Source of the DNA: Hormiphora californensis
Taxonomy: Eukaryota > Animalia > Ctenophora
Direction of reading: 5' to 3'
NCBI GenBank assembly: GCA_020137815.1
Contig: CM035353.1
Coordinates: 5,332,001-5,396,000, forward strand
Length of the DNA: 64,000 nt
Every line of letters begins with the position of its first letter. The first letter of the stretch is position 1. Positions 1 through 64,000 of this stretch are shown here, in pieces. The translations under genes were made by a program, and so were the position numbers. The notes beneath the pieces were generated by a model that had not been told where the DNA came from, searched no databases, and saw only the letters and a program-made list of their open reading frames with translations.

Positions 1-143
1 TTGTCAAAAAGCCCTTACTTAAGGCGCGCCCAATGGGTGTGCTAGTTCAGTAAATTTAGGACCCGTAAATCGAGATTGTTACTATATCAGTGTACATGTT
101 CAGGTGTTATAATAGTTGTTACTATATCAGTGTACATGTTCAG

Positions 144-2564
144 GTCCAGGACGATGAGACAGAACACAGCCTGGAAATGCAATATCCATACATCGCCAAG
201 GTAGATCAAGATGGTATTTGTTATGTTCTAACCCTCCTTACATTTGGGCGGGGCGTGCGAAACACAGTCTAGCTAGGCAAGATGGTATAATAGATGGGAA
301 CCCGGAGAATATCATTCGTTAACCATGATCTATCCAGCTATTTACAGAAATCAGAATCTGTGTCAACAACGGAAGTTGACAGCTTCGTTTTAATATGAAT
401 TTATTTTGCAAAACAACTCCACTCGCCCTGAACGAATTACTAACCATGCTTTCCCTGCAGGTCATGGAAAACTACAGGGACGCCTTTAAAATCGTTTCTG
501 TCATAGTGGGTGACGTCACGCTTGATCTTGGTCGAAAATATGCCAAGGTTAGTTACGCAAATGTAGTCTTACTGTAATTCTGCACCTGCAGCGTTGTAAC
601 TGCATCGAGCGACGATATATAAACAATTTTATTTTACACGAATCTATTTTACACGACTCTATTTTACTCTATATTTCACATCTAGGTGTTCCAACCACTG
701 CTAGCGGACCCTGGTACTGTGTTTGTTGTGTCCTCTGATTTCTGTCACTGGGGCAGCAGGTTCAGATACTGCCACACGGAGGGACCACCTGACCTCCCCA
801 TTTGGAGAGGAATTCAAACTCTTGATAGAATGGGTACGTTATAATACCTGTCAATATGTAGAGCATGTCAAGCCCTGCATGCCACTACTATGACCTGATA
901 CGGCGTATAATTGTTGAGTGTCTTTTACCGGCAAGAAATGACATATATGTCTTATAAGACATTCCCCCCCCCCCGACATCGCAATATAAGCAGCTTCAAT
1001 TCTTGAAGTTCAAGATAAAAAATATTGTTCATACTTTCTTTTTGCGGAGCATGCGACTCCGACTCCTACTCAATCATTAACATTTAATACTTGTTGGTAC
1101 TGCACATGTTCACCGGTATATAGGTCCATGTCACACCAAGTGTAACCAATTGTGTCGCCCTCTCCATGTCACACCAAGTGTAACCAATTGTGTCGCCCTC
1201 TCCATGTCACACCAAGTGTAACCAATTGTGTAACCCTCTCCATGTCACACCAAGTGTAACCAATTGTGTCGCCCTCTCCATGTCACACCAAGTGTAACCA
1301 ATTGTGTCGCCCTCTCCATGCCACACCAAGTGTAACCAATTGTGTCGCCCTCTCCATGTCACACCAAGTGTAACCAATTGTGTCGCCCTCTCCATGTCAC
1401 ACCAAGTGTAGCCAATTGTGTCGCCCTCTCCATGTCACACCAAGTGTAACCAATTGTGTCGCCCTCTCCATGTCACACCAAGTGTAACCAATTGTGTCGC
1501 CCTCTCCATGTCACACCAAGTGTAACCAATTGTGTCGCCCTCTCCATGTCACACCAAGTGTAACCAATTGTGTCGCCCTCTCCATGTCACACCAAGTGTA
1601 ACCAATTGTGTAACCCTCTCCATGTCACACCAAGTGTAACCAATTGTGTAACCCTCTCCATGTCACACCAAGTGTAACCAATTGTGTAACCCTCTCCATG
1701 TCACACCAAGTGTAGCCAATTGTGTCGCCCTCTCCATGTCACACCAAGTGTAACCAATTGTGTCGCCCTCTCCATGTCACACCAAGTGTAACCAATTGTG
1801 TCGCCCTCTCCATGTCACACCAAGTGTAACCAATTGTGTCGCCCTCTCCATGTCACACCAAGTGTAACCAATTGTGTCGCCCTCTCCATGTCACACCAAG
1901 TGTAACCAATTGTGTCGCCCTCTCCATGTCACACCAAGTGTAACCAATTGTGTCGCCCTCTCCATGTCACACCAAGTGTAACCAATTGTGTCGCCCTCTC
2001 CATGTCACACCAAGTGTAACCAATTGTGTCGCCCTCTCCATGTCACACCAAGTGTAACCAATTGTGTCGCCCTCTCCATGTCACACCAAGTGTAACCAAT
2101 TGTGTAACCCTCTCCATGTCACACCTTAAGTGTAACCAATTGTGTCGCCCTCTCCATGTCACACCAAGTGTAACCAATTGTGTCGCCCTCTCCATGTCAC
2201 ACCAAGTGTAACCAATTGTGTCGCCCTCTCCATGTCACACCAAGTGTAACCAATTGTGTAACCCTCTCCATGTCACACCTTAAGTGTAACCAATTGTGTA
2301 ACCCTCTCTCTCTTCCCAGGAATGGATGCAATTGAGACGTTAGATCCTGCTGCATTCGAAAGCTACCTGAAGAAAACCCAAAACACGATATGTGGACGTC
2401 GCCCCATACTGCTCCTGTTATGCACAATCGAGAGACATTTAGAGGTGGTTGGAGGTGCCCGGGGAACACTTAAATTTCTCGATTATTCCCAGAGTAGCCA
2501 ATGCGTGAGAAGAAATGATAGTTCTGTTAGTTATGGAAGCGCGTCACTCACCCTAGATCAGTGA
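144..2564 (+). CDS. MEMO1: MEMO1 (mediator of ErbB2-driven cell motility 1), 3' part; exons 144-200, 461-547, 686-833, 2320-2564; 5' exons outside window
   Basis: GT-AG joined exons keep frame and give [16 protein letters not shown] / [17 protein letters not shown] / [16 protein letters not shown] / GMDAIETLD...NTICGRRPI...YSQSSQC...DSSVSYGS. These are the MEMO-family motifs [25 protein letters not shown]. Confidence 0.93.
218..280. mobile_element. 63-bp mini-element (TTG...CAA family) in MEMO1 intron
   Basis: 8-bp TSD gatggtat at 210-217 and 281-288; same family as 4378-4423, 5218-5276, 15883-15949, 30394-30484. Confidence 0.85.
1125..2308. repeat. 38-bp minisatellite, about 31 copies, in MEMO1 intron, running into the splice acceptor
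   Basis: Unit tccatgtcacaccaagtgtaaccaattgtg(tcg/taa)ccctc, head to tail, no spacers; last unit merges with ctctctctcttcccag (AG 2318-2319). Confidence 0.97.
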
Positions 2565-3146
2565 CGTCATATATAATTAGCGTTAATAAATTATATACAG
2601 ACACTTGTTATATTTTCCTTTAGAGTTTAACTTATGTGTTGTGATGTGAAACACGGAGGAGCTACTCGATATATGTGTTTGGCGTGTCAAATTTCCTTGA
2701 AGTCCTGTCATCCCGAGATAATATATAATTTCATGGAGATTTATCAATTGGACCTTTTATGGAAATTCGAGGGATCTGACTTGACAAGCTGCATCCTTTT
2801 GCGTTATCCCACCGTCCGACATAAATCGCTTTGTGAATCATTTGAGGAAGCAAATTGTTTTCTATGTAGCATATTATATGATATTTATCTGGGCCTATTT
2901 AACTTTTATTAAATACCAAGTTAAGGATGTCACAGTGCTGCTTGTAGTCGTATTACCGTAATGGAAATACAGTAATGAGACGCGCACGTTGCATAACGCG
3001 CGGCAAAAAGTGCATGTGTTCAGCACATACTAGCGCCCTGATTGGCCACGGTTGCGTGTCGTCTTACTGTATCTCCGTTTTCCATTACCGTTTTCCCACT
3101 ACGAGCGACTGTGTTATATATTAGTTCCTCTCTTTCTCTCAAGCCT

Positions 3147-3362
3147 ATAATAGGGACTCCCTTGGTAACGAAATTACTCCTATCTTGCCTGACAACGCTA
3201 AGCTGTTGTCAGAGCATTGGCCTGACAACGCCAAGGTGCACCTCATGCTACCGCCCTGTATGGCGGCGCCATGCCCCATTTGAGCAACAGATGGGCGCCA
3301 GACAGCTACCGCCCTGCCACCGTGGCGGGGTAATTTCGTAACTATAGGCACTCCCTATTATA
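3147..3362. mobile_element. MITE with ~35-bp imperfect TIRs
   Basis: ataatagggactcccttggtaacgaaattac at the left end versus gtaatttcgtaactataggcactccctattat at the right end. Confidence 0.65.
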
Positions 3363-4377
3363 TGTTAGATGATACCAAGACAAGGATATCGATCACTATT
3401 ATAGGTTATGAAAATATAGTTTTAATAATATATTGGGGGGGACGACATGTTAATTGTTAATAAATCACCTCTTTTTTTCGATTTTGTTAATTAACAAAAT
3501 TAACAAAGTTAACAAATCAGCAAATACTGTTCTTATTGGTTGATAATACGACTTTAACTGGTTTAATTTTATAGTTTAATGACTTTTCTAACACATATAT
3601 ACCCAAACAAGGCCTCTTCCGATAACCAAAGTCCGACATACATGTTTTTTTTGGCTCAAAATCGATAAACATCCAAAAGTTACAAATGTTTCAATTTAGC
3701 GTATAAAATCTCACTTTAACGTGATTTTTTCATTGATAATCGATTCTTTGAACGAAAGAAGAGGATTTACAATGTTTCTGTCGGAAAAAGAAACAAAATA
3801 TTTCCAAAATCAATTTTTTGGTCAAAAATTGAAAATTTGCTTCGCTGGGGGGGTGCCGGCCAATAATTAATGAGGATGAGGTCTTGTCCAGCGTTTTTCG
3901 AATTAATGAGGGCCCTCAAAAATCCTCAAAAACCTCAATAATCCTCAATAATCCTCAACAATTATTTTATAGTTTTTACAAAACTTTTGGCGATATTATC
4001 GGGCATACACAAAACACATTCCTTAATAGGAGTAAAACAGTTAGCCAATTTTCCCAGATACCCTGGTGATAATCCTAAAAACATCCTCAAAAATCCTCAA
4101 AATGTTTGTATGTACATATGTACATAAAAATTAAATTTTGCAAATTTTGCAATTTTTTTTCCGATTTGGCTGAAACCTTCCCAGAAGTTGTGGACAGGTA
4201 CACAGAGAAGGACTATGAAGTTTCAGCCCTCTACTCCAACTCCTTACGGGTAAAAAACAGTGCAGGAAGTGCTACTTCCTGTGCACCCATTTTTGCCCAT
4301 TTTTGCCACTTTAGGGTGTCCATTAAAATTCAAAAAAATGTCTCGTTGCTTCTTAGATTGCTAAGAGTCTTCCATAT

Positions 4378-4423
4378 TTGCCAGGTTAGACTGTTTTTCG
4401 CACGGAGGGTTAGAACATAACAA
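4378..4423. mobile_element. 46-bp mini-element (TTG...CAA family)
   Basis: TSD ttccatat at 4370-4377 and 4424-4431; ends ttgccaggttagactgt / ggagggttagaacataacaa. Confidence 0.85.
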
Positions 4424-5217
4424 TTCCATATGAAAAAATAATTTTATTTTTTCGCCATTTTTTGGTAGGCTTGCCAGATCATACTACGCAAGGCTTCATT
4501 TAGTGTAATTCCATTTGACCTTTGTTGCTATTGTTCTTATAGAGGCCCATAAACTCATAGAGATTCTAAATGAGGTTAATACAGAGGGCCATAGAGGCCC
4601 AGAGAGGCACATGGCATACATTGTATGCCTATCAATATCCATAGAGCGCCATCTAGTCCCATAGAGGTTCATACAGACCCATAAACCGCCCATAGAAGCT
4701 CCCTAGAAGCCTAGATAGCCATATGGCCCATGTGGGCTCACAGAGGCCTCCAGAGGACCATAGAGATCCGTGAAGGCCCATAGAGGCCTATGCGGGCCCA
4801 ATGGGGACTCTTTGAGCCTATCATGGACTCTAAGGGCCTCTATGAACCTCTATGGGCTGCTATGGAACTCGATGGGCCTCTATAAATGGGACTCTATGGG
4901 ACTACAGAGGCCCTCGGCCTCTTTCGGTCTCTATACCCTATAAGGGGCATCAAGGGGACTCTATGAGCCTCTAGTGGCATCTGTGGACCTCTATGGACCT
5001 CTATGGGACCCTTTGGCTATCAATGGGGATTCTAGGTCCGTCTATAGGCCTTTATGGGTCTATAGTACTCTATGTGGCTCAGGATATGGCCCTCTATATG
5101 AACCTCTATGGGTCTTGATGTGAAGTTAATAGCTTTGCTAAAAGAAAGCAGTGCTTCAAGTGTGGGAAGCCAAAGAGCACGGGCAAGAGCACTTGAATTG
5201 ATAATCAGTGCATTTTA

Positions 5218-5276
5218 TTGTTATGTCCTAACCCTCCTTATGTCCTAACCCTCCTTTACACAGTCTAGCTAGGCAA
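5218..5276. mobile_element. 59-bp mini-element (TTG...CAA family)
   Basis: TSD gcatttta at 5210-5217 and 5277-5284; internal duplication of ttatgtcctaaccctcc. Confidence 0.85.
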
Positions 5277-6299
5277 GCATTTTATACCTCTAAAATATAA
5301 TATATTATTGTTTTTCATCAGGCATTTGCTGTGTTTATGTTTAGATAGAACGAAAAATTTTTGAGGATTTTTGAGGATTTTTGAGGATTTTTGAGGGCTT
5401 GTCCAGCAAATAATAAATGAGGATTTTTGAGGTGACCTCAAAAATCCTCATAAATTCCGGCCGGAACCCCCCCGCTTCGCTACAAATCCTTGTGTTTTTT
5501 TAGAAAAATTGATTTTTGGGATATTTTTTGTTTTATGGTAAATTTATGAGTCTTATTTAGTTTTTAGGGTTAAAAAAGGTGGATTAGGGTTAATTGACTT
5601 CAATTGCGATTTAGTTTGGCTAGTTTTTATTAAAATTTACACAATGGAACAAATCGCTGTAGAAAAGCCGTTGTAGAGGTTAGTAGGGGTGTGCAAATCG
5701 TGCAAAAGGAACAACTTTGCTCGCAGAACAAGTGTTAAATACCAAAAACACGCGCTAAAGGTGATTTAGATGGCATAAATGGCATTTGTTAACGTTTGTT
5801 AACTTTTTGTTAATTTTGTTAATAAATCACCTGTTTTCTCGATGTTAATATTAACAAAGTTAACAAAATTAACATGTCGCACCCCCCAATATATTAAATA
5901 TAGTTTTAATAATATATTAATGCTTGTGTGTGGACCATTGCAATCCAAAGAGCTATATACTGTTATAGTGACACAGCAGTACAATACAGGGTCATTTTAA
6001 ATACACACCCTGTGAGAGAATATTTGGCGCTTTAGGCTTTTAAATATTGGGTGAGGCTTCGGAGAAATATTGAAAGATGTCTTAAGACATCTTTCAATAT
6101 TTCTCAATTGATCCACAGTTTTCCATATTGTTAACTTATCATTGTCAATTTCTCTTACGTTTTCTAAAACCAAACACCGAATAACTTTTTCTTTGTTCAA
6201 CTTGACAATATATGTAGTCGGACACCGATTTACCTGCAGGACCCTTGGGACAATAGCCCGGTAATACGTCGACCTGACTGACACTCAGACAGTCAGTAA

Positions 6300-6542
6300 C
6301 TATGGTCTTGAACCACCTATACTAGGAGAAAGAGCTTTTCTGAATCACCTTTTCGAGACGAATCCAACGCAACCGGAATGAGCTTTCTTTCTTATAATCG
6401 GGTAGTTGAGTCCCTTCATTTAAATGTATTTTTGGTCATTTTTCGCGATTATAAGATAGAAGGCTAATTCCGGTTGCGTTGGATTCGTCTCGAAAAGGTG
6501 ATTGAGAAAAGCTCCGTGCCCCTAGGGGGTTTCAGACCACAG
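6300..6542. mobile_element. Hairpin-type MITE; related decayed copy at ~25970-26172
   Basis: Long inverted arms aatcaccttttcgagacgaatccaacgcaaccggaat / attccggttgcgttggattcgtctcgaaaaggtgatt. Confidence 0.75.
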
Positions 6543-6857
6543 TCAGACCCTATTCATGACTATCCGAAATTTCATGACTATCCGAAATTTCGGTGCACAA
6601 GCCAATAAGAGGCCTGTGTTTAGAAATAAAGGCCTCTGATTGGCTCGCGCACTACACCGAAAAATGACTCCGTTCTGTAAGGGGTTTCCAGACCACTGCA
6701 CAGTCGTCAGTCACTCAGTCAGACACTACCTAGTTCCTGGTATACCGAGGTGCGGTGTAGGGTATACAGAGAAATCTGTACCGGAAGGACTGTGGCTGAA
6801 CGCCATTGAAAGGGATATCAATGCAACACCCCCAGGCACTGGATTTATCCTAGTCTA

Positions 6858-7817
6858 GACTGACTGACTGACTGACTGACTGACTGACTGACTGACTGAC
6901 TGACTGACTGACTGACTGACTGACTGACTGACTGACTGACTGACTGACTGACTGACTGACTGACTGACTGACTGACTGACTGACTGACTGACTGACTGAC
7001 TGACTGACTGACTGACTGACTGACTGACTGACTGACTGACTGACTGACTGACTGACTGACTGACTGACTGACTGACTGACTGACTGACTGACTGACTGAC
7101 TGACTGACTGACTGACTGACTGACTGACTGACTGACTGACTGACTGACTGACTGACTGACTGACTGACTGACTGACTGACTGACTGACTGACTGACTGAC
7201 TGACTGACTGACTGACTGACTGACTGACTGACTGACTGACTGACTGACTGACTGACTGACTGACTGACTGACTGACTGACTGACTGACTGACTGACTGAC
7301 TGACTGACTGACTGACTGACTGACTGACTGACTGACTGACTGACTGACTGACTGACTGACTGACTGACTGACTGACTGACTGACTGACTGACTGACTGAC
7401 TGACTGACTGACTGACTGACTGACTGACTGACTGACTGACTGACTGACTGACTGACTGACTGACTGACTGACTGACTGACTGACTGACTGACTGACTGAC
7501 TGACTGACTGACTGACTGACTGACTGACTGACTGACTGACTGACTGACTGACTGACTGACTGACTGACTGACTGACTGACTGACTGACTGACTGACTGAC
7601 TGACTGACTGACTGACTGACTGACTGATTTACTGACTGACTGACTGACTGATTTACTGACTGACTGACTGACTGACTGACTGACTGACTGACTGACTGAC
7701 TAACTGACTGACTGACTGACTGACTGACTGACTGCCTGACTGACTGACTGACTGACTGACTGACTGACTGACTGACTGACTGACTGACTGACTGACTGAC
7801 TGACTGACTGACTGACT

Positions 7818-7853
<36 letters not shown>

Positions 7854-7884
7854 CACTGACTCACTGACTCACTGACTCACTGAC
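6858..7884. repeat. (GACT)n microsatellite, ~1.03 kb
   Basis: Near-perfect tetranucleotide run; variants only in the 3' quarter, ending in GACTCACT units. Confidence 0.99.
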
Positions 7885-8217
7885 GATATATTGGGGTCAA
7901 ATACTGTTAATTTTCTATATCTTATAATATTCTTTCAGGTAAATCGGAGCCCGGTAAATCGGGGTACGACTATATACTATACAGTCCACATGTTCCAGAA
8001 ATTATAATATGTATATATGCTAGTGCTACAATACGGATACCATACGAACCATATTATATGATATCTGGTCGAGTTGAGCGGATATATAATCATATTCTTC
8101 TGTACTACTACTAATGACTATGTAATTTAAGATGTAAGGTTTAATTACGGGATAGAGTCTCTGTTAGAGAGATACAAAATAGACTGTTATCATGGACGGA
8201 CTATTGCTACAGACATT

Positions 8218-8397
8218 CGGGAAAAACAGTCGTGCCTGAACTTCAGGTTCAGGCTACTATATACGGCTATTTAAATAACCGTGGCCTTAACCTATATATA
8301 TTTTTCACTGAAACCTGAGATCTTAGGTCTCAGTGGAAAATGGCCGTGGCCTGTGGTTCAGGCACAACTGAAACCCCATAGACTATAATAATATACA
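8218..8397. mobile_element. MITE family with cagtcgtgcctgaac TIR; other copies ~47484-47695, ~48075-48255, partial ~57712-57760
   Basis: acagtcgtgcctgaac ... gttcaggcacaactg; same termini at the other loci. Confidence 0.7.
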
Positions 8398-9812
8398 CAT
8401 GTGGAGCCGCTGACGGGAATTTCCCGTCTGAAGAACGGTCAAACCCCGTGCGAGGGGAGCGAACAGAGGAGCGCGACGTGTCCAAACCTTTGCCACTGTG
8501 CCACTGCATAAACCACCTGCACCATACGGCACACATTGTTTTGATCAGTCGACGCTCGAATATAATTATGTTCTCTATAATCTGTATGTGTATCTTCATC
8601 TCTCCCCAGTCCCCACCCCCTCTCCCTTCCTCTCTTTCTGTCTCTCTGTGTCCCTCTCTCTCTCTCTTGGGCACTATAATTATTGTTACATATAATAAGT
8701 CATTGCTACAATAATTAATGTAAGTTACTCTGCCTCTCTGTTGATTAATGAAACATCATCTCTTGTTGAACTTTAGTGCTCGCTCATGGAACCAAGAGTT
8801 GAACAGCACTTCCTTTCTTGATGAGCTCAAGTTTCGGATTCTTGAGGAAAGTCAATGATAGAACGTTGAATCTCGTTGAATCTGTTCAATTGTCCCAGAA
8901 TCGGATCACTCATAGTAAATAGCCATGATATGACTGCCATATGTTGGCATAGATAAGTTGTTGTTTTTTGCCATACGCCATACCTCAGCTTGCCGCAATA
9001 TTTCATGGTTTCACGCAATTGAAAGTCGAAACGTACCACGTACTGTCATACTGACATCTGTCGACAGTGGATCACTAGCTATATATTGTATTCTCGAAAT
9101 AGATAGTTATTATATTCTGACTACTTATGGTAAACGCAGTTGTCAATTATCTAAGACTGTCCTTTCCTCACCGGTAGCATAACATTGTGTTGTCCCCGGA
9201 CGAGAGCATGAAACAGAGACACACCTTGAACACACAGACACACACACACACACACACACACACAGCTTGTGCTGGTTCGATCATGCGTTGTGCCATCTTG
9301 TGTGATTAAGCAGAATACAAACTCCCCTCAAGACAATATAATACAGTGTAGCGAATCACACACACTGTCTAGTTAGAAGCTTCTCTTTATAGCAAGCTGC
9401 CATATACCAGCTGACGCACTACCCGCTGTGTTCTTCTTTTGATCTTCGAATTGGGTGAGATACTGATTGTGTGAAACAAGATCGTTATGATATGATGTAA
9501 TATTTAGATTCTATTTGTGTCTGTCGCAGTCACCGGGGGCGAAGTGGAGGGGGCGAAGTGGAGGGATGACAGGTTGCCCATCACAACCTAGGGTTCCCTC
9601 AATTTTCATCCAATATTCACGCCCATTTTTCACCAATTTTATAAAATAAGAGCGCTGGTATCACCAACTTAGCTTTTACTGCAAATTGCGTATAACATAA
9701 ATCATAAGGCCAGGGTAACTAAGCTCTTATATATATGATAACTAGGTATAACTAGTTAGTTTCTAACCTATTTACTAAAGTTAAACAGTTCCATCGATAT
9801 ACGTTTATATTG

Positions 9813-10076
<264 letters not shown>

Positions 10077-12179
10077 GCACGGTTAAGCTTCTTGCAACTC
10101 CACGCGTTTCGCAGTATATGCCCATTTCCAGGCTTTAACTTGTTAACCTGATAGAAAGGAAACAGTTTACTGTTTAGAAAGCTTTTATTGAGGTTCTTCA
10201 TTTCATCGAGAACCCCTGATTAACCCGTCTCCATAATTGAGAAAATTCATCTCATTGGGGTGTGGGTTGTTGGCTTTGTTCCCGTTATTTAATAAAGTCT
10301 GTATTTTTTTTCATCTAATCAGTTCTTTAAAAGTTTATATGTGACCAGTCATCTTATTAGTATATCTTCAATTAGGAGTGAGTTTTTCCAAAGTGTGTAA
10401 GGATCTTTTTTGCGTTAGGTATTATACCGCTCTGAAGCTCGTCAGTTTCAGGAACAGATTTACTTATCTGGCCCTGTCGTGTCTGTGGCAGTTTACCTCT
10501 CACGTGTGTCTGCAGATTGGATAATCTCATGGTACTTTTTTCCTGTTCAAATCGGATACCGATAGCTGAGATCAGACAGGGTATATGACGCGTTAGAGAT
10601 ATCAGATGAAAAAAGAAAGACTGATAGAGGGACTGAGAGGGGAGCAGAGAGAGAGGAATAAAAAGAAAAAGGATGAGAGATCGGGCATCATACACACGCG
10701 GAGATGGAGAGAGATATAGAGAGAGAGAGTCATGCGTTCGCGTTCCCTCAAATTAAGTGTCAAGAGCCGGGGGACTCTCGGGCCGAGGAACTCTCGAGAT
10801 TGCGTGGCATTTCTTTTATGTCCGTAGTGTTTGAAACACGCGACCTGTAGCTTACAATATCTTTTCGATTTAAGTTATAAGTTGTAAAAGTTGATTCTTA
10901 ATTAAATTTTAGTACTGCTGTTGTAATGGGTTTTGATACGAGAACGACAAGAGAGATGGTGTGCGGAACCGAAGCTCCTGAACTCAATTTTAGTCAACCA
11001 TAAATACCAAATTACTAGACTAAACAATATCTTAACAACATGTTAAACATGTATACAGCTGATGCTATTGACGTGAGCACTCAGCTGTATCATAGTATAA
11101 CACTGCCAAATCGTTGATTTTGTCCTGTCAGCTAGGTTCTACTGTAACTTCATTCCACCTAATTAATGGTATGTAGTTAGTATTTAGTGGGGTACCGAGC
11201 TTTTGATTGGACGATATCATAACGAACGTTGCAAAATTACAATCGTTTATTATACTGATTTTACTCAGTTGAAACCCTTCAAATTGGTTATGTCATGTCT
11301 GAATCACTGATTGATATTAATGATAAATACTTTGACGTTCTCCTTATATTCTTTCTTTCAGCTTTAGTAAGCATTTAGTAAGAATTTTATTAGAGGTAAG
11401 CAAGAAATTAGTTAGAATTTAGCAAGAATTTAGCAAGGATTTGATAATAATTTAATAAAAGTTTAGTATAGGAAGTCATTTTGATATCCCCTTCTGGTGC
11501 TGATACACACTCACGCCCTCTGTTACAACAGTTGAATGGGGAATTCTCACACACACTCGGGCAGATCACGGTTAAGGAGAGACTAATTGATTCATTATAA
11601 TTCTGAATAAAGAGATCTGATAGCTCCGAGCATGTCTCTCTGGAGGTCCCTGGTTCAATTCCCGGACAAACCCAGTATTTTTCGATTTTCTTCCGGCCTA
11701 TTTAATTCTTACTCATATCTCTTTATCCAGAAGAATTTACTTTGTACTACATAGAATTAATATTGGGTTGCGCAATGCCCAACTACCATGGTCTTGTCAA
11801 TCTCTTTGAAGTGTCTGTTATCCTTTAATTAATCCTGTGCTCATATATTGCTTCATCGTGGTTATGAAATATGAAATTACTCGTTATTACATTTCACCCA
11901 TTTTTCCTGCCCGGGTAAATGCCTTCGGATCGGGATTTTGTGTCCGGCCGCTTGGCGCTTGCAGTTGCTGCTACAGCGAATCGAATGTAGCCATGTTTTC
12001 TTTCTTCACAGCTTCACAGGGAAATTCAGCGTTATGTTAGAACATAATGCAATTAATCTTGTTGTTTAATATTCTTCTACATTTGAACTCGGCATAAGGG
12101 AATGGCATTAAGTCAATGATTTTTGTAGAAGCTGTATTTACTATTTTTAACAACTGTTTGATTCAGTAACAGCAATATA

Positions 12180-15100
12180 ATGACAAACTGGTCCAGCACT
12201 GCAGCTGCGATATCGATCAACCCCCGCGGAAACGATCTCTTGAATGCTGGAGCTGAAAACTTTATGATTCTTCTAACCGCTTTTCTATCCCTACTGGGGG
12301 TCCTTGGTAACCTCGCGGTGCTTTATGTCCTCAAATCCAACGAGCAACGCTCGGGGAGAAAGGTGCGTACAGCTGTTGGAAACATATGTCATATGCAGCT
12401 GTGTATTTGTATTGCGCTGTGAGATTAATTATAGGGAGAAACTTGTACCAGCTCTTCTATTTTAATTTTGCTAGCGGAAATGATATCCTTAATGTTGAGT
12501 TCCCCCTTACTCAACAAGATATCCTGGAAATAGTTTCATGCGAACTATTTTAACGTGCTCTTTACTGAAAGTCAAATCCTATCTGCAGGTTCCATCGAAT
12601 GTGTTCATTCGGAACTTGGCACTGACTGATCTACTAATTGGATTCCTCATTTTCCCCCTCCTAACCCTGACCCTAGCCCAGGGTCGTAATTGGTCTTTAA
12701 CCGTGGCCGTCTGCCTAATTCATGGTGTTATGGTACGTACAATGATTCACATACTTGAGTTGTCATGTTGGTCACATATACCCATGAAAATAATATTACA
12801 AACAGCGACCAAGGGGATAAGGGGGTTATTAATGATACAACTTGTTGAATTGACTCCATATATATTATATCTACTTTCAAATAATAATTTAAAATTACAG
12901 GTGTCTGTTCTAATAAACGTGTCAGTGTTCTCGCTGACTGGTATAGCACTAGATCGATACCTTGCAGTCACCCAGCCTATATACTACAAGGTATGTTGTA
13001 ACCAGGAACCGACCGAATCAGGAAATACTGGTCCCTGATTGGCTGATAACCAGTCATGTGACCTAAATAACGAGTTCTGATTGGCTGTTTACTTGTTTCG
13101 GTCGGTTCCTGGTTGTAACTCATGTTGTTTATGAAAAATAAGATTTACCTGGCTCCGCCTGAATGAACTCTTTAATCTGTCAGTATTATGAATATAATAT
13201 AATATTATTGATATGCATATAGTCCCATTGGTATATCTCCTTTAGCTCCTTAAACCTGATATCTCAGACTGACCCCGATATACTGACATCTTCCATTTAA
13301 ATTTTGATATATCGATTAATATGTTCGCTATCGTTTCAATGGGTAAATGGGGCGGGGCAAGTAAATTGTCATGGAAGTCATTGAAAGCCTTTCAATTTGA
13401 CTTACATTAATTGGAACTGTCTGGGAAAATTCATCATCGATGTACCCTTGACAAATGTCTAGCAGCTTGAGCTGAGAATTAGCTAGTGTCTCGAATTCTG
13501 AAGAGAGTGCCGAGTTCTGAAGAGAAGAAGAGGAAGAAATATTTTCCCTGCTGCATTATAGTGACAAATAACTTACGTAATGTGATCATCCCGAAGTGAA
13601 GATCATAGACACCGGCACCTAACAGTAACATAGGCTGGGTACTGGGTAGCCTGTCACAGGCTCAAAGGGAAATAGATCTAAGGTTTTTGAGGCTATCCTT
13701 CTGTATTGGGCGAAAACGTGGATATTTTGTCATCCCGTCAATAGGAGCCAACCGCATTATGCATTGCATTGTGTATATCAATTTTTATCCTTTTTCAAAT
13801 CGAATCAAATAACCAAAACTTTGTGTTTCAGATCATTTTAACGAAGCAAAGAGCTCGAGGAATGGTTGTGATATTTTGGATTTCAAGCATTGTCATTGCC
13901 CTCTTACCATTCGCATTTGGAATTACGTAAGTTTAAAGTATTTCTTTGATTCTTAGATTTTAAATGAACTAACCGAAAGTCAAAACTACCCAAAAGTCTT
14001 CTTGTTATACTTTTCGTATTCATCGCTTCGATGTAATGAAAGTATGACTCATATCTTTCATGACATCGAATTAGCGATGAATCATGCGATCCTTGCTCCT
14101 GCATCAGTCTAGACATACGTAATTTTCAAATTCAGCACGGTCATAAAACAGTGATGGCACTATGAGATAGTGTCTGTGCCATAGGTTAGATAGTTTGATT
14201 CTATTATTCGATGTTCTCTTTTTCTTTTCTCTCGTCCCTCGATCTCACTAGTTTTCCTGATCTCAATTCGTTCTCGTTTTCTAACCATCCATTCTTCTCC
14301 AGTGTGCAATTCACACTTGTATTGTTCAAACCCGGGGCAGTGAGCAAATACACATGCGTCGCGTGTTGAACTAATAACTGAAATTAAACTTTTGTGATTG
14401 ACATGTAGAACAATAACGCTAGTACTATTATAGTTCTAGAGTTTAATGAAAAATTGACTCAAATCCAATTCTAATCAAGAAAGAAAGTAGCATAATCATT
14501 AATATATGGTATCATAATATGATTCATATTCATATGGTAAAAGCGCTATAACCATAAACTAAATCAGTTTATGCGTTGATATTATACACCAATTTTTAAA
14601 TTTGTAGGATTTAAATTCAATCTCGTTTATCCTGGTTATCTCTCGTTTATCAAAAATATACTCCCCCCCCCCCCATTTAACCATGCATTTATCAATATCT
14701 CTTCCTCCTCCTTTACCGATCCACCGTTGCCAATTGCTCAACCATCTCTCACCACGTTATTATAAAGGAAGCAAATCGATAACCCCCTCCCCTTCCTTGC
14801 TCAACCATCCCTCCCCTTCCTTGCTCAACCATCTCTCGCAATTATTGTAAAGGAAACCCTTAACCCCCCCTTGCAGCACCCCCCCCCATTTCAGATACAA
14901 GTTATTGTAAAAGATTGTTACCCCCCCCCCCCTCCTCATTTCAGGTACAAGTTTGCACGTTCAACCAGTATGTGCTTGCCAGATCTCACCTCCACGACAA
15001 GCTCGTGTGTTTTCCTCCTCGTTCACACTCTCTTCACCATTGTAATTCCCTTTATCGTCCTGACATACTGCTACATAAGGTGAGCTAACATATGGTGTCT

Positions 15101-18100
15101 TGATGTAGCTGATCAGATCGCTTCATGAAATACATATTGTTTAAACCAAAAATCATGCAAGGTCTCAAGTTTTATTTTGTAAATATGTACTATAATGTAG
15201 TTTCAATTTCATGTTCTTTTCAATTCTTACGCATCCATTATGTTCAGGATTTATACCAAGTTTAAAGTATGTTATGTTCAGGATATATACCGAGTTTAAA
15301 GTTCGTTATGTTCAGGATTTATACCGAGTTTAAGGTACGTTCGGTGCAGCGGAAGTTGTGTACTCGAGCCAAAAGACTTTCCATACAAGTGATGGAGTGG
15401 GGTGCTACACTCCACAATGCCCACACTCGAGCAAGTGATAAAGGTATCTTAGGATAGAGATATATGTGTCATCATTGAATGTACAAGTCCATATGGGAAA
15501 CGCTATTTGTATTCTAGAATATTCTGTCAAACTTTGTCCTACGATCATGATAATATTTCTCATGTCTCCTATATGTCTCATATCATATCTCATACATCTT
15601 GAGAAAATGCTTATTAAGACTTGACAGCTTTTCCTCCACACCTCATTTCTTATCTTTTAATTAAACCATGTCTATTTGCAGTAGGGGGAGGAACTCCGTC
15701 ATTTGGTAATGGCAAGACTCTCCAGACAGTGATTGAAGAAACCAACTCCTCGACAAGGTACACCAAACTTCATTACGGGTACACGCCCTGGCTTTTTTAA
15801 TCATCAAGTGCCCAACCAAATTACTTCACCAAGAAATATCATAGAGCTATGCATGAATATCAAGTACCTTTATTTCCTCAATTTGCCTGACTAGACTGTG
15901 TTTCGGGCGCCCCGCCTTTAAATGTAAAGGGAGGGTTAGAACATAACAATCCTCAATACAAGTACCCTAGTTGCGCAACTCCATCGGGGAAAACTCAATT
16001 TATATAAATGTCAAAAAGCTGCAAATTGCAATGTTAATAATATTTTATAATCTTGCATGCAGCTCTTAGACAGTTGTAGAAATATATTAATATAATAATA
16101 TTAGATTAAATATATTAATGATAGATTTGGTTTCAGCGGTACAAGTCGAGAGTTAAACATGGCAAATATCGTACACCTCCGTGAGCAGTTTGAGCTGAAC
16201 ACAAGCTCACCAGTAGAACCACGAAACAGTATCAAAAGTACCAAGGGAATCCTCAGTAGCAGTAGGTCGTTCTACAATCAAACCGATCTCAGGACAGCGA
16301 TGAAGAAAGTATTTTCGAGAAAAGCTAAAAAGAGAGGTTCGTACTTTCAACTTTGTATCGCTATTATAATTATAGTATATGTAGTGGGTTTGCCATGCTA
16401 CGCAGTCTGTTCGGCACTTTAAGCGCCTCGGGCTCGCGTAAGCTCACACCGGGCCTTCGGCCCGGTGTGAGAGCTGACAGGCAAGGAACATGTCAATAGT
16501 GGGTACTCAATGAGTATACTATTGCAATAGAGCTCCATCAATTCAATCAAGAATTATCATGATATTGCAGGTACCCCAAAATGTATGAGAAATGCGAGTG
16601 TAACAGCACGACTGATCATTGTGTGCTTTCTCTGCTGTTGGACGCCCTACATCTGTAAAACAATCTACACCTTGGTCTACCAAACTAACCGGGAACACAC
16701 CTGGTATCTTTACTTCCACATTGTCGTTTACATATTTGCACTGGTGAGTAAATACTAAATATGAGATGAACTCCAATAGATGAAAATAAGATAAATACAC
16801 CAAATTGGAGTTCAAAATCCAGTTTTGTAGATAATATGTATGTATGTGTGTGGTTAACCAGGCATGAATCTCTGATTATTATCTTGTTGTATTTATATCA
16901 TGAAAATATCTCTTTTTCAGTCGAATTGTGCCTGGAACCCAATGATTTACCTCTCACGAAGTGCTACATACAAAAAGGAGCTTGCCAAAATTCTCATTTT
17001 CAGGTTTGTCATGATACAGTTAATTGGTGACTGAAAGCTAAGAATCACTCGATCCTCACTCTCGATTATGGGCCAAAAATTAAATTTGTGTTTATTAAAC
17101 ACTATTTATACCTTTAAAGGTATCCACTGCACAACTCGACGTTTATCATGTTTCTTCCATTAGATGTCTGATTAAACTGTCAAGTTCTGTGAACGATTAA
17201 ATTAATAAAATATGTGTTGTTGTCAAAGTTAAAGCAACTTTAATGAGTTCACTGAAAACTGATCTGAGATGATATTTAATATAGTGACAATCAGTATCGT
17301 TGACAGTGCGAGAAACATGGGAACTGTCAAATTCCCACGAATCATGTCAATTTGACTCAAACAATTTAATGGGGGAAGGCCTCACAAATTTTACAAGTGT
17401 GATATGACGTCATGAATTATTTAAATTTATACCCTAATTCCACTACCACAGGATGAAGCCTCAAGCGACTGCACCTCGAGATGTTTTAGAGGATATTCCA
17501 GTGCCAATGCGGAATATTCACCGGAAACTAAGTGTTATAGCCGGTATTGAGGTGAGTACGTTTACCACCATCACCAACCACCTTCACCATATGTTGTTAA
17601 TATAGAGTATAATTCCAGTATGTCATATATTGATTTCTGGTGGCTTAGAAATCATTTTCAAAATTGAAATATGAATCCAGAAGTAAATCACTTCACTGAC
17701 TGAAGTTTCTGTCGTTTATCATGACAAATTATATTGAGTGCTCTTGAACAATTTCTTGGACGATTTCATCTTTATAGAAATAATTCTGCAAGCCATAAAA
17801 TACATAAAAGTTTAAAATCTGCTACCATTTCAGCCGCCGATGTTACCGATGCGTTCTCCTTCTGCCTCCCGCTCATCCCCCATCCGACGGTTCTCAGTTA
17901 TCACCGATGATACACCTGAAGAGGTAGGAGGAGGGAAGTTTCTAGCGCCAACCAGGGCTGGTCGTCAGGTCCTTTCACCTTGTTCATCCCAAACACGATC
18001 AGATCCAGCACCCCCTAGAGAGGCCTCTCCTGAAACACACACACCCTCCTCTCCTGAAGCACACATACCCTCGCCTGCACTAGCGGATAGACGTCCTTCC

Positions 18101-18223
18101 CCGTATCCGTTTCGAACGCGGTCATTTAGTCAGCAGAGTGAGAAAAGATCAGGATCGACTAAAAGAGCTAAACTTAATAATTTTCGAAATAATCGGACAC
18201 TTTCGGACGGGCATGACCCGTAG
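12180..18223 (+). CDS. Rhodopsin-like (class A) GPCR, ~598 aa, 12 exons: 12180-12362, 12589-12732, 12901-12990, 13832-13926, 14945-15079, 15316-15443, 15682-15757, 16137-16336, 16571-16743, 16921-17003, 17452-17551, 17834-18223
   Basis: All junctions GT-AG and phase-compatible. Motifs: TM1 GN, TM2 NLALTD, TM3 DRY, TM4 W, TM5 P...Y, TM6 CWTP, TM7 NPMIY. Long ICL3 and S/P-rich tail. Confidence 0.93.
13003..13111. mobile_element. 109-bp MITE (CAGG...CCTG termini, 8-bp TSD; hAT/P-type) just inside GPCR intron 3
   Basis: TIR caggaaccgaccgaa / ttcggtcggttcctg; TSD gttgtaac at 12995-13002 and 13112-13119. Confidence 0.9.
15238..15334 (+). repeat. Three 34-bp copies of the GPCR exon-6 acceptor plus exon start
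   Basis: ttatgttcag|gat(t/a)tatacc(a/g)agtttaa repeated, with AG at 15246-7, 15280-1 and 15314-5. Confidence 0.92.
15883..15949. mobile_element. 67-bp mini-element (TTG...CAA family)
   Basis: TSD tcctcaat at 15875-15882 and 15950-15957. Confidence 0.85.
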
Positions 18224-18785
18224 TAAAACGTTTGATGATGGGTGTGTGTATGTGTTGTGTGCGATTTTAATTTATGATTTTCGATAAAAATTTTAACCAC
18301 TAGATTATGTAATACATATATGTAGTTACATAAAATAATTAAATTGACTTTATTGTTAAAATCCTCGCGGAGAGGAATTTCTGTATAGACAAAAAGCATG
18401 ATGCTCATGGGTACGAGTCTTATGATCGGAAGCGGATTATTAAAAATGTCTGAATGGACCTGTCCGATGAGGTGCATCGAGAATATACGTCGAGAAATTA
18501 CCCAGGGCCAGCTGCACATGATGAATTGTGAGGTTTTATCACATAAGAGGCTTGGTGACATAGACACCTGGCGCCAGGTGTCTATGTTACCAAATGAGAT
18601 GCTGGGCGCCCATCTGACGAACTAAAGTAGTGCGCCCAACTACTCATCTCTTGGGTAATTTCCCTTTCGTTTTTTCCTGCTTTCTGAACCGTAATATCCG
18701 CGAAGTGTAACTATGTCAATATGTCAATGTAGCTGCACTGTCGTTATTGTTATGCCCTCTTGTGTGAATATTATGTAGGTATAAA

Positions 18786-19049
18786 CGGTAATTGTTAGGG
18801 CGTTCTGGTACAGTTGGTAATTTGGTGAAACCAACCCTAATAATATATAGATCGAACCCAAACGCCAAGCATAACAGTTATACTAAGGCAGAATATAAAC
18901 CAGTGAAATCTCGTACCTGGCCTATCGGCCGAATTCTTGAGTTCCCACGAGAAAGATGTGCACTTGTCAGCGCCAGATTACCCTTTTAGATTACCTGTAA
19001 ATTTTGTGCGAAATTGAACTTTGTACCAGAAAGCCCTAAGCATTTACCG
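18786..19049. mobile_element. MITE with ~40-bp imperfect TIRs
   Basis: cggtaattgttagggcgttctggtaca ... tgtaccagaaagccctaagcatttaccg. Confidence 0.6.
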
Positions 19050-20896
19050 CAAACCATCATTTTATGTTTTCCGAAAAACAATGTTTTAATTTGTTCTCCG
19101 ATTTCTCTAATTATCTCTAATTACCTCCAATAATATCCCTGATTGAAGAAAATCACATGTTGCAGCATCTCTACATTGGGTAGAAATCCAAAACAACTTC
19201 AATTAATCAGCTACAGGTGAATGTTAATGAAAACAAAACACACACACATAGTTACACATAGGGTGAGGCAGTTTTCATCAAATCATAGCAAGGCATCTCT
19301 TGAAGCTTAAGATTCTGCAGTCAGTACGGAGCAGATTGTTCTTTACATTAAAAATACGTTCACTTTGTAGCCCAAAATCTATAGGGAAATACTAACCCAT
19401 AATGTCGACATTTACAGCTATTTTTAACGCTTTTAGCTTTGCAGTTGTATCTGAATTATTCAATTTCCTGTGGCTATCATATCATTGAAACTTAATACTT
19501 GTTTGAATAAGACTCACATGGGTTATTGCGAACAGAGCTATGAATGTGACACTGACATGTTACATGAGGGTTGCTTTCACCTCATAAGGTACAGTGATCA
19601 GGTACACTTATTATGACACTATCTAGTGATTTATACAAAACCCTGAGATAGTAAGATATATATAGTTATTTTTGATAAAGAGATATAGTGTTTACACAGT
19701 TATATATACAGAATAAAATCGCCTCATGAGAATCGTGTCTATCACTGAGTGACCAGTGACCACTGTATACACGTGAGCTACACTTCCAATTTTCATGTAC
19801 ACATAAAAGATGATTGTGTAAGTTTGTACAACACTTTTATAGTTCCCCGAAAACGAAATTTCGAAATGAGCCATGAGGAGTTTATAGAAGTATGACCTGT
19901 ATTCATCATTCATGTGAATTACGTAATTCATGATTAAGGCATTTAAGGCTCAAATCCCCTCTTGCTGCATGATGTGTGATCATCTCAATGTTAACCCGGA
20001 TCAATATTGAGGTAGAATCTACACATTGACGAATGTCCCTTGATCCCTGCCTTTTACTTGTTAAGACGTGTTTAGTGGGAGATTCGCAATGCAAAATTAA
20101 GAAACTTTTGCCATTTTTTTGTATAGATCATGGTTCAGATTTCAGGCTGCATTCCAGCTTAAATTCAAAGATTATTTCTGTTTAGTAGTTGCCAAGGAAA
20201 CAAATTAGATTTGTCACAAGCAATATAAGTCGAATAGTGATACCCCTTTATAAATATATTCATCTAGCAAATAGGATCATGTAAACTTATCGTGATCCTA
20301 TTATGACCTATAATAACATCAACCTTAGACCCTCGTACTCACCCTTTAGTCAATATGAACAACGTATTCATGAATCCTGGTTAAACACGTACGTTGCGAT
20401 CCCCACCCGCGTCAGATCTTCACACGAAGAATACATGACATTTAATTCGCATAATTAGATTCATGGCCCGGTTAAACCTGGAATATACGAAGTTAAATAA
20501 TTCACTACGTGTTTATCTTGGAGGATAGAGAACGTGAACAATGATCCTTGTGCAGTAACCTCATGTAAATTAGGGAGTAGAGAGAATAGAGAGAATAGAG
20601 AGAGATGCCTCTTGACCCCTTTTAGTTTATATACTGCACCCCATATTATAATACATTATAATATAGATCGTGTTTGTACATGCTTTCGTCTACCACTTAA
20701 TAGACATGCATCAATTATACACAACGTCATGCAACGCTTTTATGTTACCATGGCTACGCCAGACGCCTCACGCAGTTTCCGGGCTTGTAATCTACATTCT
20801 GGGCGATCAATTAGGAAGTTGTCCGATCTTAGCAGAATTCAGCAGAATTTAGCCCCTCTCATATATCATATAGGTAGAGGCTAAATTCCGCTAGAC

Positions 20897-21340
20897 GATA
20901 CTAGATCCAAAAACCAAACAAGTTTGGTGGATAGCCGGGGCCGCAGAAATTTAAAAACGTGCGAAAGTTTTGATACATGAACTTTCGGGGCCTGGGGTGC
21001 TGTTAAATTCGCGTTTCCATGATCATAACCAGCAACACTTTCAAACTATACGCCAGGAAAACTATTGCAATGATCAAATTATCATTATTAATTTATATAA
21101 CACATTTTCATACATACAGATCCACAAATATCACATATAATGTACTGTACACAGTGGGTCGTTTCAGAGTCTGGTTTACAGAATCATAGTGTATTTTGAA
21201 AGAACGGCTGACTATCATGGAAACGCGAATTTAACAGCACCCCAGGCCCCGAAAGTTCATGTATCAAAACTTTCGCACGTTTTTAAATTTCTGCGGCCCC
21301 GGCTATCCACCAAACTTGTTTGGTTTTTGGATCTAGTATC
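20897..21340. mobile_element. 444-bp foldback MITE with 127-bp TIRs
   Basis: 20897-21023 is the reverse complement of 21214-21340, identical by eye. Confidence 0.9.
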
Positions 21341-22350
21341 AGGCATTTTGTTATATTAATACTACTATGACATGCATTTTGTAATTCTTAATAAACGCAG
21401 ATTGGGGATTCACGGACTTTTACAATTGTAGGTAGCCTCATAACAATCGCAGATATATAGATATCCAATATCGGATATCAATTGCGAATCACTAATATGA
21501 TAGTAATCGCAGACAACCAATTGCGGATAACTGATCACCAATCCGTTATAAGATATCGCAATCAGTTATCGCGATCTTAGCTATCTGCGATTAGCTACCC
21601 GCGATTGGTTACTACTTACCATATAATTACTTATTTGCGATAAGTTATCGTGATTAGTTATGTGCGATTACTATTATTTATTAGTTATCAGCGATTGATT
21701 ATATCCGCGATTGGTTCTCCGCGATTGTTCTATGATTTTGATTATTAGTCACGGATAATGATCACGGATACGCATTGATAATCAGATATATCTGATACAA
21801 TCAGGTTAGGTACTAATTCGTTTTTTTATCGGATATTTTTAAAATCGTCTTATATTTAAGACAGTCATAACTCTAGATATGACTACCAATTATAACTGAA
21901 AATGCGACAGTAAACCTAATTTTATAAAATAAATTTGATTCAATGTTAATTTAGACTCTGAATCCCTTCTTTCTAGGTGTTTTTTTAAATCGTCTTAAAT
22001 TTAAGACAGTCATAAATCTAGATATGACTACCAATTATATCTGAAAATAAAGCAGTTGACCAACGTTGGCAAAATATAAATCATAAAATCATGATTTTTA
22101 GTTTAATTTGCTCATTTCTAGGTTTTTTTGAAAATCGTCTTAAATCTTAATACAGTCAGATGCCCGTAACTGAAGAACCGTAACTCGGATTTGCTTGAAA
22201 TTTCGAACGTGTGTTTAAGATGTCAAGGCAACATCACGTACCAAGCGACGTGTTCGTAGAACGACGGGAAGGCCGTCTTAAACGCCAAACAAAACTTAAG
22301 ACAGTCATAACTTTTGTTACGACTGTCTGTTTTCTCTGTCCAAGCTTTAA

Positions 22351-23654
22351 GGGTACACCTGGCGTTTTTCATCATCGAGTGCCCAACCAAATGACTTCAC
22401 CAGGGTTTAGGCCATACAAAATGGACCTCAAATATGCAATTTTAGCCCTAAAGTCGAATTCATATTTTTGCTACAGCCTATTTTCAAAGTGGCGTTTTTT
22501 CAATTTTTGTTGAAATTTTTAACCTCAGGACCACTTTTTTTGAGATAGAAACATTAAATTCTTGGAATTTGAAGAGAATATAAAGGTGAATAAGCCCAAA
22601 GAAGGATTTTTGAAATGGAGCTTATTTCTGGCCATGAGAACGGTTTACTTTTTTGCTTCTTTGACACGCTGGCTGAGAATGTTCCCATGCTTCATTAGAG
22701 ATGAAAATCTGGAAATAGTTGCTCAAAACGATTATCTATGTGGCCCAAAAATTTTGGAACTTTCCCGCCAAAGATGTGGTGTACAGAGCTTTTTTTGTGA
22801 AACCTGTCTTTTTGAAAAAGAGGGAAATTCCCTGTATCTCAAAAACGGATGATCATAGAGACCTGGGACCAAGCTTAATCGATTCAGAAGGTCCGATTTT
22901 GGGGGGGTCTTCTGAGAGACATTTTGCTCCTACTCCAACCGTTTTTGCTGTAATTGCGAAAAAGGTATCAGCAAGTAAGGGGGAAATCAGCCCGAAGCAG
23001 GCTACTGGAATAGAGTTGTTTCCCCTTTTCATAGAATTAGTTTTTTGCAATTACAGCAAAATCGGTTGGAGTAGGAGCAAAATGTCTCTCAGAAGACCCC
23101 CCCAAAATCGGACCTTCTGAATCGATTAAGCTTGGTCCCAGGTCTCTATGATCATCCGTTTTTGAGATACAGGGAATTTCCCTCTTTTTCAAAAAGACAG
23201 GTTTCACAAAAAAAGCTCTGTACACCACATCTTTGGCGGGAAAGTTCCAAAATTTTTGGGCCACATAGATAATCGTTTTGAGCAACTATTTCCAGATTTT
23301 CATCTCTAATGAAGCATGGGAACATTCTCAGCCAGCGTGTCAAAGAAGCAAAAAAGTAAACCGTTCTCATGGCCAGAAATAAGCTCCATTTCAAAAATCC
23401 TTCTTTGGGCTTATTCACCTTTATATTCTCTTCAAATTCCAAGAATTTAATGTTTCTATCTCAAAAAAAAGTGGTCCTGAGGTTAAAAATTTCAACAAAA
23501 ATTGAAAAAACGCCACTTTGAAAATAGGCTGTAGCAAAAATATGAATTCGACTTTAGGGCTAAAATTGCATATTTGAGGTCCATTTTGTATGGCCTAAAC
23601 CCTGGTGAAGTCATTTGGTTGGGCACTCGATGATGAAAAACGCCAGGTGTACCC
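22351..23654. mobile_element. 1.3-kb near-perfect palindromic non-autonomous transposon, TTAA TSD, GG...CC ends (Kolobok-like), inside an older repeat-rich element (~21830-24120)
   Basis: ~610-bp arms nearly identical in inverted orientation around a ~75-bp spacer; TTAA on both sides; decayed TIR fragment also at ~15777-15831. Confidence 0.88.
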
Positions 23655-24768
23655 TTAATACAAGGTAAACCACTAGACTTACCGACTCCCAAAGTTTCAT
23701 GGTGATAGCTTTAAAATTGTGGCCTCCATCGTGTACGCAAAAAAGTGGTTACTTTACGGTCGTTCGTCACGCTAAAAACGGACATTTTGTCTAAAGTACG
23801 ACCATCTGTAGCGCAAAAACCGTAACTCCGATTTGCATGAAATTTTAAACGTGTGCTCTAGGTGTCAAGGCAACACGAACTACCAAGCGGCATGTTCGTA
23901 GGACAACGAGAAGGTTGTCTAAAACTAAGTTGAAATCGCCGATTTCAGACAATAAGTATAGTAGCGCTGTCAGAATTTTCAAAAATTTTCAAAAAATTCA
24001 AAAATTTTTTTTTTCGCAATTTCGATTTTCCATTCAATGGAAGCAAGAATGCTTGGAAAATGGACATTTTTAAGGGAAGGATGGGTGGGGGAGGGAGGAT
24101 TGGGCCCCGGGCGCTTGCCAGCGCTATGATTTTGTAGATCGGCCTCCTGATCGAGAAAATATGCGTGATCTGCTTGGTACCCTCCCTCTACATCAATTAT
24201 TATACAGGTCTTGTGCTTGCGAGAGCAACAATTAGATAAACAGCTATCTAGCTCTCTCTCTCTCTGCGAACATGTTCCACGTGTACAACACAGAATGTGA
24301 GTCACATTGTGACACATAGACTTCCTGATATTAGTGTTCCCATGCTGCGGCATCTAGCTGATAGTTCGCATGATATAATCGATCCTATATATATTTAAAT
24401 ATATATATTTATATATTTATATATTTATATATAGACCTTAAAAACTTCCGTTGTTTTTAATTTGTATAAACTGCTCGCCGGCTAACCCCGTGCTAGAGCT
24501 CTCTGTTGATCTCGGACCAAGGGACAGGATATCTATCTTGTCATCACTCCACTAATCTCGCTATAATGCAATGCTCCTTCAATTTATTTGTTGTAGAGCT
24601 CTTTTGTGGATCTGAGGACACGTACGACGTCTGGTTTTGAGGAACAATGATCAAAATGGAATACAGATTACACACTCCAACAAAGGGAAATGGTTGAAGT
24701 ACTTTGAAACTGGGGAATCTAGATGTCCAAGATACGAAGATGTGACGAAATGGAGCTACTAATTCTAA

Positions 24769-25348
24769 GGTGGGCGGACTCTAGTGCTAACGGACTCTTT
24801 ATCTAAATTCAAGGCGGACTCTATATCTAAAAGCGGACTCTTTATCTACAGTTAGACTTTGAAAAAAATTTAGATAAAGAGTCCGCCCAGTGTAGACTTT
24901 TTAGATATAGAGTCCGCACTGTGTAGACTTTTTAGACATAGAGTCCCCTGGTACATTTTGGCGCCAAATCCCCCAACCCGGACTCTATGTCTAAAATCCT
25001 AAACCAACCCAAAACCTAACCCTAACCCTAACCCTAACCCTAACCTCGAACCCAAATAATGGCCCTAACACTTCTCAATTAGTATAGAGGTACAGCAAAC
25101 TCTCGTTTCCGGCCTAACGGCCGAAATCTCGAGTTCGCTGAGAATGGCGGACTCCATGTCTAATTTAGATTTATGTAGATATAGAGTCCGCTCTTTGTAG
25201 ACTTTTTAGATAAAGAGTCCGCCCTGTTTAGACTTTTTAGAGATAGAGTCCTTCTAGAGTTTAGACTTATTTGGACTCTTTATCTAAGTCTAAATTTAGA
25301 TATAGAGTCCACTGTAGACTTAGAGTGTAGCACTAGAGTCCGCACACC
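24769..25348. mobile_element. 580-bp MITE, GGTG...CACC ends, 9-bp TSD (Mutator/Merlin-type), with internal (CCCTAA)n
   Basis: TSD taattctaa at 24760-24768 and 25349-25357; TIR ggtgggcggactctagtgcta / tagcactagagtccgcacacc; many ggactctatatctaa subrepeats. Confidence 0.88.
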
Positions 25349-25429
25349 TAATTCTAACTAGGAACGTTTGACTGACGTGTTTTATGAAGGAGTCATACTT
25401 TATCCCAATTCATTCTCATTTTGATCTTT

Positions 25430-25483
25430 GTCTACTGATGATTGGTGCCTCCTCGTGGGGCACCATGAAACATGTGTATAGAC
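25430..25483 (+). ncRNA. Minimal type I hammerhead ribozyme
   Basis: Stem I gtcta (25430-34) / tagac (25479-83); core CTGATGA (25435-41); stem II tggtgcctc / ggggcacca; GAAA (25467-70); short palindromic stem III acatgt; GUA cleavage triplet ending at 25478. Confidence 0.8.
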
Positions 25484-26372
25484 CTTAAAAACTTCCGTTG
25501 TTTTTAATTTGTATATATTTATATATATTTCTATACATTTATATATATTTGATATATAAATATATATATATTTAAATTGTATATGTTTATATATGTGTAA
25601 TTGTATAACGTTAAATATCTTAAAGAGAACTTTTTTTTATTATGCGTTTTGTTTCTCTTGCGGTTTCTACAATGTAGATCATAAATTATGTACAGGTACT
25701 CTACATGATCTATGATCGATTTCTTTCTCTACCTGTCAGCATAGTCACGGCTGACGCGTCAATGTCAAAGCTAGAAGCTAGGATTCTTATTTCAATTTTA
25801 GTCCTACTAGATCGTTGTTTTCTTTAACTATAGCACCCCCATTATTGTTTACTGTTATCATTTCTCTGATCCCCGCCCCGTTATACACACCTAGGCGCTC
25901 TCCCTCACATTGTTACATGTATACACAGAGAGCATTGTTAGAGCCTGAGTCTTACTACTCCCTGTTGAACGAAGCTTTTCGAGACGAATCCAACACAAGC
26001 TGGATTTCGAAATAAAAGCCTCTCAATAGATTGGATCGTACACCAAAAATGGGTCTTCAGGCCAAACCTTCCGATAAAATAGAAAGTGAAATCTGGTTTT
26101 TTTGGATTCGTCTTGAAAAAGCTGATTCAGAACAGCAGCTCCCGTTCAATAGGGCCGGGTTCTCAGACCACATTAAGACTTAAGTACACACGCCAAGTGT
26201 GAAAGGAAATCGGGGACCGGGGTCCGACTGTAACGGAGATAGAGACAAATTTTCTTTCTTTCCCACTACCCATAAAGCGTTGTACACGGCTCCACTAGAT
26301 ATAGTATAGAACCACCTTTGTGTTACTGTATAACGAGGACCTGGACTTGATGTATTATTAATATACGTGTCT

Positions 26373-26375
<3 letters not shown>

Positions 26376-26437
<62 letters not shown>

Positions 26438-26495
26438 ACTCTCTCTCTTTCTTAGGTTCTCTCTCTCTCTCTCTCTCCCACTCTCTCTTTCTTAA

Positions 26496-26529
<34 letters not shown>

Positions 26530-26549
26530 ACTCTCTCTCTCTTTCTTAA

Positions 26550-26633
<84 letters not shown>
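26376..26633. repeat. Compound (CT)n microsatellite with repeated cccactct / ttcttaagtt interruptions
   Basis: Direct reading. Confidence 0.95.
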
Positions 26634-26635
<2 letters not shown>

Positions 26636-27273
26636 GTGTCTCACTTTCCCTTTCTCTGCATCTCATAACTATATCACTCAAGATGATAGACTACAAGCCC
26701 ATTCTTAGGGTTACACAATAGTTTGTGTTCACTCTCTCTCTCTCTCTCTCTCTCTCTGCAGATCACACGCAGTAAACTTGTTGTTCCCTTCACCTTCAGT
26801 TAACTTTCTGCATTTCCTGCGTAAAAACATCATATCTTTTTACCCATTTGTTGATGACACGTGATCCCCTCAAAAATGTTGGTTGAATTTCGTCTTATGA
26901 CAGTCATAAAACACTTTATACATTGAGCTAGGACAAAAATCCGGGTACCAAAATGACCGCCAAACAATTCCCTAAAACTCTTATGCGGGATGCAAAGTGA
27001 TCCGAGTAACTTTGCAGTTTGCATTTGTGAATTTTTCAAAACGTGAACCCCGGTCGGATTTCATTAACACGTATTTTTGACATTAAGACGATATATCTGA
27101 CGATTGGTAAGACTTGGACCGTCAATCTTGCAACCAAAATGTTTGCCTGACAATTCTCTAGAACACTGGTTTTTGTTAGGAACCATTTTGACCTATTTTT
27201 CTATGAGTTTTGATTAATCTAAGGGTCATGACCCAAAATCGCAGGTCACGCAAAGACAGTGGGACACCCTGTA

Positions 27274-27387
27274 CAGTCGGACCCCGATTTAACGGCACCC
27301 TCAGGGTTTCCTATATCGGGGGAAGATTATCGATCCTACCATTACATCGGGGTGCCGTTAAGGGGGGCCGTTAAATTGGGGTCCGAC
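27274..27387. mobile_element. Tc1/mariner-type MITE family cagtcggaccccgattt; other copies ~49188-49343, ~63004-63085, ~63790-63872, fragments ~7940-7975 and ~26205-26232
   Basis: TA-cagtcggaccccgattta ... aaat(t/c)ggggtccgact termini recurring through the window. Confidence 0.75.
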
Positions 27388-28325
27388 TTATGTAGCTTAG
27401 ACATGCTACGTTTGATTTTATGTTCGGATTTATCTTCATGACAGTTGGTAAAATTATTCGCTGTTAGGCTCTTAAGACATTAATTATGACATAGCTGATA
27501 GCGATGATCTGAAAAACATCATATGATGAACAAGGTGCTTCTTTAACAAGAAATCATTTTTTTCTTCAATTTTCTAAATTTAGAATAGCTGAATAGAATG
27601 TAGACTCTCTACATTGACTCTCTACTACATTTATGTGTACGATAATCGCTCTACTACCGAGAAGCCTCTCGAGGAGAGACAGCAAGGCCGCTTGTTGCTT
27701 TGTTAATGTTATGTTTCTATGGTAACCTTCTTCCTGTATCGCAGTTCGCTTGTAAATGGAGCCCGTATCACTGCTTCGACCTGTGGTTACTATGGGCAAC
27801 ACGATTCTTACTCATATAATTAGGGATCCATCCAAGCGTCTGTAGCTTCTTTATTGCTTTTGAATGTTCACATTTATATTGTACTGCTGTTTTTATTTTT
27901 TCCATCACATCAAATTTTGTCCGCATCACAATGACATTTTCTGCCGATGGGAGGATCAGCTGAAGATTCGAGAACAATGGACCACTATCCCCTGTTTACT
28001 TTCAGTTTCACTATTTTCTTTCAGTTCTCTATGTTTTAGCACGTGTCTGATTCCGACAAATGAATATAAATATATCTGGACCGCTACACCAAACTCCTTA
28101 ACCTTCATTGTTTTCTTTTCCCTAGCTCCCCCAGTGTCTTCGTCCCCATTTCTCTGCGTACATAAAGACCCTAGCAAAGGTTGCCCTTTGTTCTCTTTTA
28201 TTATATTCAGTTAAATATATTATAATATCGTCATACATATATACTTGTCACCCCTTACTCAACAATTTTATACATATAATACAAACCTGCAATACCTTTA
28301 GCAGATTGTTTTTTGAGGCACGACA

Positions 28326-30030
28326 ATGAATCATCCTTATTGTGTTGGTTGTTACTCTGGCTGCTACTATCCTCGTGCAAGGTTAGTACACATAATTTAG
28401 TGTGTTTATAGGGTTAGCACGTGCAGTAGAGGGTTATCATGTCGCATGATTAGGGTATTTCTCCTGCCCAGGGGTGGGGATTATTGCTGCACCTTGAAGA
28501 GCTATCATAATTCATAAACAATGAATTAGTGAATTGTTTTGCAGGAGATGACACAGTCAGTTGTTATACAGATTGTAGTGCAATAACCTGCATTTACTAT
28601 CAACAACGCTTCTGCCATGGCGGACATTGACGAATCACAAAGTAAGTAACAAACATCTTTCTAGCCCTAAAAGTAAAAATCTGCCTTATCCGATAAATGG
28701 AGTGAATTTTGGCAATTGTCCTTTTTTGCCTAACTGGAAAATCAATCGATTTTCCAGAAACATGTTCGGGTGATGCCTATATTAACCTCCCAAAACCTTC
28801 CAGAAACCTGTTCGGGTGATGCCTATTAACCCCCAATACCCCTTCCAGAAACATGTTCGGGTGATGCCTATTAACCCCCCAATACCTTCCAGAAACATGT
28901 TCGTATGATGCCTATTAACCTCCCAATACCTTCCAGAAACATGTTCGGGTGATGCCCATTAACCCCCCCAATACCTTCCAGAAACATGTTCGGGTGATGC
29001 CTATTAACCCCCAATACCTTCCAGAAACATGTTCGGGTGATGCCTATTAACCTCCCAATACCTTCCAGAAACATGTTCGGGTGATGCCTATTAACCCCCC
29101 AATAGTCAATACCTTCCAGAAACATGTTCGGGTGATGCATATTAACCTGCCAATACCTTCCAGAAACATGTTCGGGTGATGTCTATTAACCTCCCAATAC
29201 CTTCCAAAAACCTGTTCGGGTGATGCCTATTAACCTCCCAATACCTTCCAGAAACATGTTCGGGTGATGCCTACTAACCTCCCAATACCCCTTCCAGAAA
29301 CATGTTCGGGTGATGCCTATTAACCTCCCAATACCTTCCAGAAACATGTTCGGGTGATGCCTATTAACCCCCCAATACCTTCCAGAAACATGTTCGGGTG
29401 ATGCCTATTAACCTCCCAATACCTTCCAGAAACATGTTCGGGTGATGCCTATTAACCCCCCAATACCCCTTCCAGAAACATGTTCGGGTGATGCTACAGC
29501 GTGTCCATCTGGAGAGTCCTGCTACTCAGTTGAGCTCACCATACTGATGACCGGTACCAAGGATGGCGATGAGGATGACATCGAAATGACAACTACAGGA
29601 TTCTATTGCACCTCTAATACCACCTCTATCTCGGAGTCTGAGTGTCAGCTCATTGAGGTGAGATCGTTATTCTTGAGTCACAGCTGACACTTCATGTCCG
29701 CGCGCTACGTATGAACATTTCAACCAGGGTCAACAGATATGTCTGTCCTTCTGCATCACAATTAATTTGATAATTATCCAATTATCCTACAAATCATCGC
29801 GGAGCTATTAATCAAGCTCCGTTAATTGATTTCAGGCTCTAGTGGAGACTACCCTTGTAGACGAGGATGAGTTAGGGTATACCTACAGCAACATAACGGC
29901 AGAGTGTGGTACTCTTGAAGCCTGTGGTGACGCTTGTATGGAAACATACTCGGGCTCCATGGCGGCTGTTCGACCTGCCTTCACCGCCATCGCTATTCTC
30001 CTCATCGCCTCCTTCCTGAATCTTGCTTGA
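28326..30030 (+). CDS. Small secreted Cys-rich protein with C-terminal hydrophobic (GPI-type) tail, possibly Ly6/uPAR-like; exons 28326-28381, 28545-28641, 29476-29657, 29836-30030; needs two +1 frame corrections
   Basis: Corrected reading: signal peptide ILIVLVVTLAATILVQG; VSCYTDC; KTCSGDATACPSGESCYS; FYC; EC; ECGTLEACGDAC; tail AFTAIAILLIASFLNLA. Splice phases match only after the two corrections. Confidence 0.72.
28752..29494 (+). repeat. ~44-bp tandem array (17 copies) of splice acceptor plus first 19 nt of exon 3
   Basis: Unit ctattaac(c/t)cccaataccttccag|aaacatgttcgggtgatgc; the last copy continues into coding sequence (TCSGDATACPSG). Confidence 0.95.
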
Positions 30031-30393
30031 GCTACTAATGGTCCTTGTTTAGTTGTGTCTGTGTGTGTGAGTGAACTGCAACATATCGTGACCTGTGAGA
30101 TGGAAAAACTTGAATATTTAACTCAATAACACTTGTTGCGTAGTAAGCTGCTGTCAGGCCAATGCTCTGATAGTAATTAGGGGTTGAGAAACCCCCTCTC
30201 ATCCCTTACTCAGCACCATTGCTGCACGGCTGTGTACTGTAAAAATATTCACTGTTTTATTTGGTAGTGAAAGTGAATCGTGGATCAACCTACGACAATT
30301 TTATGGTGCTATTAGTAGCACTTTTGCTGTCCCTGGCTATATCTAATAAAGTCCTTTTTTTCAACTTTCCCCCCCCCTTCTTAAACGGATTTT

Positions 30394-30484
30394 TTGCCTA
30401 GCGAGACTGTGTTTCGCGCGCCCCGCCGGCCGTGAAACAAATTTGTTTGTTGTTTGGGGACTGTGGAGGGTTAGAACATAACAA
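30394..30484. mobile_element. 91-bp mini-element (TTG...CAA family)
   Basis: TSD cggatttt at 30386-30393 and 30485-30492. Confidence 0.85.
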
Positions 30485-30777
30485 CGGATTTTTTTTGCGC
30501 GTAAAAAACAATATATTCCAGTTTTGTGGTGAGAAGTTTAAAGAAAGGACTTTATACTCAATCACACATACTGTATTGCATGGAATCATTAGAGAAAAAA
30601 GTAATAATAGAAAGTATAGGGAACAAAATGCGTGTATTATATTAATCGTATACTGACTTCAGAATCTTTTAATTTTCTACAAAGTCCTTTGTCTTTCGCT
30701 GAACTCAATAACACAAAAATTGTACGGAAAACACCTCAACAAAAAGTATACACATTTGAAAAAAATTAACAAATATG

Positions 30778-33700
30778 TTATATTTTAAGTACATCGGGCA
30801 GGCTAGGTAAACATCCCTCAGAGACGGTCGGAACAGGACTTCCCGGATCTTTCTTCCTTCCCAGCAAAGTCTCAGTGAAATATTTTACACCTTCATCAAC
30901 ATCTGGACTAATTACATGATCTGTAATCTCCTGACCCACTGCAGGTGATGGCCCTCCTGTGCGATGATTCATTGTGAGAGAGTTTGAGAAACACCATTTC
31001 CCTGTGAGGGGATCAAACCAGATCACTTCGTGGCGTCCCTCGGTTACCATGACAACCGCATCTATATTGGGATCAGGAGGGTCTGGTGGCGCGGTGTGGA
31101 AACTATCCGAATCTGAGGGGGAATTGTGTAATATAGGTTTAATAAATCTTGTACAATTTGTCAACTAGATTCTCATGTTTATTGAATCTGATCAGGGGGA
31201 TCATTGTGTTAGGTTTGTACCAGGGGGCTCTCATGTTTAGGGGAATGAGCTGATCTATGAATCATTTATTGATAATTGAAGGTGATGTAAGTGTGTGACG
31301 TAATTTAAACGGTGTGTCAGTTCTGAGTCGTGTTTACTTCAAAACAGCATGACATAACTGTGGTCTGATCTGGATAAATGAAAAAGATAGTTTAGAAGAG
31401 AGGGGGTGAATAGAGTTATGAGATTCCGTAAAGGATAGTAAGGTATAGAAATAAAGAGAGCGAGTCGAAGAGGAATTATTCATTAGCGAGAGGGATCAGG
31501 GATAGAATATGCACAGAGAGCTCGTGTGTGTATAAATGATCTTGGACTCATCTTACACACAAGCTTATAACAATAAACCCCATCATAATATAAGGCACCA
31601 ACACGCTCTTCTATAGAAAGGTTATTATATATATATATAAAAGCTTGGTTACGACGAAGTCGCCCAGCTAATACGCTGTATCCCTATAGGGAGCTTGCTG
31701 TATGAGGGGTAAATTCATTACTTATAAATATAAAGCTAGCTTTAATTTTCTATAGAAGAGTCTCGTGCATATGTCGTGTCTATTTTCGGGAAAGTAATTA
31801 AAACTGCCACAGCTGAGGTTAGTAAGTGTTTTCTGGTCAGAAGAATGGTTATGTTCGCAAAAGGCAAGCTTCCCCTCGTCCGACCCGAAGTTGGAATCAT
31901 ATGGTTTAGTTTGTCGAACCGGAAAGTTGCTAACATATTTCAAATCACAAAGACATAAATATGTATCAAATTTGCCAAAAACGTTAACTATATTGTTTAT
32001 AGCAAGAAAGGACTATTTTACAACGAATTCCCTGGTTACTATGGTAACCAACTCCGTTGTCATGGTAAATTAATCGAACTCTATCGAGTCTATCGCCAGC
32101 AACTGTATGAAACTTTCACAAGGGCTCAAAGTTTGAATATCAAATTTGCCAAAACTCTGCAGGGGCAAAATTTTTAATTGATTATTATTAATTTATTAAT
32201 TAGAAAATCAAAAATTTATGCATGAAGAACATTCCTAGAAAGTTTCAAGTCGATATTTTAAGCAGAACGGAAAATATAATTTAGTGCATGGGCAAACAAA
32301 ATGGTGCAAGGGCACATGTTCAGGGGAAATTTGCACAAATTGTGCAAGGGCAAATTTTGATTAATTTGCCTATAATTAATTACCTAATTGATATATTAAT
32401 CATACGGCTCTTCTAGTACTCGTAGTTATGCTACTAGAACATGCATAGAAAGTTTCGTGTCAAAATATTAAACGGTGTGGACACAGTTCGATCATAAAAT
32501 TGGTGCAAGGGCTGCCCTTGCACCATTTGCCCTTGCACATTGCAGCCCTTGCACCAAATTCCATTTTTTGCACGGCTCTAACTAACTAATTAATTAATTT
32601 TGACTATTCCCACTTTTCGAACATCATCTTTTATGATTGAAGAACATTCCTACAAAGTTTCAAGTCGATATTTTAAGCAGAACGGAAAATAGAATTTGGT
32701 GCAAGGGCGCGGTGCAAGGGACAGAACACGCAATGTGCAAGGGCACGGTGCCCTTGCACCATTTTTAATTACCTATAATTAATTAATTAATTAAAAATTC
32801 AAAAATCCGCCAACGTCATGACACAAAGGAATACTACAAGAACATGCCTACAAAATTTCAAGTCGATATCTCAAACGGTGTGGCCACAATCGTTGACATG
32901 TTTTTTGCCCCCCCCCCCCCCCCCCCCCCCAAAAAAAAGACCTTTCTTTGTTCTTAATAGGGCCGGCATTTTTGGGTTTTTGTGCAAGGGCAAAAAATTT
33001 TTTTTCTTTTTTTCGTTTTTTGCTGTTTTCTTCGGGTCGGAGGTGCCTGCCGGCACCTAAATGCAGCTCAAAGAGAATGTCGCTTTAAGTCGTAATGAAA
33101 GAAAAGGCTTGATTGTATTTAATGAATTTAACAGTTTGAGAGATCACTGATTTATACCTGAGGCAGCAGAACTCCCATCTTGTGGGGGTGGTGAGTTTGA
33201 TCTCTCCCACTCATACTCGGATCCCATACGAAGTGATTTCACGGATACAGGAGAATGCTGAATCTGCTGACGTTTTCTCTCTCACTCTCCCGGAAAATAG
33301 CTCTGCTGAAAGCGGGTTTAAGAAAATGATAATACAGCTTTAATGCATCATGAGATTCGAATCATAAATTAAAACTTGAATGCTTTTTAGACAAACTTAT
33401 TCATTTTATTTTAGAGCCAACTTTTTTCAAAATGAACATTGGAAAAACCATGTAGATCTCGGGGGGAAATGAAATAATATGATATATAGTTGGTAGTATA
33501 TGACACATTGCACCTACCTGTAACATCTCTATCTCCGATTGTAGAAACTCTTCCCTCACTTTGATCAAGATGAGACATACAATACTTCAAGCTATCTTTG
33601 TCAGGGTACTGCTGCCGGGAAGCTCTTGTACTGAAGTGCCAGTTACCTGTATCAAGGTGGAGATTACCGTAATACAGGTTCGAGCACACATCTTGCACTT

Positions 33701-36700
33701 ACCAATGGTAATACCATGCTCTAAAATACGCGAGAAAGAGCAAAATTGCTCTCCCTCATGCATTTCGGAGGACCGCGAGCAAATTGTAATTCAGAATGGC
33801 ATTGACGTGAGAATACTGCAAGCTGGATTACCTACTGCACTGTGTTCAGTCACGAACATTTAGACGTGAGCCTCAGTTTTCAGTGCAGGTTTCATTTTAG
33901 ATTAGTCCAAGAATTTTCAATCATGATATATTCAGTGAATAACCAGCTAAAGTATCTTATTTCATATATAACTTACCACGCATGTCATGCCAGATGTATT
34001 CCCCATCTTGTTCTTCTACATCTATTATCCCATCTTCCTCATTTTTATCTGTAGGTACTGAAAAAACATAAAATTACAATGATGAAACCTCATTTTGAGA
34101 CTGAAACAATATAGAAAAACAAAAGTAGCCCCGCACAAATATATGTATTTACCTTTATTATCTTTCTTCACTTCTGGTCGTCTAACTGGCGTGTCCGCTC
34201 CATCTAATATCTTCATCCCCCGACCAATCTCTCTGTCCAGCCGCGATAACATGCCCGTTCCGGAAGATGCCGCTGACGATCTCCCATCCCTAAAGATTCC
34301 CGCCCCGGGAAGGGAGGGAACATTCGGGAAGTAAGATGAGGAGGGCACAGGTGAGGTGTAATCTTCATAGACTGTAGAGAGCACCTCAACCTCGGTCTCC
34401 CAGTCATTAATCCCAAACACGTCCCTCCGTTTGAGCCCTTTTTCTCCTCTGACTGTGTACATTATTTTATCCAAAGAAAGGTTGAACCGAGTATTCTCGG
34501 TGGCTCGCTCCATGTAATGGGCACTGCTTCCAGCTCGGTCCATGTTAGCTGGACTAGTACAGTACTTGGTGGGGTACTCTGAGTTGAAAGACCGGATAGT
34601 GTGTAACTTCCTTCGAGGACGGCTCGGCTTTGGCGTAATATCGGTATCTTCCGGCTGAGGTGTGGTGTCGTCATCTTCTTTATCGACCATTTTAAGAGGT
34701 TTCAGATGTTTTCTTGACATGGTTTCAGTCGTCAGCGAGTTAACTGAGGTCAATGTTCCATCTGATGTGTTATCTAGTAGTTCGACTGTAATTGGCTCTC
34801 CAATCTTACTGAGAAGCATGTTACGGTTGTCTGATAGAGACTTCTGGGCTCTGTTATTTCGGGTTCCAGAAACTTCTTTGGTCGAGATTGATTGCATAGT
34901 TGGCATGGAATCGACAGAGCGCAATGTCGGGTCTTTATCGATTCCGATATCTAATGTCACTGGCTGTCCAATGCCACTAAGTAGCATCCTTCGGTTTTCG
35001 GAAAATGACTTCTCCTTCCTCTGATTTCCTGCCCTATTGGGCTCTGTAGCAGTTCTTCTCGACTTGGATTCTATCGGTTCAGTAGGTAGTGAATCGACAG
35101 AGAACAACGTAGCCTCGTCATCTTGCTGCCCGATATCTAACGTTATTGGCTTCCCGATTCCACTAAGCTTCATTTTCCGGTTATCTGAAAATGACTTTTC
35201 GTTCAATAAATGCTTCCCCTTAGATTCTGTAGCAGTTCTTCTCGACTTTGATTCTATCGGTTCAGTAGGCAGTGAGTCGACAGAGTACAAAGTAGCCTCG
35301 TCATCTTGCTGCCCGATATCTAACGTTATTGGCTTCCCGATTCCACTGAGCTTCATTTTTCGGTTCTCCGAAAATGACTTTTCGTTTAGCGGATGCTTCC
35401 CCTTAGATTCTGTAGCAGTTCTTCTCGACTTGGATTCTATCGGTTCAGTAGGCAGTGAATCGACAGAGTACAACGTAGCCTCGTCATCTTGCTGCCCGAT
35501 ATCTAACGTTATTGGCTTCCCGATTCCACTAAGCTTCATTTTCCGGTTATCTGAAAATGACTTTTCGTTCAATAAATGCTTTCCATTCGATTCTGTAGCA
35601 GTTCTTCTTGATTTTGACTCTATCGGTTCAGTAGGCAGTGAATCGACAGAGTACAAAGTAGCCTCGTCATCTTGCTGCCCGATATCTAAAGTTATCGGCT
35701 GTCCAATTCCACTGAGCAACATCTGTTTCTTTCCAGACAGAGTCTTATGGCGATGATCTGAGCTTGAGACAGTTTTATCTCTTCGAGATTTGCTATTCTG
35801 TTGCCCCTCATATAGCTCATATGAATCCACATTAGATAATGTCTTATCTTCATCTGTAGAAGGGCCCTGATTTTGTCCTAGATCCAGTGTGATAAGTTTA
35901 CCTATCTGACTAAGTATCATATCCTTTCCTTCCGATAGCGATTTCTTAGCCCGATAATTGGATGCTCCAGAAGTCTCTGTTGGGGAAGGTAACGTTTCAA
36001 TAGCTTCAAGCGTTGCATCCGATAAAGTTTCGTCAACTTCAATTGTTATCGGCTTTCCAATATCATTTAGTATCATCTTTTTGTTCCCCGAAAACGATTT
36101 CCCTGGTTTTGTTGGAGATTCAGAATCTGTGTAGATCTGTTCGGATATTTCTCGCATAGTTTCATCTTCATTAACATCCTGATGACCCAGTTGGACAGGT
36201 TGACCGATTTTACTGAGTAACATTTTCTGATTACCAGAAAGCGTCCTCTGACGCCTATTTTTAACACCATCCTCCTCATCAGTTGGCATCGATTCAAGTG
36301 CATTCAGAGTGCCCTTCTCCACATCGACCAATTTATTTAGCATAGAGTCTCGATCAGTTGGATGGATAGCATCACCAGCACCCCAAGTCAGGTCGGTGAT
36401 GTGACTTAGAGCGTCATCCCAAAATGTTGTCCCAGAGTCCTCCGACCGGTTTGTGAGGTCCAGGGTCATGGCCCGGGGTGTGTGGTACTGCAGCAACGAG
36501 GCCGTATCTCCCTGATCAACATGGACTGATGAGAGTTTTGGAGGGACAGGCGCTTTCCTCTTGCTGCGTCTTCCACGGGCCGGAGGACCAGGTGCTCTTT
36601 GTTTGTTAGATCTTGTCATGGCTTTCTGATCCTGGCCAAGTTCGATTGACACCAAATCATGCTTACCAGTACCAGTTAGTGTGATACTGCCCTCCTCAAT

Positions 36701-39700
36701 AGATTTAGCTGAGGGCCTACCCGCTATCTCTTTCTTCATCTCTCCAATTCTCCCTGCCACTGTGTCGTATGGATTGACCAATGTATCACCTTCTCTTGGT
36801 GTCCGTGAAGATGTACTGGTGTGTTCTAGTCTCAAGGATGGGTGTATGTGACCTGACCCGAACCCTAGGGACTGAGATATGATCGAGCCTGAAGGGGTCT
36901 TATCTCTACCAATTGAAACTAACTCGTCAGCATCACTTCCTGTCAAAATCAGACTTTCCTCATCGCCAGCAACTAACGGCGCACCTGGTTTGGATATGAC
37001 TTCCTTCCTGAGCGTCTGGATTGTATCCTTCACATTCCCATACTCTCCTCCTTCCGTCACCTCGCTAGATCTCCGGTACTGAGTGATTTCTCTTGGTGAC
37101 GTTGGAATGTTTCCTGAATTCTGGTTACCTATATATTTCAACATTTCGTAACTGTCAGTCTTTAGTGACGGTGGGTCAAAGCTGTTAGATCGTGATATTG
37201 TAGAGTCCACTCTTTTTATTGTAACCAATTGGTCGATATCACTACCAGTTAGTAGCATGCTATCGTCTAACGGCTCTCCTGGTTTCACCTTCATTTCACG
37301 TTTTAGACCGCCAATCCTTTCCCGGATATTCCCATAAACTGGTACATGATCCTGTCTCTCTATGATAGTGATATCAGATGACTTGGTCACATTTCTATCA
37401 GATGACTTGGTCACAGTGATATCAGATGACTCTAGAGGTAACTCTTCCACCATAACCTCGTCAAGGTATTCGTGGAGGAATGATCGCTCTGTCCTGCTTA
37501 GAGAATCAACCTGTGATGAACCCTTGCTCAGCACACTGACAGGTCGTTTTACACTCTCCTGTTCCTCCAAAAAGTCCTCCAGCAGATCTTCAAATTCTTG
37601 GTGCTTGTGCCCCAGTAGTGTCTCTTGTATTCTCTCTCCAAATGCCAGCTTGGTCCGATCGCATTGTGAGGTGGTGAAGAGAAGGAAAATGAAGCTTTCG
37701 TTGGTTGATTCCATCATCACGTGCTCGTTGTACCATACAACATCCTGGAGAAGGGTGGAATATAGGAAATCATGGTCTATATTCGTGTCTTGGATGTCGT
37801 AGGGGAACATGGGGGGTATAACAGGTTCTTCGAATAATTCGTCAAGAGAAACGGGATCAAAGGGAAGAATTTCTTCCTCTTCTTCTTCCTTTTCTTCTTC
37901 CATTTCTTCTTCCTCTTTTTCTTCATGTTCCTCTTCTTCCTTTTCCTCTTCTTCTTCCTGTTCCTCTTCTTCTTTTGGCATCGATTCAGGTACTACATAG
38001 CTTCGAGCTGGTTCTTCGGTCAATGTTACCCCACTAGTATCTTCCTCCAAACCAAAATCAGTCTCTAAAATATCAGGACCAGTCTGATCTTGGCTACTGT
38101 TCAATGTATCCTGATTGTCTAATACTTCCGGGAAATCTGTCGAAACTTCTTTAACGATGTCTGCTGGCACTTCTGGTGCAAACTCTCTCATGAATATCTG
38201 ATCATCGTTGCCAGCTAAAGTTGAGCCATCAGAGTCCTGATCGTCAACATCTTCTTCAGTTTTAGAACCATGAGGCAATGATTGTGCCTCCTCCTCCTCT
38301 TGTTTTCTGTCTAGTACCAGGTTCAACACACTCTTTGCTCGCTGCACCACGGAGGCCTGCCTCTCAACGTGATCCTTGCTGATTTGTACCGGGGAGATAT
38401 TTTCTAGCTCAAATGTTTCATTTACCCAGTGTTTGTCATCCGATTCCTGGGAATTTACTCGGGAAATCTTTTCACTATCTATCATTTCACCGGTAAGATC
38501 CTCACTATTTGATAGTTCTTTAGTCGGACTCACTGCAGGGCTGCCGTCCACTACAGTTACCTCATCCATGTCTCCAGTTACAAATGATTTAATGGAAGGT
38601 TCTGAGCGGAAATAGACATGTGGTGATGCTCGCTGCTCAGACTCAATATCTCCTTCTTCTGTTTGATCCAATGGTTGATTTGCCAGCTCTTGTTGAAGAG
38701 ACGTGCCCAGTTCCTCGGGAAGATCAACTTCAGCTTCTTCTGCTGTCTCTGGTTCGGCAATGGCCAAGGGAAGTTGAATTGGATTTTCTGTCTCTGGTTC
38801 AACAATTGGCGTTGGTACTGCATCAATCTCAGGGTTTTCAACGATTTCAAATTCCTCTGGTTCCACAGCGGCTGGAGTAGTAGTTCGACTACCAAAATTG
38901 GAGTGTTCTTCGTCAGCTGGAAGTGACTCATTGACATCTAAATGGGGATGATCGTCCTCTTTTACCACTTCAACAGGTAGTTTCTACCTGTGCAGGCGTT
39001 TCAGCATCAGACTTATCAGACTTTGAAACAGATCCAATGTCACTCACAGGCGTTTCAGCATCAGACTTATCAGACTTTGAAGAGAGATTTAACATGCCGC
39101 TTACAGGCGTCAAAGCGTCATCAACTGCGGTACAAGGACAAAAGTTGGAAGCTGAAACTTTAGGGTGGAGATATTTCCGATGTGACTGGATCTTGGGCAC
39201 AGCATGTGCACCTGAAGAACCCTGTTTCCGTTCTAACTTCAAACTTGGGAGTTCGATGCCTCAGAAATAGTACCCTCATGGGTGACAACACGCGAAAACT
39301 GGAAAATCCAGGACCCTCAAAGCAGGGCTGTCTCTCTCGGACGGGAGGTTCAATTGAAATTTCAGTCAATGTAGGTGTTTCAACCACTGGTTCTGGTTCC
39401 GGTTCGGGCTCTGGTTCGGGCTCTGGTTCCGGTTCGGGCTCTGGCTCTTCTTCTTCGTCCGAGGTGTGTTTCCATCGTCTTCTAATAGTTCGGAGCGTGT
39501 CAAGGAGGTGAATCTGGTAATCACCGTCCAACGTTGGCGAGTCTGTTAGGTGGGTGCCGTACTCTGATTTGAACCAGTCTGCATCTGATCGTCGAGTAGC
39601 GAAGATATTTGCATGTTGGTTGATCTGTTTCGAGCGCTCTTTGTAGTCCACTTGTTCCATTGGCGGGGGCGTGGATACTAGAGAACTGTCTGTTTCATAT

Positions 39701-42700
39701 TCTGATGTAGACTCTTCTGAAGATGAATCTTCTGAAGATGAATCTTCCGCTGAAGAGGACTCTTCTGATGAAGATGAATCTTCCTCGCTAGATGATTCAG
39801 ATGTCAATTCTTCCTCGCTGGAATCTTGAGATGATGATGAACTTTCTGATTCAGAAGAACTGCTACTTTCTGCAGAGCTTTCTGATTCAGATGAGGAACT
39901 AGCCACATCAGATGAGCTAGGTTTAGCCACCTCAGCCACATGACCTGTGTTTACCTTCGCATGGTCAGTATCTTCAGTCTTCCTCACTATGGGGGCTACA
40001 TTTCCATCTGGAGGTGCGAGGGATAGTGTTGTCAAGTCGTCGGACAGCGACGAAATGGAGCTATCTGAGGTGAGAGAACTAATCCCGGATATGCTTGTCA
40101 GGCTTGATATGTCAGTATCACTGCCACTGTCATGTTTAGGGGGTAACATGGGTGCAAAGAGGCTCCTATCCTCTATCTCAATCTTTACTCGATCGTGTAA
40201 CACTTTTGGGACAAGCTCATTGACATACTTGTCATAATTTATTTCGGGAAGAGGTTCAGGCTCTGCATTTTTCTCAACATCCTCCTCCTTCTGCTTCTCA
40301 ATTCTTGCCTTAAGCAGAGCCCTTTCTTTCTTCCACTTCCTCGCACGTCGCCTGCTTCCCGTCCTTACGGACAGATCATCGTTGATCATTTCACTTAAAT
40401 CATCTTCCTCCCCCTCAGCCCAGACCTGCTCCAGCTTTCTCTCAAGTTTCTTAACCCTGTGCTCTAACTCAGCAATCTCGGAATCTTTTTCAGATTTCAT
40501 ATCTTCTCCCATATCCACTATGTCAGATAGATTATCTTCGGCGTCTTGGCAAAACTTGAGCGATCTATCTCTTTTTCTATGCTGTTTTTTGGGAGGTTTC
40601 TCAATTGTTGCTACAGTTGCTACGACTTGTTGGGATAGACCTTCTTCTTTGGATATTAATTGTTCCTCGAATGTTTCTGGAACTGGATTTGGGGATTCCT
40701 CGACTTCCTCTGAAACTGGTTTTGGGGGTTCCTCGACTTCCTCTGGAACTGGTTCATCTTTCTTTTCCGATTCTTCTTTCGGTGCATCAGTAAGAAGTAG
40801 AGGCGACTGGTCGTTATCTTTTGAATCGGACGGTGGTGGTTGTCCAGCCTCGTCTTGAGATGTTTCGTCTTGTTTCGCTTCTCCGGATTGCAAAATAGGT
40901 TCAGAAACTTTTCAGTGTCCAAAGTTTCACCTTTATCCTCTATCTTTGCAGCAGTTCCTAAGATCATACTGCTCTTGTGTTCCTCTTTTTAACTCGTTCA
41001 TTACTACTTTAGTTTCCAAACGTTTCTTCCGATACCTCTTCTTTAGCTTCGATCTTGAGGAAGATTTTGTAGATTTTAAATCGTCAATGATATCCGAACT
41101 CTCCTGCATCCTTCCCAGTTTTCAGTGCGTCAATAATCCGCCCTTCAATCCTATCCATGTGTTCTGTGTCACTTTCACTTGATTGAGTTTAGCAGTTGTC
41201 CTGTGTTGGTGCCTCTTACTTTTGTAGATCTTCAAATCTTTCTCCCCATCTTCCGAACCTTCAGCTGCTGCTGCCTCTGTCAGAAATCCAAAAGAAGGAA
41301 GCTTCAATTCCGGAAGCATTGACTCTTTCTGAGCATCTTTTCGCATATCGTAAAGCTTGCTTGACAGTCGTTGTTCCTGCCACTTCCCTGTAGCAATACT
41401 TTCTTCAGGAGGTGTCAAATATTCCTCATCCAGATCACCTTGTACAAACTTCTTTTCAACAACTCCAATCTTCTCATCCATCTCGGGATCGGATCCTTCC
41501 ACCTCGTCCTCTTTCGTCCACTCCTTTTGTCGCCGGTAAGTTTCCTTGATGAACTCACGCTGTGCTTTATAGTCTGTTTGTTTGTATGTTTCCTCATCGG
41601 ACCCATTATTCAAATCCAGCTGCCCTGTGTTCCTCCAAGACCTGCCGAGATCTTTCTCAAGTAGTTTAAATTTATCAACCGCGGGCCGTTCATCCTTGAT
41701 TTTAATCTTTTGTAATTTGTTATACTTTACGGGTTTTTCATCATCATACTGAGATCTATATGCCTGTAGAACCTCGAACCTCTTTGCACGCCAATACTCT
41801 TTTGGTGTCATTTTATTGTCATTTTTGTGCATCTTTTCAACTTTTTTCCACGCCTTCTCTGTCGCTAACATTGATTCGATTTGTACTATATTTCTTTCTA
41901 ACATTGGTGACTCCAGTTCCTCGCTCACGAATTTCTCTAAAGATTGTTTTAGACCATGTTGCATCGTGTGATGTAGTTCTTCGTATAGCCCGACCTACGT
42001 AGATTCATTTCCAGTTTAGTTCTAAACTCCTGCCTTCGCTTCCCTCGGAACTTTCTCATCGAGCAATTGGCGGATAAACCATTTAATCTGCAGATTCCGA
42101 TCGACATCAACTATCATTTTATCAACAGAATCAAGAGGGGAATCCACATCTTGACTGTCAATAAAACTATATACCGGCGGTTTAGCAGCAATTCTCTTCC
42201 CCAGGACGTCCGGTGTTCTGACTCTCTCCACACTTTTCTGCTTCTTAATCAACTTCTGGAGCTGGATTTGGGTGCCAGTCATCCAGTGGCCGATTAAGAA
42301 TCTTATCCAGCTTAGTCAACCCCGCTCTGGAGGGTGTTATCACTATCATCAGCTACCAGCATCCTGGTCGATAGGTAGCAGGTGCCTCATCATGCTCAGA
42401 GTGGATGATGGAAGGAACGTATTTCTTTTCTTTGTTACAGTCAGAACATATTTCACTACTCCCATTCGTGTTAACGTCTACCCCTCTTGTAACTTGAAGA
42501 GTGTGAATTGTTGGGGGCGGTGTTGATGGTGGTGTCTCCCCGAGAATCACTTCCTTAAACTTTTGCTTGAAATTATCCCATGGGCCAAGAGATTCTAAAC
42601 TTTTTTCACTTACGGCAACTTCGACAAACGTTCTCTCAATCTGAAGAGGTTTCTTCACATCCGCCCCTTCCTTCTTTAGGTTTTTTAGGTTTCTCGTATT

Positions 42701-45700
42701 TCTTAACCTTAATTTCGGACTGTTTTCTGGTACTTTCCCGGACATGCCGATCGTGCTGGAGACCTTGTCCCGAGGCAAGTTGATCAAACATATTGTCCTC
42801 CAGTTTTTCGAGGTTGAAGTCTTCTTTCTCGGTCACATCATCCGGGTCACTGATCCCCTGATCCTCGCTACTGACATCACCTCGTTTGTCGAGGGTGTCC
42901 TGGCGAAACAGCACCTTTCGAGCCGTTGGTTTAACCCCGAAGTCACGTCTCATCATCACCATGTAATCAATATCAGGAGTTACCTCCCTCGGCTTCGGAC
43001 TGGGAATCTTCTTTTCCTCTGCAACCATCTCACTGATAGTCTCAGGGATTTTAACTTCTACTTTTTGAGGAGGAGGGGGAGGTGAATCTGGTTTAACCTC
43101 CGGTTCTGGAGGTGGGATGAGTTCTCGGAGGGACAGATCATAGTCACTTTCACCAGGTTCAAAATCATGCCTCATAATGCTCTCAAAGTTTACCGTTGTT
43201 GTTGGTATAGTGGTTACATCACCTGCTGCAGTAGTGGTTTGATCTGTATCAGTGATATCATCAGTTTTCCAAGCTTTGGAAATCCGGTGCTCGAATTCAG
43301 CTACCTTTTTACCCACCTCATCTCGCGAGGGTTTTCTTTGATGTGAGGAGACCTTTTTAATTGGATCAACTTTTGATTGAGTCCAACTGATGTCAGCATT
43401 ATCAAGTTCGAAATCTTGCTTCATGGCTTTCATCATTGTATCTGTCTTACCTAATTCAGAGGATGAAGAGGATGAGGAAGAAGATGAAGAAGATGATGGA
43501 ACTTTATCTGTTAAAACCTGGGGAGTCGATATCTCGCTTTTGACGTAGGCGAACTTGTAGCTTCCCGAGTCTTGTGTTGACTCTTCTATAATCGGATCAG
43601 GGAGCTGCGCTGGCTTTGCGGCTCTTGTTCTGGGTTTATTCATATCTTCAAACCTGTCTCGTATTCTCCCAACGTTTTTTGGGCTTGGTTGTGCAGTCAC
43701 CGCAGGTTTAGTTTTCACCTCCTTGTACATTGGTTTTTCTCCCTGAAGGGCACTCTCAAATCTTTCAAAAAGAGTGTTTTCAGTCTCATCTGGTAGTTTG
43801 AAGGTGTGATCATGGAGGATTCTCCGGCGCTCTCGAGCGTAATCAATATCAGGTGAACGTATAAACTTCCTATCCTCTTTTATTTTGGTAACTGCACGGG
43901 GTTCAGCAACCGGTTTGGGACTGGCAGACAGTGGTGGAGTGGATACTTTTGATGTTTTCTTCTTCCCTGTCGACTTGCTGCTCTTCTCGCCTGGGTCTGG
44001 TAAATTGTCACTTTTGATTAGAAAGTGGCGGGGTTTGTTCTGAGCGGGGGTGAGAAGATGGGGAAGCATCACTTTTGATAGATAGTGGCGGGGTTTGTTT
44101 CAATACTTTAGTCCTCACTTAACACTTCTGGTCCTCCCCTTGCTTGATGGTTCAATGGACATTTGATCATCTTTTATTGACGTTGTTGGCGAATCGAAGC
44201 CAATCTTGTAACTTCTTCTCCAGATCTTGCTGTTCTTTCTGCCATTCCAACCCTGATCTCCTGCTGTCCCCTATCATGTGTTTTATTCTCACAGATCGAC
44301 CTTTCTTTCCCTTCGAGTCAGCCGGAGCTCTGGCGTCGTTTTCGCCTCTCTTTACTTCCTTTACTTGACCGAGTGGTTTCGACTGGGCCGGCTTTCTCAG
44401 CAGATTTTTTACCTTCTCGACTTGAGGAACGGTAAATTTTAGTATCCGTTTTTGGTTTAACGGTTTCTTTAGACTTCGAAGTACTTAAACCTTTGCTTCG
44501 TTCACCCCTTTTTGACTTCTTTTCGTGTTTTGAGTTACCACCACCGTCTAGCGTTTTTGAGCTTGATCTTTTAGGCCTTGGCGACACTTCCTCTTCGTCG
44601 GGCTTCGAGCTAGGCTTTTTAGAACGTTGAGACGATCGTTCCCCATCGATATTTGAGCTAGGTTTCTTAGAACGTCGTGACGCAGTCTCTCCGTCAGGCT
44701 TTGAGCTAGGTCTCTTAGAACGTTTAGACGATCGTTCCCCATCGATATTTGAGCTAGGTTTTTTAGAACGTCGTGACGCAGTCTCTCCATCAGGCTTTGA
44801 GCTAGGTTTCTTAGAACGTTTAGACGATCTTTCTCCATCAGGTTTTGAGCTAGGCTTTTTAGAACGTCGCGACGCAGTCTCTCCGTCAGGCTTCGAGCTA
44901 GGCTTTTTCGAACGTTTAGAAGATCGCTCCCCATCGATATTTGAGCTAGGCTTTTTAGAACGGCGTGACGCAGTCTCTCCATCAGGCTTTGAGCTAGGTT
45001 TCTTAGAACGTTTAGACGATCGTTCCCCATCGATATTTGAGCTAGGCTTTTTAGAACGTCGTGACGCAGTCTCTCCGTCAGGCTTCGAACTAGGTCTCTT
45101 AGAATGTTTAGACGATCTTTCTCCATCAGGTTTTGAGCTAGGCTTTTTAGAACGTCGTGACGCAGTCTCTCCTTCAGCCACCTTTGAATTAGATCTTTTA
45201 GACCGTCTCGAGGTAGTTTCTGGCCTAGACCTTGTTGATCTTTTAGATGGGTTATCATGGCCTGTATTTTGACTGGTCTCATCCCCTTTCGAGATGTTGA
45301 TCATCTTTTCGCCATTCTTTGAGGAAGACCTCTTTGATCGCCTGCTATCAACAGGATCCCCTGATTTTGATCTCCCCCTCTTTGACCGCTCTCCATCTTC
45401 TGGATTCTCACCAGCATTGATCTTCATTGATCTTGAACTCTCTCGTTTTGATCGATGCCGGCTATTATCGTCTTTAATGTTCCCTGCTGTCAGATCGTTG
45501 CTTGGCGGGCCATCTCGTTCTGAGCGTGACTTACTTCTTGACCGTGATTTCCTCTCATTATTAGCATCTTCTGATGTTTTTCGGGTCTTACTCCCATTTT
45601 CGCTCATATTGGCTTTAGAAGGTTCCGCCTTTCCATTAGATCTACTTTTCTCACTCTGGCCACTAGCACTTTTTGATTTTCGAAGTGAACGCTGATCTTT

Positions 45701-45790
45701 GCCCTGCTTCACAGTCTCAGATTTGTCACCCCGACCCGCTGGTGTCCCTGCTGCTAAATCACCGGTCCCGCCGGCATTCTTACTAGACAT
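30778..45790 (-). CDS. Giant (~4,000 aa) low-complexity, repeat-containing protein of unknown family; exons 45790-34153, 34057-33977, 33720-33703, 33646-33518, 33305-33158, 31112-30778; interrupted by ~20-25 +1 frameshifts
   Basis: Abutting minus-strand ORFs (490, 478, 144, 86, 280, 577, 90, 1647 aa) share S/E/K/D/P-rich composition, with no introns recognisable between them. Downstream GT-AG exons are all phase 1-1. Confidence 0.75.
31635..33115. mobile_element. Unclassified non-autonomous repeat element in the last intron of the giant gene
   Basis: Many tgcaagggca / tgcccttgca motifs in both orientations; duplicated gaagaacattccta..aagtttcaagtcgatattttaagcagaacggaaaata blocks; starts next to a (TA)n tract. 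Confidence 0.55.
34760..36250 (-). repeat. Coding tandem repeat, 180 bp / 60 aa (4 close copies ~35040-35740 plus diverged flanking copies)
   Basis: KSFS(D/E)NRKMKLSGIGKPITLDIGQQDDEATLYSVDSLPTEPIESKSRRTATE repeated within the 1647-aa ORF. Confidence 0.9.
44600..45175 (-). repeat. Coding tandem repeat, 48 bp / 16 aa (~12 copies, alternating A/B types)
   Basis: GETASRRSKKPSS(KP/NI)D alternating with GERSSKRSK(K/R)PSSKPD. Confidence 0.92.
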
Positions 45791-45865
45791 ATATTATCAG
45801 CAACCACAAAACATTAGTAAACTCGAGTACGGATCATGTCATAGTTTGCTTACTCCCACGGCTAC

Positions 45866-45869
<4 letters not shown>

Positions 45870-45941
<72 letters not shown>
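45870..45941. repeat. (CT)n microsatellite ~80 bp upstream of the giant gene ATG
   Basis: Direct reading. Confidence 0.95.
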
Positions 45942-45943
<2 letters not shown>

Positions 45944-46572
45944 GTCTACCTTAGCTCTGTTTGCCTGTTGTAGAGCTTACACAAATCTCAAATTGTAGAC
46001 ACTGCAAAAATTCCGTCCAGGAGGAAAACACGGTTTGTGGTAAATGTTCTGGCACAGAAATTTATAGGTATTATCCGTTCCTTCTACTTTTCGGGTGAGG
46101 GGGATCAGATCCCTATAATGTGATTCGAGGTCCTCGAATCGAGGACTTCGTCCATTCAAAAGGAAAGTGGGACATGTGACAAGCTTGGTATCATGTGATG
46201 CTGTCAAGTGTCAAATTCGTAATAGCAGCCGACAAAGGCGCATATAAATCCTTCGACCTTCAAGACTAAACAATATTTTTAAACATGTATACACTACCAT
46301 AAACTATAAACAATATTTCAGTCAATGACTAAATTATTTTGTCCAGCGCACCATCTTTCTTGTCGTTCTCGCATCTAAGTTTTTCTACAACACATCGGAT
46401 GCTGTAAAAAAGGCATCTTTCATATCCTGTATTTCTCGATCTTGAGATCCCTTTCTCCATCGCTGATCGCTCTCTCTATTTTTCTATTTTTCTATAGCTC
46501 GGTATAGAGTCCATATTTGTATTCCACATAATATATTTATTTCAAACAAATTAAAATCTATATTTCTCAGTT

Positions 46573-47322
46573 ATGCTTCTCCTCAAGCCCTTTTGGATCC
46601 ACGGCTCAGTGAGTTTCTGGGTGGCGTGTTGGCGGCAGAGGATCACTCCGACCGGCTGGAACCTGGGAACACCCCTCCACCTCCTTATCCTGCTTGCCAT
46701 CTCTGGTGTGTTCATCCGGCTAGAGCTGTGGGTAATAACCCGGAACATGTCCTGGGAGACCATGTTCTATCTGGAGGATATCCATCTCACCACCACGATA
46801 TCCGCCATTATCTCCATGTTCAGTCTGGTACATGTTGTGGTGGCACTGGGCAGCTACCTATTGTCAGTGTACCTCTACCAGAGATACGGAGTCGAGGCAG
46901 TGATTCGATCCTCCTTCATCGGGATGTCCATCTTCTTTGGAGGAGTGTGTCTCTTTCACGAGACCCTTCTTTACTCTGGAAGTAGAGAAGAATACTGGGC
47001 TGGAGTGCCTAAGTCTTCTTTCCTATCCACCCAGCGGTTCACTGATGGCTATTTGATCTTCTGTCTCCTCTTCGCTCCTGTCTTCTACGCCCTGGAACTG
47101 GGCCCAAACTGGGGAGCCCCTGATAGCGGGAAATTCACTATTGCCGTGCGCCGGGAGGCTGTTGGGCATGTTTTGGCTCTGTCTGCCCTTGCTCTTCTCA
47201 CTGGAGACCTGGTCAAGTTTGTCCTGATGTTTTGTGTCGTCTCGTCTAGCTACCTCCTGATTGTGGTACCCCTACAGTTGTGTTCCGAGGTAGGGAGCAA
47301 GGAACAAGAGAAATCAGAGTAA
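46573..47322 (+). CDS. Intronless multipass membrane protein, 249 aa, family not recognised
   Basis: Long ORF with roughly 6-7 hydrophobic segments and a charged C-terminus; acceptor-like tatttctcag just before the ATG. Confidence 0.7.
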   Translation: MLLLKPFWIHGSVSFWVACWRQRITPTGWNLGTPLHLLILLAISGVFIRLELWVITRNMSWETMFYLEDIHLTTTISAIISMFSLVHVVVALGSYLLSVYLYQRYGVEAVIRSSFIGMSIFFGGVCLFHETLLYSGSREEYWAGVPKSSFLSTQRFTDGYLIFCLLFAPVFYALELGPNWGAPDSGKFTIAVRREAVGHVLALSALALLTGDLVKFVLMFCVVSSSYLLIVVPLQLCSEVGSKEQEKSE

Positions 47323-48621
47323 TGTTATATAATGGGCAGAACCTCCGAGCATGAGCAAAAAGGAGCATGAGTAGTAACAAAAAATTGTGTGTGTCCTAAA
47401 TAATACAATTTAGTTGTGAAATATTGTTTGGTATCAATACACCACTAATACCCTGTGATCTCTCATACCATCTTACTTGAGTAACAGTCGTGCCTGAACC
47501 TCAGGTCAAGTGAGTGGCTATTCACCGAGATCTCAGTGACGGCCGTTCAAATTCGAAGCCTGATTTCTCAGAGCGCGCGATGTTAGCGATTTCAGGGAAT
47601 AGCCGTCACTGAACTCTGAAATCTCATATTTCAGTCGTAAACAGCCGTAAAAAAGGGGCACTTGACCTGAGGTTCAGGCATGATTGTTTTCCCCCACTGT
47701 CTCTGAGATCTGACCAGGCATGTAGGGAGACTTTGGGGGATACTGTTTGAAACACACTCACTAGGATCTCCTTCTTCCCCTCTCATACCTTCTGCTATTA
47801 CAAACTCAATGCCCCGGGACCATCTCGTAGAGCTCGGTCCGTAGCGTTAGTATACGGACCGCGCAAATCAATTGTCATTGTCGCCACCTTAGGGGAAACT
47901 CTAGCTGAATGGAGTTCCATTGCATAAGTTCCATCATCACCAAAACTCTAGCTTTTACGTATAGGGCACAGTGACATAAACAGCCGTTTAGAATGTAACG
48001 ATCAATGGATCATCTCCATGCCGTGAGTATCTCCAATGTAGCTATTAATAATATAATGGTGGGGGAGGGTGAATTAGCCGTTCCTGAATCTCAGGTTCTG
48101 GTGACGGCTTTTTACCCCTGAGACTTGAGATCTCAGGGCCATTCTTTGCTATCCTCTGAAAATTTCTTTAAAATCTCAATAGCCGTCACTGAACCAAAGA
48201 GTAAATAGCCGTGACCTATAGGAACCTGAGATTCAGGCACGACTATTTCCCCCAGTAGGTAAACATTTTCAATTAGATATCTTATCTTCTACGGAAGCGC
48301 TCATGAATAAGTGGGGCCGGGGTAAGATTTTGCGATGTTTCGAAAATGCCATAACTTCAGATGCGATTCCCGGACCTGGTGACATTTTTTAAACATTTTT
48401 ACATCTAATTTTTTGGATTACACGTAGAAAAGTCTCGGCTTCCAGACAATTGGTTGGTAGAAATAATGCTGATAAATTCATATAAATTGCTACACAATTG
48501 AATGGCACTAATAATTGTACAAAATATTTCGGTAAAAACCTATTCGTCCTGCAAATATATATGAATACTGAAGAAGTTCCAATTTGCCAAAACTGATGAT
48601 GTTATGTATAACAGTATGCAC

Positions 48622-48867
48622 TCAGTACTGGTAGTATTGTCCATGATAATGGTAGTCCCGATACCAATGATCATATGGTAGATGGTCATGGGGTGGTGGA
48701 GGGTAATGTCCCGGAGGTGGAGGGGGAGGATGGGGTGGTGGCGGTCTGCTAGCCTCAGCCATCGCCACACAGCACAACACGCACAGCATTACAATACAGT
48801 AAATGATAAGTGCTAGAAGGACAAGGAGAAGGATCGCTACTACGATGCTCCCTGCTGCGTGGGACAT
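48622..48867 (-). CDS. 81-aa single-pass membrane protein, juxtamembrane Cys, Pro/Tyr/His-rich tail
   Basis: IVVAILLLVLLALIIYCIVMLCVLCC followed by PPPPHPPPPPPGHYPPPP...YYQY. Confidence 0.7.
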   Translation of the reverse strand: MSHAAGSIVVAILLLVLLALIIYCIVMLCVLCCVAMAEASRPPPPHPPPPPPGHYPPPPHDHLPYDHWYRDYHYHGQYYQY

Positions 48868-49605
48868 GTCAGATGCAGAGTCTTTGAAGAAATATCAAAA
48901 TGTTACAGTCCTTGAAATTTGGAGTAGGTTAGTTGGAAGCTGGATCTCTACTGGTTTTAGAGGTTGTGGGTTTTCTTCTTTGCCCACTTCTTCACATGAT
49001 ACATGACCTACAGGGAAAGAAATAGAAGTCACTTATAGTCAGTGTCGGGTGGTTACAATTGCAACTCATCTAAATTAAAACGTAAACAAAATCCACATAA
49101 CTTTATTTTACAATAAGACTTTCTACTTTAAATATATATCGTAGGTTAATTCGACCTACAAAATCAAACACACATTATTATCAATTACAGTTGGACCCCG
49201 AATTACCGGGCCCCGATTTACCAGGAGGATAATATTCTCCCGAAATAGGAAATGAACAGTATTTGACCCCGATATACCGGGCACCCCGATTTACTGGGCA
49301 AAATCCTTTCCCCCGAGGATCCCGGTAAATCGGGGTTCGACTGTAATTTCGAAATATATCCGTTTCTTGGAAAAGATATGGCCAAATCTATTTCAACAGT
49401 TTCTAGTAAAAAGCCACCGAAAGAATTGAATCACTCGCTTTCAGAAACCTTATTTACTATGGCCGTGGTCTATAATATAGCTGCCCGTCTATATACCTAC
49501 CCGTACTACGATCAAATAGGCACAAATCTTGGTATGTTCTAACCCTCCTTTACATTGTAAAGGGGTGCGAAAAGAGAGGATCAATCAACTCAAATGGAGC
49601 TGCAG

Positions 49606-50629
49606 CTACTGTCGTGGAGGTCCACCGGGTGGGGGTGGTTCTTGCATTGTATCATATCCAGGTCCTTCCCCACCCTCTATTAACACCTGGAACGTTATTG
49701 AAACCGCTAAATGAAAGCTTTCGGAAATGCATTTCAAATTATTTAAAATGGTATCAAGCAAATCTCAAGATAAAATCCATCATTCACATAGTATCCTAAT
49801 TCACGATTTAATGACCACAATGGTTTTACAATGAGTTAATTATTGAGTTAATTAATGAATTACCTGTTCTAAGTTCTCGTCATCGTATGGTGATGAACAG
49901 CAACATGAACAGCAACACTTTCTATCCTCACGACACGTGTAGCAACACGTGGAACAGCATCTGAGGAGGGGGGGGGGTCAGCATCTGAGGAGCGGGGGGA
50001 GGGGTCAGCATCTGAGGAGGGCCGGGAGGGGGTCAGCATCTGTGGAGCGGGGGGGGGGGTCAGCATCTGAGGAGGGCCGGGAGGGGGTCAGCATCTGTGG
50101 AGCGGGGGGAGGGGGGGGGGGTCAGCATCTGAGGAGGGCCGGGAGGGGGTCAGCATCTGTGGAGCGGGGGGGGGGGGGGTCAGCATCTGAGGGGCGGGGG
50201 GATCAGCATCTGAGGGGGGTCAGTTCGAGATTGGAGCTGCAGGCAGTATGAATATTATCTTAACTGTAGTAAACAAACAATTACGATATATAGGTACTAA
50301 TCAACAATTCAATACAGACACTAGCATGTGTGTTACACTTTTACAGACACGGCTGGGAGTTGCTCACATAACGTTGGTGCTTACACATTTACACACACGC
50401 TGAACTATACGAGATGAAGCTAAACTGTAAAATGGCGATCCATAAACGAGTTGATTCTAAAAACATGCTCCAAATTTCTAACATTTCCCAAAACATTGAA
50501 ATCAAAATATGCTGGATAAGGATTAAAAATTAGTTACCTTCCATGCCTGCCACAGCTGAAGTACCAAATAACACCAATTATCACAATAAAGATGATAGTG
50601 GTAAATGCTCCCACCCATTCATACGACAT
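49606..50629 (-). CDS. Small TM + Cys-string protein, paralog 1; exons 50629-50538, 49960-49864, 49686-49606
   Basis: MSYEWVGAFTTIIFIVIIGVIWYFSCGRHGRCCSTCCYTCREDRKCCCSCCSSPYDDENLEQVLIEGGEGPGYDTMQEPPPPGGPPRQ; GT-AG, phases match; absent from the ORF track. Confidence 0.85.
49955..50223 (-). repeat. 10 tandem copies (23-34 bp) of branch point, poly-C, AG and first 6 exon nt
   Basis: Minus-strand unit ac-ccc...ctc(ct/ca)cag|atgctg; cagcatctg on + at 49955, 49979, 50006, 50034, 50061, 50089, 50123, 50151, 50181, 50204. Confidence 0.93.
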
Positions 50630-50959
50630 CTTGACTAAAATATATTTAATATGCGGTGAAATTAAAGGCTCCTCTGACTATCGAAAATGGAAGAGATGGT
50701 AAATAAATTGATCGAAAATACAAAACATAAAAGTAAAACATTTTAGTTAAGTTGGTTTATTCCTCCTTTAGAGGGTAATTAGGTGATATGGGTTGTAGTT
50801 ATTTTATTTCAATACACAATGTAAGCTTAAAAACACAGCTCAAAGCAATCTATGTTAATCTATGGATTAATCAATCCTGACTCAATCAGGCTCTCGACTT
50901 GTATTAAGCATTTCCACTCATTTCAATATTCGATCAAGCTATATAGTTCATTCTCCACA

Positions 50960-51316
50960 CTAATACTGATAAAGTTCCTCCGTTGTACCTTCCTCTTCTG
51001 CATATATGCTTGTACAACAACAACTGCAGCAGCAATTGAGATCCTTTCGGCATCGGTAGCAGCAGATACAGCAGAACCGACCCGTTTTCTTATAGCATTT
51101 AGACCTGCATCATTTTGTGATCAATATTTGTTTGTTTCGCGGTATTGAATTTGATGGCAATTAATTTTTGCTTTTTACCGAAATAAAGTGGCTTAATAAA
51201 TATGCAGAGAAGATAAAATTTGCTCATTTGCTGATTTCAGCTTACCATGGAATGATAGCTATCAAGGCCGCCGCTCCAAGGATAACAATGATGACAATCA
51301 AAATCAGATAGGACAT
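50960..51316 (-). CDS. Small TM + Cys-string protein, paralog 2; exons 51316-51246, 51104-50960
   Basis: MSYLILIVIIVILGAAALIAIIPWSKCYKKTGRFCCICCYRCRKDLNCCCSCCCTSIYAEEEGTTEELYQY. Confidence 0.83.
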
Positions 51317-51846
51317 ATTTCATTCGGAGTGCATCAACCTCGCTCATTGGGACATCGTACTATTACATTAATTGTATGGGAAAGTTATTTGGACGAAATT
51401 GTATAATATGAAAAATATTTACTGAACCATGAAAATAATTGTTTCTACATTGTAACTACAATAACACATTTTTACAAAAATTATGTACATTCATTCACTA
51501 ATCAAATTCAGAACCAAGAATAAACAAAAACATACATTAAAGCTTTATAAAGCTTCGAGCTAAACCATTGAAATAAATCAAAGTACTGGAGCAATTGTTA
51601 TAGAGAACAACAGTAAAAATATTGCCTATTGTTATGGGTATTCCTCCTTAAGATTCTATCTGAAGGATTTGTTAATTAACCTAGTTTTCTACATCTAAAG
51701 TCCCAGCTGTGATACTGCAATACAATTGCAGTAGAATGTATAAGTTAAGATTGCCCAAAAAATAATGTCTCAATTATTAGTCTGCCAGATAAATGTATGG
51801 AAAGTGATCAGGGTCGTGAAGATATAATGACCAACCATGGAAACTC

Positions 51847-52252
51847 TCAGTTTTCTCCAACAAAAGTTTCGGGATTGTTGGACATGGAATTGTAGCCGAG
51901 ATCTCTGTTTTCCTCCAGGATCGCTTCAATGTCCTCATTTGGTCCCGCACAACAACATGCGCAACAACACCTGGAATATAATGATCAAGTCAATATATAT
52001 TTTTCTATTCATTCAAGATATATTAGATAAATCATTGTTGGAAATTTAAAATCAACAATCACGACACTCCTACAATACGAATCTCGGAGAATATAGCTCA
52101 TTAGCTCACCTTGCATCTTCACGGCAATTGTAGCAGCATTTACAGCATATTCGATTAAATCTGCAACAGGTGAAGTACCAAATAATGATAACGACAGCTG
52201 TTATCACAACGATAGGGATTACCACAGCACAAACAATAGCTGTAGAACTCAT
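51847..52252 (-). CDS. Small TM + Cys-string protein, paralog 3; exons 52252-52110, 51970-51847
   Basis: MSSTAIVCAVVIPIVVITAVVIIIWYFTCCRFNRICCKCCYNCREDARCCCACCCAGPNEDIEAILEENRDLGYNSMSNNPETFVGEN. Confidence 0.85.
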
Positions 52253-52585
52253 CTTGGTGCTACTGCAGCTGTTATCCTAATAGCATTAATTTAACCTACA
52301 GAGAAGTGTGGGTGTTTTATTAACATTTTATCGGAATCAGTTCAACACAAATAAATCTAATTATGATGAAAGATAAAATTTTACAAATGCCGTTCAATAT
52401 TTTATTGTTCAATGATCAAATTGTCCATATTTTGATAGGGAGAATCATCTGCCTGCAGAGGCTCCGCTTCAAGCAAAGCTTGTACCCTGAAAGATATAAG
52501 CCACGTTAGAACTCAAAATTATATTCAAATAACTTATTATTTACTGATTGTAGACATTTATAATTCTTGATACCTGATATTTTAA

Positions 52586-52974
52586 TCACTGTATCTTCAC
52601 TAGTACCTCCTCCTGTTGAGTCGGCAGTTGGTGGTGATCACTAAAGTCCAGTAGCACTGCATCATCACAATGGTCCCTTATAACTGGCTCATCAGGATCC
52701 AGACCACTCATGTACCTGCATTATGATTAATACAATCAACACAATATCTATCTTGAAGAGGAAAGCAATGATTAAGCAGTACTAATATTATCTAATAATA
52801 TCTTGTTGATCATATATTTTGTGGGCTGCATACATACCGGGAGTATTCATATTGTTCTGTCTGAATGATGGTATTGGTTGCGTAGGTGAAGAGAAATATT
52901 GCAGCTAGGATTATGTAGGCAGTGATAAAGATGACAAAGATTACTATTATCAGCACTATTAACCACGTCAGCAT
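52586..52974 (-). CDS. Small single-pass membrane protein; exons 52974-52838, 52715-52586 (3' end uncertain)
   Basis: MLTWLIVLIIVIFVIFITAYIILAAIFLFTYA...QYEYSR / YMSGLDPDEPVIRD...; phase-2 GT-AG junction. Confidence 0.6.
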
Positions 52975-53118
52975 CTCCTGAAAGTAGTCCAGTAATTAGA
53001 TCATAAAATACAAAGGTTGTACCTTGTTTTTTCAATGACGATTAGCTAAGGCTAATAATTATAATTAGTTAATATCAATACTAGTATTAAGGCAATTATG
53101 GTACGTGCAGTTACCTTA

Positions 53119-53211
53119 TTATTCCTGACAGCAGCAGATTGGTGTAAGGCTTACAAAATAAAGACCGATGACAACAAAAATCACAATAAGAGAGAGGAGG
53201 GCGATGGACAT
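53119..53211 (-). CDS. 30-aa TM micropeptide ending CCCQE, or a frameshifted first exon of the 52974 gene
   Basis: MSIALLSLIVIFVVIGLYFVSLTPICCCQE; donor-like aag|gtaact 4 nt after the stop. Confidence 0.45.
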   Translation of the reverse strand: MSIALLSLIVIFVVIGLYFVSLTPICCCQE

Positions 53212-55384
53212 TCTCCCAAAATCATATGTGGTATAGCTAAGGAACAGTAATTATTATAATACTAAACGTATACTGGACAAGATTCCCTAACTACTATCCA
53301 CACTAATTTCTCTATCAAACAACAAATTTATCTAATCCTGATCAGACATGTACTGGTTTATGGAATGAAACTAGACTATATGCAGCAAACAAGCAGAGAA
53401 ATATGTAAACATGTAATGATCGGGTTGACATTGTCTCAATCTAGATTGCAAAACCATGAGTTGATCGCGTTGTGCAAAAAAAAGATCCCGGAAACGCAAA
53501 CAAAATACTCGAGAGAGAGTGTATCGTGTAAGCCTTTACGTGATACCAGCCGTGATCAGCTGTTACACGCGTGCACTTCGAAATCGAGCGAGGCTAAGAA
53601 AACCCAAAAAATGGTTTTTATACGCTATACACTAAAAACTCCGACCCGCCGGTATAAAGAAACTAGAACTTTTTATTACTAAAGTGTTACTAAAGTGTTT
53701 CCGAAGTGTGTGATCCGAAGTGTGGCTGATAGCCCCCTAACCAAGGTGTGACCATTTATATCATAAAGAGATTCAAAGATTCAAAGATTCAAAGATTCAA
53801 ATTAAAAGTTTATTTAACAATTAATTTCGTCACGTCACTGTCATGGTACATTTGGACCACTGTTGGTTATTTATTCGTACCTTATCATCGCTGGGATGAT
53901 TAAATCAAAGGTATAGGGATGGTTGAGGGGTAACTCCGACTTTTGTGCTCCAAGCACGGGTGTCGGGTATGACAGAAGTCCGCATGTAAGGTGATGTCTT
54001 AAGAGCCAGCTTAAAAAAGCATCGGATATAACCAAATTCCATATGAAAATGTGTATGACGGACTGTATAACGGATCGTTTCAATAGCTTGCTGAAAAAAA
54101 GCCCTAACCAAGCTAGCGGGAGGGAACATAAGAGCTGAAACGGGCATACGATGGAAGTATGACTTGGTGTCATGAAAGTGAAGTTAATTGTAAACTTAAA
54201 ATCTGGTCGTTTAATTATGAAGGTAGGGCGACAGAGTGTGTAATTCCGAACCAAAGTTGCCAAGAGTTATATACCTCGAGGTTCCACGCCATCTCAGTCA
54301 ATCAAGTCTGGTAAATCGAGGTTTGATAGATATTTTATCTTGTTAGTTCATGTACTATATGTGGCCTGCACTGGTATAGTTGAAGTGTACGTGTGCTAAA
54401 TTATTATAACAACTTATAGCTTCAGCTTGATATGGCCGGAAGTTCAGTTGCCATTTAGACCCTTAAAAGTTTAAGTAATTCGGTATAAAAAGACTAAAAG
54501 TGATATAATTGGTGTTTGTTTTGCAGAGCAGTGCCTCGGCTATTTTGTAAAAATAAATCAATAAATGCCAAGGGAGGGTTCGAGCTATTATATACAATAT
54601 ATGATTTTACGGAACTTTTCCAATCGCCACTGCAGCGGCCATACCCTTTTATAATCAGAAGACGATTGGTATTGATTCTATATTATTATAAATGTATAAT
54701 GGTAGATATATAATAATTTTATGCTGTATATGGCATACTATTAATAATATTAAAATATCGTTTCTAAAGAGCCATACTCTGAGAGTTTTCTTGATTTTGT
54801 ATCTTTCGCACTCTTACCTCACCACGTTAGCAATTCTCGTAAATTAGATCTCAATAAAACCTGTAACGAGCTGCTAGGATCGGTCGTTAGCTGAAACCGA
54901 AGCTATAGGAGCAATACTGATCAGTTAATTTTTCAGTTTTCTAGAAAGTCAAGTTACAGCAGGGTACTACTGTAGTATAGTACGGTCCTCTAGTAACTAT
55001 AATGTACTTGCGGATCATATCATGATACATTGAATATTGTACAGCCTACTCAATTCGTATCATGAATCGTAAAAAAGATTTTGTTTCGTTTCTCCCGAAA
55101 AGGAGCCTGTTCTAACCTAGCCATATCAGACCGTAATTGAAGATAAGCATGACCCCTTAGAACTCATGGCTACATATGTATTATCGAAAGTATTGTGTAC
55201 TTTCGATTAATCAATGTAGCCATGAGTTTTAAGGTATGAGTTCTTTAAGGGTTTTTAAATTATAACCATTATTAAATTTAGCCTTTATTTCCACCTAACA
55301 GACAACCGGACAGACTTACAACCACCTTCGATCTTCTCTCCCCCAACCAGTCGTAACGTTCCTATGGCTACAGAACAGCGCTCC

Positions 55385-55718
55385 AACGAGAGAGAGCGGT
55401 CAGGGACACATCAAAGAGGAGAGAGTCGAGCGTCAGCAGACGCAGACGAGATGAGGAGACAGAGAGCAGTGAGAGGAGTCGAGAGAGAGAGAGCGAGAGC
55501 AGGAGAGACAAGTAGAGAGATGGAGGACACATCAGAGAGCCGAGAGAGAGAGAGAGACGAAGAGTAGCATGAGAGGAGAGAGGAGAAGATGCTACAGGGC
55601 CGTAGAGCTCCTCAGCATCGTCAGAGCCGAGACGGCAGACGAGAGAGCTCAGAGCAGAGAGAGAGATCTAGAGCTCGAGACTCATATCGATGTCTCGAGT
55701 CTCTCTCAGCTTCATGAC

Positions 55719-55797
<79 letters not shown>

Positions 55798-55815
55798 CCT
55801 CTCTCTCTCTCTCTC
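55385..55815. repeat. Degenerate (GA)n tract followed by a (CT)n tract (inverted arrangement)
   Basis: Noisy GA-rich 55385-55670, palindromic centre ctcgagactcatatcgatgtctcgag, clean CT run 55720-55815. Confidence 0.8.
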
Positions 55816-56538
55816 AACACGTGGTTAATGCCCAATAAAAGGATGCACAATTGAGTTGCAACTCCATGCAGACACAAAGGCCGGGGACCATAGCACGCGA
55901 AAAGATCTCCACGGAAACAAGGCATTGAGCGGATATTAAAGGTCAGCTGGGAGAGCCGGAGAGAGAATAGAAAAAAGGAAAGTGGCATTAATACGTCACT
56001 CATTTGACGGTTGTTCTTTGTATCTTTACACACACGTACACACACACTCGAGTAGGCCTTTATTTTTTCAAGTGCTAATTTAACGTGTGTGTGTGCCTTT
56101 TTTACTGTTCATTAACTGGCCCAAGGTTACTTATAATTATAGCACTACAGTAGCCTTCGAATTGTAATCAATATTTGCTATATAGAGTTGCTGAGCAAAA
56201 TTGTAACGCTCCACGACATCGGGAACCATGTATGCCAACAGGCAGCGTTTGTTTAGGCACCGAGATTTTCTCAGCGACATTTTATGCTTTAATTCTTGTT
56301 CAACTCAGATTTACGAGCTTCTTTTACCTACCTAGTATACCTGGCGCAGTTCGAACACAATTGATCCCCCTAAATATCTAGGCCGGATTGCTGCTGCTTT
56401 TCCAGGAAAGAAAATTGTTAGTACTATGGTATAAAGCTCTCGGCACGGGATATGGAGTTTCATGAGCATCTCGCGCATCTTTTTAGGTAAACCGTTTAGA
56501 GTACTTTAATTATATGCTTATATTACATGTCGATACAA

Positions 56539-56787
56539 CCCTAGTAAACACACGATGTCGGTAAGTTGCATTTACCGCTCAGTAACTGTCGGTATACCGA
56601 GACTTACTGAGCGGTAAATGCAACTTACCGTCGCGCGGCGCTATTTACCGACGGTTTACTGAGCGGTGAAATTGAATGAAACTTTTTGTCACACGCAAAT
56701 CTAAAATTTAATGTTTTGGTCCAAAAGTTGATACCGACACTTACTGAGCGGTAAATGCAACTTACCGACATTGCGTGTTTACTAGGG
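56539..56787. mobile_element. 249-bp MITE, CCC...GGG ends, 2-bp TSD (animal EnSpm/CACTA-type)
   Basis: TIR ccctagtaaacac / gtgtttactaggg; AA on both sides; subterminal ttactgagcggtaaatgcaacttaccg repeats. Confidence 0.82.
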
Positions 56788-56911
56788 AAGTAAAGTGATT
56801 CCAGAATCCAGATTTTCATAAATGACATCTATTAAATGTTTTTTGATTTCTTATTTTTGGGGTTAAGTACCCCATTTATTGATCTGTTACACATGTCATT
56901 GTTCTGCACAG

Positions 56912-58612
56912 GAGCGTTTACGAGGAAGAGAGGAACAAGATCACTTCAGTGGATTTCATTGAACTTTTTGATACCACTACCAATAGGTAAAACATTGAAT
57001 GAGTTTAGTATTAGGTTAGGTTTGTCTAATTATACTTGAGCTTTAGGTCAATGATGCAAAAATTAGGGGGTTTGATATAAAATGTCATACATGTATCCAT
57101 GTGTATCCATGTCTACAATAGTTTGACTATAACAGTATGAACTGTGTCTGATATTTAGGAGATCACGTTCAGTCCACACGTGTTAATCGATCCGTACACT
57201 CTTGTCACACCATCACATCTTCCAATTATTATCATCTGCATGTGTGTTGTACCTGAAATCTTTCCTTCTCTTCAGCTATATCTCTCTATTATAGTTCTCC
57301 CTACCTCCCTATCTCTCAATAGTTCTCCCTACCTCCCAGGCCCAGCTCGTTCCCTTCTCCGTCAATTCAGTAGTTAGTCTGGGTAATCATGGTGTACACT
57401 AGCTCGAAGAAGCATCCACTAGACATGGTGACTAAATACCCATTACATTACACATATCGACTAGTTGCATGCGATGATCTTATTACAGGATAACATATTC
57501 CAAATGTGTTCGTTTTTATGTGCCGTGATTTGTCTTAGGGTTTTTGAACTCATTAACGTTTTGATCCCATTAACTGCTTTGTATAACGATCTTTGTTTGT
57601 TTACCCAACTCCTTATTAACATGTTTACAGGATACCTGGTGTTGTTGATGTTATGGGTGACCCTATTAACAGCTATATATTTGATAATGTGAGTGCAGTG
57701 TGCTATAATATTGGGGGAAACAGTCGTGACTGAACCTCAGGTTCATGTCACGGCTATTTACCACACAACATTTTAATCAAATATTTCCTTGAAAACTGCC
57801 CGCGATGTGAAACATTTCTCCTAATAGTGAAGTTACTAACTCTATGTAACTGCTTCAGACAACTTCGATAACCTATGGAAAGAATGGGACTCTATCAGGT
57901 AGAACTATAGAATGAATTTAATATATGTTTATACCAAATTTGTTCAAATTACAACACCTACTAAACGACCTGAATCACGTCCAACTCCATAATCGTCTTG
58001 CTCTATAGTGCTATTCTTATTGTCCTAGAACATGATGACTTAGTCGGGTGACCGTGAAATTCCCTGTTTAATTTTTCTAATTCACAATTCAAGCGATGCG
58101 AATAATTAATTTTAGTGTACAGATGCGTTTAAACAATCATTTTGTAGGTTCTGCAGATTCGGGTATGGATGTTGGTCAGGATCACCTGGGTGCCATGGTA
58201 ACAATAACTCCACCTGATCATCTGGCTACCATGGTAACAATGATTCCACCTCCCATTCCGGAACGTTCTCCTACTGCAGCTGATAATGAGGTGGTCCTTG
58301 ATATAGAGGAAACGCTAGATGAAGGTGCGTGTGTTGTTCATGTGCAGTCATTTCCCAAAAAGAATCATTTTTCAGTAATTTAGATTTTCAGTTTATGAAT
58401 TGTTTTATTCTAGAATTTTTCCTATAAGTGTAGAAATTGTTAAATTTCAATGGCTCTTTTGTTACAAAATGAAATAAAAATATATGTCTTTACATTCAGG
58501 TGATTTAGTGGTAATGCGGCCCCCGGACAGCCCACAGTTTTCTATGACTGCACTCATGGACATTTTTCGGACGACCAATAAAGAGTTTCTCGACTCACGG
58601 GTAAGCGACTGA
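56912..58612 (+). CDS. 3' part of an uncharacterised multi-exon gene (exons approx. 56912-56986, 57631-57688, 57859-57898, 58149-58324, 58500-58612)
   Basis: Phase-compatible GT-AG chain SVYEEERNKITSVDFIELFDTTTNR / IPGVVDVMGDPINSYIFDN / TTSITYGKNGTLSG / SADSG...PPPIPERSP...LDEG / DLVVMRPPDSP...; start not found. Confidence 0.55.
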
Positions 58613-58850
58613 AATGCATTCTGTGTAGCGTTTTCACTAGCATAAAGAGGAGACCAGGCTAGTTTAGGTTTATTTAAACATTCATAGACATATGCTTTGA
58701 ATTTTCAAAATGCAATTTACCACAAAGTACATTATGGCGACAATTAATTAACAATTAATTAACAATTAATTAACAATTAATTGATTGGGTAATCCAGCGT
58801 TCTTCACAACTTTATGGAGTGTCTATAAAACAGGGATTTACGAGGGAATA

Positions 58851-60379
58851 TTATGTTCCTCGGCACTGGCACCCGAATGGCCTCTTTCTAACTCCCACAT
58901 AACTATCATCAAAGGTACCCCACCGACTAACGGCCAGTGCATCCTGTCCTGTCTCTCTAAACGGTCCCAGATATGATGCGTTGTCATTGCCTGCTTTGAC
59001 CTTCCAAGGTATGTCCCAGTCTGCATCGACCTCAACTCCATCATCCACCCACTCCCACTCTCCCTCATCATTTAGGTCCGTGCCTCCCAACCAGATCCAA
59101 TTAGCTGGTGCCCAAGTGGACAGACTGGTGTCTCGAGGACCCAGGAAGACATCAGCCACCATAAGGAATTCAGACAGCTCGCTTTTGTTTCGTATCTTGG
59201 CGAGAGTAAGCCCTGCTGTCTCACAATGCTCCTTGGCTCCCTCCCACGTCCTGAGAATGTACGGTGTTTTGATGGTGATACTATAATATAGTAACTATAT
59301 AGTAAATATATAGTAACTATATAGCATAGTGGTGTTTTATTGGTGATACTATAGTGATTGATGATAAGGGTGGAGAGAACTGCAGTATCCCCACATTTGT
59401 ATACCTGTGAACACCTGAAACTACGTATTTCCCCTGATAATCACAGGCGTAAGGGTGTGTCTTGAAGGTATAGGAGTCATCCCAAACACCGTCATGGTTC
59501 GCTCTCATTTGATGCTGCCAACAATATGGTTTCTCGTCGCACCCACTCTTCCCATACTTCAGTGCTCTAGCGTCCGGCATCTCTGTGGGAAGGAGGAGGG
59601 GGTATCTTGGAGGAACTTGGCATCTATAATAGACGATCCTTATTGGAGCTCTCTGCTTGGAGTATGTCATACAAGTATATAATTCTGGGGAATCTAGTAC
59701 ATAATTCAATATTATATACATAGCTTACTTCTCATCCACTTTTTATAGTCCCCTGGATTTTCCCCGTTACTCCACTGCCAATCATCACTAACGTACCCAT
59801 TCTGCTCCTCCAGGTTATTTACCTTCCTGGGGGGGGATGATGACAATTGACAAGGATAAGAGGAAGTAACTACCTTAACTTGTAGTTTACCTTACACATA
59901 ATAATTGTAGTTTACCTTAAATATCAAACAAAATGAGTACACGTACCTTAGTCCGGCCCATGTCCATCTCTCACTGCTCCACTTTTTGGGGTAATCCGCT
60001 TTCGGGTAGGCCATTTCCAACAGGACTTTGAGAGCGGCTGTCTTGTTCTCGTTAGCAATGGTAACCAGGTTGCCTTGCGAGTAGCCCCAACCCAACGTAA
60101 AGTTCTTACATGCCGAATCAGCCTCGTTATAATCAACCTATAATGACATTTGGAGGAGGATATGTTAACGGAATCAGCAGGATATGAAACCAAGAGACTT
60201 ACAATTTTCGAAAAGAGGGCAATCTCACAAGTCATGTAAACACCATCAGGCAGGAAATCCTTGACGAGCCTCTTGAAACCAAGGAGCTCTGTCTTGAACT
60301 CCCTCAATGATAGGTTCACCTTCCCACCGTCCACAACAGCTCCAGTCAGGACAAGGAGGAGGAGGAGGAGGTGCGGCAT
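58851..60379 (-). CDS. Secreted protein with two tandem C-type lectin-like domains; exons 60379-60203, 60137-59947, 59826-59729, 59582-59405, 59250-58851
   Basis: Signal peptide MPHLLLLLLVLTGAVVDG. Domain 1: YNEADSAC..LVTI..WAGLRK..WQWSNG..WDD..PYAC. Domain 2: TWEGAKEHC..LAKI..WLGGTD..EGEWEW..FDD..PFGCQC. All phases match. Confidence 0.9.
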
Positions 60380-60626
60380 ATTGGAATAGGCTACGATGGA
60401 ATATGGAGGGCGGGGTCGCCACGTATCACTGATAGCTGGAGAGACTATTACTAAACTCACTGATTTTGGTGTTGAACCCCGATCGAAGGATATAACGTGA
60501 TTTCATCTATCAAGGCGGGCCGCCTCCTCCCAAACAAACCCTCCCTTTGTTTCCAGTTGCAGTATGAGATTGTTACTATTTACAGTCCTATGTTGCCTGT
60601 TTTCAAGCTATTTCCTCATAGAGATA

Positions 60627-61173
60627 CCGTGTGGGGCAATAAAAAGTCCCCCCCCAAGTCTACCATAGTTCCAGATATTGTGGAGTTCTAAAATTTGGTA
60701 CAGTAACTCTATGAGACAAATAAATAACTTGACCAAAGTTTCAGACCTCTAGCTCAAAATTCATTTTTTTGATCGAAATGAACATTGTCATTCATTCCAG
60801 GAAAAATATTTACGGTCCAAAATTTAGCCAATTATGCTTGGCTATCGATAAGCTTTCCAATGTGACCGAGATCAGTTAAATTAGACAACCACAAGAGATA
60901 CAGTGTCATGTTTCCTAAAGTGAGTCAGGTCATGTGATCCTCACCGAATCGTTGAGTGTTCAGTATTGCGAATCGTGATCGGAGAATCACGGCTGCTAAT
61001 GAGGGCCAGGGATGACGATGCTGATTGGTCATGCGATCTGCAGCTCTTTGATAATTGTCCTCTTTCCTCGAATCACATCACCCTGAATTGGTACACATAC
61101 CTCATTAGCGGCCGTGATACGAGATTCCCCTGCCCCTTGGCCCAAGGGGTGGACTTTTTAATGCCCCACACGG
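60627..61173. mobile_element. 547-bp Tc1/mariner-type MITE (TA TSD)
   Basis: TA-ccgtgtggggcaataaaaagtcc ... ggactttttaatgccccacacgg-TA. Confidence 0.85.
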
Positions 61174-61301
61174 TATAATTATATTCAATGTTTGGTGAAT
61201 GGGATCCAGCCGCCCGGGGAGCCTATACTAGACTCTCCTTCAAACAATATGAAATTAATTTTACTCAATTAAGGCATTGATAAAATCATATTATGAACGG
61301 T

Positions 61302-62520
61302 ATAATAATAATAATAATAGCAGCATTTGTATACACGCTCATACCATATAGGTTACTAGAATTAAAACCTAGATATCTACACGGCGATCAGAGCGGTTCA
61401 CCATTGCTCATATAAAGTGTCCAAACTAAATAGTCCATAAAATATAGTCCAAATTACAAATTGTCCCGGCCTAGCTCAACACACAATCACACAACCTCAC
61501 TGATCATCAACCACCGACTCCTCCACTTTCCCTCCCCTGATGAAAAAGGTCTTGTCCGGAAACTCAGCCCTTTTCCCTTTCAATTGCTCCACTAGTGTCC
61601 TTCTCGCTGCCCTCTCTTCAGGAGTCCTATCTGGTGCCAAATAAACCTTTCAAATGTTTCACTCCTCCTCAGTCGAGACTTGTGTTCCAACACAAATCTT
61701 CTGGTATCACTATTCTTGAACACCAGCTTCACAGGCCTGTTGGTTCCATCAACAAACCTCCCTAAGCGGTAGCACGACTTAATCTCCGTCATTTCAAACT
61801 CCCAGCTTTTCATCATGTGACCTATCTGAGTCTTCAAGTCACTCTCCTGCTCCTCCTTGCTGTCTGCTAAACCATAACCCACCAGATTGCACAACTTGTC
61901 TTCTGTAGCAGTAGATATAGCGGTGCGAATACGCTGCGGGGCAAGAGCAGTGTCACACTCTCTCAGCAGAACAGTAGAAAATGATCTTATCTCCTGTTCA
62001 GCAGTGGACTGTACAGCAGAGATCTCTTCATCTCTTTTCTCCAGCAGCTGACACTGTAGCTTCACAAGTCTGTCCTGGGCCTCCACTAATGATCTCTGTG
62101 CTGTGATGAGCTCCTCTTGACACTGTATAATTCTCCTCTCGTACTCCTCAACATCAACACTAAGGTGATCCAATAGTGGGTAGCACCTTTCAACCAGCAG
62201 ATGACAAGCCTTCTCTGCAAAATCAGCCAATTCCTTCTTATTCGCAGATGTAGTAATCCTATCTTTGCTCGGACACTTCAAGTTGTCCCATACACCAGGT
62301 GCTAAATTCTTCGGAAAAACGCCCAATGAACCACAATGCCTGTATAATTCTCCTACAAGGCCAAATATCTCACTCCTCACATCTTCAATAACTCTCCTGG
62401 ACAATTTCTCATCACTATTCACACGTAGTCTGTCCTTGAAGCTGTTGCTAGAAGCTGTGCTCATGGCGAGGTGAGCACAGGGTGAGATAGATATCCCACA
62501 GTTAGAGAGATCAGGTCACA
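61302..62520 (-). mobile_element. Non-LTR retrotransposon (CR1/L2-like) ORF1 62464-61497 with one -1 frameshift near 61625; no ORF2; (TAT)n tail
   Basis: Coiled coil, then NLVGYGL, RLGRF...RPVKLVF, and in the shifted frame VYLAPDRTPEERAARR..LVEQLK, typical of LINE ORF1 RRM/C-terminal domains. Confidence 0.78.
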
Positions 62521-62818
62521 ATTCAGAGATAAGAGAGAAGCAAAACTGTAACGTAAGCTGGAACAAAGCGACACTTCAAAACTTTCACTCTCAAATTAAT
62601 TTGTTTAAAGTAGTGTTGAAAAGTTTGAAATAAACCTGGGTTTATTTGTATAAAGCGGGATTGTTCGAACTCCGTAACTCATCCATTTCCCAAATATAAC
62701 AACATCCAGGAATAGTTTAAACCAAATTAGGAACAACCACAAACAAAACATACAATTAGTGGATTACAAATGAAATACAAATGGTTTACATAACTGTTTA
62801 AACCTACTATGCATTCAG

Positions 62819-63601
62819 GGTAAGAAAAGAAGGGTAAACCGAGTCCTTGATGCTCCTGTTGTACTCGAGGTAGAAGATCCCCGACCTAAATTCCCCTCCC
62901 CTTCCTCGCCATTCTACCGCCCCTCCTCCCGTGGTGTAAGTGTATGCATTCTGTTTCTGTATAATCGAGAAAAACAATTATATACAACTCCAAATAGTTT
63001 GATACAGTCGGACCCCGATTTACCGGGAGGATAAACTTCTCCCAAATAGGAAATTAGGAAATAGAAAACAGTTTTTGACCCCGATAATCGACCCCCTAAT
63101 TATCAATTAGGGCCATCATCATCATACCTCATCCGTTGAGTACGAGGATATGTACAGTGCAAGTGAAGAAGATGATGACACTACCGACCTTCGTGGATAC
63201 AAACTTAGCCCATCTTCCCTGTGAGTACCTATAATCTATATAATGTGTCTACATATATAATAGCGCCTAGCACAATCTTGGTCGCGCACGGTGTCTATGT
63301 CACCAACTACAAACCCGATCTGAGTTCAACTCAGAATCCCATTCTTTTTATTCCTGCTCGTCGCCTCCTGATCTACCTATTTGGGAGCGCCGGTGAATTC
63401 CTTCCTAGCCTCTCTATCTCATCAAACTTCTTTTTTTCATTTTTTTGGGATCAGCGCTTTTCTAACTTATTTAGTTGTGCGTAATACTATGTTCTACCGT
63501 CAAGACATGCAGCAGGAACGGCAAATTTATGCCATGTCCAGCTGCGACAGACCCCATTTTGAATTCCGGGGCGCCAGACAGACTATTCTGAATATTAAAC
63601 G
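62819..63601 (+). CDS. Internal exons of an uncharacterised gene, probably continuing past the window (approx. 62819-62935, 63111-63220, 63271-63391, 63475-63601)
   Basis: Phase-compatible GT-AG chain GKKRRVNRVLDAPVV...SSRG / GHHHHTSSVEYED...SSL / TILVAHGVYVTNYKPD...GSA / VVRNTMFYRQD...NIKR; one intron is only ~50 nt. Confidence 0.45.
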
Positions 63602-64000
63602 GTGCATTAAGGAGGTGTACAATCGTTCGATTTCCGCAATTTTAACTTGTCTACAAAATAATGATCATTATGATCATTATGAAGATCAACTACAAGCTGC
63701 AGTTGCACGACCTGTCATATTTACTGTCTACATATACTCTCTACATATACGATATATCTCTCTGCAGAGCATTGCAGCTTGGCCCTATACAGTCGGACCC
63801 CGATTTACCGGGCCCCGATTTGCCGAGAGGATAAACTTTGCCCAAATATCCCGTTAAATCGGGGTCCGACTGACTATATGTGCACGAGAACCGCGGTCAG
63901 AGAACTGGCCTGAGTCATGTCAGCCTGACAGATATATACATATCTACATTTGTCTACTTTGTTACATTTGTCTACATATACGGGATAGTATCCACATGCC

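What the first reader, a model, noticed from the sequence alone, without database searches (positions are those of the whole stretch)
76..50223. Recurrent tandem amplification of 3' splice sites: decoy-acceptor arrays in four unrelated genes
Seen: intronic tandem repeats here are tied to the intron/exon border. Copies include the AG and first exon bases at 76-145 (x2, MEMO1), 14880-14953 (x2, GPCR), 15238-15334 (x3, GPCR), 28752-29494 (x17) and 49955-50223 (x10). At 1125-2308 (x31) the unit carries the branch-point/pyrimidine region. In all five AG-containing cases only the most 3' copy gives the protein and every upstream copy meets a stop within ~2-17 codons. Established: the usual model selects the first AG after a branch point; tandem duplication across a splice junction is a proposed route to intron gain/sliding; NMD removes PTC transcripts. 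Inference: this lineage may have a mutational process focused on acceptors plus a last-acceptor (exon-definition or re-splicing) rule. Alternatively, copy number tunes expression through unproductive splicing.
Basis: partly seen in the sequence, partly recalled or inferred. Interest (0 to 1): 0.85.

Follow-up and report, generated by a model that had tools for sequence, protein, structure and literature searches.

The report
Splice-acceptor "mirage" repeats in comb jelly
In what is likely a comb-jelly genome, five intron/exon borders in four genes are copied head to tail 2-17 times into the preceding intron, a repeat type already known from lancelets as "mirages" and likely harmless because the cell would keep splicing at the last copy; only their apparent preference for intron ends remains open.

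Summary
All six arrays exist. The host is likely a ctenophore. Five arrays repeat an authentic splice acceptor plus 2-26 exon bases, and all 28 upstream AG copies meet a stop within 2-20 codons. That pattern needs no special rule: only 24.5% of simulated duplications stay open, so five of five closed has p≈0.25. This is a known repeat type: amphioxus "mirages" (PMC3087553), with human donor-side counterparts (PMC1557585). Use of the last acceptor is known from duplicated globin sites (PMC5389562). This scan noted it before in at least 6 other genomes. No RNA covered any array junction; homologues support the last-copy exon models for three arrays. What remains open is an acceptor-side tilt: 5 of 30 acceptors against 0 of 29 donors (p=0.052), and 8 of 10 intronic duplications end at an acceptor. 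That rests on one pre-selected window. One GPCR array allows a second in-frame route through a new 68-nt intron. The gene with the 17-copy array carries two frameshifts, likely assembly errors. Verdict: real, a new member of a known kind.

The parts
76..145 (+). MEMO1 acceptor duplication: 30 bp (28 intron bases including the AG, plus 2 exon bases) twice, with a 10-bp filler; authentic AG ends at 143, upstream AG at 103
   Evidence: exon model aligns without gaps to Mnemiopsis MEMO1
630..667 (+). 15-bp x2.5 repeat ending 18 nt before the MEMO1 acceptor at 685; no AG copied; not in the finding
1125..2308 (+). 38-bp x31 minisatellite ending 11 nt before the MEMO1 acceptor at 2319; does not include the authentic AG; recurrent unit variants (A x20, B x6, C x2)
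144..2564 (+). MEMO1 3' exons (144-200, 461-547, 686-833, 2320-2564), open frame
12180..18223 (+). Rhodopsin-family GPCR, 12 coding exons, open frame of 598 codons
14879..14953 (+). Diverged duplication across the GPCR acceptor at 14944 (upstream AG at 14894, stop after 5 codons); older C-rich copies reach back to 14734
15238..15341 (+). 34-bp x3 array across the GPCR acceptor at 15315; each unit holds an acceptor, 19 exon bases and a donor-like GT
15267..15334 (+). Possible newborn 68-nt GT..AG intron (Rogers type) that would give a same-length GPCR from the first acceptor; untested
28326..30030 (+). Small secreted Cys-containing protein with a hydrophobic tail, 4 coding exons; its homologue P0121 has no Pfam family; two single extra bases against P0121
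28752..29494 (+). 44-bp x17 array: branch-point-like TTAAC, C-rich tract, AG and 19 exon bases; 16 of 17 copies keep the AG; last acceptor at 29475
49600..50629 (-). Small single-pass TM, Cys-rich gene (exons 50629-50538, 49960-49864, 49686-about 49606), one of a cluster of similar genes
   Evidence: four neighbouring introns spliced in run X1
49955..50223 (-). 17-34-bp x10 array: CTGAC, poly-C tract, AG and the first exon bases; last acceptor at 49961; upstream copies stop after 2 codons
59263..59353 (-). Duplication ending 12 nt before the acceptor at 59251 of a lectin-like gene (name from recalled motifs); no AG copied; not in the finding

Best explanation
These are 'mirage' minisatellites: short tandem duplications that cross a 3' splice site and likely survive because the spliceosome would keep using the last acceptor, the one next to the full exon, so the spare copies leave with the intron. 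Shown: the copies, their AGs and stops, the branch-point-like motif in each copy of the two large arrays, and recurrent unit variants. Inferred: birth by slippage or break repair at 2-3-base microhomologies (or with a short filler), growth by ordinary minisatellite turnover, choice of the last acceptor by exon definition, and removal by selection of any duplication whose inner copy is used. They are likely by-products, not switches.
For: Arrays and stops. Same anatomy described in amphioxus Adh3, globins, troponin C and PGBD5, reported not to disturb splicing (passages), and at human donors (abstract and introduction). Duplicated beta-globin 3' splice sites with 14, 55 or 205 nt of exon beside the inner site spliced exclusively, though inefficiently, to the distal site (passage). 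MEMO1 built with the last copies aligns to Mnemiopsis MEMO1 over 176 residues without a gap, and homologue P0121 aligns without a gap across exon 2 and the last copy of the 17-mer array. Only 24.5% of 12,650 simulated acceptor-spanning duplications are in frame and stop-free, so five of five closed has p about 0.25. The decoys are not worn down: 16 of 17, 10 of 10 and 3 of 3 copies keep the AG, and in the 17-copy array the 15 upstream AG copies score 6.9-9.7 bits against 7.7 for the last. Recurrent variants (AABAADACAAAABBBC...; alternating units at 49955) fit real repeat turnover.
Against: No RNA covers any array junction, so last-copy use in this species is inferred, and rare use of upstream copies is untested. 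The reading does not itself explain the 8 against 0 acceptor tilt, three cases of which copy no AG. In the GPCR array at 15238 the last acceptor scores 0.8 bits, below all 25 array-free acceptors (minimum 1.1), while the first scores 5.4. The gene with the largest array has two frameshifts; if they are real, that array sits in a dead allele and says nothing about splice choice. Introns here are short (median 177 nt), where intron definition might be expected to favour the first AG (own knowledge).
Confidence: 0.7

Rival explanations
1. Acceptor-focused duplication bias. In this lineage local duplications arise more often at intron 3' ends than elsewhere, for example because C-rich pyrimidine tracts slip or form G-quadruplexes on the opposite strand, or because the DNA before exons is more exposed. 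This adds to the best explanation rather than replacing it.
For: 8 of 10 duplications touching the 30 modelled introns end within 20 nt of, or across, an acceptor; none starts within 20 nt of a donor. Expected 1.94 each; P(A>=8)=9e-5; symmetry test p=0.008. Three of them (630, 1125, 59263) copy no authentic AG, so decoy tolerance does not explain them. A C-run of 5 or more lies in 3 of 5 array acceptors against 2 of 25 others (p=0.022, post hoc).
Against: The window was picked for this pattern from a very large scan, and 6 of the 8 cases were in the finding. The cases new to this check are 2 acceptor-side, 0 within 20 nt of a donor and 1 at 27 nt (p=0.5). Direct acceptor against donor test p=0.052. 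Thresholds were chosen after looking. An earlier unchecked note on another genome found donors hit as often as acceptors (e1-7908560).
Confidence: 0.25
2. Intron birth in progress in the GPCR. The first acceptor (15247) is used, 19 bases form a micro-exon, and the duplicated stretch 15267-15334 is removed as a new 68-nt intron (Rogers model).
For: The route is GT..AG, in frame, and gives the same protein length with one E-to-K change. The donor scores 7.6 bits (real donors 3.0-12.2), and the first acceptor is stronger than the last (5.4 against 0.8). 68 nt exceeds the shortest intron modelled here (65). Duplication-born introns were shown in a minigene, spliced at 6-16% (section read).
Against: The new acceptor is a weak AAG (1.8 bits) without a pyrimidine tract, and two weak acceptors would have to be bypassed. 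The matrices rest on only 25-29 sites. No RNA was laid on this gene and no homologue was found for the exon.
Confidence: 0.12
3. Copy number tunes expression: upstream copies are used at some rate, yield stop-containing RNA, and are removed by NMD.
For: All 28 upstream AG copies lead to stops and many score like real acceptors. In two human donor VNTRs (6-16, CBS) the nearest spare sites are used (introduction).
Against: Stops are the default outcome. The four genes are unrelated and the units share nothing beyond the splice site. No conservation or expression link was shown. Amphioxus mirages are reported not to yield aberrant mRNA.
Confidence: 0.07
4. Assembly artefact: the arrays are expansions or haplotype mixtures made by an error-prone long-read consensus.
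For: The window holds uncorrected single-base indels or dead alleles: 6 extra and 2 missing bases against homologue P0122, about 15 frame breaks in 38978-44365, and two extra bases in the gene of the 17-copy array. No DNA run holding these arrays was available.
Against: Multi-base variants recur at several places within arrays, and copies differ in ordered ways. Single-base consensus errors do not build 743-1184-bp arrays. Exact copy numbers and poly-C lengths may still be wrong.
Confidence: 0.06

Closest known systems
Amphioxus 'mirage' minisatellites (Adh3, globins BflGb6/BflGb9, troponin C, PGBD5); PMC3087553 and PMC3902484, passages read; the original Adh3 paper was not seen
   Same: Head-to-tail copies spanning an intron/exon border, units of tens of bases (Adh3 10-72 bp), splice signals kept in many copies, normal mRNA reported. 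BflGb6 is acceptor-side.
   Different: Here a likely ctenophore with short introns; five cases in 64 kb, all acceptor-side, whereas amphioxus has both sides. Haplotype length variation and mRNA were not testable here.
Human splice-donor VNTRs (F7 intron 7; 6-16, CBS, LMNB2, PDGF); PMC1557585, abstract and introduction read
   Same: A minisatellite repeats an authentic splice site many times; the site next to the full exon is used, and the spare sites can work but do not compete.
   Different: Donor side, where the first copy is used; here acceptor side, where the last copy is likely used.
Experimental duplicated 3' splice sites of beta-globin (Reed and Maniatis design); PMC5389562, passages read; the 1986 paper was not seen
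   Same: The inner site carries a truncated exon piece; splicing went exclusively to the distal site.
   Different: Two copies in HeLa extract with inefficient splicing; here natural arrays of up to 17 copies in another phylum.
Rogers-type intron gain by tandem duplication; PMC3265369 (abstract and one results section), PMC2891723 (passages)
   Same: The GPCR array at 15238 has a GT and an AG placed so that a 68-nt intron would restore the frame.
   Different: The classic case duplicates exonic AGGT only; here the unit includes the old acceptor, and splicing is not shown. The other four arrays lengthen an existing intron.

Membership tests
Mirage minisatellite | Head-to-tail repeats of a short unit | tested here: met
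   the two 2-copy cases are single duplications, one with a filler and one diverged
Mirage minisatellite | Unit spans an intron/exon boundary | tested here: met
   5 arrays cross the acceptor by 2-26 exon bases. The 1125-2308 array does not (ends 11 nt short) and is an ordinary intronic minisatellite
Mirage minisatellite | Copies keep the splice signal | tested here: met
   16 of 17, 10 of 10, 3 of 3, 2 of 2 and 2 of 2 copies keep the AG
Mirage minisatellite | Normal mRNA uses the authentic site | tested here: inconclusive
   No RNA over any array junction; homologues fit last-copy models for MEMO1 and the 17-copy gene, which shows the ancestral protein, not splice choice in this species
Mirage minisatellite | Copy number varies between haplotypes | not testable with these tools
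   No genome held, no DNA run offered, no match in metagenome contigs
Rogers-type intron gain (GPCR 15238-15341) | Duplicated site leaves GT..AG in register, at least a minimal intron apart | tested here: met
   68 nt, in frame, same protein length; about 60 nt named as the minimum in PMC3265369
Rogers-type intron gain (GPCR 15238-15341) | The new intron is spliced in mRNA | not tested
   No reads were laid on the GPCR; both read-laying runs went to other stretches
Recursive splicing / re-splicing ladder | Each upstream AG is followed directly by a usable GT donor | tested here: not met
   Only MEMO1 103/104 has AG directly followed by GT; that donor scores 2.7 bits (real minimum 3.0) and would leave 40 nt, shorter than any of 29 modelled introns

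The most novel reading that the evidence does not exclude
Ctenophore genomes duplicate DNA preferentially at intron 3' ends, so that roughly one acceptor in six carries spare copies while donors carry almost none, and in a GPCR here such a duplication has already split an exon with a newborn 68-nt intron. This would be a direction-biased, splice-site-linked mutation process feeding intron gain in the earliest-branching animals.
Probability: 0.2. Interest if true: 0.6.

Novelty: new member of a known kind. Interest (0 to 1): 0.27.

Why it matters
As it stands it extends mirage repeats to a likely ctenophore and offers natural test beds with up to 17 near-identical complete 3' splice sites, for asking how a short-intron animal picks its acceptor. 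If the acceptor tilt held genome-wide, it would tie local duplication to splice-site sequence or chromatin and give a measurable route to intron lengthening and gain. It also warns gene predictors, which may pick an upstream copy.

Tried and rejected
RNA: one search gave 2 runs. On 46000-55400, run X1 showed 4 spliced introns of neighbouring genes and one piece near the 3' end of the array gene, but nothing across the 10-copy array; X2 gave only short repeat-like pieces. On 26800-28800 neither run covered the exons. Lack of cover proves nothing.

Other DNA: no whole genome is held. P0121 found no related locus among 138 pattern matches, and the 25-base junction motif had 0 matches in metagenome contigs. 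GPCR exon 5 found 0 relatives.

Rejected readings: recursive splicing; conflict with first-AG scanning, since each copy in the two large arrays has its own YTRAY (the motif is recalled, and lies 15-40 nt upstream in 12 of 25 array-free acceptors); 'poison' design.

Dropped rows: a possible multi-exon gene at about 56900-58620, the 3' exons of the giant gene and 5' UTR or trans-splice acceptors were left out of the 30/29 site set because I could not model them. Of 52 local duplications, 42 touch no modelled intron and were not counted. Phases in the simulation came from my own models for 22 of the 25 array-free acceptors.

Papers: three could not be fetched. Searches for a ctenophore report and for a genome-wide acceptor-versus-donor count listed nothing on point; I saw listings only, and subscription journals are missing. 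Supplements of PMC3087553 (mirage alignments) were not opened and could show how often amphioxus copies keep the AG.
Full report
Setting. The window is gap-free animal DNA with compact genes (0 N; 29 modelled introns of 65-1486 nt, median 177). The MEMO1 model matches Mnemiopsis leidyi MEMO1 best among the 122 proteins fetched (66% over 176 residues, no gap), so the host is likely a ctenophore. No whole genome is held, so every count below is for this one window.

Observation. All six arrays are present. Five cross an acceptor: 76-145 (MEMO1), 14879-14953 and 15238-15341 (a rhodopsin-family GPCR), 28752-29494 (a small secreted protein, homologue P0121) and 49955-50223 (a small TM, Cys-rich gene on the minus strand). 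With the last copy as acceptor, MEMO1, the GPCR and the TM gene read open from end to end. All 28 upstream copies that keep an AG meet a stop after 2-20 codons. The 1125-2308 array stops 11 nt short of the acceptor and is an ordinary intronic minisatellite. Copies show recurrent and alternating variants, which fits real minisatellite turnover.

Corrections to the finding. One of 17 copies has lost its AG, and the first reads 20 codons. The gene with the 17-copy array has one extra base in each of exons 1 and 2 against P0121. The neighbouring giant gene has about 15 frame breaks, and its homologue P0122 (81% identical) reads through 6 extra and 2 missing bases. The excess of extra bases suggests patchy long-read consensus error (own knowledge), but dead alleles are not excluded. 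In the GPCR array at 15238 there is a second way to a full protein: first acceptor, a 19-base micro-exon, and a 68-nt GT..AG intron at 15267-15334.

Is the 'poison' pattern special? No. Of 12,650 simulated duplications across array-free acceptors, 67% shift the frame and only 24.5% are in frame and stop-free. Five closed of five has p about 0.25. Copies within an array share one stop, so they are not independent events. Nor is first-AG scanning broken in the large arrays: all 17 and all 10 copies carry a YTRAY motif upstream of the AG position (motif recalled). The choice is among whole splice sites. The MEMO1 copies and the copies at 15238 have no such motif within 45 nt.

Is there an acceptor bias? 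A duplicate spanning the splice dinucleotide occurs at 5 of 30 acceptors and 0 of 29 donors (Fisher p=0.052). Against other AGs the excess is strong when known arrays and the giant coding region are masked (p 2.5e-5 to 3.5e-4) and absent when they are not (p 0.23-0.30). Of 52 local duplications, 10 touch a modelled intron; 8 end within 20 nt of or across an acceptor, none starts within 20 nt of a donor, and one starts at 27 nt. A placement null expects 1.94 each (P=9e-5; symmetry p=0.008). However, the window was chosen for this pattern and 6 of the 8 cases came with the finding. The new cases alone are 2 against 0 (p=0.5). C-runs are commoner at array acceptors (3 of 5 against 2 of 25, p=0.022, post hoc). 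The tilt is a lead, not a result.

RNA. Two runs were offered. X1 splices four introns of genes next to the 10-copy array, which supports the style of exon model used, but no contig crosses any array junction. Homologues fit the last-copy models: MEMO1 across both of its arrays, and P0121 across exon 2 and the last copy (77 residues, 81%, no gap). This shows the ancestral protein, not how this species chooses among copies.

Mechanism. Inferred: a duplication seeded by a 2-3-base microhomology (15238, 49955, 1125) or laid down with a short filler (76, 28752) copies the intron tail and exon head. Only the last copy sits beside a full exon with its downstream donor, so exon definition likely favours it. 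The spare copies leave with the intron, are not selected against, and grow like any minisatellite. Their AGs are kept and, in the 17-copy array, score like the last copy, as expected if they cost little. Against this, the last acceptor at 15315 is weaker than any array-free acceptor (0.8 bits against a minimum of 1.1), which keeps the intron-birth route open.

What is known. Tandem copies of intron/exon borders are named 'mirages' in amphioxus, occur on both sides, vary between haplotypes and are reported not to disturb splicing (PMC3087553 passages; PMC3902484 passage). Human F7 and four other genes repeat a donor, and the site next to the exon is used (PMC1557585 abstract and introduction). 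Duplicated globin 3' splice sites with 14, 55 or 205 nt of exon were spliced only at the distal site (PMC5389562 passage). Intron birth by duplication was shown in a minigene (PMC3265369 section). The name 'mirage' reached me through this scan's earlier notes, which list 19 such acceptor findings in at least 6 genomes and 17 donor findings in at least 11; I then checked it in the papers. The word ctenophore was met in none of those notes, and four paper searches (listings only) showed no ctenophore case and no genome-wide acceptor-versus-donor count.

Verdict. A real cluster of mirage repeats, likely neutral, new only in its host and its density. Interest 0.27. The open points worth a genome-wide test are the acceptor tilt and the possible 68-nt new intron.

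Noticed in passing
window 34152-45772 (-): A giant low-complexity coding region (about 3,900 codons) with about 15 frame breaks between 38978 and 44365 and none in the following 4.8 kb; homologue P0122 reads through 8 of them. Patchy assembly error or a dead allele.
   Followed up: partly
window 28326-28641 (+): One extra base in exon 1 and one in exon 2 relative to P0121 break the frame of the gene that holds the 17-copy array.
   Followed up: partly
window 57291-57337 (+): Duplicated pyrimidine tract ending right at an AG (57338-57339) in an unmodelled multi-exon stretch at about 56900-58620; a possible further acceptor-side case, not counted.
   Followed up: partly
window 9816-10075, 26732-26757, 45870-45941 (+): (CT)n microsatellites followed by an AG within 0, 2 and 11 nt; possibly 5' UTR or trans-splice acceptors whose pyrimidine tract has expanded. 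Three other (CT)n tracts have the next AG 24-47 nt away.
   Followed up: partly
window 59880-59919 (-): Short duplication 27 nt after a donor that repeats a donor-like AAG/GTAAAC; the only donor-side case among the 10.
   Followed up: partly
window 48600-53260 (-): Cluster of about six small single-pass TM genes with Cys-rich cytoplasmic starts; four introns confirmed by run X1.
   Followed up: partly
window 13000-13118 (+): Small element with terminal inverted repeats just after a GPCR donor, likely a MITE (read by eye).
   Followed up: no
window 22350-23660: Large near-perfect inverted repeat; the ORFs at 22544-22852 (+) and 23152-23460 (-) are identical. Likely a foldback transposon.
   Followed up: no
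window 6858-7884: 1-kb (GACT)n microsatellite at 98% identity.
   Followed up: no
window 61592-62515 (-): 307-codon ORF with a coiled-coil and a C-terminus resembling LINE ORF1 (recalled likeness).
   Followed up: no
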